The notes: generated by a model not told the origin, from the sequence alone. 64,000 nucleotides of DNA from Nitrospirales bacterium (GCA_963555755.3 OY820905.2:1536001-1600000), one strand, 5' to 3'. Shown: positions 1-64,000, counted from the first letter of the stretch. Program-made: numbers and translations.

Positions 1-934
1 TTAAAAACTCCCGTTGCATAGCAATCGCCGTGGTCATCTGGCCATTGCTAAGCTTGACATCACGTTTCACGGAAAGGTCTCGTGATACAGCCTTGATTGC
101 CGCCACAGGATCATCCAACACAATCTTGGGCAATGCCGCACCTTCTTCCAACATATGCATAACAATCGACGCGGTCCCGACTTTTAGATAGGTGGAAATT
201 TCTGCCATGTTGGCATCACCCACAATGACGTGAACACGACGAAATCGTGAGGGATCGCCATGCGGTTCATCGCGAGTATTCACAATGGGCCGCTTCACCA
301 TGGTATTGAGATCAACCAAACACTCAAAGAAATCCGACCGTTGAGCAATCTGATAACCCACGGGAGTCGTGCCGTTCTCTGCACCAACTTTTCCGGCTCC
401 CGCATAAATCTGACGACTGACAAAAAACGGCAGCAACGTTTTGATAATCGCCTCAAACGGCACCGTGCGCGCTAACAGATAGTTTTCATGATAACCGTAA
501 CCATTCCCCTTGCCATCGGAATTGTTTTTGTACAACACATAGCGAGCTTCACCGACTGCCCGATTCATCAGGTCTAAACTCTGGGCAGCCACAAGTACCC
601 CAGCACGCTCGTACGCAACCAGTTCACGAGGGTTGCTGCACTCTGGCGTGGAATACTCCGGATGCGCGCCATCGACATACCACCGTCCACCATTAGCCAG
701 GACTTTATTCAATTGTCGATTGTAATCCGGTCCAGGCCGTTCACGTTCGCCTTCGATTTCAAACCCACGGGCATCGAGAAGCGGATTTTCGTTTTCGTAA
801 TCCCACAGGGCTTGCGGGACGGGGAGACAAGGATAATAGCCTATGAGTTGGAGAGAGTTGGCGACAGGATCAGACAATGACGCATGGCGATCGGCAATAC
901 CAAATTCGGTTTCTGTTCCAAGGATTCGATGCAA
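1..934 (-). CDS. dop: Pup deamidase/depupylase (PafA2/Dop family), partial, runs off left end
   Basis: Manual translation from TTG at 934: (M)HRILGTETEFGIA...WDYENENPLLDARGF...NGGRWYVDGAHPEYSTPEC; directly downstream of the proteasome ATPase. Confidence 0.88.
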   Translation of the reverse strand, partial: MHRILGTETEFGIADRHASLSDPVANSLQLIGYYPCLPVPQALWDYENENPLLDARGFEIEGERERPGPDYNRQLNKVLANGGRWYVDGAHPEYSTPECSNPRELVAYERAGVLVAAQSLDLMNRAVGEARYVLYKNNSDGKGNGYGYHENYLLARTVPFEAIIKTLLPFFVSRQIYAGAGKVGAENGTTPVGYQIAQRSDFFECLVDLNTMVKRPIVNTRDEPHGDPSRFRRVHVIVGDANMAEISTYLKVGTASIVMHMLEEGAALPKIVLDDPVAAIKAVSRDLSVKRDVKLSNGQMTTAIAMQREFL

Positions 935-965
935 GGGAGCCTCATTCGCACACAAAACGGTAAGA

Positions 966-2645
966 TTAAAAATAATGGCCGGCGCTGATTGTTTCAATCT
1001 CTCGGGATTCATCTGACCCCGGAGTTAAGGTCCGAACATGGATAATTTTCTCACCTTTTTTTCCGGCAATCCGAGCCCAGTCATCAGGATTGGTCGTGTT
1101 GGGAAGGTCTTCATGGGCTTTAAACTCATCACGGATGGCCCGCAGAAAATCTTCTTCCTTCAGGCCTTTCTCTCCACTGGCAATCGCTCGTTTGACCGCG
1201 GATGTTTTGGCACGTGACACGACCCCTTCAATCAGCGCCCCACTGGAGAAATCTTTGAAGTAGAGCGTTTCCTTTTCTCCATTCGCATAGGTGACTTCGA
1301 GAAAGCGATTGTCTTCGGAAAGGGCATACATCGATTCCACGACCACTTCGATCAAACGCTCGACAACCCTGTTCCGATCGCCGTCAGATCGTTCAACTTC
1401 TTCCTTGGCAAACGGAAGATCGCTCGTCAGGTATTTGGCGAAGATATCCCGAGCGCCTTTTTTATCGGGTCTCGGAATTTTCACCTTCACATCCAAACGA
1501 CCGGTTCTGAGCACAGCGGGATCAATTAAGTCCTGACGGTTACTAGCGCCAATCACGATCACATTTTGCAAGCGCTCCACCCCGTCTATCTCAGCCAAAA
1601 ATTGAGGGACAATGGTGGACTCAATATCCGAAGAAATCCCCGACCCCCTTGTACGAAACAAGGCATCCATTTCATCAAAAAAGATAATCACCGGATTCCC
1701 CGTGGCGGCTTTATCGCGAGCTTTCGCAAAGACTTCTCGAATTTTTCGTTCGGACTCACCGACATACTTATTCAACAGCTCGGGTCCTTTGACATGAAGG
1801 AAAAAACTGCGCACCTCCTTGCCAGACAGGTGTTTCAGCTTTTTGGCAATGGAATTCGCCACCGCCTTGGCAATCATGGTCTTCCCACAACCCGGAGGCC
1901 CATACAGCAACACGCCTTTCGGTGGTTTGAGTTTATGCTCTGCATAGAGATCGGGGTAGAGAAACGGCAACTCGACGGCATCCGTCACTTGTTCTACTTC
2001 CTTCTCCAACCCACCAACATCGTCATACCCGATGTCCGGCACTTCTTCAATCACGAGTTCTTCGATTTCCGCTTTGGGTATTTTTTCGATCACATAACCG
2101 GATCGAGCATCAAAGAGAAGATGGTCGCCGACGCTTAATCGCTCTTCCAACAGTGGCTCGCCCAACTCCACCACCCGTTCTTCATCGTGGTGCAACTGCA
2201 CCAGCACTCGAATATCATCAAGGCGATCTTTTAAGCGAACCACCTGGCCCTGTGGATCAAACCCACGGACTTCAATAATATTCAGAGCCTCATTCAGAAT
2301 GACTTCTTGTCCCTTGCGCAACATCTCACCTGCAATCGACCCATGCACACTCACACGCATCTTGCGCCCGGAGACATACACATTGGCAGTCCCATCTTCA
2401 TTGAAACTGCAAAACAAGGCATACGACGATGGGGGGGCTGTCAGTTTTTCAATCTCGGTTCGGAGAGACTCAATCTGGGTTTTGGCATCCTGGAGTGTGG
2501 CAGTCAATTTGTCATTGTGCTTTTGCGACTGCTGTAGCTTGATCCGAGTATCATAGAGCTGACGAGTTTCAGTCTCCAACGATTGGAGTTCACTCCGCAA
2601 CTTTTCAATCTCGCGGGTATAATCTTCGTGTTTTCGAAATACCAT
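966..2645 (-). CDS. arc: Proteasome-associated AAA ATPase (ARC/Mpa)
   Basis: N-terminal coiled coil, OB domains, Walker A GPPGCGKT, Walker B IIFFDEMD, LPNTTNPDDWARI motif, C-terminal GHYF. Confidence 0.95.
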   Translation of the reverse strand: MVFRKHEDYTREIEKLRSELQSLETETRQLYDTRIKLQQSQKHNDKLTATLQDAKTQIESLRTEIEKLTAPPSSYALFCSFNEDGTANVYVSGRKMRVSVHGSIAGEMLRKGQEVILNEALNIIEVRGFDPQGQVVRLKDRLDDIRVLVQLHHDEERVVELGEPLLEERLSVGDHLLFDARSGYVIEKIPKAEIEELVIEEVPDIGYDDVGGLEKEVEQVTDAVELPFLYPDLYAEHKLKPPKGVLLYGPPGCGKTMIAKAVANSIAKKLKHLSGKEVRSFFLHVKGPELLNKYVGESERKIREVFAKARDKAATGNPVIIFFDEMDALFRTRGSGISSDIESTIVPQFLAEIDGVERLQNVIVIGASNRQDLIDPAVLRTGRLDVKVKIPRPDKKGARDIFAKYLTSDLPFAKEEVERSDGDRNRVVERLIEVVVESMYALSEDNRFLEVTYANGEKETLYFKDFSSGALIEGVVSRAKTSAVKRAIASGEKGLKEEDFLRAIRDEFKAHEDLPNTTNPDDWARIAGKKGEKIIHVRTLTPGSDESREIETISAGHYF

Positions 2646-2853
2646 AAGTACTTTACCTAAGCATCATTTCGGATGAAACACAAGGGAGAAGAACTCAAAA
2701 TACAGGCTAAAACTTTCTTGACGATTGATGCCAGCCTCAACAAAAGCCCCACTTTTAAAGGGCAAAACACATCAACATTTTTCTCAACGCCACCGTGAGG
2801 AATTCTAGCACTGGGTTTCGGAAAGAAGCAACAGGATGATTCATGAATTTGCC

Positions 2854-3489
2854 CTACGGAGATACGCCAAGCTGCGTAGAATAGTTCTTGACGGATTCTA
2901 CGGGCGAAGAAGATTGAAAGATGGATGAAATCACCGCGATACCATAGGCGCCCGCTTTCCGAATTTCTTCAACCCGCGACGGATCAATTCCGCCTATGGC
3001 AAAAATGGGAATCTGACAACGTCGATGGGCTTCTTCAAGCACCGACAACCCTAAGGGCACGCCATACGCCTGCTTTGAGGGCGTATCATACATCGGACCC
3101 AGCACCACAAAGTCAGCACCTTCTTGCTCACGTTGGACTGCTTCATCGGCAGAGTGAACTGAGACTCCAATCAATCGGTTTGGCCCTAAACATTCCCTAG
3201 CTTTTTGAACAGGAAGACTATTTCCTCGCAAGTGCACACCCTGCGCGCCTGTGGCCATGACGACATCGACACGATCGTTAATCAACAATGGCACTTGGTC
3301 GCGTTTGGCCCAACGAGAAAGGGTGCTTGCCAATTTCAACAAGGTCCGAGTAGGGATGTCCCTTTCTCGAAGTTGGAGCATTAGGCCTCCTTGAGAGATC
3401 AGAGACTCCAACACCTGGAGAAAATGTTCCTCACCAATTTGATGACGATCTGTTACGACATAGAGAGGAGGAAGGTGATAGGCAGACAT
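2854..3489 (-). CDS. thiE: Thiamine-phosphate synthase (ThiE/TenI family)
   Basis: LQLRE, INDRVD, GVHL, TPSK and AIGGI motifs; in thiS-thiG cluster. Confidence 0.85.
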   Translation of the reverse strand: MSAYHLPPLYVVTDRHQIGEEHFLQVLESLISQGGLMLQLRERDIPTRTLLKLASTLSRWAKRDQVPLLINDRVDVVMATGAQGVHLRGNSLPVQKARECLGPNRLIGVSVHSADEAVQREQEGADFVVLGPMYDTPSKQAYGVPLGLSVLEEAHRRCQIPIFAIGGIDPSRVEEIRKAGAYGIAVISSIFQSSSPVESVKNYSTQLGVSP

Positions 3490-3588
3490 GGGAGGTAATT
3501 GGAAAAACCGTGATGTGAAAAACGTGATGCGTCAATAGAAATGAAGGAATTCACCCTTCACGCTTAACGGATCACGCATGACGTCCGA

Positions 3589-4362
3589 CTACAGCATACC
3601 TTCAATCGTCGTACTCGCCGTGGCATAGAGTTTCCGAGGAATACGCCCCGCGCGATATGCAAGCCGGCCAGCATTAACAGCAAATTTCATGGCTTCAGCC
3701 ATAACAATGGGATCTTGCGCACCGGCGATCGCGGTATTCATCAGCACGGCATCCGCTCCAAGCTCCATGGCCAAGGCCGCATCCGAAGCCGTGCCTACGC
3801 CAGCATCCACGATAACGGGGACCTTGACGGTTTCCAGAATGATTTTGAGATTGTAGGGATTTCGAATACCCAAACCCGATCCAATTGGAGCGGCCAACGG
3901 CATGACCGCTGGACAACCAATATCAACAAGCTTTTTCGCAACGATGGGATCATCATTGGTATAGGGTAAGACAATGAACCCTTCCTTAATAAGAATCTTC
4001 GCCGCTTCAATGAGGCCTGCGGTATCAGGGAACAGCGTTTTCTCATCACCGATCACTTCAAGTTTCACGAGATCGGACACACCGGCAGCCCTTGCGAGCC
4101 TCGCATATCGCACCGCATCTTCAACGGTATAACAACCAGCGGTGTTGGGGAGAATGGTATATTTCCTCGGGTCAATGTAATCCAAAAGATTCTCGGAATT
4201 GCGGTCGGTGATATTCACCCTCCGGACGGCCACCGTGACCACATCAGCTCCCGAGGCCTCAATGGCTTTTTGTGTTTCGACAAAGTCTTTATACTTTCCT
4301 GTTCCTACCCATAAACGGGACTTGAACTCATGTCCAGCGATGGTTAAGCGATCATTGCTCAT
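3589..4362 (-). CDS. thiG: Thiazole synthase
   Basis: [34 protein letters not shown] motifs. Confidence 0.97.
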
Positions 4363-4486
4363 AAGATTCTCTATCTATTGGTTAAAGGTAACTCAGGTGG
4401 ATAGACTGAAGGAGGAAGGCTTTTAATCCCGAGAAGGTCTAAAATGGCTTGATCCCAGCGTGACGTGATGCGTGATAGCCTTCAGC

Positions 4487-4726
4487 CTAAATACCTGAGT
4501 AGTGAAGGCCACTACCAAAACCTTCCGACCCTCCTCCGATAAAACTCATGACTTCGACTCGATCCCCGTCTTGTAAAAGTCTGGCCTCAAACACACCTTT
4601 ATCCATTATTTCCATATTGACTTCCACGGCCACCTGATCCAAACGAATCTCTAATTGAAGCAAGAGAGCCGCGACCGACATTCCTGCTTGGATATCATGC
4701 TGTTCCCCATTCAACTGAATAGTCAT
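4487..4726 (-). CDS. thiS: Sulfur carrier protein ThiS with C-terminal extension
   Basis: MTIQLNGE...VAVEVN...GDRVEVMSFIGGG followed by 13 extra residues. Confidence 0.9.
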   Translation of the reverse strand: MTIQLNGEQHDIQAGMSVAALLLQLEIRLDQVAVEVNMEIMDKGVFEARLLQDGDRVEVMSFIGGGSEGFGSGLHYSGI

Positions 4727-4923
4727 TTGGCAATACGATTGATCGGGTAAGTAAGGACCACAAGGATCACATAAATGCCATCCTACGAGACCCCGGAAAT
4801 GCTTGTCAATGCAGGCGAGGGCAGGCTCAAAGAGCTCAATTCCGAATCAATCCAGGAAGGCCATAGCAATCCCAATCAACCAGAGCTATAATCCCTCTTA
4901 GATATCATCTGTTCTTTCACGCC

Positions 4924-5403
4924 ATGGCCATGTATCAGAACAACAATACCGTCGCGAACATTTTCCTTACAATGGCGGAACGCCTGCAAAAGGAGGGCGC
5001 CAATCCTTTTCGCGTACGTGCTTATCGACGAGCTTCGGCTACCCTGAGTGGCCTTGATGAAGATATTGCCTCGATTGCACAACGAGGAGATGTGGACTCG
5101 CTTCCAGGTATCGGGAAAGATTTGGACGCCAAGATTCGGGAATACCTGACAACCGGAACCATTCGAGCCTATGAAGACCTGAGCACACCTCTGCCGGAAT
5201 TCGCCAAACAATGGCTGCAGCTTCCAGGGTTTTCAGAACCCATTGTTAACGATTTATACTTTCGCCTAGGGATTCGCTCCCTTGATGACCTGGAAGCCCT
5301 GGCTTCTTCCCATTTACTCCGAACCCGACCAGGCATCACGGCGCCCACGGAGGAACTGCTGGAGGCCATACAATCACTCCGTGAATTTGCCTCAACTGAT
5401 TGA
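4924..5403 (+). CDS. Stand-alone helix-hairpin-helix protein resembling the PolX N-terminal domain
   Basis: NPFRVRAYRRA and LPGIGKDL motifs; no polymerase or PHP domain. Confidence 0.75.
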   Translation: MAMYQNNNTVANIFLTMAERLQKEGANPFRVRAYRRASATLSGLDEDIASIAQRGDVDSLPGIGKDLDAKIREYLTTGTIRAYEDLSTPLPEFAKQWLQLPGFSEPIVNDLYFRLGIRSLDDLEALASSHLLRTRPGITAPTEELLEAIQSLREFASTD

Positions 5404-5481
5404 CCTACAGACAGGTCTTTGGTAGGTTGGCTGCCGCTTCAAATATAGTTGGGGTTTTATCAAGATAAGGATACAGACAAT

Positions 5482-5718
5482 ATGGCTGTTTCAGCATTTG
5501 TTCTCGTAGATGTCATCGGTAATCATACGAAGAGTGCCTTCCAAACCATTACCCGCATTCCAGGGGTCAAACACGTCTATGCCATCACGGGCCCTTTCGA
5601 CATCATCGTGGATATCGAAGCTGAAACGATGGAAGAATTAAACGATTTAGTGTTATCCCGAATGCGAAGTGTGGACGGCGTGAGGAAAACCACGACTGCC
5701 ATTGTCTTAAAAGTCTGA
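5482..5718 (+). CDS. Lrp/AsnC ligand-binding domain protein
   Basis: AFVLV...GV..VYAITGPFDII...DGVRKTTT; ATG at 5482 preferred over the ORF-track start. Confidence 0.85.
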   Translation: MAVSAFVLVDVIGNHTKSAFQTITRIPGVKHVYAITGPFDIIVDIEAETMEELNDLVLSRMRSVDGVRKTTTAIVLKV

Positions 5719-5926
5719 ACAACCCCTCCAATCAACCACCGTCACACTCCGACTGCTGGAAATCCGAGACGACACCAGAAAAGTCTGCGGGACACTCCAA
5801 ACCTGTCCTGAGCTTTACCGAAGGAAGACCCAACAGGGCCTGCGGCAAGGAAGGAGACGCGGCATACTCTCCGTTGAGCACCCGAGCACCTCGAGAACAA
5901 AGCTGGCGTAATTTTTCGCCCTTCCG

Positions 5927-7258
5927 CTAAAGGGGACGCAACTCCTTAAAGACTTTCCACGTCTTCAACAACTCAATCGCCTTTTGAAGTTGTACGTCCT
6001 TCTTCATGAATTCCGCTTCCCGAGCTTTCAAATCTTTTATCGTATCTTCCGGGGATTCGGCATCCTCTTTTTTCGCTGGATCGGAGACAGCAGCAGCCTG
6101 TTCCCTCGGTTTCCCAGCCGCGAAAGACTCCGCTTGAGCCACGGTCCTTGGCGTGGGTTCAACCACAATATCTGGTTTCACGCCAACCTTGTGGATGGAC
6201 TCGCCACGAGGGGTGAAATATTTGGCCGTCGTCAACCTGAGACCTGAACCATCCGAGAGCGGCAGGATCGTCTGTACCGAACCTTTGCCAAAAGTGGTTT
6301 TCCCGACAATCACCGCCTTCCCCCAATCCTGCATCGCCGCGGCGACAATTTCCGATGCACTCGCGGACCCCTGATTCACCAAGACAATCATCGGATATTC
6401 AAAATGCTCGGACTGCATGCGGGCTCGATATTCATCTTTCCGCCCATCACGGCCTTTAATTGACACGACCAACTTGTCTGATTCGAGAAATTGTTCCGAG
6501 ACACCTACCGCCGCGGACAACAAGCCTCCAGGATTATTCCTCAAGTCTACAATCAAACCTTGAATATTGCTTTCTTTGAACTCTGCTAATTTATCACCTA
6601 AGTCTTTTGCCGTGGATTCTTGGAATTGCGAAATCCTGACATATCCAATTCGTTCATCAAGCACCCGTGAACGAACGCTTTGAATCTTTATGGTATCACG
6701 AATCAGGGTAAACTGAAGCGGCGTTTTGGAACTTTCCCGTTCAACCGTCAACGTGACTTTAGTGCCTTTGGGCCCTCGCATTTTGTGGACGGCTTCCATC
6801 AGCGTCAGATCTTTCGTCGGCAAATCATCCACCTTGATAATGACATCGCCGGACTCAATTCCCGCCGCATACGCCGGGGTATCTTCAATGGGCGCAATCA
6901 CGGTAATGCGATGTTCCTTGACCCCAATTTGAATGCCCAATCCGCCAAACTCCCCACGGGTCTCGACCTGCATTTCTTTATACATGTCAGCGGTCATATA
7001 CGAAGAATGCGGATCCAATGTCGCCAACATTCCCCGTACAGCGCCGTAGACCAATTCTTTCGTAGGCGTATCTTCCACATAGTGCTTCTTTACCTGGGTG
7101 AGCACCTCGGCAAAGATTTTCAGCTCCTCATAGGATTCGCTCGCATAACCAGTCTTCTCCCACCCTTTGCCAATCACGACACCCAGCACGAGTGTCGCCA
7201 TGACGACGAACCCAGTCATCCATGCTGTCCAGAACCGTCCCTTTTCCATCATGTTCAA
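5927..7258 (-). CDS. ctpA: C-terminal processing peptidase, S41 family
   Basis: PDZ domain, DLRNNPGG, SASASEI, GKTTFGKGSVQ motifs. Confidence 0.93.
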   Translation of the reverse strand: MNMMEKGRFWTAWMTGFVVMATLVLGVVIGKGWEKTGYASESYEELKIFAEVLTQVKKHYVEDTPTKELVYGAVRGMLATLDPHSSYMTADMYKEMQVETRGEFGGLGIQIGVKEHRITVIAPIEDTPAYAAGIESGDVIIKVDDLPTKDLTLMEAVHKMRGPKGTKVTLTVERESSKTPLQFTLIRDTIKIQSVRSRVLDERIGYVRISQFQESTAKDLGDKLAEFKESNIQGLIVDLRNNPGGLLSAAVGVSEQFLESDKLVVSIKGRDGRKDEYRARMQSEHFEYPMIVLVNQGSASASEIVAAAMQDWGKAVIVGKTTFGKGSVQTILPLSDGSGLRLTTAKYFTPRGESIHKVGVKPDIVVEPTPRTVAQAESFAAGKPREQAAAVSDPAKKEDAESPEDTIKDLKAREAEFMKKDVQLQKAIELLKTWKVFKELRPL

Positions 7259-7282
7259 TTCCTATCTTTAAAAATGATCTCA

Positions 7283-7579
7283 CTAGGAGCCTGTCCAAGA
7301 TTAGACTGATCTACTGCGGGTACACTGGATTTGGCCAGATCTTCCGATCCTTTTCGGGGAAGGTTGAAAAAGGCCGCCAGCTGCGTTCTCGGGCTTTTGG
7401 CGTGCTCACGTACTTCGTGTACGCTCCGCGCGCCAAAACCCCTGCGGCCTTGCTGGACAGCCTTTTTCAACCATCCCCGTCTTCGTTGAATAGCCCAACT
7501 ATTCGCCGAAAAGGATCGAAACATCTGACTCAAACCAGCACCCCCTCGTGACGATCACTAATCTCGGACAGGCTCCTAG
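7283..7579. mobile_element. MITE family A copy carrying a nested family B element (about 7357-7476)
   Basis: CTAG-GAGCCTGTCCAAGATTAG...CTAATCTCGGACAGGCTC-CTAG terminal inverted repeats; homologous copies at 8753, 12168 and 54152. Confidence 0.88.
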
Positions 7580-9066
7580 CGCTTGACCAACCACTTCTGC
7601 GGGTCAACGGGTTGTATCCCTTTGCGCAATTCAAAGTATAAAATAGATTGATCAGTCAGACCAGATGCCCCAGTGTGACCTAAAACGGCCCCACTCGCAA
7701 TATCATCGCCTTGCGTAACGTCGAGATTCGAAGCATGCGCATAGAACGAAAAAAATCCGTTGTGATGATCCAGAATCACCACCAGGCCATACCCCTTTAA
7801 CCAATCCGCAAATACGACATTCCCCCCAAATACCGCTTTAATGGCACTCCCATCGCGCGTTTGGATTTCAATGCCCTTTTTATTGACATAGGTATTAAAC
7901 CGAGGATGTTTTTGGCGCCCAAACGAAGTCACGACAGGACCATCCGCCGGCCAGAGCAATTTCCCCTTTTTCAGAAGACTCACGGCACGGGCCTGACTGC
8001 GTGATGCAGTCTTTTCGCTACGCTTCCGCAATGTGTCAAGTAGCGACTCTTTTCGTTCTTCCGCACGCTGTAATGTAGAGAGCGCTTGCTCATGGGAACG
8101 AGTCTGACGCTTCAAACTCGTCAACATCACTTGTTTTTTCCCTTTAATCCCCTTCATCACTTTCAGGTTTTTCTCAATCCGCTGTTTATTGCGAAGCAGC
8201 GTGTCCCGTAGGCGGGCTTGGCGTTTTTTCAGCTCGCCAAACTGCGCCATGTCTGCTTCATACCGTGACAGCAGCTCATGTTCCCAACTGGCCATCGACG
8301 AGAGATAGGTGAGACGACGTTGAAACTGTGAATAGGAATCCGAGGACAGCAGCGGACGGAACCAGCCCCGATGTCCTTCCATGTACAATCGACGCAATCG
8401 TGTTTTCACGGCCTGTTCCCGTTGCTGTAAACTCGCGGCAAGCTGGCTGACTTTCCGATTCAATGTTTCCTGCTCCCGATTCGCCTTCCGAATCTCACGC
8501 CGAATGGTATTATATTCTTTCCGTTTCTGATGCAGTACTCGATCAATCGTCTCAACGGACTGCAGAACCGCATCATGTTTCTTTTGGGTTTGTGCACGCT
8601 GTTGTTTGGTCTCTTGGATTTCCTGCTTCAGCTGCTGGAGATGACTGCGTTCCCGTTTAATTTTATCCTGCAACGACGTCGCAGCCCATACGGGATCAGA
8701 GCCATGCAGGCCCCCAAACACAAAAAACAACACGCTTATTCCCAAGAGAAAGCTAGGAGCCTGGCCAAGATTAGACCAATCTACTGCGGGTGCGCTGGAT
8801 GTGGCCAGATCTTCCGATTCTTTTCGGGGAATGTTGAAACAGGCCGCCAGCTGCGTTCTCGGGCTTTTGGCGTGCGCACGTACTCCGTGTACGCACCACG
8901 CGCCAAGCCTACTCCGCCGAAGTAGCCTTTGGCTACGAAGGCCGGGAAGCCCTGCGGCCTTTCCTTCGACAGACTCAGGACAGGACTGGACGGCCTTTTT
9001 CAACCTTCCCCGTCTTCGTGGCATAGCCCAACTATTCGCCTCAAACGATCGAAACATCTGACTCAA
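7576..9066 (-). CDS. envC: Murein hydrolase activator EnvC (coiled coil + M23 domain); the ORF segment 5' of 8753 is MITE-derived, so the true start is uncertain
   Basis: LWPADGPVVTSFG, GIEI, GYGLVVILDH, LYFELR motifs; follows ftsEX. Confidence 0.88.
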   Translation of the reverse strand: MSQMFRSFEANSWAMPRRRGRLKKAVQSCPESVEGKAAGLPGLRSQRLLRRSRLGAWCVHGVRAHAKSPRTQLAACFNIPRKESEDLATSSAPAVDWSNLGQAPSFLLGISVLFFVFGGLHGSDPVWAATSLQDKIKRERSHLQQLKQEIQETKQQRAQTQKKHDAVLQSVETIDRVLHQKRKEYNTIRREIRKANREQETLNRKVSQLAASLQQREQAVKTRLRRLYMEGHRGWFRPLLSSDSYSQFQRRLTYLSSMASWEHELLSRYEADMAQFGELKKRQARLRDTLLRNKQRIEKNLKVMKGIKGKKQVMLTSLKRQTRSHEQALSTLQRAEERKESLLDTLRKRSEKTASRSQARAVSLLKKGKLLWPADGPVVTSFGRQKHPRFNTYVNKKGIEIQTRDGSAIKAVFGGNVVFADWLKGYGLVVILDHHNGFFSFYAHASNLDVTQGDDIASGAVLGHTGASGLTDQSILYFELRKGIQPVDPQKWLVKR

Positions 9067-9112
9067 ACCCGCACCCCCTCGTCACAATCGCTAATCTCGA
9101 ATGGGCTCCTAG
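8753..9112. mobile_element. MITE family A copy with nested family B element and two short REP-like inserts
   Basis: CTAG at both ends, same inverted repeats and internal sequence as 7283-7579. Confidence 0.85.
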
Positions 9113-10017
9113 GCCGTATCGTTTCGGATCTTCATTAATCCACAGACCGACAGCACACTACTTCCACATCCTAACAACATCCCGGACAAAACTAAAAACA
9201 CTGACGTTTCGTGGGGGAAAAATGTCAACACGGATTCCAGCCCACTGAACCATCCCGATGCATTCAATTCTAATCGAAAAAATTCAAACATGCCTTTTAA
9301 TAACACCAAGGCCAGCCCCCCTCCACACAACCCCAAAATCGCTCCTTCAATGACATAGGGTGTCGCGATGAATGATCCGGTCGCACCAATGAGTCGCAAT
9401 ATCTCGATTTCCTCTTTTCGCGCATAAAACGAAAGCCGGACAGTATTCGCAATGATGGTAATGGTCGCCACCGCTAGGGTTACCCCAATAATGATAGCTC
9501 CAAATTCAAAGTAGCTGACGAGCAAGGCTAGCGTATCAATCCAATCCTGACTGTACCGAACTTGCTGCACGCCTGGGAATTGCTTGACTCGTTCCGTGAA
9601 TGCTTCAATCGAATCAGCCTCTTGAAAACCCGGTGCGATCTGAACCACAAACGAGGCAGGCAGGGGATTCTCCTCCATACCTTCCAGTAACGTGGATTCA
9701 TCAGGAAACTGCTGATAAAATTCTTTCAATGCATCTCCTTTGGACACAAAGACTAGCTCCCTCACCGCCTGTTCACTATCCAACCGTTGACGAACCCTCT
9801 CGACCACCTGGACGGAGGCCTCCGGCTGAACATAGACCACCACTTCAATATCATGTTGAAGCGTCCCAGCGAGATTTTTCAGATTGTCATACAGCAACAC
9901 GAACACACCGAAACATGAGATCGTGAAGGCTGTGGTGACAATACCAATTGTCACACTCATCCGGTTGACGCGAAGACTGGTGAAGGCTTCTTGAATGAGA
10001 TAGAGGGGGCGCCTCAT
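9109..10017 (-). CDS. ftsX: Cell division permease FtsX
   Basis: NPLPASF, NTVRLSFYARKEEIEILRLIGAT motifs; TM pattern. Confidence 0.95.
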   Translation of the reverse strand: MRRPLYLIQEAFTSLRVNRMSVTIGIVTTAFTISCFGVFVLLYDNLKNLAGTLQHDIEVVVYVQPEASVQVVERVRQRLDSEQAVRELVFVSKGDALKEFYQQFPDESTLLEGMEENPLPASFVVQIAPGFQEADSIEAFTERVKQFPGVQQVRYSQDWIDTLALLVSYFEFGAIIIGVTLAVATITIIANTVRLSFYARKEEIEILRLIGATGSFIATPYVIEGAILGLCGGGLALVLLKGMFEFFRLELNASGWFSGLESVLTFFPHETSVFLVLSGMLLGCGSSVLSVCGLMKIRNDTA

Positions 10018-10682
10018 GCCGTAGGCCCTTTATCCGACACCAGTCGACCAGCGTGCAAATGCAGGACGCGTCCGTTCATTTTTTCAACAACGGTTTGATT
10101 GTGCGTGGCCAACAAGACAGTCGTACCCCGCGCATGAATTTTTTTGAACAACTCCACAATGTCGGATGTCAGTTCGGTATCCAAATTACCGGTTGGCTCG
10201 TCTGCCAACAGGATGATCGGATGATTCACGATTGCCCGTGCAATACACACACGCTGCTGTTCCCCAGCCGATATCACCCCTGTTTGACTGGCATGCTTAT
10301 GACCCATGCCCACGGATTTCAAGGCCTCACTCACCTTTTTTTTTGACTCAGCCCGTGACACACCTTGAATGATCAGCGGCAGCACAACATTCTCAAAAAC
10401 GGTTTTTTGGGGCAACAACTTAAAGTTTTGCAAGACAAACCCCATGGTTCGCCGCAGGTACGGAATGTCGGCTTCTCGCAGCCTGGCAATATTTCGATTT
10501 TGAACCAGGATTTGCCCCTCATCAGGAATTTCCGCGCCAAAAATTAATTTCAGAAAAGTGGTTTTGCCGGCCCCGCTCGGGCCTGTCAGTAATATGCTCT
10601 CACCCTTCTCGATTCGTACCGTGACATCATGAAGCGCGGTACACCGCTTAAAGAATTTCGAGACATGGAACAATTGAATCAT
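10014..10682 (-). CDS. ftsE: Cell division ATP-binding protein FtsE
   Basis: GPSGAGKTT, GEQQRVCIARA, LLADEPTGNLD; start MIQLFHVSK at 10682. Confidence 0.95.
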   Translation of the reverse strand: MIQLFHVSKFFKRCTALHDVTVRIEKGESILLTGPSGAGKTTFLKLIFGAEIPDEGQILVQNRNIARLREADIPYLRRTMGFVLQNFKLLPQKTVFENVVLPLIIQGVSRAESKKKVSEALKSVGMGHKHASQTGVISAGEQQRVCIARAIVNHPIILLADEPTGNLDTELTSDIVELFKKIHARGTTVLLATHNQTVVEKMNGRVLHLHAGRLVSDKGPTA

Positions 10683-10717
10683 CAGATTGGTATGTCGCAC
10701 AAACCATCTTGAATAAA

Positions 10718-10858
10718 GGCCACCTCTAAAAACCGTCCTTTTCCGTGATGCCGGCGTCAGCCGCGTGCTCACATCCTCATGTATTCGCCCATACACTCCG
10801 GTTTTCCGCGCGCGGCTTCCTTGCCCTCACAAAAAATGCCTGGTTTGTAGAGGTGCCC
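10718..10858. mobile_element. MITE family C copy (about 141 bp)
   Basis: GG(C/G)CACCTCTA...TAGAGGTGCCC inverted repeats; near-identical copies at 22631 and 38609. Confidence 0.88.
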
Positions 10859-10967
10859 TAATATGACTGAGGGGTGGCACCTCAGGAGCCAGCCACCCTT
10901 TAGTGTCAGTGAAACAATCACAAAATTTCATTACCGTGAATCACTCGAATACACTCTCAGAGGCAAT

Positions 10968-11114
10968 GGAGAATGTTCAAAAAGGTGTGTCCAGCCCTGT
11001 CCTGAGCAGAGTCGAAGGAAAGGCCGCAGGCCCTTTGGCGCGCGGAGCGTACAGTAGTACGTGAGCACGACAAATGGCCGAGAACGCCGCAGGCACCCTT
11101 TTTCAACATTCTCC
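10968..11114. repeat. Family B palindromic element with nested CCTGTCCTGAGCAGAGTCGAAGG REP
   Basis: GGAGAATGTTCAAAAAGG...CCTTTTTCAACATTCTCC inverted ends; homologs at 7357, 8827, 12241, 18705 and 37116. Confidence 0.85.
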
Positions 11115-11115
11115 C

Positions 11116-11502
11116 CTACCATCGCAGATCATCACCCGGGACTTCGAACGCATTCACGACATGCTCCACATGGCCAACCTGTTCTGCATCACATTGGTAC
11201 AACATGACATCAAATCGGGTTGGGCAGTTAGACAGTTGGTGGTACGCTAAGTATTGAGCGGCGAGATTGATCAGACGCTGTTGTTTGTGAGGCGTCACGG
11301 CATAGGACGCGCCACCAAAGTAATTGATCCTCCTGGCCTTGACTTCGATGAAGACAATCGTGCCATCTTTTTTCGCGATAATATCCAGCTCCCCATTGGG
11401 AAACCGGACATTGCGTCCTACAATACGATATCCGTGTTGGCGAAGATATTGTTCCGCAGCGACTTCGGCTTCCTTGCCAAAGACCTGAGACTGGGATGTC
11501 AC
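11116..11502 (-). CDS. yraN: YraN family (UPF0102) putative endonuclease
   Basis: GELDIIA, FIEVKAR, RFDV motifs. Confidence 0.92.
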   Translation of the reverse strand: MTSQSQVFGKEAEVAAEQYLRQHGYRIVGRNVRFPNGELDIIAKKDGTIVFIEVKARRINYFGGASYAVTPHKQQRLINLAAQYLAYHQLSNCPTRFDVMLYQCDAEQVGHVEHVVNAFEVPGDDLRW

Positions 11503-12155
11503 ACATCCTCCTGATGAGCCTGTAGAAGAGTCTTGATTGGTTGAAAACTACGTCGGTGCGCCGGACTCGGGCCAAATTTCCGAACCAAACGAAGATGCGC
11601 CGGTGTGGGATAACCCTTATGAAGGTGGAACTGATAATCCGGATATCGACGATGATAGTCCTGCATCAATCGATCACGAGACACTTTGGCAAGAATAGAA
11701 GCAGCGGCAATTGAAAGAGACAATCGATCCCCCTTCACCACCGCTCGTTGAGCCATGGCCACACCGGGTAACGAGGTGGCATCGATGAGTAAAAAATCAG
11801 GGACCACAGGAAGTTGGTCCAGCGCACGTCTCCAGGCAAGTCGTGTGGCTTCTAGAATATTGATTCTATCAATTTCCTGTTCTGTGGCAACCCCGACGGC
11901 CCAAGCACGCGCCCGTTGTGTAATCGCTTCAAACAGGGTTTCTCGATTCTCGGGGCTGACCTGTTTGGAGTCATCCAACCCATCCAACTGAAATCGTCGA
12001 GGGAGAATGACGACTGCACCAACCACTGGACCGGCTAAGGGTCCTCTGCCAGCCTCATCCAACCCAGCCACGCATCGATAGCCACAGACTCGAGCGTCTT
12101 CCTCAAACACCCAAGTGGGCCCATCTGCCGTCCTTGCGATCAACTCCCCTTCCAC
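11499..12155 (-). CDS. rnhB: Ribonuclease HII
   Basis: GLDEAGRGPLAGPVV, DSK, KGD..SLSIAAASILAKV motifs. Confidence 0.96.
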   Translation of the reverse strand: MEGELIARTADGPTWVFEEDARVCGYRCVAGLDEAGRGPLAGPVVGAVVILPRRFQLDGLDDSKQVSPENRETLFEAITQRARAWAVGVATEQEIDRINILEATRLAWRRALDQLPVVPDFLLIDATSLPGVAMAQRAVVKGDRLSLSIAAASILAKVSRDRLMQDYHRRYPDYQFHLHKGYPTPAHLRLVRKFGPSPAHRRSFQPIKTLLQAHQEDV

Positions 12156-12167
12156 GATGTGCCCCTC

Positions 12168-12464
12168 TTAGGAGCCTGTCCAAGATTAGACTGATCTGCT
12201 GCGGATGCGCTGGATGTGGCCAGATCTTCCGATCCTTTTGGGGAAATGATCAAAAAGGCCGCCAGCTGCGTTCTCGGGCTTTTGGCGTGCTCACGTACTC
12301 CGTGTACGCTCCGCGCGCCAAAAGCCCTGCGGCCTTGCGGGACGGCCTTTTTGATCATTCCCCGTTTTCGTTAAATAGCCCAACTATTCGCCTTAAACGA
12401 TTGAAAAATCTGACTCAAACCACCACATCCTCGCGACGATCGCTAATCTCGGACAGGCTCCCAG
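12168..12464. mobile_element. MITE family A copy with nested family B element
   Basis: TTAG-GAGCCTGTCCAAGATTAG...CTAATCTCGGACAGGCTC-CCAG. Confidence 0.85.
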
Positions 12465-12497
12465 CTTGAGGAAAACGTCGTCCACATGGAGGGCAAA

Positions 12498-12929
12498 TTA
12501 ATCAGAAGTCGAGTCGTCTTTCGCTGGCGATGCTTTTGCCGCAGCAGGAGCCACCTTGGCCACCGGTTTATTTTTTTTGATCCGCGAATATTCTCGCTCT
12601 GGAACCTTGGCCTTCTTTCCAATTTTATCGCGGAGGTAGTACAATTTTGCGCGTCGAACCTTCCCTTTGCGTATCACCTCAAGCTGGGCAATATTGGGAG
12701 AATTGACAGGAAAGATACGTTCCACACCCACATTGTGCGAAATTTTTCTGACCGTAAACGTCTCACTGACTTTCTTCCCTTTTCGGGCAATCACCACGCC
12801 TTCAAACACCTGCACCCGTTCTTTTTCCCCTTCAACAACTTTGACATGCACCCGAACGCTATCGCCAATTTCAAATTCTGATAGGGTATTTGTTGGAAAC
12901 GTTTGTTCAAGTCGCTGCAGCCGATTCAT
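12498..12929 (-). CDS. rplS: 50S ribosomal protein L19
   Basis: [39 protein letters not shown] motifs. Confidence 0.97.
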
Positions 12930-13678
12930 GATCTGATTCCTCCCCCACATTCCTGTGATATTTCTACTAACAATCGTCGATCTTCATCCGTTAAGCATTC
13001 GTCCCGTAACACATCAGGACGCTTACAATAGGTATTCCGTAATGACTCTTTTCGCCGCCATAGACGAACCGCTGCATGATTGCCGGATAACAACACGTCC
13101 GGCACACTATATCCGCGTACGCCTTCAGGCCTGGTGTAATGCGGAAAATCTAATAACGCCTCCACAAACGAATCGTGTTCCACGGACGCAGGATTGCCCA
13201 CGACTCCGGGGACTAACCGTGCCGCGGCATCAATCATGACCATGGCCGGCAACTCCCCACCAGTTAACACATAATCGCCGATGGAAATTTCTTCAGGCTC
13301 CAACCGAGTCAGAACCCGTTCATCGACACCCTCATAGTGGCCACAGATCCACACCAACCGCCTCGACTCACGACTGAAATCCATGGCCAATTGATGCGAA
13401 AACGGCACTCCCTGCGGAGAGGGAAACAACAAACGTAATTCTTGTCCTTCAGCTCGCAGGGCATCGATTACTCGAAAAATTGGCTCGGCCTTCATCACCA
13501 TGCCGCTTCCACCGCCATAGGGGGCATCATCAGCAATGCGGTGCCGATCCTCGATGTAGTCTCGAATATTATGTACCTGAATCCGAACCCGACCGCTCTC
13601 CTGCGCACGTTTCAGAATACTCTGCGTCGCAATGCCTTCGATCAACTCAGGGAATAATGTGAGGACATCACACCACAT
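12926..13678 (-). CDS. trmD: tRNA (guanine37-N1)-methyltransferase
   Basis: [33 protein letters not shown] motifs. Confidence 0.97.
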
Positions 13679-14195
13679 CGTCGCCAGACCATTCTTCTTT
13701 TGATACCACCGTCATCTCTTGGCCAGGAATATCAATCTTGGTAATCCACTTCTTTGAGGCAGGCAAGATCCATTCCCGACCCTGCCCTCGGATCATGAAT
13801 AAATGCTGAACCGGCGTTTCGATCACTTCCTCCAACACGCCTAACACGTCACCGGATTCCTCTTTGACTGTCAGCCCAATCAGTTCAAACTGGTAATGAT
13901 GGCCTTCAGGCGCTGGTGGCACGGAACCTTGAGGAATTTTTATCCAGGCCCCACGATACGCTTTGACTTCTTCGGGCGTTGAAAAGGCCGCAAAACGCAA
14001 CAGGTAGGATCGTCCATCGTAATGAACATCCGTCACCTCAGTGACCAGGGAATGACCCGAGGCAGTTTCTAGCGTCACCTCGCGTAGGTTTTCCAATCGC
14101 TTCGGGACATCCGTGAGGGAAAGCACTCGCACCTGCCCACGCACCCCAAACGGCTTCACAATTTTCCCAACCGTCACGAATGCTGTTTCAGACAT
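13668..14195 (-). CDS. rimM: Ribosome maturation factor RimM
   Basis: VGKIVKPFGVRG motif, PRC barrel, synteny; start MSETAF at 14195 (upstream ORF extension is MITE sequence). Confidence 0.92.
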   Translation of the reverse strand: MSETAFVTVGKIVKPFGVRGQVRVLSLTDVPKRLENLREVTLETASGHSLVTEVTDVHYDGRSYLLRFAAFSTPEEVKAYRGAWIKIPQGSVPPAPEGHHYQFELIGLTVKEESGDVLGVLEEVIETPVQHLFMIRGQGREWILPASKKWITKIDIPGQEMTVVSKEEWSGDDVV

Positions 14196-14238
14196 CACGT
14201 CACAATTGACAGCGGGCATGCCATGAATTCCGTATTTA

Positions 14239-14395
14239 GGGTTCGCGCAAACATAACTTCCTCGGTTTGGGCGCCGATCCATCCCGTCTGGCGGCGTTGC
14301 TCGTCCTTTCCATACGAAAAGTATGCGCAGTCCTCCGGCCTTGCCAGACGGGCGCCTCAACACCCAAACCGAGGAAGTGATGTTTGCGCGAACCC
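14239..14395. mobile_element. MITE family D copy (157 bp)
   Basis: Long inverted repeats GGGTTCGCGCAAACATAACTTCCTCGGTTTGGG...CCCAAACCGAGGAAGTGATGTTTGCGCGAACCC; TTA/TAA flanks; homolog at 28187. Confidence 0.88.
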
Positions 14396-14475
14396 TAATG
14401 GGGTTGCCTCCCAATATCATAAGGCACTCCCAACATTGTGGAAAGAGTCACCTAGATGAGAGGAAGAAAGCGAAG

Positions 14476-14748
14476 TTATGACTTCTTTCGAGAATCTTCA
14501 AAGGTTTTCCAAATGCCGGCCCGCCGCAACAGCGTGCGCACCGTCACCGATGGTTGTGCACCCTTTTGCAACCAATCCAACACTCGTTCGGCTTTCAACT
14601 CGGTGACAGCAGGATCCTTCAACGGATCATGCGTCCCTAGCACTTCAAGCGCACGACCATCCCGTCGCACCCTCGAATCTACCGCTACCACTCGATAAAA
14701 TGGTCGTTTGTGTCGTCCCATTCGACTTAATCGTAAATGTACTGCCAC
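14476..14748 (-). CDS. rpsP: 30S ribosomal protein S16
   Basis: LRLSRMGRHKRPFYRVV...GAQPSVTV. Confidence 0.97.
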   Translation of the reverse strand: MAVHLRLSRMGRHKRPFYRVVAVDSRVRRDGRALEVLGTHDPLKDPAVTELKAERVLDWLQKGAQPSVTVRTLLRRAGIWKTFEDSRKKS

Positions 14749-14827
14749 TAGCTGACTCCTCCTATTCTGAATAGTCTATTCTTCCCAAAGCTGATCAGTA
14801 TACTCTGTTTGGTGTGAAAAGTTAAAC

Positions 14828-16228
14828 TCATCGGGATTGGATAGCTCGAATGAGCTTTCCGCGCCTTTTCAACTTACCAAGTTTACCTGGTTTACCCTTC
14901 CCGCCAACCAGGGACTTCATCATCGTCCGGGCGCCTAAAAATTGTTTAATGAGCCTGTTAATCTCCTGGACAGACGTCCCGCTCCCTTTGGCGATGCGCT
15001 TCTTCCGGTTGCCATTGATGATCGTGTGATCCCGACGCTCTTTTGTGGTCATGGAGTCAATAATGGCCACCACACGGCTTATTTCCTTTTCAGGCAGTCC
15101 CTGTTGTGATGCCCCCCTCACCATGGCTTTGAGCTTCTCCCCACCAGGAAGCATGCCCATTATTTGTTCCATGGACCCCAACTTGTTCACCTGTTTAATC
15201 TGATCCCGAAAGTCCTCTAGGGTAAGGGCATTGCTGGAGACCTTTCGTTGCAGAGATTCTGCTTCCTCTTTTGAGAAGGCTTCCTGGGCCTTTTCGATGA
15301 GTGACAACACATCGCCCATTCCCAAGATGCGCGAGGCCATGCGATCCGGGTGAAAGGGCTCCAAGGCATCGGACTTTTCCCCCACCCCCAAATATTTAAT
15401 GGGCTTACCGGTCGCCGCTCGAATAGACAGAACAGCACCCCCGCGGGCGTCACCTTCAATTTTGGTTAAAATCACCCCTGTGATCCCGACACGCTGATCA
15501 AACTGCTGGGCCACATTCACGGCTTCCTGGCCAGTCATGGAATCCGCGATAAATAAAATTTCCTGCGGTGTGACCGCGGCTTTGATATCCACCAACTCCT
15601 GCATGAGTTCATCGTCAACATGAAGACGGCCACCGGTGTCCAACACCACAACGTCATAGGCATGGTCGCGACCTCGGGCCACTCCCTCCGTGCAGAACCG
15701 GGCAACCTGCGCCCGATCAACCAGAACCCCTTCTGCGTGCCCTTCTACTCGATGAACCGGCACATCCAAATCAGCGCCCAGCGAGGCCAATTGATCCGCG
15801 GCAGCAGGGCGCCGAGGATCAGCTGCAACCAGCAATACTCGTTTTCCTTGCTGCTTGAATAGATGGGCCAGTTTGCCGCACGTGGTCGTCTTCCCCGCAC
15901 CCTGCAACCCAACCATCATGATCACGGTGGGAGGCTGAGATGAAAGCGCCAGACCAGAATATTCATGGCCCATCAGGTCCCGCAATTCTTCCCAGACGAT
16001 TTTGACAACCTGTTGACCAGGATTGAGGCTGCCTAAAACCTCACGCCCAATAGCTTTTTCCTGGACACGGCCAATAAAGTCCTTCACAATCTTGAAATTG
16101 ACATCAGCCTCCAGAAGCGCAAGACGGACTTCCTTCAACGCCTCGGTAACATCCTGCTCCCGCAGAACGCCCTGTCCCCGAATCTTTTTGAGGACATTGT
16201 CAATTTTTTCTGTGAGCGCGGAAAACAT
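14828..16228 (-). CDS. ffh: Signal recognition particle protein
   Basis: GLQGAGKTT, DTGGR, GDARGGA, FHPDRMASRILGMGD motifs; M domain. Confidence 0.97.
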   Translation of the reverse strand: MFSALTEKIDNVLKKIRGQGVLREQDVTEALKEVRLALLEADVNFKIVKDFIGRVQEKAIGREVLGSLNPGQQVVKIVWEELRDLMGHEYSGLALSSQPPTVIMMVGLQGAGKTTTCGKLAHLFKQQGKRVLLVAADPRRPAAADQLASLGADLDVPVHRVEGHAEGVLVDRAQVARFCTEGVARGRDHAYDVVVLDTGGRLHVDDELMQELVDIKAAVTPQEILFIADSMTGQEAVNVAQQFDQRVGITGVILTKIEGDARGGAVLSIRAATGKPIKYLGVGEKSDALEPFHPDRMASRILGMGDVLSLIEKAQEAFSKEEAESLQRKVSSNALTLEDFRDQIKQVNKLGSMEQIMGMLPGGEKLKAMVRGASQQGLPEKEISRVVAIIDSMTTKERRDHTIINGNRKKRIAKGSGTSVQEINRLIKQFLGARTMMKSLVGGKGKPGKLGKLKRRGKLIRAIQSR

Positions 16229-16319
16229 CAGATCTAACTCCTAACCATTGGAAAAATATACGAAATTCCGTCGAAGTCTAGACAACGCCGAAACTACCTG
16301 TCAAGGCTACCCTTAGGTG

Positions 16320-18223
16320 CAGGGCCATTTCATTCTTTTTATAAGCAAGGGATTCCATGAGGTTTTTTGTGCGCTCTTTTTCAGGGCAGGGCCATGCGGA
16401 TGGCTAAATGGGGCTTGCCCCAGAGCAGTCTACACGCCTGCGCGATATTGGTGTAGCCTTTCAGGCGTAAGAGACTGATGGCATAGCGTCTCAGACAGGT
16501 CATGACCATTGGGCCATTGAGACTTCGTATCTGACTCCTGTCTTCATCAAAGGTGACGTCCAACACATAATGCTGCTTATTCTCCACACTCCAATGCTTT
16601 CGGTTTTGCGAGAGGATGGTCTTCGGCCCCGCCTTGTCTTTGGACTGACTCGTGACACCGCAGACCGCTTCGACGGTCGTGAGGCCCTGCTTGAGATGCG
16701 TCACTTCCCTCTCAATGCAGAAGACTTGCTGGACATGAGGAAAGTTGACATAGGCATTCAGGGAGTCATCGCACCAGATCCTGCGGGTCGTGATCTGCCC
16801 ATGGCCTTTCTCGGTGGTGGCATAATCGCACCGGCGTGCTCGCAACGCTAAGGCCTCAATGTCGTGCTTCAAGGTGGGCTGGTTTCCCTTGACGGTGAAG
16901 ACGAAGTCGGCGCCGCGTTCGTGCACCAGGTACTCGGCAATCTCTTTCTGGGTGAGGAGCGCATCCGCCGTGATCACCTTCCCTGCGATCTCGAGCGCAT
17001 CTAACAGGGGCCGCACGCAGGGGATCTCATTGGTCTTGGAGTGAACTTTTTTTGGGTGAGGTGGCGCCCGGCTTGATGGGTGACGGCGCTGAGGACGTGG
17101 GTCTGTTCGCTTGGGACCTTCGACGTCCCCCGCATGGTCTTCCCATCAATGGCAATGCCCTGATCCTCCCCGCCGAAGGTGTCCAGCCACCGGCCGAGCA
17201 GGGTATCGACTTCACAGGGGTCGACGGCCGTGATAAAGCGGTAAAGAGTGCTGCGGCTCGGGACGAGGTAGCGCCCCCCTCGCTGAGTACAGCCTAGCCG
17301 CTTGCGCATCGGCTGCGATAACTGCTGGGCCCAGTCCGAGATCGCTTCATAGCCGCGCGCGCCGCACAAGGTGGCACAGAACATGATCGCCGTGAGGGCG
17401 CGTCGGGTGTGCCGTTGCCCTTGCAAATGGCGGGGATCGGTCAGCTGCACCACATACGTAAAGAGGGAGTCCGTCTGTTTTGTATTCAATCTCATCTGAG
17501 GCGCTTCTCCTTTCTGATAGGGCTGATCAAGCATCGGGCGTGCAAGGATCTCTCGGGCTTGGGGATGCAGCCGCACGACTAGGATGCGCTTCGGTCTCTC
17601 ATGCTGAACATAACACGTGTTCGACTTGCGAAACCCTCGTGTCAGACCGAGCTCGTGCCACCCGGCGGCCCGATAGCAGGTCCCGGTGAAGCGGGCAGGA
17701 TCGACGAAGGTCTCTAAGAGGAGCAAGGGGTAGCCGTGGTACAGTTGCCAATCGGCCGAGATCCGTTTCGCGCAGAGCGACAGGACTTTCGAGGCGAGGT
17801 TCTTTTGCGAACAGCCCGGCAGCATGAGAAACCAGGTGTTGTTGGCCAGTAAATGGAGTCGTTGCCATTGAAAACAGGGGGGCCAGCCGATCCAGTGGTC
17901 TCGCGGTCTCGATTTGAGGGCCGCCGCCGCAAACACCAGCAAGGCCAGCCAGCGATCCTGCACACAGGCGAGATATTGTATCGATTGGCCAATCAGCGGG
18001 GCATGACCGAGGTAGTGGTGTCTGTCGAGAAGGGTCTTGAAGGCGTCCTTTTCGTCTCGGACAATTGGGCGAACCACGACTTGCCTCAGATCAATGTCCG
18101 GCTGTCCGCTTGGCGATTCGTCTGGCATGCAAAAGAGTATGCCGTAAACGAAAAGAAAAAGCCAGCCTAAATCGATTATTCCTTATTATCTATAAAGTTA
18201 CACTTTAATATGAAATAGCCCTG
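16320..18223 (-). mobile_element. ISAs1-family insertion sequence encoding a DUF4338-transposase fusion (copy 1)
   Basis: Inverted repeats CAGGGCCATTTCA / TGAAATAGCCCTG; 9-bp target duplication CCTTAGGTG (16311-16319, 18224-18232). Confidence 0.92.
16381..18128 (-). CDS. DUF4338 (DruA-like) domain fused to ISAs1 transposase, split by a -1 frameshift at about 17050
   Basis: HHYLG..., LETFVDP.RF.GTCYRAAGW; IAIDGKTMRG; second frame gives KTNEIP, TADALLTQ, VKGNQP, HWSVEN motifs. Confidence 0.88.
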
Positions 18224-18337
18224 CCTTAGGTGAATACCTTCTTGACTTAAGGTCTGGGTTGCCGTACTTTTCTAGTAGTTTACCCTTATATCAGCATCGA
18301 TCCAGCCAATCACTCACCAACGACCGAAGGAGCAGTT

Positions 18338-18598
18338 GTGAAAAAATCAGGGTGGACTTTACTTGGGTTCATTTTTATTGGCGGCTTGTTGGGCGGAGTC
18401 CTTGGGGAAATCCTCCGAGTATTCACTCCAGCAGGAGTCATTCAAGATATTTTCGCACGGTCCGTTTCCACAGGACTTGAGCCTCCGTTCACCGTCGATT
18501 TCGTTCTCATCAAGATCACACTAGGCTTCATTTTCAAGATCAACCTCCTCACACTGTTAGGGATATTTTTTGGCATTTACTTGTACAAAAATATCTGA
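18338..18598 (+). CDS. Small membrane protein (DUF4321-like)
   Basis: Two hydrophobic segments, GGLLGGVLGE; RBS AAGGAG upstream. Confidence 0.7.
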   Translation: MKKSGWTLLGFIFIGGLLGGVLGEILRVFTPAGVIQDIFARSVSTGLEPPFTVDFVLIKITLGFIFKINLLTLLGIFFGIYLYKNI

Positions 18599-18704
18599 CA
18601 GCAATACTTTCGATATACCATTCGCCCGAAGCCTTTAGGGTACGGTGAATATTTCACCCCATTAGCCAATACAAGCTTCAGATAAGCCACGCACCATCAA
18701 AGGG

Positions 18705-18870
18705 AGGGAATGTTCAAAAAAGCATGCCCTGAGTCTTTCCGAAGGGTCTATCCAGTCCTGAGTCTGTCGAAGGAAAGGCCGCAGCTATTTTTACGCACGG
18801 AGCGTACATGGAGTACGTGAGCACGGCAAAATGGGGAGAACGCCGCTGGAGGCTTTTTTCAACATTCCCT
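18705..18870. repeat. Family B palindromic element with two nested REPs
   Basis: AGGGAATGTTCAAAAAAGC...GCTTTTTTCAACATTCCCT; CCTGAGTCTTTCCGAAGG and CCTGAGTCTGTCGAAGG inserts. Confidence 0.85.
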
Positions 18871-18877
18871 TTAGGGT

Positions 18878-19324
18878 TCACACAAAATCACTCACCATCA
18901 GGCATTCAATTTCCTTAACCTTTTTTAAACCCTTATCGTTCCCAATAAAGCCGGTGGCCTGAAAGCCGATGGCTGTGGCAAGCTGAATGGCATCTGGCGT
19001 GCTCAGGTTATAACTGGCGCGAAGTTCCGCCGCCCTGTCAGCTACCTCCAGTGATACAGGCACCCAGCTAAGCTTGGGATACGTGGATAAAAGGGCATAG
19101 AATTTTTGAACCAGTGGGTGATTTTCAAGACGATAGGGTTGCACCAATACCTCCAACATTGAAACCGTTGAAGTGACAGCCGAGACTTGTCCCCTTTCGA
19201 TACGGGCAAACAGCTTGGCACACCATTTTCCATAGCGAGGATGGTCTTGCACATGATAAATCAGAACATTGGTATCCAGCCCAACCTTGCGATAGGCCGA
19301 AAACGGCCGTTTCCCAACTACCAC
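18878..19324 (-). CDS. VapC-family PIN-domain toxin
   Basis: LDTNVLIY, E.LV.P, LSTPDAIQLATA motifs. Confidence 0.9.
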   Translation of the reverse strand: MVVGKRPFSAYRKVGLDTNVLIYHVQDHPRYGKWCAKLFARIERGQVSAVTSTVSMLEVLVQPYRLENHPLVQKFYALLSTYPKLSWVPVSLEVADRAAELRASYNLSTPDAIQLATAIGFQATGFIGNDKGLKKVKEIECLMVSDFV

Positions 19325-19536
19325 GATTGCCGTTCCCTATTCAGATAACCTTGAGGATATATCCCCTTAGCAAGTCCTCGAAGAGCTTTGGCATAGCTTT
19401 TCGGCTCCGGCATCACAACCGTCACATCTCCTTTCACGACAACAAGAAGCTTGTCCCCCCCTTTGACCCGCATGGCCTCACGGGCTGCTTTGGGGATCAC
19501 GATTTGATTTTTTCGACTGAGCCTTTGAATACCCAT
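19318..19536 (-). CDS. AbrB/MazE-family antitoxin
   Basis: LSRKNQIVIPKAAREAMRVKGGDKL; overlaps the toxin start. Confidence 0.88.
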   Translation of the reverse strand: MGIQRLSRKNQIVIPKAAREAMRVKGGDKLLVVVKGDVTVVMPEPKSYAKALRGLAKGIYPQGYLNRERQSW

Positions 19537-20403
19537 AACCGTTCCCTCCTTCCAAGGCTTTACTTTATCATGCAAAGGTAAAGCTGTCGAGACACCCCAC
19601 AGGCCGTGCACAGCTGACTCCCACTACCTTGTGGATCGACTCATCCTGGGCACGTCAAGAAAATGTATCTGGGTTAGGGAGTGATAATGCAGGGTTTCGT
19701 CCCCGCGCGACGAGGCACTGTTGTTTCGGCAAAAGTGCCCAAAACCATTTCCGCCCGTGCGCGTCCCCTGCGGGGAAACTTTGCCACGAGACCAAATTAA
19801 ATGGCTCGGGAACTCGCTCCGATCAAACAGCCCACGCCAAAGAAGTCGAATTTGGTTTCGTGGCAAAGCCGCGCCCGAAGGCGGGAAGAAAATGTGGAAA
19901 AGAGAACATGAGATAGCTATGAATCTGCGAAACTCTCAACAAAAGACTCGGCCCCTCTCCCCACTATACGTCCTCTTTTTTCAGAAACGCTCAATCTTAA
20001 AATTGACGTTTTTGCCAAACTGACTAGAATGCTTGGCTGATAGTGAAATAAAAACGAGAATAATTTATCGGGAAAGAGACAACAATGAACTGGACCACTG
20101 AGAAGCCGTCACAGCCAGGGAGGCATTGGTTGCTGAAATCAATGGTGATCCATTTTTAATAAGTGGCTTTTTTAAGGAAGCGGCCAAAGAAGGACTAGGT
20201 TCTATCGGTGATGCACCCGAAGGAAAAAACTATTCAGATTTTATAGGGGAACTATGGGCAGGCCCAATTCCTGAGCCGGGGGAATAGGAATTAGGAATAT
20301 TTAGGAATATAGGAATAGGGGTCACCCTGAGGTCTCGATCTAATACCTTTTAGGATCGAGACTTATAGATTCAATAAAAACAATTCCCCTATTTTAGTGT
20401 TTT

Positions 20404-22410
20404 TCATGTCAGCGTACCTCCCATTTGTAATTCTTTTTGGCGCAATGCCCGAATTTTGTCACGCAACTTTGCCGCTCGTTCAAATTCCAGCGCCTTGGCG
20501 GCGGCTTTCATTTCCTTATCCAACTTCTCAATGGTCTTTTCCATTTCTGATTCGTCGCTATACACTTCTTCCTCTTCAGCTGCAATCCCAAAATCAAGAT
20601 AATCCGCCTCGGCAATTTGATATTCAAGATCGTAGATTCGCTTTTTAATCGTTTCAGGCGTAATGCCATGGGCGGTATTGTATTCAGATTGGATGGCCCG
20701 CCGACGTACGGTTTCATCAATCATCACCTGCATGGATTTGGTGATCGAATCTCCATAGAGAATCACTCTCCCTTCGCTATTCCGGGCAGCACGACCAGCA
20801 GTTTGAATCAACGCGCGGTGACCGCGAAGAAACCCTTCCTTATCCGCATCCAACACGCCAACCAACGCGACCTCAGGCAAATCCAAACCTTCTCGCAAGA
20901 GATTAATGCCTACCAGCACATCAAACGTGCCTCGTCGAAGATCCCGAATAATATCCGCTCGCTCCAGCGTCTTGATATCGGAGTGGAGATACCGAACCTT
21001 CAACCCCAGATCGTGATAGTATTCGGTCAGGTCTTCAGCCATGCGCTTAGTCAAGGTCGTCACCAACACACGAAAGCCTTTAGCAATCGTTGTCTTCACC
21101 TCATGTAAAAGATCATCCACTTGTCCCTTCGCGGGTTTGACTTCGGTCACCGGATCCATCAGGCCAGTGGGCCGAATAATTTGTTCCACCACATCACCCT
21201 GAGCATATTGTAATTCATACGGACCAGGTGTCGCCGATACATAGACGGCCTGCTTCACAAACCCTTCAAACTCTTTAAACGTGAGCGGACGATTATCCAA
21301 CGCCGAGGGAAGACGGAAACCATAGTCTACTAAATTCTTCTTGCGAGAACGGTCGCCTTCATACATTCCGCCAAATTGCGGAATCGTCGCATGCGCCTCA
21401 TCCACAATTAGCAAAAAGTCTTTGGGGAAGTAATCCAAGAGCGTCGGAGGCGATTCACCCGGCGCCCGCCCACTCAAATGCCGAGAATAGTTTTCGATAC
21501 CATGGCAATAGCCCATCGCACGAATCATCTCGAGATCAAACTTCGTGCGCTGTTCCACTCGCTGCGCTTCCAGCAATTGCCCATTGCGCTGAAAATAAAG
21601 AATCCGTTCTTCAAGTTCTTCTTCAATCCCTTGTAACGCATCGTGATACCGATCCGGCGCAATCACATAGTGACTCTTGGGATAGATGGGAATCTTGGAG
21701 AGCCGGCCAAGAGACTTGCCGGTCAAGGGATCGATTTCGGAAATCGAATCAACAGTATCGCCGAATAATTCCACGCGGATGGTATTCGAATCCGAGGCCG
21801 ACGGAAAAATTTCAATGACGTCACCACGCGCCCGAAACATACCCCGCTGCAACTCCACATCATTGCGGGAATATTGAATCTCCACCAACTTGGCCAGGAT
21901 CGCCTCACGCCGAATCTCCATGCCTACTTCGAGGTAGAGCAACATGCCATGGTAGACCTCCGGGGAGCCGAGGCCATAAATGCAGGACACCGACGCCACA
22001 ATAATAATATCGTCCCGCTCCAAGAGTGCCGACGTGGCTGCATGCCGCATCTGATCGATGGTGTCGTTAATCGCGGAGTCTTTGGCAATATAGGTATCGG
22101 TGGAAGGAATATAGGCTTCTGGCTGGTAATAGTCGTAATAACTCACGAAGTATTCCACCTTATTGTGCGGGAAAAAACTTTTGAACTCCTGATACAACTG
22201 CGCCGCCAGCGTTTTATTATGAACGACAACTAAGGTCGATTTCTGGACATTGGCAATCACGTTAGCCATCGTAAACGTCTTCCCCGACCCCGTGACCCCA
22301 AGCAACACTTGATGCTTCTTCGCAGAATTCACCCCTTCCGTCAGCGACGCAATCGCTGCCCCTTGATCCCCTTTTGGGGAGAATTCTGATTCTAAAATAA
22401 ATTGAGACAT
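20404..22410 (-). CDS. uvrB: Excinuclease ABC subunit B
   Basis: [35 protein letters not shown] motifs; C-terminal UVR domain. Confidence 0.98.
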
Positions 22411-22630
22411 GACAAACCCTTTGGAAGGTCATCCTAACATACGTGAGTCGGATTCGGTCTTTTTCCTTTCCAAGGCCTACTCCTCAGTAAGGTGCAGAAT
22501 GCGAAGCCAGCCGCGAAGACCCGACTCAAACGTCCATAAAGGTTCAAACCGAACTTGCTGAAGCGGTTCACGAAATAATCCACATCTGTATTTTCTGGCA
22601 TGGGCCGGAACGGCTCTTTGTACTACTCAA

Positions 22631-22771
22631 GGGTACCTCTACAAACCAGGCATTTTTTGTGAGGGCAAGGAAGCCGCGCGCGGAAAACCGGAGTGTATGG
22701 GCGAATACATGAGGATGTGAGCACGCGGCTGACGCCGCCATCACGGAAAAGGACGGTTTTTAGAGGTGCCC
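22631..22771. mobile_element. MITE family C copy (opposite orientation), flanked by TCAA/TCAA
   Basis: Reverse complement of 10718-10858; 4-bp flanking duplication. Confidence 0.88.
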
Positions 22772-23153
22772 TCAAATTCACCAAGTGAATTTTTAGACAT
22801 GTGGGGAAAATTTTTGCGGGACAATCCAAACACATTTGCACTCCGTCAGATTCTTGCCACTGTCTACGTTTTTGACAGAATTGTCTTATGCCCGCCACTA
22901 ATTCGTACCCAAAAGTTTTCCTATCAGGTTCAAAATCATGTTCAATACTTCATCAATCCAACCTCAGATTCTCTTTTAAAATTCGTACCTTAGAAACCCT
23001 GCTCGCATTCAATGTCAAATTTTGTCGTGAATATAAACGTCAAGATGGAAAAGGCTTATTCCCTATTGGCATCCAGATTGCCTTTATTTTTATTAGGAGA
23101 AATGCCGATAAGTAATAAATGAAAAAGAACCAAAGAAACCAAAGGAGGTTGTT

Positions 23154-23858
23154 ATGCCTCACCACACAGGTTTCACCAAGCGTTCCACCCGGCGATCGAA
23201 GACTCCAATCCTCGTCATCTTCTTGATCTGTGCCGGAATCTTCCTTTTCAGCATGCCCGCTCGCGGGGCTCCGACAAACACCCCACCCAAATTTCACCAA
23301 CTCGCCATCCCGATTCTAGGTGTCACATTCAATCAACAACACCATCTGGTTGGCATTGTCACTCATGTCGTGATCAACTTTGAAAAACGCCACGATCATG
23401 ATGGCCTCCAGCTTCGCTTCAGAGTTGATCCAGGTCGTTTCTCACCCTATGCCCAACAAGCTGTATCCACCGCAATCGCCCGCGCCTGCAAAGCCGCGAA
23501 CCTGCAAAACGACTCGTGGACGATTTATTTGACCTTTCCCTACCGCGGAATCACCATGTATGGAGATAGTTTATCCGCGATGGTGGGATTAAGTGTGGTA
23601 GCCATGGCCAAGGGCGAGGACATTATCTTTGGCCGATCCTTGACTGGCACGATTACGGAAGATGGGCATATCGGCACGGTGGGAGGGATTCCGTATAAAG
23701 TCCAGGCCGCCTATGCGGAACATATGAATCGAATCTTGATTCCTGAAGAACGGGCCACGGCAGATGACGAATGGCAGACCCCGTTCATGATGCAGGTTTC
23801 TCCGGTCAACACTCTGGACAAAGCGTACTATGGGTTAACCGGACACCGGTTGGAATGA
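23154..23858 (+). CDS. Exported/membrane-anchored stand-alone Lon (S16) proteolytic domain protein
   Basis: Signal-like N-terminus; GDSLSA (Ser) and TGTI...GTVGGIPYK (Lys) dyad motifs. Confidence 0.75.
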   Translation: MPHHTGFTKRSTRRSKTPILVIFLICAGIFLFSMPARGAPTNTPPKFHQLAIPILGVTFNQQHHLVGIVTHVVINFEKRHDHDGLQLRFRVDPGRFSPYAQQAVSTAIARACKAANLQNDSWTIYLTFPYRGITMYGDSLSAMVGLSVVAMAKGEDIIFGRSLTGTITEDGHIGTVGGIPYKVQAAYAEHMNRILIPEERATADDEWQTPFMMQVSPVNTLDKAYYGLTGHRLE

Positions 23859-24037
23859 GTGCAGTCGCTACGAGAACATTCTTCATTGGGGATCAGCGCA
23901 GAACTGTTGAAGGGAATGAACGACCCCGCCGCAACCAGCGGGATAGTGTGAGAAGAAAGAATCAAAAAATCCCCCTCACCCCCTTTTCCTAAGGGGGGAC
24001 ATCAATGGCACTCCGTCGCGAAGCGATAATCACAAGA

Positions 24038-24267
24038 TTAAAACAGCCCCACAATATTCCCGGTTTGATCGACGCCTACAGCTTCCGCAGCCGGGACTCT
24101 TGGTAGCCCTGGCATAGTCATAATATCGCCAGTCAGCACCACAATAAATTCAGCGCCCAGTGCCAATCAAATTTCCCGAACTGGAATTGTAAATCCAGTC
24201 GGCACTCCCTTTTCCGCGGGATCAGTCGAAAAACTGTATTGTGTCTTGGCCATGCAAACCGGAAAGT
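24038..24267 (-). pseudogene. fhs: fhs 3' exon with an in-frame TGA at 24167-24169
   Basis: [16 protein letters not shown]...[13 protein letters not shown]...MTMPGLP...GNIVGLF-stop. Confidence 0.88.
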
Positions 24268-26261
24268 GTAGGGTCGAGGACTGGCGCGCCAACGGTAGGG
24301 TTCGGTGGCTCCTCCACCCCTTTCGGAATGGGCCTCAGTCCGACTCCCCTGGTCACGGTTCCAGTCCCCGCCACCTCAAACCCGGCGTGCTGATTTCCAG
24401 CACCGGGCTTTCCTGGATGCTTCACCTCAAGGGTTATGTGACCTATCAGCCTGGAAGGACTTTCATGCCGACCCGTTGTACCGCACTCGGTAATCTCCAT
24501 ATAAGCCAAGTACCGTGTAGAGCCAAACCTTACTCCACCTCTTCCAGCCAAAACCTCGACGGTGGCGCACTCGCATCATGTGCCGCCGGACCTTCCGCTC
24601 CACCCAATCCTTCACGTAGGATAAACACCGACTCGCATGCCCAATCCGGAAGTAGTTCACCCAGCCCCGTACGATCGGATTGATCATGGCGATCATCCGT
24701 CCCACCGGCTGGGATTGCCCGCGTCGGAACACTTCCTTGAGCTTCCGCAGCAACGCGGTGCGCCGCTTCACCTTCGGTATGTACTGCGGGCGCCACACTC
24801 CACGCCGCGACCGCACACGCCGAAAGTCAAAGCCCAGAAAGCCGAAGCTGCCTCCCTGACTCAGGTCCACGATTCGGCTCTTCTCCTCATTCACCTGAAG
24901 GTCTAATTGGGCCAACGCCTCTCGCAGCTTCCGCTCCGCAACCTGCGCCAGTTGTGCGTGGCGGCGATAGCCATCCACTAACACGACGAGGTCATCCGCA
25001 AACCGGACATACTCGAGATACGTATACTGGCCCTGCCGGGTTGTCTCCTTCAGCTGCTCCAGCCTCTCATCCACTTCCGTGAGATAGAGGTTGGCCAGCA
25101 GCGGGGAAATCACACCCCCTTGAGGCACCCCACGCGGGCCGGACGCCTTGACGATGAGTTTCACCAGCCGCAGGATCGCGGGATCCTGGATGCGTCGGGC
25201 CACCTTCGCCAGCAGCCGGTCATGCCGCACCGTGTCGAAGAAGGCCGCCAGATCCACATCAATCACTCGCGTCTTGTTCTGCACCATCGCCTGAGCCACC
25301 CGGCCAATCGCCTGGTGGGCTGTCCGTTTCGGTCGATACCCATACGACCCATCACGAAAATCCGCCTCAAAGATCGGTTCCAGCAGGAGCTTGAGCGCTC
25401 CCTGTACCACGCGGTCCCGAATCGCGGGTATCCCTAAGACGCGGACTCGTCCACCGCCTTTCGAAATCTCCACGTGCCGGTTCCGCATCGGTCGGTAGGT
25501 CTGCGTGACCAGTTCGTCCCGTAGTCGTGCAAGAAAGGGCTCCACCCCCGTGGCCTCGATGCCAGCAAACGTCACCCCATCAATGCCGGGGGCTCCGTTG
25601 TTTTTCTTGGCCATCGAATAGGCCGCGCGTAGCGTCGCCTCTTTGCACACGTGGACGTACAGGCCCCACACCCGCCATCGCTTCTCAGCCTTCGCCTTGA
25701 CGTAGAGCCGCTGTCGCAGGTCTTGCAGTGTAATGGACGCCGTTGTCATCTCGTCCCTGCCTCCCATGTTGATCACAGCCTACAGCCAGTAGGGCTCCTT
25801 TGCTCCACAGGCATGACCCTGCTTCCTCGCTCCTACGAGCCCCTCCGCCACCCTCTCGTCTTCGGCTCACTTCCCAGAGAGCTGGTTATAGAGCCGATCT
25901 TCCTCCAGGGATTTCTCCCTGGGACGAGGAGGGCTTCTCCAGTTGCGTCGTCTGTCCTTGCTCCCGTGCTGTCGCTCTCACCCCGCCGGAGTGGCCAGGC
26001 GTCTCAGCCTTGGTTCGCCTGTCCATGCCGTCTTCGTCCTACGGACAGGGACTCGACCTCCGAGGTTTCATACTTTCGAGGCTACCTCTGCGTTCACTTG
26101 CGTTACGGCCCGGGAACTCGCTCACCATCCTCTACGATGGCTTTGTCGATGGGCTTCAGCGTCTCGGTTTCTCTCCACGCTGCCATCCAAGCTACAGGGC
26201 TCAGGCTCTTACCCTGGTGGGCTTGCTTCCCACTGAACAGTCTCGCCTTACCTGGACACAC
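24268..26261 (-). mobile_element. Group II intron inserted in fhs
   Basis: 5' GTGTGTCC; domain V-like GAAAGCCCGGTGCTGGAAATCAGCACGCCGGGTTTG; 3' end CCCTAC; removal restores the fhs frame ([12 protein letters not shown]). Confidence 0.92.
24463..25776 (-). CDS. ltrA: Group II intron reverse transcriptase/maturase (no En domain)
   Basis: APGIDG, RVLGIPAIRDRVVQ, GVPQGGVISPLLANLYL, YVRFADD, FLGF, GWVNYF motifs. Confidence 0.95.
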   Translation of the reverse strand: MINMGGRDEMTTASITLQDLRQRLYVKAKAEKRWRVWGLYVHVCKEATLRAAYSMAKKNNGAPGIDGVTFAGIEATGVEPFLARLRDELVTQTYRPMRNRHVEISKGGGRVRVLGIPAIRDRVVQGALKLLLEPIFEADFRDGSYGYRPKRTAHQAIGRVAQAMVQNKTRVIDVDLAAFFDTVRHDRLLAKVARRIQDPAILRLVKLIVKASGPRGVPQGGVISPLLANLYLTEVDERLEQLKETTRQGQYTYLEYVRFADDLVVLVDGYRRHAQLAQVAERKLREALAQLDLQVNEEKSRIVDLSQGGSFGFLGFDFRRVRSRRGVWRPQYIPKVKRRTALLRKLKEVFRRGQSQPVGRMIAMINPIVRGWVNYFRIGHASRCLSYVKDWVERKVRRHMMRVRHRRGFGWKRWSKVWLYTVLGLYGDYRVRYNGSA

Positions 26262-27717
26262 GTCCGTACCCCGCCTTTTCCAATTCCGCAAACTGCTTCA
26301 GAACAGCTTGAGGAATTTCGGCATCATCCGCCCCATAAATCTCTCGCGACACCGTCCGAACTTTTTCAGCAAGCGGCATTTCGTCGGGATACAACATGTG
26401 GAATTGCGCTGGCTCGGTGTCAATGGTCTTGACCACCAACTCTGCCAACGCGATGGCCCCTTCCCCGCCGTTGGCCCAATGATTAGCCAGTGCGACCTTC
26501 ACGTCCTGACCTCCACAAACTTTACAAACCAGGTCTAATTCCGCTTCAGTGTCACTCGTGAATTGGTTAATGGCCACAACCACCGGCACACCAAACTTTT
26601 TTAGATTGTCCAAGTGCCGTATCAAATTCGGCAGACCTTGCTTCAGCGCCTCAAGATTTTCCTTCCCAAGTTCTTTGGGATGGGCTCCGCCATGCAGTTT
26701 TAAGGCTTTTACCGTAGCCACCACGACGGCACAGGCCGGCTTCAAGCCTGCTCGACGGCATTTGATGTTAAAAAATTTCTCCGCACCAAGATCCGCACCA
26801 AACCCGGCTTCGGTGACCACATAGTCAGCCAATTTCAACGCGGCTTTCGTCGCGACCACCGAGTTGCACCCATGCGCAATATTGCCAAAGGGCCCACCAT
26901 GCACCAAGGCAGGGTTATGTTCCAATGTCTGTACCAAATTAGGATTGAGCGCATCTTTCAACAACGCAGTCATGGCACCTTGGGCCTTAATATCCTTGGC
27001 AAAGACAAATTCTTTTTTCGCAGTTCGTCCGACTTTGATATTCCCCAGCCGTCGTTGCAGATCCTGTACATCCGTTGCCAGACACAACACAGCCATGACT
27101 TCCGACGCAGCGGTAATCTCAAAGCGCCCGTCCCGCGCAAAGCCATTGGTCACCGCTCCAATCCCAGTCACGATATTTCGCAACGAACGATCGTTCATAT
27201 CCATGGTGCGTCGCCAGGTAATGCGCCTCGCGTCCAATAGCGGTTCATTCCCCCAATACAGGTGGTTATCCACCATCGCCGCCAACAAATTATGCGCGGA
27301 GGTGATAGCATGAAAGTCTCCGGTAAAGTGCAGATTAATGTCGCTCATCGGCACGACCTGCGCATAGCCTCCTCCACACGCACCGCCCTTCATGCCAAAA
27401 CATGGCCCGAGGCTGGGCTCTCGCAATGCCACCATGGCCTGTTTGCCCATCTTGGCCAGCCCATCGACCAGACCAATGGACGTCGTGGTTTTCCCTTCAC
27501 CAGCAATCGTGGGAGTCATCGCGGTCATCAATATCAAGTGCCCATCAGGTTTCTCGTGCAAGCTTTGGAGAAAGGACACAGGAATTTTCGCTTTATAGTT
27601 TCCATACAGTTCTAACAAAGCTCGATCGATCCCTAATTTATCCTGCGCCACCTGTTCGATGGGTTGCAGGACTGCCTTGTTGGCGATTTCAATATTGATA
27701 TGTGCTTGTTTCATCAC
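26262..27717 (-). CDS. fhs: Formate-tetrahydrofolate ligase, 5' exon
   Basis: [47 protein letters not shown] motifs. Confidence 0.95.
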
Positions 27718-27920
27718 GCGCCTTAATCAAAACCCGGTAGTGGGCAGAACGGTGTATTGGGGTTTATCCCCATCTGCACCAAATTGCTAAAAGAGCATAA
27801 CGCGTTCTCCAGCACTCCCACAACAAATGCCTGAGCACCCCTCCCCCCACAATGCATACTACCCTTCTTGCACAGGGTTTGGTATGTATGAACATCATTC
27901 CTCTTTTCCTGGAGATGTTC

Positions 27921-29426
27921 ATGCCCACTTGGTCGTTGGTTTTCAGCCTCTTCTTCATTGTGACGTTCGGATTCACCAGTGCGTCAATGGCCGATGCGTT
28001 TGAAGTTGGACAGACCATCACCCTCAAGGCGAAAAAACCCAAAGGCGTCCCTCTTCATCGTGAAGCCAAATCCAGTTACTGGAAACATGTGCCCCACGGC
28101 GTCAAAGGCACGATTCGCCACGTTGCCCAAACTGGGTGGCTGTATATTGCCTTAGAAACTGGAGAAAAAGCCTGGGTGAGCCCTAAGGGTTCGCACAAGA
28201 ATAACTTCCCCTGTTTGGGTGCTGAGACACCTGTCTGGCAAGGCGCGAGGACTGCGCATACTCCTGTATGGAAAGGACGAGCAACGCCGCCAGACGGGAT
28301 GGATCGACACCCAAACAGGGGAAGTTATTCTTGTGCGAACCCTAAGTACGTGGAGGAACCAAGCGCGCGCCCCGCCTCCACCAAAATCACGGTGGACACA
28401 CCTGATCCATCGCCAGAGTTTCACCGACCCGCTATGCATACAAGCTCCGCGCAGGAAGAAGCATTGGTCTGGAAATCTCCTGAACACTGCAGGGAAGTGG
28501 TCAAGGATGGTGGTCGTATGGCTGTTCATTCATCCGAGAAGCTCCGCATCGGCACATGGAATATCCGATGGTTTCCCTATGGACAGTCGCCTAATCGCTC
28601 AGGGAAAGATGACGAAACCAACGTACCCTGGCTTATCTGCACAATGGTATGGATGAACCTAGATGTCTTGGCTGTGGAAGAAAGCTTGGGCACACCAAAG
28701 GCCAAGCGGGCTTGGAAGACAGTGTTGGAATCTCTTGAACACACCACCGGAGATTCCTGGCAGTGGACCCCCCAACGGTGCGGAAACGTTGATAGCCACA
28801 AGATTGGGTTTGTATGGAATGCCAGGCGTGTAGAGTTGACGCAGGTGAAAAGCCTCTGGCCCTTCAACGTCAAAGCCCAGTCAGAGCGAAATCCATGTGA
28901 AGGAGGATTACGCCCCGGTCATTACGCATATGTTCAATCGCGTCAACAGCCAGGGGCAGATTTTCATCTCATCGCCCTGCATTTGAAATCCGGGCCGACG
29001 GTGTTTGCCCTCGAAGATCGCCACCGTGCCCTCAACCGCATTGATCAAACGGTCAGCCAGTTTACTTCGAAAGATCAAGACACGATCATCCTTGGCGATT
29101 TCAACACGATGGGGGCAGGAGACAATGCGTCCAAAAGATCTGAATTAAAATATGTGCGACGTATGGTCGCCAAAGAAATGCCCGGCTTTCGGGATCTTTC
29201 CCTTGCCCCACAATGCTCCCACTATTTTCGTGGACGCGGCGGGTGGCTCGATCATGTCCTGGTCAATAAAGGGATGGAAGAAGTACGCACACGGTCTGCC
29301 CGAGTCACAGGATATTGCGCAGTGGCCGAGTGCCGACGCATCAACGGCGACTACCCCTTAGCCTATCAACGATTATCCGATCATTGTCCCGTAGTCATCG
29401 AAATCGACAACCAAGACAAGGACTAA
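27921..29426 (+). CDS. Secreted SH3b-like + endonuclease/exonuclease/phosphatase domain protein containing an in-frame MITE
   Basis: Signal peptide; GTWNIRWF, HLKS, ILGDFN, LDHVLV, SDHCPV motifs. Confidence 0.88.
   Translation: MPTWSLVFSLFFIVTFGFTSASMADAFEVGQTITLKAKKPKGVPLHREAKSSYWKHVPHGVKGTIRHVAQTGWLYIALETGEKAWVSPKGSHKNNFPCLGAETPVWQGARTAHTPVWKGRATPPDGMDRHPNRGSYSCANPKYVEEPSARPASTKITVDTPDPSPEFHRPAMHTSSAQEEALVWKSPEHCREVVKDGGRMAVHSSEKLRIGTWNIRWFPYGQSPNRSGKDDETNVPWLICTMVWMNLDVLAVEESLGTPKAKRAWKTVLESLEHTTGDSWQWTPQRCGNVDSHKIGFVWNARRVELTQVKSLWPFNVKAQSERNPCEGGLRPGHYAYVQSRQQPGADFHLIALHLKSGPTVFALEDRHRALNRIDQTVSQFTSKDQDTIILGDFNTMGAGDNASKRSELKYVRRMVAKEMPGFRDLSLAPQCSHYFRGRGGWLDHVLVNKGMEEVRTRSARVTGYCAVAECRRINGDYPLAYQRLSDHCPVVIEIDNQDKD
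28187..28342. mobile_element. MITE family D copy (156 bp + TAA duplication) inserted in-frame
   Basis: TAA-GGGTTCGCACAAGAATAACTTCCCCTGTTTGGG...CCCAAACAGGGGAAGTTATTCTTGTGCGAACCC-TAA. Confidence 0.92.
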
Positions 29427-29433
29427 CGCAACG

Positions 29434-30024
29434 ATGTCAGCCCGTCAGATAATTCGATGCACCTGGGCCACGAATGAACACCTCAGCCAATACCATGATA
29501 CGGAATGGGGCGTGCCGCTGCATGACGACCGCCTATTGTTTGAATTTTTGATTCTTGAAGGCGCGCAGGCAGGATTAAGTTGGAACACCATTCTACAAAA
29601 ACGGGCGGCGTTCCGAGAAGCCTTTGATCACTTTGACGCCACACGTATAGCCAAGTACAACCAGCGAAAAGTTCAGCAATTATTACAGAACGCTGGCATC
29701 ATTCGAAATAGATTAAAAATCCATTCCGCCATTTCCAACGCCCAAGCCTTTCTTGTCCTCCAAAAGGAAGTTGGAAGCTTTGATGAGTATATTTGGCAAT
29801 TCGTCAAAGGTCGACCAATCCACAATCGATGGAAATCTCTAAAAGACGTGCCCGCCCACACAGCGGAATCCGACGCAATGAGCAAAGACCTCAAGCGACG
29901 AGGATTCTCCTTCGTCGGCACCACCATCTGCTACGCCCTCATGCAAGCCACAGGAATAGTCAACGATCACACGACAGATTGTTTTCGTTATCGAGCCATC
30001 AACAAACTCAAGTCCCATAGGTGA
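29434..30024 (+). CDS. tag: DNA-3-methyladenine glycosylase I
   Basis: RC.W, YHDTEWG, LEGAQAGLSW, IIRNRLKI, NDH..DCF motifs. Confidence 0.96.
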   Translation: MSARQIIRCTWATNEHLSQYHDTEWGVPLHDDRLLFEFLILEGAQAGLSWNTILQKRAAFREAFDHFDATRIAKYNQRKVQQLLQNAGIIRNRLKIHSAISNAQAFLVLQKEVGSFDEYIWQFVKGRPIHNRWKSLKDVPAHTAESDAMSKDLKRRGFSFVGTTICYALMQATGIVNDHTTDCFRYRAINKLKSHR

Positions 30025-30122
30025 CGACCTTGCCATTGCCATGTGTAAGTGAGGCTACCCCTTCGTCACAATAAGTCAATACTCATGCCTGACCCCAAGT
30101 CTAACCGATAATAGATTACCTT

Positions 30123-30515
30123 TTAAAATACTTCAATGATAGCTGCGTGGCCAGGAGAGTTACGAAGGCGGACATCACACGTGACTAAAGGGGCTTTGAG
30201 TGATTCGGCGAGAGCCACATACGCAGCATCATACGGCGTCATATTATCCCGAAGCTCCCAAAGGCGAGGAAGAAACATTTCATGAGCGTACCTGGTGAGG
30301 GGAAAAACTAATAAATCCTCAAGAGCCTGATCGGCGCGGGAAAGGGAGAGGATATCACGTTGCCAATACCGACGAAGGACATTGACCACTTCAAGATCTA
30401 ACAAATGAGGAGCATGTAAACTCTCGCCATCAATAAGACAACGCTGGTGAAGTTTCACTCCCTTCGGCGTAGCCAACAATTGTTCGACCATGGCCGAGGC
30501 ATCGACGACAATCAC
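30123..30515 (-). CDS. VapC-family PIN-domain toxin
   Basis: MIVVDASA, YDAAYVALAE, LVTCD motifs. Confidence 0.92.
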   Translation of the reverse strand: MIVVDASAMVEQLLATPKGVKLHQRCLIDGESLHAPHLLDLEVVNVLRRYWQRDILSLSRADQALEDLLVFPLTRYAHEMFLPRLWELRDNMTPYDAAYVALAESLKAPLVTCDVRLRNSPGHAAIIEVF

Positions 30516-30742
30516 CGTCGATCACGTTCCTTTCGGATAATATCCGCAGGTGGAACGGAAACGGAAATAGGATCCCGACGACGGAGACGCTCCAGCATTT
30601 CACTCGGTGTAGGTTTTTCCGCAAGATCTCGAATATGGGAGAGAAGATAATCCGACAAAGAACGTCCTTCCAAAGCAGCCCGAGCTTTAAGTTTACGATG
30701 CAGTTTTTCCGGGACATTCCGAAGTTGGATCATTTTAGACAT
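30512..30742 (-). CDS. FitA-like ribbon-helix-helix antitoxin
   Basis: IQLRNVPEKLHRKLKARAALEGRSLSDY. Confidence 0.9.
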   Translation of the reverse strand: MSKMIQLRNVPEKLHRKLKARAALEGRSLSDYLLSHIRDLAEKPTPSEMLERLRRRDPISVSVPPADIIRKERDRR

Positions 30743-31051
30743 GTGATTACCATACTTTCATGCTAAGCACATGTCAACAAAAAGCCCCCTAGGTCAGGGG
30801 CATGGGATCATTACGAGGTCAGGTTTTTCACGGTGTCAGGTCCTGACTTAATACCTTTTTCGCTCGCGCCAACCGGGGATCGCTTTCCAGAGTCTGGCTC
30901 AACTTTCCCACACATCGATTGATCCCACTGATGTGCCCCATCCCAAAATACGCGGCAATCTCCGCTAGCGGATAGCCACCCAGGTCCCGACAGAGGCAGA
31001 CTGCCAACCATCTGGCCTCATTTTTTCGCCCTCGCCCACGGACGGTTGAAT

Positions 31052-32650
31052 TTATCGTTTTCGGGATGAACGGCGGGGTTTTTCGGTTTCTTCGCCCCAG
31101 CGTGAGAGGAACTTCGTGAGGAAGACGTGTTCATGCGCGGGCACGACGGCGAGGGGTGCCAGCGACAACGAGACCGTTAGGGCAATGTGGTAGCCCACTG
31201 AGCGTGAGGTCACGGCGCGCTGATAGGCAGGATGGGCTTGATTGACCCACACCGTCGAATCGACGAGTCTTCCCAATTCCGTGTCTTCGGGCCTATCCTC
31301 GAATTGAATGACCAAACCATACCGCACGGGCCGACGTGGCCCCCCTTTCTCAGGCAGCAAAGTCATGCCATCTGGTGTGGGCGGAGTGGATGGATTGGAC
31401 GGATTCGGCAACTCGGAATTATTTCCCTCGGGCGGAGTAATCGCCGAAGACTCGTCATGGGACTGTGGCAACTCCTCTGGTTCTTCTTCTGCGTGTGAGG
31501 TCAGCAATGACGTCACCAGGGCTCGGCCATCCGGCGCATCTCCGCTGGTGCCTAACGGTAACCGTTTTTGCCCACCCAACCGCCGCTCTATCAAAGATCC
31601 TAAAAGGGGAAACGCATTGGAGAGATCTTCTAACACACGTTCCAATTCTCGTTCCATGGGACGCAGCATACGAGGACGGGGTTCGTCCTGAGTGTCACGC
31701 ATATCACCCCATGCCATCAATTGTCGGGACACGGCTTCTTGAATGGCTTTGCGATAGGCCAGAAACGTGGCGCCACGATTCCCCACACGAACGAAGTCCC
31801 CTTTATTAAGGGTCAGGCAACCTGCTAACGCGGGCACTTCGATGAGCCCTCCGATGCGGTCCGGTGTGGTTGGAATCACCCCCAGCCAATCCCACCCGCC
31901 TTTAATCACTTTCCCGAAGGTACTAATCGCCAGCCCCTGCTTGTCTACCGGCAACCGATGGCTGCTACGGAACAGATAGCCGATGGCCGAGGGCTTCCGT
32001 TTTCGCAACAACCGAATTTCCAATGCCGCTTCTTCCCCTTCCATGTCATGCTCTTTTTTCAAGCGTGTGCCATTGACAAAGATGGCAATACCTTTTGGAT
32101 AGTGAGTCACAAACAGATGTTCAAATGCAGGGTCTAACAGTGGTTGGAAATGCCGCCGAATACTGCCTTCGACAAAACCCGGATCAAGGAGTGGAGACAA
32201 GGCATTCTGCAAGGTGAGACGCACGGCCGTGCCTTGCTCAGCCACGAGTCCAGCCGGAGGAACCCACTTCCATGGTGCGCGATGCCGTGACGATAGATGC
32301 CATGAAGTTGCCACATGAGTTTTGCCGCGACGGGTTTCCGTCATCACTTCCTGACAGACCAGCAACCCAAGTTTGATCCCCACTCCGGCAAATCCGATTC
32401 CTTGGCCACGCACCTTGGAACTGGCGGCAATGTCATGGTATCGGCTCAAGGCCCGCCGTTGCATGCCGGAACCATTATCCACGACAGTGAGCGTGCTTCG
32501 AGACGCATCAACCGAAAAGGACAGACGGCTCGCGCCGGAATCTAAGGAATTCGCCACGATCTCGGTCAGGATGGTGTCCTCTAATGCCTCGGGATAGGCA
32601 TCACGAAGATCTTCTAATAGATGGAGTAAATCGACTCGGGTTTCGCCCAC
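31052..32650 (-). CDS. Stand-alone GHKL (HATPase_c_3/MORC-like) ATPase
   Basis: EIVANSLD, DNGSGM, GFAGVG Bergerat motifs; C-terminal VWVNQAHP. Confidence 0.78.
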   Translation of the reverse strand: MGETRVDLLHLLEDLRDAYPEALEDTILTEIVANSLDSGASRLSFSVDASRSTLTVVDNGSGMQRRALSRYHDIAASSKVRGQGIGFAGVGIKLGLLVCQEVMTETRRGKTHVATSWHLSSRHRAPWKWVPPAGLVAEQGTAVRLTLQNALSPLLDPGFVEGSIRRHFQPLLDPAFEHLFVTHYPKGIAIFVNGTRLKKEHDMEGEEAALEIRLLRKRKPSAIGYLFRSSHRLPVDKQGLAISTFGKVIKGGWDWLGVIPTTPDRIGGLIEVPALAGCLTLNKGDFVRVGNRGATFLAYRKAIQEAVSRQLMAWGDMRDTQDEPRPRMLRPMERELERVLEDLSNAFPLLGSLIERRLGGQKRLPLGTSGDAPDGRALVTSLLTSHAEEEPEELPQSHDESSAITPPEGNNSELPNPSNPSTPPTPDGMTLLPEKGGPRRPVRYGLVIQFEDRPEDTELGRLVDSTVWVNQAHPAYQRAVTSRSVGYHIALTVSLSLAPLAVVPAHEHVFLTKFLSRWGEETEKPRRSSRKR

Positions 32651-32875
32651 GTCTTAGCCTCATAGAGGATATGAAAATGAAATTAGGCTCTTCTCCAAAT
32701 CGTGTGGGTAACTTCGATAGGAGATAGGGGTCAGATAGAGATAGGATAGGTGATAGGGGGATAGGGGTCAAATCTTTGGTTGACTAAAAAAGGAAAAGGG
32801 GTCAAATCTTTGGTTGAAAAGGGGTCAAATCTTTGGTTGAGAGTTTCGTTTTTAACTCTTCGGCTTTCTTTTGAA

Positions 32876-33079
32876 AAGGGGTCAAATCTTTGGTTGAGAG
32901 TTTCGTTTTTAACTCTTCGGCTTTCTTTTAGCCACTAACCTTTTTATGTGCAAGTGATCTTCTATTCCGAGAAGGGGGCGTGAGCTGAAGTATTAGTCAA
33001 CAAAAGATTTGACCCCTTTTCCTTTTCAGAATAGCCTAAGCTTTTTGTTTGAAACTCTCAACCAAAGATTTGACCCCTT
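32876..33079. repeat. 204-bp palindrome-ended element (REP doublet-like), copy 1, with partial tandem copies around it (32727-33122)
   Basis: 29-bp inverted ends AAGGGGTCAAATCTTTGGTTGAGAGTTTC / GAAACTCTCAACCAAAGATTTGACCCCTT; matching copy at 36041-36244. Confidence 0.9.
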
Positions 33080-33162
33080 CTCAAGATTTGACCCCTTCTC
33101 CTTCTAAGATTTGACCCCTTCTCATGTTTGAATGTGGCCCTTTTCTCCTCCCTTTTCAGAAT

Positions 33163-33696
33163 TCATTTTTTGAGCTGATTAGCGAATTTATAATCAAAGA
33201 TAAAATGTCCAATCAAACCATCCAAATCTCTTTCCAAATCCTGAATAGTTTTTTTTGATTCAATAAAAATAGGGTCAGGCAACCCATAGGTCCACGTTAC
33301 ACTCCAGGTTCGCACATTAGGAACTCTTTCGGATACAACATTTTCGTAAAGCTCAAGTTTTTGTGAATAAAGAAACTTTCCTTCGCAATCCTCTGACAAA
33401 GGTTTTAAATCTAATGTCAACTTTAGTAAAGGTGAATCACTCTGAGAATCATCATTCACATTTAGTTGTAAACCTTCCTTTTGAAAATGGTTCACCGCAC
33501 GAATAAAAAGACGATCATAGTGTTGGTAAGGAACCCTCAGCATTAATGTTACAGTTTCTAAATCTAATCCCTTTGTGGTCGAAACCAAAGGTTCAGCGTA
33601 GACTGTATTTCCAAAGATTACTATAGACGCAATCATAAACTTGAATACAATCAGAGAAGTGAATTTGCCAAATTCTGGTCTATAGATAATTTTCAT
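33163..33696 (-). CDS. AT-rich hypothetical exported protein, possible immunity protein
   Basis: Signal-like N-terminus; downstream of a putative toxin-tip fragment. Confidence 0.55.
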   Translation of the reverse strand: MKIIYRPEFGKFTSLIVFKFMIASIVIFGNTVYAEPLVSTTKGLDLETVTLMLRVPYQHYDRLFIRAVNHFQKEGLQLNVNDDSQSDSPLLKLTLDLKPLSEDCEGKFLYSQKLELYENVVSERVPNVRTWSVTWTYGLPDPIFIESKKTIQDLERDLDGLIGHFIFDYKFANQLKK

Positions 33697-33762
33697 TCCA
33701 ATTCCCTCTAGAATTTCTTAATCAGAAATAAATTCCATCCAACAAATACGAGATTATACTTT

Positions 33763-33980
33763 TCAAAAAGCCTGATCGTAATTAAGCCTCGAACGGCATG
33801 GCCTACATGGTATAAAATTGCCCTGTCCAGGTCCAAAATTTGTCACGACCGGTGCTTGAGAGGTCCTGGTTATGAAGTCTGGAATTATTTGTAAATAGGC
33901 GGGACCAGTAATTCCATTTACTGCTACCGCAAAGTCTGCGAGACCCCCAAACCCTACTTTTCCTGGCAAATCTGTCCATA
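33763..33980 (-). pseudogene. Orphan C-terminal fragment, possible polymorphic toxin tip
   Basis: Open frame begins at the GGGGTC repeat boundary with no native start; Rhs locus context. Confidence 0.35.
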
Positions 33981-34009
33981 ATGGGGTCATAATGGGGTCA
34001 TAATGGGGT

Positions 34010-34439
34010 CAGGCCTGCGTTAATGCTTTGATATATCCACGAAGCTGAGAGGGAAGCCCATCCTGCCCTCGCACGCTTGCATCTATTTTTCCAATTTGAC
34101 GACTCAAGGTGGAGGCATCACGATTCCAATAAATCCCCACTTCCTGAATGGTTGCCGTACCAACCGGTGTTTTTGATTGATCCACCGGGTATAGCGGAAG
34201 GCCAGATTTTGCATGATTTGGCTCAACGGTTTTTCCTTCACTTGAATGGCAAAATGGAGGTGGTTGGTCATGCAACAGAAACCATTAATCCGATGGCGAT
34301 AGCGCTCGCCTCCCTGGTGGAGCAACCCATACACGTGATGCCGGTCTTCGTCATCGAAGAAAATATCCTGGCCCCCATTCCCCCGAAGAATCATATGATA
34401 AACCCCTCCCGGGACATGAAGTCATGGTTTTCTGGCCAT
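34010..34439 (-). pseudogene. REP-associated tyrosine (HUH/Y1) transposase remnant
   Basis: MARKP*LHVPGGVYHMILRGNGGQDIF...CCMTNHLHF; flanked by inverted repeats GGGGTCAGGCCTGCGTTA (34005) / TAACGCAGGCCTGACCC (to 34492). Confidence 0.85.
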
Positions 34440-34676
34440 GATCCAATCGTCATGGAAGGGACTAGATTATTGCAATAACGCAGGCCTGACCCTATCATGA
34501 CCCTATCACTAAAGGAGAGGAGGAACGCTAGACAGAAGTGGAAGGAGACAGGCTGCTCTTCTTGAGACGGCCATCAAGCAATATGACGTCATGCACGTAT
34601 TCCTGTTCAGAAAATCAGCCTGGCCCCTTTTCCAAGCCCAATTTATTCTTCCAAAAAAGGCTATACTGCGATTCAC

Positions 34677-34976
34677 TCAACGTGGCAAGAGCAGCTTTCT
34701 CCGAACATCTTGAAGCCAACTAAACACATTTGTACCATCGGCGGTTGGATCATAATAACACCCAAGCTGCAATAATAATTCCAAAACTTCAGATTCACTA
34801 CACCCAGAGTTTAAAATCTGCTCCAACTCGAATTGAGCCGCACGAATAGACTCCGGCGGTTCAGACTTTACAAAGTCAGCAATCGCCGGATCCCAAGACT
34901 CATAATCTACAGGCCAATCCTGATGGAAATAACAGCCAAAAAATTGGAACAAGGCCGGATATTTATTTTTCATCAT
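34677..34976 (-). CDS. CdiI-type immunity protein
   Basis: YPALFQFFGCYFHQDW motif; overlaps the toxin stop codon. Confidence 0.8.
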   Translation of the reverse strand: MMKNKYPALFQFFGCYFHQDWPVDYESWDPAIADFVKSEPPESIRAAQFELEQILNSGCSESEVLELLLQLGCYYDPTADGTNVFSWLQDVRRKLLLPR

Positions 34977-36036
34977 GGTGTTGGAAAACCAGTAACAATA
35001 CGAAAGCCTGTAGGCAGTGAAGTCGACCGGTCCAAAATGACTTTAACATTGGAAGCAGGAATAGCCGTTGAGGCACCTCTAGTTACACTAACTCCCACGG
35101 GACTAGGTAAACCATAGGTGATGACTAAACGTTTAGAATTGCCAGCCAAGAAATTTTGAATGGCAGCATGATTTGCTTTTAAGGCTTGCGACACAGCCGA
35201 TTCTGCTATTGCACGATTTAAAAGGATGAAGCTACCTTCAATCCTGGCTCAGAAGCAAGCCTACTTGACAATTGTGCCGCTGTTTGCCCTACATGACGAG
35301 CTAGTAGATGACCTCCAGCACCCTCATGTGCAGCAAGACCACCTCCAGGAACTATTCTACCAAAGCGCCCCTTCGAACCCAATGATAAAAGTTTTAATCC
35401 CCCTCTAAATACTACTCCAGTCCCAAATAGCGTGGCTGTTTCAACGGCAGTATTAGATAATGCAGGGCGTTGTTGCCCAACAGCTTCTGGCCCAAAGGCA
35501 AACTCATAAACATTTGGTGCTGAAAAGATTCCACTGTGTGAATAATCAACCCCAAATGGCGAGGAGTTACTCTGTGATCCAGTTTGGCTTGGCAGCGGAG
35601 TAGCCGTAACTTGAACAGTCTCTAGCGTATAATCGGCTGGGGCAAAATTATTCGATGATGCTGATGATCCTGTAGAACCTGCTGATGTGTCGCGCCCCCA
35701 GCCCCAGTCGTTCTTTAAATCAGTCCACCAATCATTCCACCAGGCATGGCCGGTGGGGTCGGTGTAGATAATGGGGTTATTGCGGACATAGCTGTAGCGA
35801 TTCAGCGCTTGTGGATCCATGGGATCTGGCACGATGGTATCTGGTGAGATGAATCGTCCCAGCACCGGATCGTAGTACCGCGCTTCGTAGAAATAGAGTC
35901 CCGTCTCGTTGTCTAATTCTTGGCCCGTGTATTTATACGCCACATCGGAGGTACCGGTATGGGTGTAGGTGTCGCCGTAGGGATAGTAGGCGTTGTCTTC
36001 TTCACTCACGCCATTGGCATCGGTGAGCACACTCGT
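34973..36036 (-). pseudogene. Orphan Rhs core + CdiA-CT RNase-A-like toxin domain, frameshifted at about 35220
   Basis: YYPYG, YTGQELDNETGLYFYEARYYDP..GRF, YVRNNPI.Y.DPTG; toxin HEGAGGHLLARHVG...ASSF / LNRAIAE...VTGFP. Confidence 0.85.
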
Positions 36037-36040
36037 GAAA

Positions 36041-36244
36041 AAGGGGTCAAATCTTTGGTTGAGAGTTTCGTTTTTAACTCTTCGGCTTTCTTTTAGCCAC
36101 TAACCTTTTTATGTGCAAGTGATCTTCTATTCCGAGAAGGGGGCGTGAGCTGAAGTATTAGTCAACAAAAGATTTGACCCCTTTTCCTTTTCAGAATAGC
36201 CTAAGCTTTTTGTTTGAAACTCTCAACCAAAGATTTGACCCCTT
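36041..36244. repeat. 204-bp palindrome-ended element, copy 2
   Basis: Direct repeat of 32876-33079. Confidence 0.9.
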
Positions 36245-36269
36245 TTTCAACCAAAGATTTGACCCCTTT

Positions 36270-36329
36270 TCCACGGAGCATCACGTGATAGACACCTCCG
36301 GGGACATGCAGTCTGGGTTTCCTGACCAT
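36270..36329 (-). pseudogene. Second RAYT 5' fragment
   Basis: MVRKPRLHVPGGVYHVMLRG, truncated by the GACCCC repeats. Confidence 0.7.
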
Positions 36330-36742
36330 AGTCCAATAATAAGGTAACGGGTAAATTAAGGCAATAGTGCAAGCCTGACCCCGTCATGACCCCGTCATTA
36401 AGGTTTACCGGGCATCGAGAAAAAAGCTCCAGTCCCCTTTCTCAAGTGTCTGTCAATTCCGGGCCACCCCAAGTCTTGACTTAATACTTGAGCTTCCTTC
36501 TGGTCTGCCCATTGGGGGAAGATCAATCGGTGCATGGGAAAGTTAAGCCAGTCCCTGGAAAGCTGGCCACGGCGGAATCGCGCCAAAATTGTATTAAATC
36601 AAGACCTGCCCCCCAACACTGAGCCCCAACACTCTGGAAACCCAGCCACGGCTAGGACAAACGAAAAATATATTAAGTCAAGACCTGACCTCTCCCATTT
36701 GGCTATTGGAGTGAAATATTCAACAGCCCCTGAATGCAATAA

Positions 36743-37115
<373 letters not shown>

Positions 37116-37251
37116 GAGTCTTTCCGAAGGGTCTCTCCAGCCCTGTCCTGAGCGAAAGGCCGCAGCCCTTTTGACGCGCGGAGCGTACAGGGAGTACGTG
37201 AGCACGGCAAAATGGCGAGAACGCCGCTGGCGGCTTTTTTCAACATTCCCT
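37116..37251. repeat. Family B element truncated by the IS110 junction
   Basis: Matches 18731-18870. Confidence 0.8.
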
Positions 37252-37496
37252 TTATCTCCACCGAACAACGCCGAAATATAGCACACCTGTACGAATCTCA
37301 ACCTAAGCCAATTAGGCAAATAATAACTTTCTTTACCTAAGAAACAAGGTACTTTTTGGAAATTCGTTTGGGGTGTTTGTCCTACAAAAGCCGAAGAAGA
37401 GAAAACCCTTTTTAGGAACCAAAACAAAAGGGAATAACGTTCTGGTTAATTCTGGAGAGGAAGGGGGCTAGACTGGAGGCTTCAAGGGGAGAAACG

Positions 37497-38126
37497 CTAT
37501 TCAATCAAACGATAGTCGAGCGCATACTTCATCAGCTCTCGTGTCGTGGTGAGGTGTAATTTCTCTAAGATCCGCGATCGGTGGGTACTGACAGTCTTCG
37601 GACTGATGAACAGCCCGTCGGCAATCTCAGTCGGGGTTTTCCCTTTCCCCAGCAGGCAAAAAATTTCCAGCTCCCGGTCGGACAACCTGTCATGGGGAAC
37701 TCCCTCCCAGGATTGTCCCAATCGGTCGGCAAGTTGTTTGGAAAAAGCCTGACTCACATACTTACCTCCGTCCACCACTTGCCTAACGGCTTTGATAAGT
37801 TCTTCCGTGACGGAATCCTTGGCCAAATATGCCGACGCCCCACCTTGGTACGCACGCATAGCAAATTGTTCCACCGGATGTAGACTGAGAATGATGACAG
37901 GTAAGGTAGGCCGAACCTGCTTCATCTGCTTTAATACATCAAGGCCAGGGAGGTCAGGCAAATTCAGGTCCAGAATCACAGCGTCCCATGCCCCCTCTTT
38001 AACTTTGTCCACTGCTCCCCGCCCCGTTCCCACTTCATCAAAATCTAGATCGGAAAATGCTTGAGACAGGAGTTGTTGGAGACCAAGGCGGACAATGTCA
38101 TGATCATCCGCAACAAGTATCTTCAC
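37497..38126 (-). CDS. NarL/LuxR-family response regulator
   Basis: ILVADDH, ILDLNLP, LSDRELE...ISPKTVSTHRSRI motifs. Confidence 0.93.
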   Translation of the reverse strand: MKILVADDHDIVRLGLQQLLSQAFSDLDFDEVGTGRGAVDKVKEGAWDAVILDLNLPDLPGLDVLKQMKQVRPTLPVIILSLHPVEQFAMRAYQGGASAYLAKDSVTEELIKAVRQVVDGGKYVSQAFSKQLADRLGQSWEGVPHDRLSDRELEIFCLLGKGKTPTEIADGLFISPKTVSTHRSRILEKLHLTTTRELMKYALDYRLIE

Positions 38127-38531
38127 GACGGTCCTTTCATAGTTTTTTTACATACCGGAAGGGTAACCTGCACATGAGTTCCTTCCCCGGGTTTCCCCAC
38201 AATGGTAAATTGCCCACCCAACATCACCGTGCGCTCTTTCATGCCTAGAATCCCTAAGGTATTGGGTGACTCAATCCTCTGAGGAGCAATGCCGATTCCA
38301 TTGTCGGTCATGTCTAAGATGATCGTCTCCTCCCTTAGACTGATCGTGAATTGGACCTTCGAAGCCTGAGCATGGCGCATCACATTGGTGAGAAATTCCT
38401 GAATGGGAATAAAAGGTTTCCCATACAAACATGCTGAAGGCGAAAAGCGTGGTTCCGATCCCTAGCAGAGCTAGAAGGAAATCTAATTTTGAGTGACGGT
38501 ATAGAGTTGGTTGTGTTGGGTAAGATTCCAT
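38123..38531 (-). pseudogene. Sensor histidine kinase remnant (TM N-terminus joined out of frame to HATPase_c)
   Basis: QEFLTNVMRHAQA...DNGIG...LGILGMKER; H-box region absent. Confidence 0.75.
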
Positions 38532-38608
38532 AAATGATTATTTTTGGTGCAGAAAGGTGGTTCAAAAAATCGCACGCTCCAATGCTTGAGAGGGTATGAT
38601 CAACTTGA

Positions 38609-38749
38609 GGGCACCTCTAAAAACCGTCCTTTTCCGTGATGGCGGCGTCAGCCGCGTGCTCACATCCTCATGTATTCGCCCATACACTCCGGTTTTCCGC
38701 GCGCGGCTTCCTTGCCCTCACAAAACATGCCTGGTTGTTAGAGGTGCCC
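38609..38749. mobile_element. MITE family C copy
   Basis: Near-identical to 10718-10858. Confidence 0.88.
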
Positions 38750-38894
38750 TTGCGCCAAATTTGGCTTCGTCAACACATGGAGCGTATTCCCTGATCTCTG
38801 CCCATTCAACATGTTATGTCCAGGTGAATTGTCTGTTCAGGGTCAAATTTTCCTTACGTTGACAATACCCTAGACCTCATAAAAATGGGTGAAT

Positions 38895-38932
38895 AAAAAA
38901 AGCCCTTGGGTGCGTCTCAAGCCCCAAAGGCC
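38895..38932 (-). terminator. Possible intrinsic terminator
   Basis: Hairpin GCCTTTGGG...CCCAAGGGC followed by a T run on the minus strand. Confidence 0.45.
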
Positions 38933-39051
38933 ATCCGTAGTCTCAACAGGGTTATCGTATCGTTAATGGTGGTGGGTTCGGTCGTCTCCTTCGACTCACC
39001 ACCCCATCGTAGTTCAGAAGTAAAGTGTAAAGAACGGGGGTAATGAAAGTA

Positions 39052-40063
39052 TATGCCTTCCCATTTAACTAAGGTTGCTTCAGTTTATTGAATCCCAAGG
39101 GTTTTGAGCTGCTGGTCAGGATTTTCAACAAACTCTGGAAGGTACTCATTGGAGTCTCACGGCGGTTATAGCGAAAGACAAACTCATCAAGATAGTGTTG
39201 CAGGTATTTTGAATCCACTCCATGGTGAATCCCGTTCAGCCAGGTCTGCAGATTGCCGAACGCTCTATGGATGTGTGGAGCGTGCTTCCCAGCACTTGCT
39301 GGGTCACCCTGGGTCCGTCTCAGGTGTTCGTATCCTGCCAAGGCTTTTGCCGAGTATCCCTTCCAACCATCGGACTTGATCTTACTGCCCTCAGCGACAT
39401 GGCTATTGAGGAATGCTTTGATCTCGTTCTCTCCAGCGTCTTGAAGAATCGCTAATCGTAAACGCCCTGCTTTCTCTCGAAAGTGATCCCCTTGTGTGTA
39501 CGTGACAATTTCTACGGCTCCGGCTATTAACGTCTTGGTTTTCGCTTTCGCGACGCCACGGCCCGTTTTGCCTTTTACCGGTCCACCGATATGGGTTTCA
39601 TCGGCTTCAACTGTTCCTGCGAGCCGTTCACGGTTCTGTCGTATCATTCCTCGTCGCAATCTGTGGAGCAAATACCAGGCGCTATCCACCTTCTTGATAC
39701 TGAGTTGACGCTGCAATTGCACAGCACTGATGCCAGGTGTGTGCGTGGAGACGAAATAGGCAGCCCAAAACCAAAGCCGTAGCGGCAAGTGCGATCTATG
39801 CATCACTGTGCCGCTTAGCGGTGATGTCTGTCTATGACACGACGAACACTCAAACCGGAAATATTTTTTGAGCCACCAACCACCGCGATGACCGCAAGCT
39901 GGACACATAAACCCGTCTGGCCACCGAATCGCCCGCAAGTACTCGAAGCACGCTTCTTCGGTGTGGAACCTAACAGAAAAATCCAAGATATCAGCAGCAT
40001 ACCCTGTGTCCATAGTCCAGCAGACTAGTCTAGGGACTAACCTTAGTCAAATGGGAAGGCATA
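39052..40063 (-). mobile_element. IS1595-family insertion sequence
   Basis: Inverted repeats TATGCCTTCCCATTTAACTAAGG / CCTTAGTCAAATGGGAAGGCATA; 8-bp target duplication TGAAAGTA. Confidence 0.93.
39069..40013 (-). CDS. IS1595 (ISXO2-like) transposase
   Basis: Zn ribbon RWPDGFMCPACG, VEADETHIGG, SDGW, YLDEFVFRYNRR motifs. Confidence 0.94.
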   Translation of the reverse strand: MDTGYAADILDFSVRFHTEEACFEYLRAIRWPDGFMCPACGHRGGWWLKKYFRFECSSCHRQTSPLSGTVMHRSHLPLRLWFWAAYFVSTHTPGISAVQLQRQLSIKKVDSAWYLLHRLRRGMIRQNRERLAGTVEADETHIGGPVKGKTGRGVAKAKTKTLIAGAVEIVTYTQGDHFREKAGRLRLAILQDAGENEIKAFLNSHVAEGSKIKSDGWKGYSAKALAGYEHLRRTQGDPASAGKHAPHIHRAFGNLQTWLNGIHHGVDSKYLQHYLDEFVFRYNRRETPMSTFQSLLKILTSSSKPLGFNKLKQP

Positions 40064-40402
40064 TGAAAGTAAATTGGGTGTATTAGCTAGGTGAAGACCT
40101 TAAGAACGAATGGGATATCGAGAAGATGGAGCTGCCAGGGACAACGAAGCCCCCGCGACGCCCGGACAAACTACGCGAGATTCGGTTTAAATACTATTTC
40201 TGGGCAGTTCTGGCGATGGGGGTACGGGAACGACACCTAGGGCTTCTTTTTTGCCAGAGGGGATCAAGCGTACCCATCATGGCATACCCAAATCATAAAA
40301 ATCCGCAGTATCGTTGCCATTCTCCTCCTGCCCATCCTCGCGGCGCTCGAAGATCCCACCGTGATCATCAAGATTCTGGGCCACCTGGGCCTACCCCGCC
40401 GC

Positions 40403-42306
40403 CAGGGCTATTTCATTGTAACGTGTAACGTCATCAATCATAAGAAATAATTGCTTGCGGCTGGCTTTTTCGTTTCGTTTGAGGCATACTCTTGTGTATG
40501 CCCAACGAAGCGCCCCACGAACATCCGGCCATCGATCTTCGCCAAATCGTGGTTCGGCCGATTGTCCGTGACGAGAAGGACACCTTCACGACCCTGCTCG
40601 CCCACCATCACTACCTCGGGCCTGCCCCGCTGATTGGCCAATCGATCCAATACCTCGCCTGTGTGCAGGATCGCTGGCTGGCCTTGTTGGTGTTTGCGGC
40701 GGCGGCGCTCAAATCGCACGCCCGCGACCACTGGATCGGCTGGGCTCCCTGTTTTCACTGGCAACGGCTCCATTTACTGGCCAACAACACCCGGTTTCTC
40801 ATCCTGCCGGGCTGTTCGCAACCGAACCTCGCCTCGAAAGTCCTGTCGCTCTGCACGAAACGGATTGCGGCCGATTGGCACCAGTGCCACGGCTATCCCT
40901 TGCTTCTCTTAGAAACCTTTGTCGATCCTGCCCGCTTCCACGGAACCTGCTATCGAGCGGCCGGCTGGCACGAGCTCGGGCTGACCCGAGGGTTTCGCAA
41001 GTCCAATACACAGTATATTCAGCATGACCGCCCCAAACGCATCCTGGTCAGGAGTCTGCATCCCCACGCCCGAGCCATCCTGACACACCCGATGCTCCCT
41101 CAGCCCTATCAGAAAGGAGACGCGCCGCAGATGCGATTGAATACCAAACAGACGGACTCCCTCTTGACCTATGTGGGGCAATTGACCGATCCCCGGAGTT
41201 TGCAAGGACAACGGCATCCCCGACGTGCCCTCACCGCGATCATGTTCTGTGCCACCTTGTGCGGTGCCCGCGGCTCTGAAGCCATCTCGGACTGGGCCCA
41301 GCATGTCTCGCAGCCGATGCGAAGGCGGCTGGGCTGTCGCCAACGAGGGGGACGCTACATCGTCCCCAGCCGCAGCACCCTCTACCGGTTTATCAATGCC
41401 GTCGATCCCTGTGAAGTCGACCACCTGCTCGGCCGGTGGCTGGCCACCTTCGGAGGGGAGGATCCGGGCATCGCCATTGATGGCAAGACCATGCGGGGGA
41501 CCTCGAAGGACCCGCGCAACCAGACTCATGTCCTCAGTGCCGTCACCCATCAAGCGGGTCGCCACCTCACCCCAAAAAAGTTGACACCAAGACCCATGAG
41601 ATCACCTGCGTGCAGCCCTTGTTAGAGGAAGTCGAGATCGCGGGCACGGTCATCACGGCGGATGCGCTCCTGACCCAGAAAGCGATCGCTGAGTACCTTG
41701 TGCAAGAACGGGGGGCCGACTTCGTCTTCACCGTCAAGGAGAACCAGCCGACCTTGAAGCGCGCCATTGCGGCCTTGGGGTTGCGAGCACGACGGGGTGA
41801 TGCGGAAACGACCGAGAAAGGCCACGGGCGGATCACGACCCGGCGGATCTGGTGCGACGACTCCCTGAAGGCCTCTCTCACCTTTCCTCATGTGCAGCAA
41901 GTCTGCTGCATTGAGCGGGAAGTCACGCATCGCAAGAAGGGCCTCACGACGGTCGAGGCGGTCTACGGCATCACGAGTCAGTCACCAGCAAAGGCGCTGC
42001 CAGAGAAAATTCTCGCGCAAAACCGGAAACATTGGAGCGTGGAGAATAAGCAGCATGATGTGCTGGATGGCACCTGTGATGAAGACCGCAGTCAGATCAG
42101 AAGTCTCAATGGGCCGAGGGTCATGACCTGTCTGCGATGCGCAGCCATCAGTCTCTTACGAATCAAAGGGATCACCAATATCGCGCAGGCCTGTCGATGG
42201 CTGTGGGCCAAGCCGCATGTCGCGATCCGCATGGTGTTGCCCTAAAAAAAGAAAAGACAACACCCTCATGAAACCACTTGCTTATAAAAAGAATGAAATG
42301 GCCCTG
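40403..42306 (+). mobile_element. ISAs1-family element with DUF4338 fusion (copy 2, diverged)
   Basis: Inverted repeats CAGGGCTATTTCA / TGAAATGGCCCTG; no target duplication. Confidence 0.9.
40498..42245 (+). CDS. DUF4338-ISAs1 transposase with -1 frameshift at 41574-41580
   Basis: Paralog of 16381-18128; A AAA AAG at the frame junction. Confidence 0.85.
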
Positions 42307-42930
42307 ACCCAGCTGGTGATGACCCCGCTGGAATTCCTGCAACGCCTGGCCGCCCTCGTCCCACGTCCGCGCCTCCATCTATGGCGTGCTCGCCCCCAAC
42401 GCGGCGTTGCGGTCCCAGATCGTGCCCGGCGCGGCCGACCCGGCGCCGAACACCGCCAATGAGGAGGGCGATGCCCTCGCTCCTTCAACACGAGCCCGCC
42501 TGAGCTGGGCCCAATGACTCAAACGCGTCTTCGCCATCGACATTACCACCTGTCCACAATGCGGCGGGCCATTGACCATCCTCGCGGCGATCGAAGATCC
42601 CACCGTGATCATCAAGATTCTGGGCCACCTGGGCCTACCCCGCCGCGCCCCACCACGAGCCCCAGCCCGCCTCGACGCATTCATGCAAACCGCCTAATCC
42701 CTCCCCGGATTCCGGTTCGGTACCCGAACCGACACTCCCCCTTTGCCCGTTTCCACCCTACACGCCACGAGCAAGCAACAGATTTGGCATAATCCTTGGC
42801 AAAAGGGCCAGGAAGCCCCGACTCACCGGATGCACTCCCGCCTTTCAGACGGCGAAGTGTGCGGATGGACCCCTCACCGCGTTCGTTGGTACGTTGCAGT
42901 CTAGTCAAAAAGGCCTTTTGAATTTCCTAT
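42307..42930 (+). pseudogene. IS91/ISCR-family transposase 3' remnant with oriIS-like end
   Basis: TPLEFLQRLAALVPRPRLHL; CPQCGG..IEDP.VIIKILGHLGLP; terminal TTTTGAATTTCCTAT. Confidence 0.8.
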
Positions 42931-42996
42931 TCCCGAACCATCTGACTCAATCCAGCACTCCCTCATGACGATCGCTCACATCGGGCTGGCTCCTAG
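42931..42996. repeat. Right-end fragment of MITE family A
   Basis: ATCTGACTCAATCCAGCACTCCCTC...GGCTC-CTAG. Confidence 0.7.
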
Positions 42997-44042
42997 TGAA
43001 AACGTTTCTCGACACTCTCTGCCAAACGTTCGAGCAGCGGCTTCGTTGCCTCCCACCCCAAACACGCATCCGTAATACTTTGACCATAGGTTTCAGCTTT
43101 ACCATCAACGACATCCTGTCGACCTTCCACCAAATGGCTCTCGATCATCACTCCGACAATATGGTTGTGCCCACTTTTGATTTGCTTCGCCACATCTTCA
43201 CCCACGGCAACTTGTTGTACAAATTGTTTGCGGCTATTCGCATGACTGAAATCGATCACAATTCCCGTTGACACGTGACTGTCTTTTAATTTCGCAGAAC
43301 ACAGTGCAACATTGTCGCGATCGTAGTTCGGTTCTTTACCGCCACGCAAAATTACATGGGCATCCTCATTGCCCGTCGTTTGGTAAATTGCGGTGGAGCC
43401 CTGTTGCGTTGGCGATAAAAATATATGGGGGTGGTTGGCAGAATTAATCGCATCCACGGCTATGGTAATATTCCCGTCAGTACCATTTTTAAATCCAACC
43501 GGACACGAGAGCCCAGACGCCAACTCCCGATGAATTTGACTTTCGGTGATACGCGCCCCAATCGCACCCCAACTAATGAGATCCGCGTAGTACTGTCCGG
43601 TAACAATATCCAGAAACTCTGTCCCCGCAGGCAAACCCATACCGTTGAGATCGACAAGAAGTTGGCGCGCTAAACTCAACCCTTTATTGATTTGGAAGCT
43701 TTCATCCAGATCAGGATCATTGATCAAACCTTTCCACCCCACTGTTGTACGAGGTTTTTCGAAATATACGCGCATGACGATTTCCACTCGATCTTTTAGT
43801 TTCTCGCGTATTGGCCGCAATTTTTCCCCATACTCGCAGGCGGCTTTGACATCGTGTATGGAACAAGGCCCAACGACAATGAGCAGCCTTCGATCGCGAC
43901 CATGAAGAATGTCGCTGACGGCCTTGCGTGTTGCCAACACCAAATCTTCGATGTGTTGATTGGAAGGGACTGCACGAAAAAACTCCTCCGGAGGGGCGAC
44001 CTTCTCAATATGCACGATTCGTCTATCAGACGTCTTGGGCAT
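42993..44042 (-). CDS. aroG: Class I DAHP synthase (AroF/G/H type)
   Basis: VGPCSIHD, RVYFEKPRTTVGWKG, IGAR, GFKNGTDG, DFSHANS, YGQSITDAC motifs. Confidence 0.93.
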   Translation of the reverse strand: MPKTSDRRIVHIEKVAPPEEFFRAVPSNQHIEDLVLATRKAVSDILHGRDRRLLIVVGPCSIHDVKAACEYGEKLRPIREKLKDRVEIVMRVYFEKPRTTVGWKGLINDPDLDESFQINKGLSLARQLLVDLNGMGLPAGTEFLDIVTGQYYADLISWGAIGARITESQIHRELASGLSCPVGFKNGTDGNITIAVDAINSANHPHIFLSPTQQGSTAIYQTTGNEDAHVILRGGKEPNYDRDNVALCSAKLKDSHVSTGIVIDFSHANSRKQFVQQVAVGEDVAKQIKSGHNHIVGVMIESHLVEGRQDVVDGKAETYGQSITDACLGWEATKPLLERLAESVEKRFH

Positions 44043-44262
44043 CTTGGGTTTCCGTATCGTTTAACCTAGAAACAGCAGTTGGGCGCAAAAAAGACGTGTA
44101 AGATATTGGTGTGCATCGTGAAAGAGAAAAAGTCGTGGTCACCTTTGTGGTGATGAGACATTTTTCTCTTTTGCGAGGTGCGCCAAGAGCTTGCGCGGAC
44201 TTTTGTGATCCAACTGCTGTTTCTAGGTTTAAGGCTCTTCAGAATTTCGTGGGGGTGTCTTG

Positions 44263-44420
44263 CACCCTCTCCCTTGAAGGGAGAGGGTGGGGGTCCAGTT
44301 CGCCAACCTGATCCCCCGGAGAGCTGACACCGTTCCCAAATCCTGTGGCCAGAGAGCATGAGCCGTTTTTGGCTCTTGTACATTTCCCCCCTCCCCCTCT
44401 CCCCTCCGGGGCGAGGGAAC
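44263..44420. repeat. Two REP-like hairpins
   Basis: ACCCTCTCCCTTGAAGGGAGAGGGT and CCCCTCTCCCCTCCGGGGCGAGGG. Confidence 0.55.
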
Positions 44421-45236
44421 AGGACAAGCGGGGAAGAAGGAAGGAGACCAAAGCTCACACGGTTCTGCAAATCCGCAATAAGAACGCGTCCCTTCCAAAA
44501 CGTTTAGACCTGAGGAGTCTCAGCCACCAGTCTTCCTCTCTTTTGATGACCACCTGTCCGCGAACATGCATGACCTAACCGACTTCGTTACACCAAAAAC
44601 GGGCTGCTGAGGGCCATATAGCCCATGGCCATGCCGATCAACAGGAAGAGAGAGCCGATGGCTCGTTCCATCGTGCGCTGGGAGACGAGGCCTTGCAGAC
44701 GAGGGCCAATCTGGCCCCCGATAATGACGGCGGGAATGGTATAGATGACAACATTCCATGGTAGGGCATTCAAGCCACCTTGGGCAACCAGTGTCGAAAT
44801 TTGCGTAAACGAGGCGGTCGCGCAGACCACGACCACGACAAACACGGAGGTTGCGGCCGCCACCGGGATGGGCACACCGTTGTGCTTGGCCAATTGGGTC
44901 ATCACCACTTCGCCAATGCCGACGCCTAACAAGCCCGTAAAAAATCCGCCAATGCCGGTGACGATGGCGCCTTGGCGTTGGCGGGGCTGTTTATAGGAGT
45001 AGGTTCGTCCGTCCCGACACGTAATGGTCAGAGTCGGGCGGTCCGCTGGCTCGGAAGCCACGCCATGTTTTTGCCCCAAGGGCCTGACCCGCCTTGGGTC
45101 GTGGTGGCAGATCAATTGATAGGACAGGATAAACATCAACACCGCATAGCTGCCGCGAAGAATTCCCTCAAAGTCTTTGAACGTGGTCAGAAGGATCGCC
45201 CCGAGAATCCCGATAGGAACGGCGACCAGGATAAAT

Positions 45237-46823
45237 CCCAAGATCCGCGATGGATTTATTTTGGGCATAAAAAAACCTCGTTGATTTGCTAAGATACGGG
45301 TGCCCACCCCCTTAGCCACTCCTCACCAACGAGGTGAAACGAATGATGCCACAAACCGTTCTTCCGTTCAAGCTTGAGCCCACCGACGAACAGCTCACCG
45401 CTCATGGCGGGCTGGCGCTGTTCGGGGAGTTTCTCCAAGCCATGAATGTGCCCCGGCAACTCAATGCGGCCTTGCCCGCGCCCGGGAGCCGCATCGGCTA
45501 TCACCCCGCCCAATTTGTCGAGCCCCTGCTGCTGATGTTGCATGGCGGGGGCCGGACGCTGGAGGATCTGCGCCAGATTCGCGAGGATGCGGGCTTGCGG
45601 GCCGTGCTGCGACTCCCCGTGGTTCCCAGTGCCGATGCCACGGGCGATTGGCTGCGACGCATGGGGGAGAAGGATGGTTTAGCAAGTTTAGCCGTCGTCA
45701 ATCAGCAGCAGATCCGGCGGGCGTTGAAGCGGGAACCGCGCACGGACTATACCCTCGATCTTGATGCCACGCAGATTGTCGCGGAGAAGCAGGCAGCCAA
45801 ATGGACGTACAAGGGGGAGCGAGGCTATCTGCCGATGCTGGGGCACCTGGCGGAAAATGGGCTGGTGCTTGGGGAGGAGTTTCGTGAAGGGAATGAGGCT
45901 CCGGCGTCCCGCAATCTTGAATTCACCCAGGCGTGTGCGGCGCAGATGCCCAAAGGCAAACGGATTGCTCATGTGCGGGCGGATAGTGCGGCGTACCAAG
46001 CGGAGTTGTTCAATTGGTGCGAGGAGCACAACGTGACGTTTGCGATTGGGGGCGTGCAGGATACGGCCGTGCAGGCCGTCATTGCCGCCATCCCTGAGAG
46101 CCAGTGGCAACCCTACCGAGATGGCCATCTCGCTGAAACGGTACATTGTATGGCGAAGACCAAGCAAGCCTTTCGCCTCATCGTATTGCGACGGCCCGTG
46201 CAACAGGATCTGTTTGCCCCCGAGGCCCCCAGCCTGCGCTACACGCTGATTGCGACGAACCGAGATGGAACCCCTGAGGAGATTGTACGATGGTACAACC
46301 AGCGGGGCGAGACCAGCGAGAATCGCATCAAAGAACTGAAGAGTGGCTTTGGCATGGAACGGCTTCCGTGTGGGACCTTCGCGGCCAATGCCGTCTTCTT
46401 TCGCATTGGCGTGTTAGCCTACAACCTGTTTGTGTTGTTCAAGTTGTTGGCGTTGCCCTATGCCTGGAGCCAGTGCCAAGTGCGCACGGTGCGTTGGCGG
46501 CTGTATCAGGTGGCGGGCAAAGTGGTCCGGCATGCTGGTGCCGTGATCCTCAAAGTGCAACAACAGCTGTGGGGCTTGTGTGAGGAGATTCGGACGCGCT
46601 GTGCAGAAGCTGCCCAGCCTTATTAAGCCGGGGCAGGGGACAGCACAAGAGAAGAAGGAAGCAGGAAGGGAGTGGTCTGCCCAAAAGGCTGGTCGATCCC
46701 ATGTCAGGACAGGCAACTCTGGGAGGTGGCTCAAATCCAGCCAGACCATTGACTAAGCAATGGCGCGAACACGTGGGTTTTGCCAAAGGACCTCTGTTGA
46801 CCAAACCCATCGCGGATCTTGGG
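45237..46823 (+). mobile_element. IS1380-family insertion sequence
   Basis: Inverted repeats CCCAAGATCCGCGATGG / CCATCGCGGATCTTGGG; 5-bp target duplication TAAAT. Confidence 0.93.
45334..46626 (+). CDS. IS1380 transposase
   Basis: LTAHGGL, LDLDAT, RADSA, YNQRGETSENRIKELK, LAYNL motifs. Confidence 0.94.
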   Translation: MKRMMPQTVLPFKLEPTDEQLTAHGGLALFGEFLQAMNVPRQLNAALPAPGSRIGYHPAQFVEPLLLMLHGGGRTLEDLRQIREDAGLRAVLRLPVVPSADATGDWLRRMGEKDGLASLAVVNQQQIRRALKREPRTDYTLDLDATQIVAEKQAAKWTYKGERGYLPMLGHLAENGLVLGEEFREGNEAPASRNLEFTQACAAQMPKGKRIAHVRADSAAYQAELFNWCEEHNVTFAIGGVQDTAVQAVIAAIPESQWQPYRDGHLAETVHCMAKTKQAFRLIVLRRPVQQDLFAPEAPSLRYTLIATNRDGTPEEIVRWYNQRGETSENRIKELKSGFGMERLPCGTFAANAVFFRIGVLAYNLFVLFKLLALPYAWSQCQVRTVRWRLYQVAGKVVRHAGAVILKVQQQLWGLCEEIRTRCAEAAQPY

Positions 46824-47144
46824 TAAATGGGAGGGCGGTCGAAAAATCAATCAAGTGTTTATAGTAATAGCCCACAAAGCCAGAGGAGAACCCGAAGGTT
46901 TCGGTGAGCAACGCCACGCCAATCGCCACCGCAATGCTTTCAAACGCATATTCAGGCCCCAAGATTGGAAAGATGATCATAAAGATTGGGGTGAACAGGG
47001 CCGCACCACCTATACCGCTGAGCATAGCGATCGTGGCCACACAAATAGCGACGGGAAACATAAACCAGTAGATCGTCCAATCGAATTGCGCCAATTCCAT
47101 ACTGAAAAATTCCTGAGAGTAAGTGTAGATGCCTTCGCAAGATC

Positions 47145-49502
47145 TTACTGGCAGCTCTTCTCCGCCTCCTCTCGGGACTCGAAGACGTTCCCGTTCTCCG
47201 CGAGGATGGAGAGCCGATCGATGGGTGCGTGGTAGGAGACGCGGTTTGGTCCGCCCGGCCCGAGCCAGGAGACCTCGATACGCTCTATCGTGTCAGCCGC
47301 ACCGAGACCTATATCGGCGAGATAGGGGGCGCTGCCGAAGCCTGTCTTGTTGTCCATGTGGCTGTAGTACACTTTGGACTCGGTATTTCCATTCTTGGTG
47401 TGCACCGCGATCGTTGATCCCAGGCCGTTGCGGTTGGCGACGCAGCCCTGGAGCCGCAGCTTGATCCAATGGTTGTCGGTCTGGCTCTCGTTCAGGAAGA
47501 GCTGGTTCGGCCACACATCGCCAGGCCAGAAGCCACCGAGGCTGGAGTAGATATCCTGGTCGCCATCCCGATCGAAGTCCGCAAAGACGATGCCGTGGCC
47601 CTTCTGAATTGTACCGAAGCCGTAGAGCATCGAGACATCGTCGGTTCCGGGGCCCTCGCCACGCTCGGGTCGGCCGAGGAGCATCTGATTCGGCAGGACG
47701 TACCAGCCCTCGGGCCCCCCCGTGCCGAGGTACCAATCGAGAGCCCCATCGTGGTTGAGGTCGCCGAAGTTGACACCCATCGGCGACTGGGGGAACTCGC
47801 CAAAATAGCCCGAGTCCTTCTCCCAATTCCCGGCTTTCTTTTGGAGCCAGACCCGCGACTGAGTCTGATAACGATCTTTGCCAGTCTGGAAGACGACCTG
47901 TTCTGTCACGGAATCGGCCACACCCAGTCCACCCACGAACAGGTCAAGCCGGCCGTCGTGGTTCGTGTCGACGAACGAGGTCATGAAGCCGAAGGCGTGC
48001 GAGTCGATCACATCGACGGCTTGAAAACGTCCACCTTCATTGTGAAGCAGGACCTCACTCGGAGCATAGAAACGGGTGACGGCCAAGTCCAGCTTGCCAT
48101 CGCTGTCATAATCGCCAAAGGCCGCCCCGATAATGAAGTGTCCATCCGTCACGGCATTGACGCCATACTCGTCGGTCACCTCGACAAAATGGCCGTCGTC
48201 GTTGCGGAAGAGCATGGACCGCGCATTCTCGTCGAGCGAGAAGACAGCGTGGAACCAGCTTCGTTTAAAATAGGTGCTATAGCCGTGAGCGTTGGCAACA
48301 AAGAGATCCAGATCTCCGTCGCTATCGATATCCCCCCAGGCCGATGCCCACGTCTGAAAGTACCGCTCATCATCGGCTGCGATCAAACCCGTGGAGCGCG
48401 TAACGTCCTCGAATGTGCCGTCGCCTTGGTTGCGCAGCAGAATGAAGTCACCGCGTTCGCTTCCGAAGTGCCGCCCGAAGAAGAGATCGATCCATCCATC
48501 GTTATCGTAGTCGGCCGCAGTGACGATGTGACCGGCCTTAAAGGCGGCGAGGCCCGATTCGACGGATCGATCGACGAAGGTCAGCTGGCCAAGCTCTGTG
48601 CAGCGATTCTCGTAGTAGGTGGTAGCCCTAAACCCGGAGGCGGTCACGATATCGAGGCACCCGTCTCGGTTGAAATCTTCGACAGCAATGCCCCTACCGG
48701 CACCCGGGCCGCCTGCGGCTCGAGACCAGTCGACCCCAATCTGCCCAGCCACGTCCCGGAAACGCAAGTTGGTGAACTTTGCCTCGATCTCTTTGCGCGC
48801 CGCGCCGTAGAAGAGGCTGTGAAAGGGGCTGTCCTCCACGAGCGCGTAGCGCTCGGGCACGCCCTCCGGGAAATCGTCGGCGGCCATCAACGTGAAGTTG
48901 ACCAGCCACTGGTAGAGTGGGTTGGGTCCATAGTCGTCCAGAAGCTGGGTCCACAGGTGGGCTGCCGACCGAGTCGGGGACTTGTCGTGGTGGTAGAGTT
49001 CCAAGGGAAGGGAACACATCCTCGAGTGGTCGAGCTCGGTCTCGTGATGGCCCGACTCGGCAAGGAGCTGGTCCAGGCAATTTGAGGCCTCGCCGAGTCG
49101 CAGGTACGCCATCGCGAGCCAAAACAGGTGATCCTCGGATTGGCCGTCTTGTTCGATCAGGCGCTCGAAGTAATCGACCGACGCTTGGAATTCGCCCCGG
49201 TGCCACGCGCGCTGGCCACAATCGAAGAGGTCGGCCGACGACGACGCGCACGCTTCATGAGAAAGAGCGATCACACCAGTTCCGTCGTGGTATTCGAGAG
49301 TTCGGGTTTTAGGATCAAGGTAGGCAAAGAGGCCACCCATCGACACGAGCGAGCTGAGGGAATCGTGATACAGGACCGATATCGGCAGCGTGATCAAGAG
49401 CGGGTTCTTGATCCAGATGACCGCGGTCACCGCGACGAAAATGATGGTGAGCGACAGCAAAACCCGGAATACAATTCTGCGTATGTTTTTCACATTGTTC
49501 AT
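47145..49502 (-). CDS. Membrane-anchored TPR + FG-GAP/VCBS + ASPIC/UnbV (CRTAC1-like) protein
   Basis: N-terminal TM; repeated DxDxDGxxD motifs; C-terminal NHWIKLRLQG..NRNGLG...IGLG. Confidence 0.85.
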   Translation of the reverse strand: MNNVKNIRRIVFRVLLSLTIIFVAVTAVIWIKNPLLITLPISVLYHDSLSSLVSMGGLFAYLDPKTRTLEYHDGTGVIALSHEACASSSADLFDCGQRAWHRGEFQASVDYFERLIEQDGQSEDHLFWLAMAYLRLGEASNCLDQLLAESGHHETELDHSRMCSLPLELYHHDKSPTRSAAHLWTQLLDDYGPNPLYQWLVNFTLMAADDFPEGVPERYALVEDSPFHSLFYGAARKEIEAKFTNLRFRDVAGQIGVDWSRAAGGPGAGRGIAVEDFNRDGCLDIVTASGFRATTYYENRCTELGQLTFVDRSVESGLAAFKAGHIVTAADYDNDGWIDLFFGRHFGSERGDFILLRNQGDGTFEDVTRSTGLIAADDERYFQTWASAWGDIDSDGDLDLFVANAHGYSTYFKRSWFHAVFSLDENARSMLFRNDDGHFVEVTDEYGVNAVTDGHFIIGAAFGDYDSDGKLDLAVTRFYAPSEVLLHNEGGRFQAVDVIDSHAFGFMTSFVDTNHDGRLDLFVGGLGVADSVTEQVVFQTGKDRYQTQSRVWLQKKAGNWEKDSGYFGEFPQSPMGVNFGDLNHDGALDWYLGTGGPEGWYVLPNQMLLGRPERGEGPGTDDVSMLYGFGTIQKGHGIVFADFDRDGDQDIYSSLGGFWPGDVWPNQLFLNESQTDNHWIKLRLQGCVANRNGLGSTIAVHTKNGNTESKVYYSHMDNKTGFGSAPYLADIGLGAADTIERIEVSWLGPGGPNRVSYHAPIDRLSILAENGNVFESREEAEKSCQ

Positions 49503-49541
49503 CGCGCTATCTCCGCTTTCCGAAGTTGTGAAGGCTGTACC

Positions 49542-50054
49542 TCATGTCTTGCAGTCGTATTTTTCTCCCTTCCCTTGACGTGGTTTTCGCTTGAAAACCG
49601 ACGTTGCCGTCCCAATGGCGGAACGCAACCTGCGCCACAGACGTGACAAGCCTAAGACTAAAGCGCCGACCCCGCCGGGGCCATACGGTGGGTAGGCCCG
49701 CAGCCGCGTGATCAAACCATCTTGGGTCTCGATCACGAAAACCTGGGAGAAATCCAGTTTCATGCCCATCTCGAGGACATGATGTGAGTCCACCTCAACA
49801 ACAGCTTTTCCTCCATCGGCAGACGTAAAGGAATGAACCACGACAAAACCGAAGCTCTTCATTTTGGGAAAGGCCCAACGAAGCCCTTCGAGAATCGCTT
49901 CGCGCCCCTCCATACGTGGTACGGGGTAATGCGGATCAACAAGAACTGCACCTTCGGCATACAGTCCGGCGATCGCAGTGAGATCTTTCGCTTCGACCGC
50001 CCGCAACAATTTTTCCATGAGAACGGCGGGAGTATCCTGTGTCCTATTCATCAC
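49542..50054 (-). CDS. SnoaL-like/NTF2-family protein
   Basis: LYAEGAVLVDP, GREAI, DGLITRLRAY motifs. Confidence 0.82.
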   Translation of the reverse strand: MMNRTQDTPAVLMEKLLRAVEAKDLTAIAGLYAEGAVLVDPHYPVPRMEGREAILEGLRWAFPKMKSFGFVVVHSFTSADGGKAVVEVDSHHVLEMGMKLDFSQVFVIETQDGLITRLRAYPPYGPGGVGALVLGLSRLWRRLRSAIGTATSVFKRKPRQGKGEKYDCKT

Positions 50055-51682
50055 GCTATCTCCCTTTTTCGAAGTTGTGAACGTTGTACCTTGCCGGTTT
50101 TCGTCTCGGGCAGACTGTCAACAAACTCAACCTTCCGTGGATACTTATACGGGGCCATCCTGCTTTTGACGAATGCTTGGAGTTCGGCGATAAGGGCATC
50201 ACCCGGCTCGTATCCTTCCCGCACCACCACAAAAGCCTTGACGATGTTTCCACGCATTTCGTCGGGGGCAGCTACCACCGCGCATTGGGCAACCGCCTTG
50301 TGCTCCTGCAACGCCCCTTCCACCTCGGGGCCAGAAATATTGTGGCCCCCAGATATAATCATATCGTCCGCACGCACCTCAAACCAGAGGTACCCGTCAG
50401 CATCCTGTCGACAGAGATCACCGGTTATGTTCCAACCGCCCTCAACATAGTCTCGCTGCCGAGGATCGGCGAGATACAAGCACCCGATAGGACCCCGCAT
50501 CGCGAGTCTGCCAATCTCCTCCGGCGGTAGCTGGGTCCCTTTCTCATCAATGACCCTCGCCTCGTATCCCGGCACGGGCTTGCCAATGGAACCGGGTCGG
50601 AGGGCGTCTTGCGGCGAGGAGAGGCACATATGAAGCAACTCAGTCGTACCGAAGCCATTTCGAAGCGCGACACCGGTTGCCTCTTTCCAGGCTTCACAGG
50701 TTGCCAGTGGCAGTGGCTCACCACCAGCAAGACACAGGCGCAACCCTTTTAAATCCATGCTTTCTGCCTGATCGAGCATCATCCGATAGGCGGTAGGGAC
50801 GGTCACGCAGATAGTCGCCTTGAAGTCCTGCATGCCGCGGAGGAGCACCTGAGGCTTGGTCTCCTCAAGAAGCACCGACGAGGCTCCCACCCGCATAGGG
50901 AAGAAGACCAACACATCCAGTCCAAACACGAAGCCAATCGACAAGTTACTGATGAAGATATCGTCTGCGGTTGCTTGAAAGAGATACCGTGAACAGGCGT
51001 CACCGGCAATGAGTGCGCTGCGATGAAAATGTACAGCTGCTTTGGGTACTCCGGTGGTGCCCGAGGTAAACGCAATCAAGACCGGATCGTCTCCTGCCGT
51101 GGCCACGTTTCGAAACTCCGTCTCCTTTTTGGCCATCCGAAACTCCAGGTCGGCGCCAGCCTCCGGCTTCCCCGACCCATTGAAATAACAAATGTCCTCG
51201 CACACAGGCGCCTGGCGTTGCCCAGCTTCCATCTCGTCCGCAAGGCGCTCGTCGCAAAGGGCCAGCTTGATCTGTGCCTTCTCAAGGATGGTGCTGATCT
51301 CATGCGCACGCTCGAGCGACATGGTGGCCACCACAATCCCGCCGGCTTTGGCAACAGCAAACCAGCATGCCACCTGCATCGGATTGTTCAGCGAGCGGAT
51401 CAATACACGGTTGCCGGGGACGAGGTTAAAATCATCGACCAACACATGGGCGATCCGATTCGAAGCTTCAAAGAGGTCCCCATACGTCCATCGTTGAGTT
51501 GGCGTTCGGAAAACCACGCGATCACCGTCTTCTGCCAGTACCCTGCCATCGAGGAGCTCAGCCGCACAGTTGAGTCGCTCGGGGTACGGGAACTGATCGA
51601 GATGAATTCGATCAGGCCACTCTTGTTCCGGTGGCAGGTTGTTGAGGACAAACCGATCAACGTGACTCGTGTAGCCAATCAT
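50051..51682 (-). CDS. Aryl-CoA ligase, 2-aminobenzoate/benzoate-CoA ligase family
   Basis: HVDRFVLNNLPP...YPERLNCA N-terminus typical of anthranilate-CoA ligases; FTSGTTGVPK, GFGTTE, PYKYPR, TGKVQR motifs. Confidence 0.82.
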   Translation of the reverse strand: MIGYTSHVDRFVLNNLPPEQEWPDRIHLDQFPYPERLNCAAELLDGRVLAEDGDRVVFRTPTQRWTYGDLFEASNRIAHVLVDDFNLVPGNRVLIRSLNNPMQVACWFAVAKAGGIVVATMSLERAHEISTILEKAQIKLALCDERLADEMEAGQRQAPVCEDICYFNGSGKPEAGADLEFRMAKKETEFRNVATAGDDPVLIAFTSGTTGVPKAAVHFHRSALIAGDACSRYLFQATADDIFISNLSIGFVFGLDVLVFFPMRVGASSVLLEETKPQVLLRGMQDFKATICVTVPTAYRMMLDQAESMDLKGLRLCLAGGEPLPLATCEAWKEATGVALRNGFGTTELLHMCLSSPQDALRPGSIGKPVPGYEARVIDEKGTQLPPEEIGRLAMRGPIGCLYLADPRQRDYVEGGWNITGDLCRQDADGYLWFEVRADDMIISGGHNISGPEVEGALQEHKAVAQCAVVAAPDEMRGNIVKAFVVVREGYEPGDALIAELQAFVKSRMAPYKYPRKVEFVDSLPETKTGKVQRSQLRKREIA

Positions 51683-51743
51683 CTTGTTCACTCCTTCCGT
51701 CAGCACACTCCTCGGATACGGTGGTCCAGGGCCAGGGCTTCTC

Positions 51744-54077
51744 TTACGTGTCCTCGATAATATGGAGGACGGCATCAAGTGGCCGGCGGAATGAACGATG
51801 CGTTGGCTCTTCGACCATCGCCAGCCGAAACAGCATGACTTCAGCCATGGCGTCGCTGACGGGGAATACCTTCTGGTAACGGAGGCGAAGCACGCGCAGT
51901 TCTTCCACCATGCCGGCACTGAACCCCTCACCATCCTTCCGTAGAAGTCGGGCGAAGAAATAGGGAAGCACCGTCATGGGCTGAAAGCCCATCTTACGAG
52001 TGGTCGCCGTAAGCCAGGCGCGTTCTATCGCACGACCACCATTGACGTAATCAATTTGTCGCGTGGAGGGCATGGTGACGAGCGCGACGGCACCGGCACC
52101 GGCAAGCCAGCGTTGCGACATGGTCTCGAGCGCACCGCCAACGCCCCACTGCTCTAATAAAGCAAGTGCATCAGGACGGTTTCGACAGAAATCAAAGCCT
52201 ACCACGTCCTGCGCTCTCATGCCCAACTCGTGAATCGAAAGGCCGTCTCCATGCTCCTGTGCGTCCTCCTGCGTCAGCCAGGTTTCGGCAAAGAGCCCTT
52301 GACGCATCGTTGGATTGAAAATACGCAAGCGATCCGCCGTACCCAGAAGCGCTCCCACCTCGGTTAACTCCTCCGGCAACGTGCAGATCTGGATATCTGC
52401 ACCAGGGATCGATTGAACGGCTCTCCTGATCGCGTCAAGGTCGGCCTGCGGTATCGGCCGCCGCGGACCTACGTTGCGATTGGTATGACGACGCGCCATC
52501 GCTTCATAAAGCCCGTTTTCGGTTTTCACTTCGGAAGAAGCATCGGGGGTTTGATGGAACTCAAAAGCTGCCACGACCTCCGGCAGATTCGGAGCAGGAA
52601 ACGGATGTATCCGAACACAGAAGCCCTCGTGGTGCGCGGCAAGTGTGAGATTCTCTGTCGCGGCACCGAGTCCCACCAGACTGCCCAAGTACTCGAAATC
52701 AAGGATCGGAGTGCTCCGTGTCCGATCGAGCGCCAATACGAGCCAGGGTGCCCGGTATACCCATAACCACGGCTGCGCGTTTCCGCCGGATGGCGCGGTG
52801 ACTGCCGCCTCTACCAAAAGCTTTACCGTCTCCCGTGTCAGCACGAGTGCCCCTTCGCGAACAGACAGCACCTCCCCACACTGCCTGCTCAGAGAGTCCG
52901 CCCAGTCAGGCGCTAACGTAATCCGGCTTTCCGCGTTAGGTTCATTTTGGGGAGAAAGAGGAACGTCTGACCCCATGATTATTGCTTCGGGGTCGGCAAA
53001 GTAACGACCCGAAGGCACATCCCCGTGAAGCGCCATGCGCCGCGAGAGAGATGCCGCGAGGGCCGCTTCGCCGAGTACCTCTGAGCCAAGCTGCGACACT
53101 CCCTTCACGCTCTGTTCGATCTCCATCAGAGAAGCCGCATGCCGTGGAGAGATCGTGTTGATCCCCAGAATCCCAAGCACAAATGGCAGCTTCTCTTCCA
53201 TGGTAAGCCCTCGCATCTCTTCGACCGACACGTCAGGGGCTAATCCGTGGAAAAGCGGACGATCCGGTTCAAGATCAAACCGTTCGCTGTCCACGAGCCA
53301 ACGATCGCTCGTCACCATCAGGACCGGGATTTGATGCGAGCGGGCCTTTTCCCGCACTAAGATTTTGATGTCCGGACTGTCGCACTCCTCAATGACCAGA
53401 TCGAGCTTTCCTCCTTCAAGGAAAAATGCCTCGACGTTCTCCTCTGTCACGCCTTCGGGAAAACAGGTCACCGAAAGGAACGGATCAAGTTCCGCAATCT
53501 CTCGGGCTGTCATCGCAGCCTTCGACAGACCGAGGTTATGGATACCCGTCCGGATGCGGTTCAAGTTCGAAAGCTCCAATTCGTCGAAGTCAGCGATCCG
53601 AAGCTCTCCACAGCCCCGCTCAAGAGCCAAGGAAAGAGCCACCGATTGACCCACCGAGAGTCCCACAACACCAACCCGCCACGAAGCCAGACGGCGCTGT
53701 TCATCTGGAGTAATTTTGTACTTGTTACGATCCGTCCGTAGCTCGACGAACTCGGCCTCGGGAAGAAGGTGGACCAAGCGACCACTCCAGGAGTAATAGA
53801 CCCATACCCCATACGCTTCGAGCGAGACCCCCTCGAGGTGTTCATCGATGAGCTGATGTGTCTTTTCAGCAGAGAGTGTCTGTCGGGGGTGACGCGTCGC
53901 CATCAAATCAGAGAGCTGGAGCGGCAGTGTGTCAAAGACCCAAACACGCGGGTCAGCTCGGAGTTCTCTGATGATCCGGGCATCTCCTTCCCTCTGCGGG
54001 TTTAAGAGTGTGGGCTTACCCACTTGATGTCCCTCCCGCGAGTCGAGGGAGCCTAATAACTCATGTGTACTGGTCAT
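51744..54077 (-). CDS. ThiF-nitroreductase didomain enzyme (Rv1355c/OxzB-like)
   Basis: WVYYSW, RTDRNKYKIT..EQ, GLSVG, ADFDELELSNLNR; APSGGNAQPW and RRHTNR nitroreductase motifs. Confidence 0.85.
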   Translation of the reverse strand: MTSTHELLGSLDSREGHQVGKPTLLNPQREGDARIIRELRADPRVWVFDTLPLQLSDLMATRHPRQTLSAEKTHQLIDEHLEGVSLEAYGVWVYYSWSGRLVHLLPEAEFVELRTDRNKYKITPDEQRRLASWRVGVVGLSVGQSVALSLALERGCGELRIADFDELELSNLNRIRTGIHNLGLSKAAMTAREIAELDPFLSVTCFPEGVTEENVEAFFLEGGKLDLVIEECDSPDIKILVREKARSHQIPVLMVTSDRWLVDSERFDLEPDRPLFHGLAPDVSVEEMRGLTMEEKLPFVLGILGINTISPRHAASLMEIEQSVKGVSQLGSEVLGEAALAASLSRRMALHGDVPSGRYFADPEAIIMGSDVPLSPQNEPNAESRITLAPDWADSLSRQCGEVLSVREGALVLTRETVKLLVEAAVTAPSGGNAQPWLWVYRAPWLVLALDRTRSTPILDFEYLGSLVGLGAATENLTLAAHHEGFCVRIHPFPAPNLPEVVAAFEFHQTPDASSEVKTENGLYEAMARRHTNRNVGPRRPIPQADLDAIRRAVQSIPGADIQICTLPEELTEVGALLGTADRLRIFNPTMRQGLFAETWLTQEDAQEHGDGLSIHELGMRAQDVVGFDFCRNRPDALALLEQWGVGGALETMSQRWLAGAGAVALVTMPSTRQIDYVNGGRAIERAWLTATTRKMGFQPMTVLPYFFARLLRKDGEGFSAGMVEELRVLRLRYQKVFPVSDAMAEVMLFRLAMVEEPTHRSFRRPLDAVLHIIEDT

Positions 54078-54151
54078 GGTGATACCCGTGTATTGTGTGT
54101 TTGCCAAACCACAACAGAAATTCCGTCCTCCTATTAGGACAAGTCGTTTGT

Positions 54152-54319
54152 CTAGGAGCCTGTCCGAGATTAGGCTGATCTACTACGAATGCGCTGGATT
54201 TGGCCAGATCTTTCGATCCTTTTCGTGTAATAGCCCAACTATTCGCCTTACACGATCGAAAAATCTGACTCAAACCAGCACCCCCTTGCGACGATCGCTA
54301 ATCTCGGACAGGCTCCTAG
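54152..54319. mobile_element. MITE family A, minimal copy without nested inserts (168 bp)
   Basis: CTAG-GAGCCTGTCCGAGATTAG...CTAATCTCGGACAGGCTC-CTAG, perfect inverted repeats. Confidence 0.9.
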
Positions 54320-54346
54320 GAGGTAATACACTGGAACTCGATGAAA

Positions 54347-55105
54347 TCACCCGGCCTTTCGACACCGAAATGTCAAATGGAGAGGTTTGTCTCGGAGCGG
54401 GCCAAAGAACTCGGGGGCGAGCCGCATATGCTCGTCGGTCACACCGAGTTCGCACAGTTCCGGAATGCTCGTGAAGCCGGCTCTGCCAAGACACTCGAAG
54501 TAGTCCTGGAGTGTCTTATGAACACACAAGACCTTGACACTGCCTCCACCCCGCATCCCCATCTTTCCTTCAAGGATGCGACCCCTGTCAGAAAAGTACC
54601 TTACGTCGCCTTGCCCAAAGAAAAGAGGAAGGACGCTCTCCGATATGAAGGGAAAAAACGGATGGGGAACGACAAAAACGAATCGGCCTTCCGGCCGCAG
54701 CATACCGTGAATGCGTCCCATGGCAGCCTGCATGTCTTCCGGGATAAGATTATTCAGACAAAAGACTGCCACGACTAGGTCAAACGAGGCGTCGGAGAAC
54801 TGCAACCGTGCCGCATCCCCGATCAGGTATTGAATCCCCCTCGGTGACACTTTTTCTCGTTCCTCCGCGCCACGGATCATGGCGCTCGATAGGTCCACGC
54901 CCACGACTTTTCCCGCGCCGCGCTCGTGCATGCGGCGCGTAAAGTAGCCTTCGCCGCAACCGACGTCGAGAACATCGGCTCCGTTAAGCGGTTCGCACCA
55001 TTCAAGAAGAAAGGGACGAGCCGTGAAATCGGAGAGAAGAGTTGGGTCTTCCCGACTCCAGTCCGCGCTCGTTCGATCATAGAGCTCACGCGACAATTCG
55101 GGCAT
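54347..55105 (-). CDS. Class I SAM-dependent methyltransferase
   Basis: VLDVGCGEG, GVDLS, FDLVVA, LRPEG motifs. Confidence 0.9.
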   Translation of the reverse strand: MPELSRELYDRTSADWSREDPTLLSDFTARPFLLEWCEPLNGADVLDVGCGEGYFTRRMHERGAGKVVGVDLSSAMIRGAEEREKVSPRGIQYLIGDAARLQFSDASFDLVVAVFCLNNLIPEDMQAAMGRIHGMLRPEGRFVFVVPHPFFPFISESVLPLFFGQGDVRYFSDRGRILEGKMGMRGGGSVKVLCVHKTLQDYFECLGRAGFTSIPELCELGVTDEHMRLAPEFFGPLRDKPLHLTFRCRKAG

Positions 55106-56675
55106 GATTTTTTCCCTCAGCTCGTAAGGATAGTGACAGTCCTCTGTTAAGTTCTCTCGTGAATCGCTCAACCTCCTGCTCTAATCCTGGGGCAGTTGGT
55201 GTTTTAGGGCTTGTGCAGCGTACAACCTGGAGACAATCACACCGTCCATGCTCAGTGTAATGCCAGGCGGGTAGGTAGGCCGTAATCTGGAAGCCAAGCT
55301 TCCGCATAGCGCGGACCAGTGCAACTTTGTCTGCAAGAACATAGGCGAAGACATGCTCCTTTTGGGGTGCCACGGAAAGCAACGCCGCAAGTCCCTCATC
55401 TGTAGCCTTGGCTCTTTCCTCTGACCCTAGGATGTGCACGATGTGAAGCGACTCCCCCTCAGCGGCGAGACGGTAGTCAATACGCCAGTTCCCGTCCATA
55501 GCATAATCCGTACCAGGCGGCCCGACGATCGGGGTGTTCGGATAGGCCCCAGTGATCGTTTCAAGCGAAAGTGGCTTAAGAATCTCATCCTTGACAAACG
55601 CTGCCCAGGGCAGTGTCTCTGCCGGTGCGATGCGTCGAGGGGTATGCTCAGGGTTCAGGGTGAAGCCTGCGAAGATGGCTTCCCTGGAACCATTATTCAC
55701 ATGCATTCCGCCATCATGCCCTCCAATAACCGTCGCACCCCTATTGGTGTTCTCAAAAATTGGAAGAAATGTATGGAGGACGTAGCCCATCACGATTTCA
55801 CAGTCTGGCCGGGCGTACAGAGAATCCATGCAGGCCACCCGCAAGTCCGACGAAATATGGCGGGCTCGATGTGCAGGATCGGTCGCAGTCCAGCTGCCGG
55901 CATCGAAGGTGGCCACTCCTAACTCCCTCGCCTGATCGAGAAGTGCCAGCCCAGCATATTCCTCCTCCATCTCAACGCGTTTTACACCGTAGAAGTAATC
56001 GACAAAATTGCCACTGAGGCGATAGCGTTGTGGAACTCCGGCTGGGAATTCGTCAATGGTCATGTAGGAAAAATTCAGAAGCCAATGGTAGAGTGGATTG
56101 TCGTTATCGTAGTCGTCCAAGAGCTGGTTGAAGACATGGGCCGCCTTGCGTGAATACAAGTCTTTGCGGTGGTAAACCGTTAAAGGAAGGGCGCACATCT
56201 TCGAATGCTCACCGGCGTAGTGTTCCGCGTGACCGTCGAGTAGCTGGTCCAGGCAGTTGTTCGCCTCGGCCAGGCGCATATAGGACATCGCGAGCCAGAA
56301 CAGACTGTTCTCAGACTGTTGGTGTTGGCCGTGATGTTCCTCCAGGTGTGCAACGGCTGCGACAAAATCACCGAGATGCCAGTACATCTTTCCCAATTCA
56401 AGAGGGTTGGGATCAGGCGAGCTTTGCAAATCTTCGAGTGCGGCGCGCAGATCTTTCACTTGCGCTGCTTCATTCCATTCAAACAGCGCAATATAGGAGG
56501 AGGTGTAGTACACCACGCGAAATTGATCAAGAAGCGAGGTCACTGATTCAAAGCGGACCATGGCCACCGGCAATTCAAAGAACAGATGAAAGCGGGCGAC
56601 TAATAACAACAGAATGAGCTCAATGCCACTGCCAATGAGAACGAACTTATTGCGAATCTTTTTTTTACCAAACAT
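55086..56675 (-). CDS. Chimeric ORF: CRTAC1-like N-terminal TPR region fused in-frame (about 55897) to the C-terminal part of the GNAT-like protein
   Basis: LFWLAMSYMRLAEANNCLDQLL matches the 47145 gene; C-terminus nearly identical to 61648-62289. Confidence 0.75.
   Translation of the reverse strand: MFGKKKIRNKFVLIGSGIELILLLLVARFHLFFELPVAMVRFESVTSLLDQFRVVYYTSSYIALFEWNEAAQVKDLRAALEDLQSSPDPNPLELGKMYWHLGDFVAAVAHLEEHHGQHQQSENSLFWLAMSYMRLAEANNCLDQLLDGHAEHYAGEHSKMCALPLTVYHRKDLYSRKAAHVFNQLLDDYDNDNPLYHWLLNFSYMTIDEFPAGVPQRYRLSGNFVDYFYGVKRVEMEEEYAGLALLDQARELGVATFDAGSWTATDPAHRARHISSDLRVACMDSLYARPDCEIVMGYVLHTFLPIFENTNRGATVIGGHDGGMHVNNGSREAIFAGFTLNPEHTPRRIAPAETLPWAAFVKDEILKPLSLETITGAYPNTPIVGPPGTDYAMDGNWRIDYRLAAEGESLHIVHILGSEERAKATDEGLAALLSVAPQKEHVFAYVLADKVALVRAMRKLGFQITAYLPAWHYTEHGRCDCLQVVRCTSPKTPTAPGLEQEVERFTRELNRGLSLSLRAEGKNHARIVA
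55141..55775. repeat. 635-bp near-identical direct repeat, partner at 61655-62289
   Basis: Direct comparison; one substitution noticed. Confidence 0.92.
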
Positions 56676-56687
56676 GACTAAGTAATT

Positions 56688-59402
56688 TCATTTATGTGCT
56701 CTCTTACAGTCTACGACTCCCATTTTCCGATCTACACACAGCGTTTCACGGCTAACAGGGCTTTCTAAACTGATTATCTGTCGAGCATCCTTTTGATTAC
56801 CAGAAGGCCAAACTACTTCCAGATCTTTCAACGGTTCTTTCCCCAAACCTATCAACATGTCGCCGGCGTAGCTGGAAAAACTAATGCCGCCGACAGTATA
56901 ACGCCGCATAATACTGCCATTAACAATGACTTTGGCACCTACGGCATAATGGTTATTCGACTCAATGTCGAGCAATCTCAATTTCACCCAGTGCGCTTTA
57001 TCCTCATCTGCTACTCCTCCATTGATGTACAGGAACGTCCTTCCTGCTTCCAAACTTCTCGGTGGTTTCACTATCTTATTCGGAGCCGGAACGGCCATCG
57101 TGAGCGGGCCGACTTTTATTTTCATATTTTTTGCGTTTGGTGATAAAGAGTCATAACCTGCTTTATGACGCACTAACAAATCGGCGTATCCGTCATTGTT
57201 CAAGTCAGCTGACACCATTCCCACAGCGGCTTCATGCATTCTGAAAATGTCGTGAATTTGACTTGTCTCGGATGCGTATAATCCCACCCCTGAAATAGCA
57301 TCCATATCCTCCACAGTGACATAGTCCCGTTTGTGCCACCCAGTACCAGGAGAGGGGCGTCTTGGGGGAACATGGTCATAATCCATGAGATCGATATCTA
57401 AAACCCGATAGTCGATAGTCTTGTCCCTAAAATTAAATTCATTAACCACGCTTTCATTTATCAACAGGCGTCCCGGCCCCCCCAATTGATCACCGGCGCC
57501 GCCGTCGTTTCCCCGCGCTAACGCTCCTGCTAGGTAAATATCTAAATCACCATCATTTTCAACATCAAAAAATACCGGCCCCCAGGCAAACTCCAGACCT
57601 GTGATACTACTTCCCATGTTGTCTCGGTGGTACACATGACGTAACTGCGGGATCACGTTATTCACGTTCGTCATGTCCGGCGGAATCACAGAGTGCTCTA
57701 TTTTCGTTGCGCTCGTTTTCTCTTTCAGCACACCATCTGAGAAACTCATGAACGCATGCGAAAGATGAGACTTATTATCTTTGGCATTCGAACCTGAGAT
57801 ACTACCTAATGCCTCAGTGGGATCTCCATTTTGCTTAAAGGTCATTGCAACATAGCGAAGCGAAATAAACTGGCTACCACAACTTGTCACCAGTACTTCA
57901 TCTGACAAGTCCCCATCTAAGTCAGCGGTTTGAATTCCCATCCAGCAACCATTCCAGTATTCTTCGTCGTAGGTTTTTATTCTTTCAAATGACTGACCTT
58001 GGATATTCTTATAGACTCGCAGGCGATTACCAACATCATTCGCCACAATCAGATCGGGCCATAGGTCGTCATTCCAGTCGACAAGCTGTGCGGCCCAAGA
58101 GTGATCAGCAACTTCTCCGACCAGCTTCCCCCCTACGCGTTGCTCCCCAATCTCAACGGATCCCCCTAGTCGATCGAAATACACCGATGAGGGTAACCCT
58201 TCTTCTTTATGGAGGCCCGCAACGCCATAGTCGAGAGCAGACTCTTTAAAGGTTAACTCCCCCGTCTCAGCGAGTTGGTTGAGATAAAGTTGATTTCTAT
58301 TTCCGGCAAACCGTGACATGCTAAAACCGTGAAAGTCTGCGTCAAGGAAATTAGCAACATAAATATCAATGTCACCATCTCTATCAATGTCAGCAACAGT
58401 TACCCCAACGGAATCCCAGTGCCCCCCGACATTAGCTGCCTCTGTTACATCCTGCCACTCAGGGATGCCATCTAGATCCAAATCACCTAGGTTTAGCAAT
58501 AGTGTGTTACGCCCCTCACGCTCCTCCTTTTCCCCTAAAGAAAGTGTCACTGTCAGGCCATCTTCTTCCCCTGCGGCCATAAAGGAAGGGACTTTAATTA
58601 AATAAGCTTCATTGTCGTTAGCATCTCTACCGATATTGTCGGCTAGAGGATACAGGCGAAAGGCAGTTTCGTCACTCTGAGCATTTTGACCGTAGTGTCC
58701 ATTGACAATGTAGAGGTCCAACTTGCCATCACCATTGAAATCTGCAGCGACGGCCCCATTGTTCTGCCGACTAGTCAATTCATGACCGCCGACGGGATAG
58801 GTATGATTTCGAGGACGAAAACTATCTTCGATCGCCAGTTCTTTACCCGCGCAGTTAAAATCTTCTTGCTTCGCAATTAAATCCTGAACACTGTTATAAA
58901 CAGGATTTCCCTGCTCGTCATTTCCCTGATTGAGCATCAGAGTAGAGGGATGGCTTTTAATTGGCTGAGTGGTAGAAATAACCCCTTCCTTTGACATGGC
59001 CCTTCCGATAAGGCGCCCAAACTCAGGCATATAGAGATCTAATCTGCCGTCACCATTGGCATCAAACACGGTGACACCTACAGGATAGATAATCTGATTA
59101 GATTCACCCCAGCGCCCCAAACTACGCCCTATTTCATGAAAGGGAGTGATTGCTGACTTTACACCACTCGCCTTAGAAGCAACATTTTCCGCGAGTGGAA
59201 TATCTGCACTCTCATTAGTTCCCGCCAGCAGCGTTTTCTCACATCGCTCCTGAATTTTTGCCTTTTGAACATCGGTCAACACGACAGGCACTTCCGATGG
59301 ATCGATCTCAAATGAGGCATCGCGCGCGGCCCAAAACCAGCCTATCACAGCTATCAGAATAACGAACGCAGAGAACAATGGTATTTTTAACTTCTTTAAC
59401 AA
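56688..59402 (-). CDS. Membrane-anchored FG-GAP/VCBS + ASPIC/UnbV protein
   Basis: DANGDGRLD, DFNGDGKLD, DIDRDGDID, DWNDDLWPD repeats; C-terminal HWVKLRL...AVGAKV...IGLG..WPSG. Confidence 0.85.
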   Translation of the reverse strand: MLKKLKIPLFSAFVILIAVIGWFWAARDASFEIDPSEVPVVLTDVQKAKIQERCEKTLLAGTNESADIPLAENVASKASGVKSAITPFHEIGRSLGRWGESNQIIYPVGVTVFDANGDGRLDLYMPEFGRLIGRAMSKEGVISTTQPIKSHPSTLMLNQGNDEQGNPVYNSVQDLIAKQEDFNCAGKELAIEDSFRPRNHTYPVGGHELTSRQNNGAVAADFNGDGKLDLYIVNGHYGQNAQSDETAFRLYPLADNIGRDANDNEAYLIKVPSFMAAGEEDGLTVTLSLGEKEEREGRNTLLLNLGDLDLDGIPEWQDVTEAANVGGHWDSVGVTVADIDRDGDIDIYVANFLDADFHGFSMSRFAGNRNQLYLNQLAETGELTFKESALDYGVAGLHKEEGLPSSVYFDRLGGSVEIGEQRVGGKLVGEVADHSWAAQLVDWNDDLWPDLIVANDVGNRLRVYKNIQGQSFERIKTYDEEYWNGCWMGIQTADLDGDLSDEVLVTSCGSQFISLRYVAMTFKQNGDPTEALGSISGSNAKDNKSHLSHAFMSFSDGVLKEKTSATKIEHSVIPPDMTNVNNVIPQLRHVYHRDNMGSSITGLEFAWGPVFFDVENDGDLDIYLAGALARGNDGGAGDQLGGPGRLLINESVVNEFNFRDKTIDYRVLDIDLMDYDHVPPRRPSPGTGWHKRDYVTVEDMDAISGVGLYASETSQIHDIFRMHEAAVGMVSADLNNDGYADLLVRHKAGYDSLSPNAKNMKIKVGPLTMAVPAPNKIVKPPRSLEAGRTFLYINGGVADEDKAHWVKLRLLDIESNNHYAVGAKVIVNGSIMRRYTVGGISFSSYAGDMLIGLGKEPLKDLEVVWPSGNQKDARQIISLESPVSRETLCVDRKMGVVDCKRAHK

Positions 59403-59425
59403 AGTGATTACTCTACCTCTGCCTA

Positions 59426-61120
59426 CTACAAGATGTTGTTATCAATATACCCACGAAACAACGGAGTTCGATAAGTCTTGCTTACTTCCTTTATTTTTGT
59501 GGCTAGCCCTGCATCAAGCGCCACCTCTAACTCTAGCAGATCTGTAATACGCTCATAAGAAACTAGTGTAATGCGCAAGAATACCTTTCCGTCTCTCTCT
59601 ACAGGCCGAAGATATACTTGCTCCATTCCAAATTCATGGTTATTCACTCCATAAAACTTCCCCTCCTTATGATGGGTAAGATAAGCGTAGTGTGGTTTTG
59701 GGCCTTCGGACATTCGCAGATAACGACGTTCGATATTTTCCGACGCAGATAAAACACCAACACCAAAAGCCGGAATGGCGTAATCCTCCTGGAAAACGAG
59801 TAGTGATAAGGGAATATTACCAAGAACGATGGCACGAGATTCATCACTCGAGTAAATAACCAGTTCAAGACTTTCGAGATCATTGTACTTAGACTCATTG
59901 TTCTCATAGGAAGTTAACGGTGATACTCCCTTTATCGTCACTCGATTCCAATTCGGATCGTAAATCACTGGCTCAATCTTCGTAGATGAGTAGACACCCG
60001 GGGGAACAAACGCAATTAATTCAAAAGTATCCCCTGCTTTTAACTCACTAAATTCTTTTGCTTCAAACTCTTCACCATCACGGGTAATAGTAAAAAAGTT
60101 TTTCTGTGTTTTACGTCGAGAATCTTGAGAAGAGTAGCTTCCAATTTTCTTACCATCAGCAAGCTGTAGCTTGGAATCTTGAATAATACCTTTACTTTTT
60201 CGCAGAGTGTCAAGATCAAGCAAGACCGCTATCCCCGTCTTATATTTTAGGATTTTTAAAAGATCCCAATCAGTAGTCACAATGTTATTGTTTGCCCGTA
60301 TCGCATCGAAATAAATATCTCTTGGTAAATCAACCCAACCATGAAACATCTCTCCCACAGAGTCTTTCGCATTTATTTCCCAAAGCCCCGGTGAAAGACA
60401 ATTATTGGTAATGCTCATCCTTGTTGGTAAAATCCCACTATTTGGCAGAATTTCATTGTCTTGAAAGAGGTATTCCCCACCCTTATTGAAGACTCCCTCG
60501 GTCGCCCAAAACGAACCAAAATGCTTATTATTTTCTTGATAGCTTAGAGTAAGACCGACACGAGCGTATTCTGCCAACATCAAGTTATAGGCATCGAATT
60601 CTGTTATCTCTTGAGAAATATTATACGGTAGCAATGGGGTTAAAAACCTGCTATCAATCTCTTTATAGAAAACCTTTTTTGCATTTTCTTTTTTACCATC
60701 TGTAAGTGTAAAATTAAACAACTTGCTTTTCGGACTAAAGTCAACTATCACATTATCAAGACTATTTAGAACAGAATGATAGCGATTAAGAGACTGAGTA
60801 TTGCCCGTCAGTGGCTGACCACTATCTAGAGTATATTCTTTTTTGTAATCCACTTTTATCGGAAGATTACTCTCCACAATCATGACTAGGCTTGAGCCAA
60901 AATTAACAATCAGTAGGACCATCACGACGATCGCTATCAAGACATTAAATATCACTATTTTATTTCTTGCCAATATTTCCTTGATATCAAACGACTCATT
61001 TTTTGATATAAACTTACTCATCACATTAGAGTTCTTATTTAAGACCGAATCGATCATTTGTTGCCACATCATGATGCTGTCAGCTTTGTCTCGTTTGAAA
61101 ATACAGTAACTTCTGCCCAC
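59426..61120 (-). CDS. Hypothetical membrane-anchored protein (AT-rich; start uncertain)
   Basis: 564-aa ORF with one N-terminal TM segment; no recognised motif. Confidence 0.7.
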   Translation of the reverse strand: MGRSYCIFKRDKADSIMMWQQMIDSVLNKNSNVMSKFISKNESFDIKEILARNKIVIFNVLIAIVVMVLLIVNFGSSLVMIVESNLPIKVDYKKEYTLDSGQPLTGNTQSLNRYHSVLNSLDNVIVDFSPKSKLFNFTLTDGKKENAKKVFYKEIDSRFLTPLLPYNISQEITEFDAYNLMLAEYARVGLTLSYQENNKHFGSFWATEGVFNKGGEYLFQDNEILPNSGILPTRMSITNNCLSPGLWEINAKDSVGEMFHGWVDLPRDIYFDAIRANNNIVTTDWDLLKILKYKTGIAVLLDLDTLRKSKGIIQDSKLQLADGKKIGSYSSQDSRRKTQKNFFTITRDGEEFEAKEFSELKAGDTFELIAFVPPGVYSSTKIEPVIYDPNWNRVTIKGVSPLTSYENNESKYNDLESLELVIYSSDESRAIVLGNIPLSLLVFQEDYAIPAFGVGVLSASENIERRYLRMSEGPKPHYAYLTHHKEGKFYGVNNHEFGMEQVYLRPVERDGKVFLRITLVSYERITDLLELEVALDAGLATKIKEVSKTYRTPLFRGYIDNNIL

Positions 61121-61557
61121 ATTCTCTTCCGAGCAACGACTTGTCCTTTAGCTTGATCTAGCGTGTGGGTTTGCCTGAGTTCCGCGCTGTAGTGAAGTGC
61201 TTGTGTTGCCCCCGGCCACATCACTTCAATGTCCTCGATGCGAACCGCATCGCCTAAGCCTATATGGGCTACATAGGGAGCGCTGCCGAAAGAGGTCTTG
61301 TTACTCATGTGATAGAAGCGTTCAAATCTATTACCTTTTGATCCCATGGCAATCACTCGAATTTGAGCGCCAATTCCAGAGCGATTGTTCTCGCGCCCCA
61401 GTAGCCGGAGCTTGATCCAAACATTTGATCGGAGTTCTCCGATGATCCGGACATCTTCTTCCCTCTGCAGGTTTAAAAGTGCGGGCTTACACACTTGATC
61501 GACCGCCCGTGAGTCTAGTGAGCCTAGGAAATCATGTGTATTTATCATAAGGGACAC
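61069..61557 (-). pseudogene. Chimera of an Rv1355c-like N-terminus and an ASPIC/UnbV C-terminal domain
   Basis: THDFLGSLDSR...KPALLNLQREEDVRIIGELRS matches the 54077 gene start; NVWIKLRLLG...FGSAPY matches the 47145 gene end. Confidence 0.75.
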
Positions 61558-61647
61558 CTGCGTCTTGTGTGTGTGTCAAACAACAACAGAAATCCTCTCC
61601 TCACCCAGTTCGCACCATTTCCCCCCTCATCTCTCTCGTACAGATCT

Positions 61648-62655
61648 TTACAGGCCTCTGTTAAGTTCTCTCGTGAATCGCTCAACCTCCTGCTCTAATC
61701 CTGGGGCAGTTGGTGTTTTAGGGCTTGTGCAGCGTACAACCTGGAGACAATCACACCGTCCATGCTCAGTGTAATGCCAGGCGGGTAGGTAGGCCGTAAT
61801 CTGGAAGCCAAGCTTCCGCATAGCGCGGACCAGTGCAACTTTGTCTGCAAGAACATAGGCGAAGACATGCTCCTTTTGGGGTGCCACGGAAAGCAACGCC
61901 GCAAGTCCCTCATCTGTAGCCTTGGCTCTTTCCTCTGACCCTAGGATGTGCACGATGTGAAGCGACTCCCCCTCAGCGGCGAGACGGTAGTCAATACGCC
62001 AGTTCCCGTCCGTAGCATAATCCGTACCAGGCGGCCCGACGATCGGGGTGTTCGGATAGGCCCCAGTGATCGTTTCAAGCGAAAGTGGCTTAAGAATCTC
62101 ATCCTTGACAAACGCTGCCCAGGGCAGTGTCTCTGCCGGTGCGATGCGTCGAGGGGTATGCTCAGGGTTCAGGGTGAAGCCTGCGAAGATGGCTTCCCTG
62201 GAACCATTATTCACATGCATTCCGCCATCATGCCCTCCAATAACCGTCGCACCCCTATTGGTGTTCTCAAAAATTGGAAGAAATGTATGACGGATGTATC
62301 CCATAACAAGCTCACAGTCTCGCCGGGCATAGAGAAGCTTCATACAGGCAGCCCGCAAGTCCGTAGCAATATTGCGGACTCGATGGGCAAGATCGGTGGC
62401 CCCCCAGCACGTTTCGTATACGCGGTTCCAGCCGTGCCACACGGCCGCAATGCACCCCACGACCCTGCTCTCCACAGTCGCGACAAGCCACAGATCCGGC
62501 CGATTCATGGACTCCCGGACGAACTCCGGATCCTCGCACTCGTGGATGGGCCCTCCCCTCGTCCTCGGATACGCTTGCCGGAACAGCCCAGCGATCGACT
62601 CCACGTCCCTCTCGACTGCCACGCGTATTCCGTAGGTGCTCTCACGTTCAAGCAT
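61648..62655 (-). CDS. GNAT-fold (acyltransferase-like) protein
   Basis: IRVAVERDVESIAGLF..., WLVATVESRVVGCI, LGFQITAYLP; strong RBS GAGGAGG before ATG 62655. Confidence 0.65.
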   Translation of the reverse strand: MLERESTYGIRVAVERDVESIAGLFRQAYPRTRGGPIHECEDPEFVRESMNRPDLWLVATVESRVVGCIAAVWHGWNRVYETCWGATDLAHRVRNIATDLRAACMKLLYARRDCELVMGYIRHTFLPIFENTNRGATVIGGHDGGMHVNNGSREAIFAGFTLNPEHTPRRIAPAETLPWAAFVKDEILKPLSLETITGAYPNTPIVGPPGTDYATDGNWRIDYRLAAEGESLHIVHILGSEERAKATDEGLAALLSVAPQKEHVFAYVLADKVALVRAMRKLGFQITAYLPAWHYTEHGRCDCLQVVRCTSPKTPTAPGLEQEVERFTRELNRGL

Positions 62656-62756
62656 GTCTTCCTCCTCCTCAAGTCCAGGTGGCCCAAAAAGAAAGAGTTG
62701 GTCTTTTCCTTCCCCCGCCAGAGAGAGAAGTAGAAAATATACAGCAAACAAGCGTA

Positions 62757-64000
62757 TTAGCTGACTGGCTGACCCACAAGCGCCAGATCCGCACACATTT
62801 GGTCCAAAGCTTGAAACCGTGGTTCGCCTTCGAACGCAAAAAGCCTGTCCTCTTCCCACTTCTCCGGATCAAGTCCCACAGCATAGGGATTGACACACGC
62901 CCCAGATAATGTGCTCTCTTCTTTGGGCAGCACATCGGCTACTGCCAACCTAAAGAACACACGGGCGTAGTCTTCAAACAACTGAAGTGAGCCGGCCATC
63001 TCCTCCAAGAACTCCTGGGGACTTTTTTCGCGAACACTTCCCCGCATGACCTCACATATATTCGGAAATCCCCTCAGGGGATCATAGAAGCCAGCCGGCA
63101 GTTTTTTCCCCGATCGAAGCTTCGCCCACTGTATGAAGAGTGCCTGGACTTGCCGATTCAAGCGGATGAACTGCCGCGTCAACGCAAGATACTCGGGCAG
63201 AATCTCCTCGTGTTCCAGAAATCCCAAAAAGAGCAACTGGGCTGGTCCGGCGAAATACTGCCCGCCGTCCCAAAACGGTTTCATGAGCATAAGGAAGTCA
63301 TCACCAAGAACCTCATACATGCTGGAAAACATATCCGTACACATCCCTGCCCACCCGAGGTACAGCTCATTGTAGTGGTTCACAATTTCGTCCGTCAGTT
63401 GCCCCGCAAGCGTAAGTTCAATGAGGCGAATAACGATCGTATCAGCCCAGGCAATCAAGTCTGCGCCGTTTGAAAAGAACGGATCCGTAAACGCTGCTGC
63501 CTCACCTACACAAAACCACCCCGTCCCCGAGAACGCACGCTCGATCGAATGGGACAGCTTCTTATATGCCAAAAAGTCGATTGGCTGTGTGCTCGCTAGC
63601 CATTTCGCAACTATCGGCTCATGGCGCTCAAGCCAAGCAAACGAACTTTCATAGGTGTTTCGGCTCTTGATAGGATGGAGCCGCTCAGTCCCGACGATTC
63701 CAATACTGGTGTAGTCATCAGGCAGTGGAATAAACCATACCCAGTACCCTTCGCCAAAGAGATGCAACGTCGTATCTCTTCGGGTTTCAACCCGCCGGTG
63801 CCAGGCGGCGTTTTCTTTGGGGACAAGATCAGACACGTCCAACGCTCCCTTGACCCGCCACCAGGTCGCGTTTGCTGGATTCTCCAATTCCCGTGCCAGG
63901 CTCAACTTTTGAGCCAGAAAGCGCCGCCGGCCAGTAGCATCCACCACGAAGCGGCACGATACAGTTTTCTTCTCCCTGCTTCCGCTATCCTCGTAGACCA
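62757..64000 (-). CDS. Flavin-dependent halogenase-family protein, partial, 5' end outside the window
   Basis: FVVDATGR, WVWFIPL (WxWxIP), VGEAAAFTDPFFSNG motifs. Confidence 0.82.
   Translation of the reverse strand, partial: VYEDSGSREKKTVSCRFVVDATGRRRFLAQKLSLARELENPANATWWRVKGALDVSDLVPKENAAWHRRVETRRDTTLHLFGEGYWVWFIPLPDDYTSIGIVGTERLHPIKSRNTYESSFAWLERHEPIVAKWLASTQPIDFLAYKKLSHSIERAFSGTGWFCVGEAAAFTDPFFSNGADLIAWADTIVIRLIELTLAGQLTDEIVNHYNELYLGWAGMCTDMFSSMYEVLGDDFLMLMKPFWDGGQYFAGPAQLLFLGFLEHEEILPEYLALTRQFIRLNRQVQALFIQWAKLRSGKKLPAGFYDPLRGFPNICEVMRGSVREKSPQEFLEEMAGSLQLFEDYARVFFRLAVADVLPKEESTLSGACVNPYAVGLDPEKWEEDRLFAFEGEPRFQALDQMCADLALVGQPVS

Follow-up and report, generated by a model that had tools for sequence, protein, structure and literature searches.

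A candidate carrier-free gene cluster for a halogenated N-acyl amino-acid oxazolone in a Nitrospirales bacterium

Introduction

A co-oriented gene run of a Nitrospirales bacterium (GCA_963555755.3, OY820905.2:1536001-1600000) raises the question of which product a halogenase, a GNAT protein, a methyltransferase, a ThiF-nitroreductase and an aryl-CoA ligase might form together. The window is the whole stretch of DNA that was analysed, 64,000 nucleotides, and the genes under study lie at 47145..64000. To our knowledge, such specialised chemistry is little known in Nitrospirales. A sequence-only reading had proposed that an aromatic, possibly halogenated acyl-CoA is transferred to an amino acid, and that the conjugate is then cyclised, oxidised and methylated.

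Results

Gene content and genomic context

The single co-oriented run described in the sequence-only reading was recovered: all six genes it named are intact open frames in the minus strand. It overlooked that about 40% of 47145..64000 consists of FG-GAP/ASPIC-UnbV genes and duplication debris. The cluster starts 5 kb past the window end. The features are as follows, those outside the window upstream of the halogenase being given in L001 coordinates.

42993..44042, minus strand: second DAHP synthase, 49% identical to the other copy in the genome
44588..47100, minus strand: TauE/SafE exporter gene, split into two pieces (46753-47100 and 44588-45319)
45334-46626, plus strand: transposase gene between the TauE/SafE pieces
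47145-49502, minus strand: TPR, FG-GAP and ASPIC/UnbV (CRTAC1-like) protein, 785 aa, N-terminal hydrophobic helix
49542-50051, minus strand: SnoaL-like protein, 169 aa, whose start overlaps the ligase stop
50051-51682, minus strand: acyl/aryl-CoA ligase, 543 aa, 2-aminobenzoate-CoA ligase family, with intact ATP motifs and a remodelled pocket
51744-54077, minus strand: ThiF-nitroreductase, 777 aa, predicted oxazolone synthetase of the Rv1355c/TrzS family
54150..54322, no strand: MITE (about 170 nt, terminal inverted repeats) separating the methyltransferase gene from the ThiF gene
54347-55105, minus strand: class I SAM methyltransferase, 252 aa
55086-56675, minus strand: in-frame chimera of 529 aa, a deletion scar overlapping the methyltransferase start
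56688-59402, minus strand: FG-GAP/ASPIC-UnbV (CRTAC1-like) protein, 904 aa, N-terminal hydrophobic helix, GC 0.47
59426-61072, minus strand: orf548, 548 aa, no known family, one N-terminal hydrophobic helix, GC 0.385
61069-61548, minus strand: in-frame chimera, a deletion scar joining a ThiF-nitroreductase 5' remnant to an ASPIC/UnbV C-terminus
61648-62655, minus strand: intact tandem-GNAT protein, 335 aa, predicted amino-acid N-acyltransferase
62757-64451 (62757..64000 in the window), minus strand: two-component flavin-dependent halogenase, 564 aa, AetA-like (38%)
L001 2525-3409, co-oriented, outside the window: orf294, weakly DIT1/PvcA-like, upstream of the halogenase
L001 3422-5065, co-oriented, outside the window: NadB/fumarate-reductase-like flavoprotein
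L001 5377-6981, co-oriented, outside the window: FAD/NAD(P) oxidoreductase, a core gene, with IS630 beyond it

The genes are separated by short gaps, and IS630 bounds the upstream end of the co-oriented genes. The locus is a GC mosaic, with a GC3 of 0.63 in the ligase, 0.60-0.62 in the core genes and 0.37-0.45 in the inserted genes. The absence of NRPS and PKS genes was borne out: no condensation domain was found in the whole genome, its three carrier-protein matches are all far from the cluster, and neither was found in or near the cluster itself. The second DAHP synthase is a possible supplier of aromatic precursors, its membership of the cluster being uncertain. A promoter and terminator scan of the locus performed no better than chance, and one RNA run gave patchy low-depth contigs, mostly at 47-53 kb, which as contigs cannot show transcription.

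The ThiF-nitroreductase and its tandem GNAT partner

The ThiF-nitroreductase contains PF00899 and PF00881 in one chain, scores 746 bits against NF005901 (cut-off 476) and is 32% identical to actinobacterial Rv1355c members. By spacing, through an actinobacterial homolog (D199, R524, Q635), Asp233, Arg585 and Gln699 are candidate counterparts of the catalytic Asp (D217) and the flavin-site Arg and Gln (R540, Q651) of M. smegmatis TrzS. According to PMC12856293, Rv1355c is TrzS, which cyclises and desaturates N-acyl-Trp, and OxzB and TyzB belong to a different SSN subcluster. By family assignment (NF005901; PMC12856293), the enzyme is nearer to TrzS/Rv1355c than to OxzB, the model named in the sequence-only reading.

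Where the sequence-only reading counted GNAT-like protein(s), 61648-62655 is a real tandem GNAT, but 55086-56675 is a chimera and not a second GNAT. OxzA and TrzA are FeeM-type acyltransferases. None of the 53 members of the GNAT family found here matches PF21926 (FeeM/NasY type), hhalign gave a probability of 0.2% for a FeeM protein and of 2% for the neighbour of a Rhodococcus Rv1355c, and no FeeM acyltransferase was found in the 99%-complete genome. At the sequence level the GNAT partner is unlike the FeeM-type acyltransferases of known oxazolone pathways. A fold search with the GNAT model returned single GNAT domains of a generic kind (highest Z 13.4, about 145 residues), with no FemX-, NMT- or FeeM-like top match, a result that does not exclude such folds.

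Members of this GNAT family are fused to a ThiF-nitroreductase in P0168, P0171 and P0174, in the reverse order in P0246/P0298, and to a methyltransferase in P0178. Among the matches listed, which include 46 GNAT loci, many of them near-copies of one another, the GNAT adjoins a ThiF-nitroreductase in 13 and a desaturase in nine (metagenome loci). The B. stagnalis homolog also lies directly before a desaturase, as a pair; no desaturase was found among the genes of the Nitrospirales cluster. In the ThiF-nitroreductase tree, 10 of 11 GNAT-linked enzymes form one branch (SH-aLRT 99). Fusions, neighbourhoods and this clade all back the earlier suggestion that the two proteins act as a pair that acylates and then cyclises and oxidises. 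In the Microbulbifer phylum (401 genomes) the GNAT profile had no match at 1e-40; in a myxobacterial phylum it matched 19/301 genomes, all of them more weakly (1e-20 to 1e-33).

The halogenase and upstream flavin genes

The start of the halogenase gene lies 451 nt past the window end (L001 2451). The protein shows the GxGxxG, catalytic Lys and WxWxIP features of two-component flavin-dependent halogenases: GGGFAG at 11, Lys77 in EKYG, and the announced WxWxIP motif as WVWFIP at 237, together with FTDPFFS. Lys77 aligns with the KxG of 8ZOP and AetA, so that loss of the catalytic Lys, named beforehand as an argument against the cluster, is contradicted by the alignment. Identity to AetA, the aetokthonotoxin indole brominase, is 38% over 573 aa, and the two-component motifs are shared; according to PMC10306068, AetA brominates free indoles and needs no carrier protein. 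AetA belongs, however, to a different pathway, no AetF-like gene was identified at the Nitrospirales cluster, and 38% identity does not fix the substrate of the predicted halogenase.

Searches for a flavin reductase partner found no PF01613 in the genome and one distant PF03358. The co-conserved FAD/NAD(P) oxidoreductase may supply the halogenase with reduced flavin. That this oxidoreductase could itself be a single-component halogenase like AetF drew no support from its 19 PDB matches, none of which is AetF. A scan of the genome collection with the halogenase gave eight distant loci, none with core genes, and none of 18 myxobacterial Rv1355c loci contains a halogenase. FOXRED2 was not connected with a gene cluster in any paper of the open literature searched.

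A sister cluster and the predicted pathway

Among the matches listed, the core was found in one other lineage, at an Acidobacteriota locus (L025) with 57, 51, 72, and 40% identity for the FAD oxidoreductase, ThiF-nitroreductase, halogenase and GNAT, respectively. L025 also contains an O-methyltransferase, which shows no sequence match to that of the window. Changes between both clusters show a third-position excess, and the window proteins pair with those of L025 in the ThiF-nitroreductase (support 100) and GNAT (100/99) trees. Lack of conserved co-occurrence, the other argument foreseen against the cluster, is thereby answered, since halogenase, methyltransferase and core recur in a second lineage. 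The link of the halogenase to the GNAT/ThiF-nitroreductase pair is confined to these two lineages, with a halogenase in one of the 46 GNAT loci among the matches listed.

Because the core is conserved in L025 and the GNAT is paired with the ThiF-nitroreductase, we consider a halogenated, methylated N-acyl aromatic amino-acid oxazolone, made without NRPS or carrier protein, the probable product. Observed are the genes present, their families and motifs, and their fusions and co-occurrence. On this footing, the tandem GNAT would use an acyl-CoA to form an N-acyl aromatic amino acid, tryptophan being the most likely; the TrzS-type enzyme would activate this conjugate by adenylation, close the ring and introduce a double bond, with the AetA-like halogenase and the methyltransferase as predicted tailoring enzymes of the ring. 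All reactions are predictions, and so are the choice of amino acid, the sequence of steps and whether Br or Cl is added. The acyl group would come from the acyl-CoA pool of the cell, unless the remodelled ligase feeds a special one in the Nitrospirales strain, a tentative suggestion to which we give somewhat less than even weight. As the halogenase occurs without the ligase, a halogen on the amino-acid ring or product is more plausible than one on the acyl donor.

The CoA ligase and the question of an aromatic acyl donor

The ligase shows the adenylate-forming core motifs FTSGTTGVPK, GFGTTE, TGD, RADDM and PETKTGK, and is 57-61% identical to annotated 2-aminobenzoate-CoA ligases, its best solved relative being an anthranilate-CoA ligase (4WV3). 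With this family, defined by annotation, it shares the ATP-binding motifs, but differs mostly in the acid pocket. Of 262 positions conserved in the family (same residue in at least 95% of 119 homologs), 50 are changed, against a median of two and a maximum of 19 in the homologs. The changes affect 20/34 conserved positions in pocket segments, which were picked after the alignment had been viewed, and 30/228 elsewhere. Pocket departures include positions 245-248, 252, 256, 257, 352 and 353, and the family GSPP and GG motifs are replaced by SNLS and DV; plain anthranilate is therefore a doubtful substrate.

An aromatic acyl donor is possible, and the ligase could activate a possibly halogenated aromatic acid, with the GNAT passing it on to an amino acid. 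The product would be a 2-aryl (aroyl) oxazolone or, where the aroyl group has an o-amino substituent, the result of ring expansion, for example a benzodiazepinedione. The ligase lies 61 nt behind the ThiF-nitroreductase, overlaps the SnoaL gene and matches the core genes, not the inserted ones, in GC3; its changes are concentrated in the pocket while the ATP motifs are kept, as for a re-tuned substrate, and a second DAHP synthase lies downstream. One GNAT locus (L062) also has an adjoining 42% ligase, but this is divergently transcribed and beside the desaturase type. No ligase was found in L025 (20.7 kb) or in the 13 ThiF-linked GNAT loci among the matches listed, only four of which have several kb of flank. 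With the altered pocket, this leaves the aromatic, possibly halogenated donor of the sequence-only reading unsupported as stated, and we regard such a route as rather unlikely. Slightly less probable still is its full form, in which a re-tuned aryl/heteroaryl-CoA ligase and a tandem GNAT of a new family give, carrier-free, an N-aroyl aromatic amino acid, from which the TrzS-type enzyme forms a halogenated 2-aryl-4-arylidene azlactone or ring-expanded heterocycle. The GNAT family would then be a shared entry to two unrelated kinds of ring closure, ATP-dependent for oxazolones and desaturase-dependent for oxazoles.

Rearrangement of the locus

The 61069-61548 chimera begins with a 45-codon ThiF-nitroreductase start (81% nt identity to 53958-54130). 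The 55086-56675 chimera joins a TPR/FG-GAP gene start (56675-55895) to GNAT residues ~80-335 (55894-55121), this 3' part being 95% identical to the intact GNAT. Misassembly of a duplicated GNAT was rejected, and the rearrangement is real: one 5,939-nt contig covers both scars in three of four runs (the fourth being a shallow RNA run), in two of which a 635-nt repeat shows about double depth, and the scar-spanning sequence recurs with 0-1 differences in runs from two studies. The best-covering runs may include the source sample. The layout likely arose from two diverged tandem operon copies, each cut by a deletion, and the cluster was apparently imported and partly duplicated.

The locus may be decaying, because it is IS-flanked, its exporter gene is split, two scars are present and the operon contains a MITE, an element that occurs genome-wide in 41 near-full copies. 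A mosaic of foreign modules, brought together by IS activity, in part deleted and no longer yielding a product, would fit the GC mosaic, the absence of the cluster from 60 relatives examined and of the UnbV gene from 200 genomes of the phylum, and the divergence of the ligase. We nevertheless hold this to be improbable: a single intact copy of every core gene remains, both scars are in frame, catalytic motifs are intact, near-identical sequence recurs in two studies and the ligase changes fall in the pocket and not in the ATP motifs.

Additional genes

Five co-oriented genes (NadB-like, PvcA-like, orf548 and two UnbV genes) are not accounted for by the proposed oxazolone model. Least probable of all, and by our estimate very improbable, is a different chemistry with the PvcA-like and NadB-like genes, or the secreted UnbV proteins, as genuine members. 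The oxazolone would then be no more than an intermediate, or the acid activated by the ThiF enzyme would be another one, such as an N-formyl or isonitrile amino acid. The shared orientation and short gaps of all genes, the PvcA-like feature match and stieleriacine-type clusters, whose ThiF and nitroreductase gave no observed oxazolones (PMC12479983), are consistent with this reading. However, the PvcA-like, NadB-like and UnbV genes are absent from L025, most of the extra genes differ in GC, and the PvcA assignment of orf294 is weak, with no significant PDB match and no match in the plasmid search. The UnbV proteins are likely outside the cytoplasm because of their N-terminal hydrophobic helices. 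No match to orf548 or the 904-aa UnbV protein was obtained in plasmid searches, nor to orf548 in the PDB. UnbV is known from enediyne clusters; an enediyne cassette was rejected, with neither a PKS-sized gene nor a carrier nearby, and searches joining ASPIC/UnbV with a cluster gave nothing relevant in the open literature searched.

Discussion

The predicted oxazolone pathway resembles TrzA-TrzS (Rv1356c-Rv1355c), which makes N-acyl tryptazolones (PMC12856293), in its ThiF-nitroreductase family and predicted acylate-cyclise-desaturate logic. It differs in its 335-aa tandem GNAT in place of a FeeM-type partner, in an enzyme on a separate GNAT-linked branch, in the added halogenase, methyltransferase, FAD oxidoreductase and CoA ligase, and in having no adjoining sensor kinase or c-di-GMP genes. 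With OxzA-OxzB (tyrazolones/phenazolones) and TyzACB it shares, by domain content and gene neighbourhood, ThiF plus nitroreductase and an adjoining N-acyltransferase, here the tandem GNAT in the operon, but their products are untailored fatty-acyl oxazolones (bioRxiv 10.1101/2020.06.11.147165). The stieleriacines, thalassotalic acids and kyonggic acids likewise involve an N-acyl amino-acid synthase, ThiF, nitroreductase and methyltransferase, but with a NasY-type synthase, split ThiF and nitroreductase and no halogenase, and the isolated products are ring-open dehydro acids (PMC12479983). By analogy, such acids could also be formed by the Nitrospirales cluster.

A two-gene, desaturase-containing pathway makes labradorin/indolyloxazoles in Pseudomonas entomophila and is widespread in Burkholderia (Brachmann et al. 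2021, as cited in PMC13500788 and PMC12871615). The GNAT homologs before desaturases in B. stagnalis and, among the matches listed, nine metagenome loci fit this description, and from gene context we suggest that they may be the labradorin acyltransferase. In contrast, the Nitrospirales cluster has no desaturase, and its predicted ring closure is ATP-dependent and keeps the carboxyl. The term indolyloxazole gave no match in open-literature text searches. No paper among the matches listed in a search of the open literature joined an oxazolone term with 'halogenase'.

Described oxazolone pathways give plain fatty-acyl compounds of unknown role. The cluster would be, within the open literature searched, the first halogenase-tailored version. 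It suggests that oxazolone pathways can begin with a different kind of acyltransferase, a tandem GNAT that elsewhere pairs with desaturases, and it points to specialised metabolism in Nitrospirales. If the aroyl route were true, a natural halogenated azlactone from a bacterium of a nitrite-oxidiser group would result. Marine samples contain halogenated azole natural products with indole or phenol groups, of which we know no makers; the cluster is, speculatively, a candidate route to them. The small enzyme set (GNAT, ThiF-nitroreductase, halogenase, methyltransferase and new-pocket ligase) also offers possible biocatalysts.

Organization of the biosynthetic cluster

The window covers C1:1,536,001-1,600,000 of a 4.62 Mb genome (99.4% complete). 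In 90% identity clusters, the genome's ThiG, Ffh and proteasome ATPase group with records that carry the names Nitrospira or Nitrospirales, which confirms the order suggested by the sequence-only reading. The cluster is encoded on the - strand and begins beyond the end of the window; coordinates above 64,000 therefore extend the window numbering past its end. Genes are listed 5' to 3' on the - strand.

Features of the cluster and its borders
About 69.7-70.5 kb, transposase, which we take to be IS630-like, at the 5' end of the listed order
68981-67377, - strand, FAD/NAD(P) oxidoreductase
67065-65422, - strand, NadB-like flavoprotein
65409-64525, - strand, orf294
64451-62757, - strand, halogenase
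62655-61648, - strand, tandem GNAT
61548-61069, - strand, chimera of ThiF start and UnbV end
61072-59426, - strand, orf548
59402-56688, - strand, FG-GAP/UnbV protein, 904 aa
56675-55086, - strand, chimera of TPR-FG-GAP start and GNAT end
55105-54347, - strand, methyltransferase
54150-54322, MITE with terminal inverted repeats, between the methyltransferase and ThiF-nitroreductase genes
54077-51744, - strand, ThiF-nitroreductase
51682-50051, - strand, CoA ligase
50051-49542, - strand, SnoaL protein
49502-47145, - strand, TPR/FG-GAP/UnbV protein, 785 aa
44588-47100, TauE/SafE exporter gene, containing a transposase gene (45334-46626) that divides it
42993-44042, second DAHP synthase, 49% identical to the genome's other copy, between IS elements

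Intergenic gaps range between -20 and 101 nt, with the exception of 311 nt before the NadB-like gene and 269 nt at the MITE, and further IS genes are found beyond the second DAHP synthase on the 3' side. The sequence-only reading noted no NRPS/PKS in view; a domain search of the whole genome found no condensation domain and three carrier-protein matches, all distant from the cluster. The low-GC orf548 encodes 548 residues with an N-terminal hydrophobic helix, is coupled to the 904-aa UnbV gene, and shows no match in Pfam, NCBIfam, PDB or plasmids.

The halogenase and a conserved core shared with Acidobacteriota

The halogenase shows the motifs GGGFAG, WVWFIP and FTDPFFS, and its Lys77, the expected catalytic residue, aligns with the KxG motif found in AetA and in a halogenase of solved structure. 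AetA is described as a two-component brominase acting on free indoles (PMC10306068); the two proteins are 38% identical. Three AetA-like halogenases (P0058, P0083 and P0109) carry a fused C-terminal partial AMP-binding domain.

An Acidobacteriota MAG protein with 72% identity to the halogenase is encoded, at 100% identity, in the locus L025, in the order oxidoreductase (57%), ThiF-nitroreductase (51%), halogenase, GNAT (40%) and O-methyltransferase. The association of halogenase, GNAT, ThiF-nitroreductase and methyltransferase proposed from the window recurs in a second lineage. Window and L025 proteins are sisters in both the GNAT and the ThiF-nitroreductase trees, and all four window/L025 pairs show a third-position excess of changes. 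Since the 20.7 kb of L025 contain no homolog of the CoA ligase, SnoaL, UnbV, NadB-like, orf294 or orf548 genes, the oxidoreductase, halogenase, GNAT, ThiF-nitroreductase and some methyltransferase constitute, on gene content, the conserved core.

The host genome has no PF01613 flavin reductase and a single PF03358 protein, encoded away from the cluster; therefore, the FAD/NAD(P) oxidoreductase may supply FADH2. A Nonomuraea homolog (48%) is flanked by genes for an AMP-binding enzyme and a P450 (L078, 10412-14938), so this oxidoreductase family recurs in biosynthetic settings.

The ThiF-nitroreductase is related to TrzS

With 746 bits against a cut-off of 476, the ThiF-nitroreductase falls into the Rv1355c family (NF005901), and its D233, R585 and Q699 would correspond by spacing to D217, R540 and Q651 of TrzS. 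Rv1355c is TrzS, which together with TrzA yields N-acyl tryptazolones through ATP-dependent cyclisation followed by O2-dependent desaturation (PMC12856293), and the OxzAB products are given as tyrazolones and phenazolones (bioRxiv 2020.06.11.147165).

In 60 relatives, no full-length ThiF-nitroreductase homolog, no match to the tandem GNAT profile and no close halogenase were found; distant halogenases (29-35%) are present in eight of them. In a tree of 26 ThiF-nitroreductases, built by a quick method from rows picked via GNAT, 10 of the 11 GNAT-linked proteins form one branch (SH-aLRT 99), separate from 15 actinobacterial and myxobacterial sequences. Eighteen myxobacterial Rv1355c loci are without tandem GNAT and halogenase; the neighbours scanned (19 of 122 ORFs) are mostly kinases, and FeeM once.

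The tandem GNAT as predicted N-acyltransferase

The tandem GNAT is the main new point of the cluster. Its structure model is confident (pLDDT 92.7), with a standard GNAT domain forming the N-terminal half. No FeeM match was found among 53 family members, a profile search detected no FeeM gene in the host genome, and profile-profile comparisons were blank for a FeeM protein as well as for the gene adjoining a Rhodococcus Rv1355c.

The family comprises 104 representatives at E <= 1e-30 in a profile search. Among ten longer matches scanned, GNAT is fused to ThiF(-nitroreductase) in three, with 44-56% identity between their ThiF part and that of the window; one each is a reverse-order, a methyltransferase and an acyl-CoA dehydrogenase fusion. 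Among the matches listed from 46 metagenome loci, GNAT lies beside a same-orientation ThiF-nitroreductase in 13 (about seven lineages once near-copies are merged) and directly 5' of a fatty-acid-desaturase-like gene in nine; seven show neither partner and 17 have <900 nt downstream. The B. stagnalis homolog is likewise paired with a desaturase. The labradorins (indolyloxazoles) of P. entomophila are reported to arise from a pathway of two genes, including one for a desaturase-like enzyme, that is widespread in Burkholderia (PMC13500788, PMC12871615), and the GNAT and desaturase pairs may correspond to it. Because an N-acyl aromatic amino acid would be the substrate of both partner types, GNAT is best read as an amino-acid N-acyltransferase.

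Acyl-CoA dehydrogenase, fused to or following the tandem GNAT (P0159/L043), is a possible third partner type. In L030 (4203-13319) a methyltransferase-GNAT-ThiF-nitroreductase run directly follows haem biosynthesis genes including glutamyl-tRNA reductase, and in L053 (5000-16700) a GNAT and desaturase pair is near isochorismatase-carrier, PLP decarboxylase, cyclodipeptide synthase and WelO5-like genes.

Proposed pathway and the role of the CoA ligase

We consider it somewhat probable that the core directs an oxazolone pathway of acylation, cyclisation/desaturation, and halogenation and methylation. GNAT would join an acyl-CoA to an aromatic amino acid, and the ThiF-nitroreductase, by analogy with TrzS, would adenylate the N-acyl amino acid, close the ring and then desaturate it to an arylidene oxazolone. 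The indole or phenol ring would be halogenated at one or another step, and the methyltransferase, whose PDB matches are generic (among them one named ToxA, at 1e-13), would perform N-, O- or C-methylation. Trp is favoured as the amino acid acylated, by analogy, since indoles are the substrates of TrzS, the desaturase pathway and AetA alike. A ring-opened dehydro acid, the form given for the stieleriacines (PMC12479983), might be what is isolated. Oxazolone biosynthesis itself is already known; a literature search, with most subscription papers outside its scope, found no tandem-GNAT entry enzyme in oxazolone synthesis, no halogenase-tailored oxazolone pathway and no Nitrospirales host.

An aroyl donor supplied by the CoA ligase is a less probable version. 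The ligase has 119 best homologs (57-61% identity), often annotated as 2-aminobenzoate-CoA ligase, anthranilate-CoA ligase 4WV3 is the solved structure that matches it best, and it keeps all ATP motifs; the remodelled pocket makes plain anthranilate doubtful as substrate. Of 262 columns conserved in >=95% of homologs, 50 carry a different residue in the ligase, compared to a median of 2 and a maximum of 19 for the homologs, a contrast biased by these defining the consensus. Changes affect 20 of 34 such columns in pocket segments, chosen post hoc on the alignment, versus 30 of 228 elsewhere, and the enzyme looks re-tuned rather than dead. Its GC3 is core-like; that of the orf548, 904-aa UnbV, orf294 and NadB-like genes differs. 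Among the matches listed, one of the 46 GNAT loci has an adjacent full-length family member (L062, divergent, desaturase type), and three others show 25-28% matches from an adjoining siderophore-type cluster.

Duplication and deletion scars

Positions 55121-55894 repeat 61635-62408 with 95% identity; in this GNAT repeat protein identity is 68% over the first ~40 codons, and a single base differs in the other 211. Positions 61429-61602 repeat the start of the ThiF gene (81%), with changes falling evenly on the three codon positions (8/7/10), the pattern of a dead copy. The two UnbV remnants share 42 and 54% identity with the intact 785-aa gene. The simplest history would be two diverged tandem operons with one in-frame deletion in each, part of GNAT being recently homogenised between copies. 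Decay of the whole locus, to which such scars might point, is improbable; each core gene survives as one intact copy. Some other chemistry is the least probable explanation.

The duplicated arrangement is genuine: in sequencing runs X1, X2 and X5, which come from two studies and may include the source sample, a contig of 5,939 nt covers 55746-61684 with 0-1 differences; depth over the 635-nt repeat is about double in X2 and X5; and the oxidoreductase is linked to GNAT by a contig of 6,809 nt.

Around the cluster, the MITE has 41 near-full genomic copies and many longer relatives, and an imperfect inverted repeat of 72 nt (74%, 44060-44232) lies directly upstream of the DAHP synthase gene. The ORF at 24463-25776, recognised by eye, may encode a group II intron reverse transcriptase. 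At about 87.6-97.0 kb in extended coordinates (L002), polysaccharide genes and IS elements surround the genes of two paralogous membrane proteins, each of ~1,000 aa and resembling glycosyltransferases.
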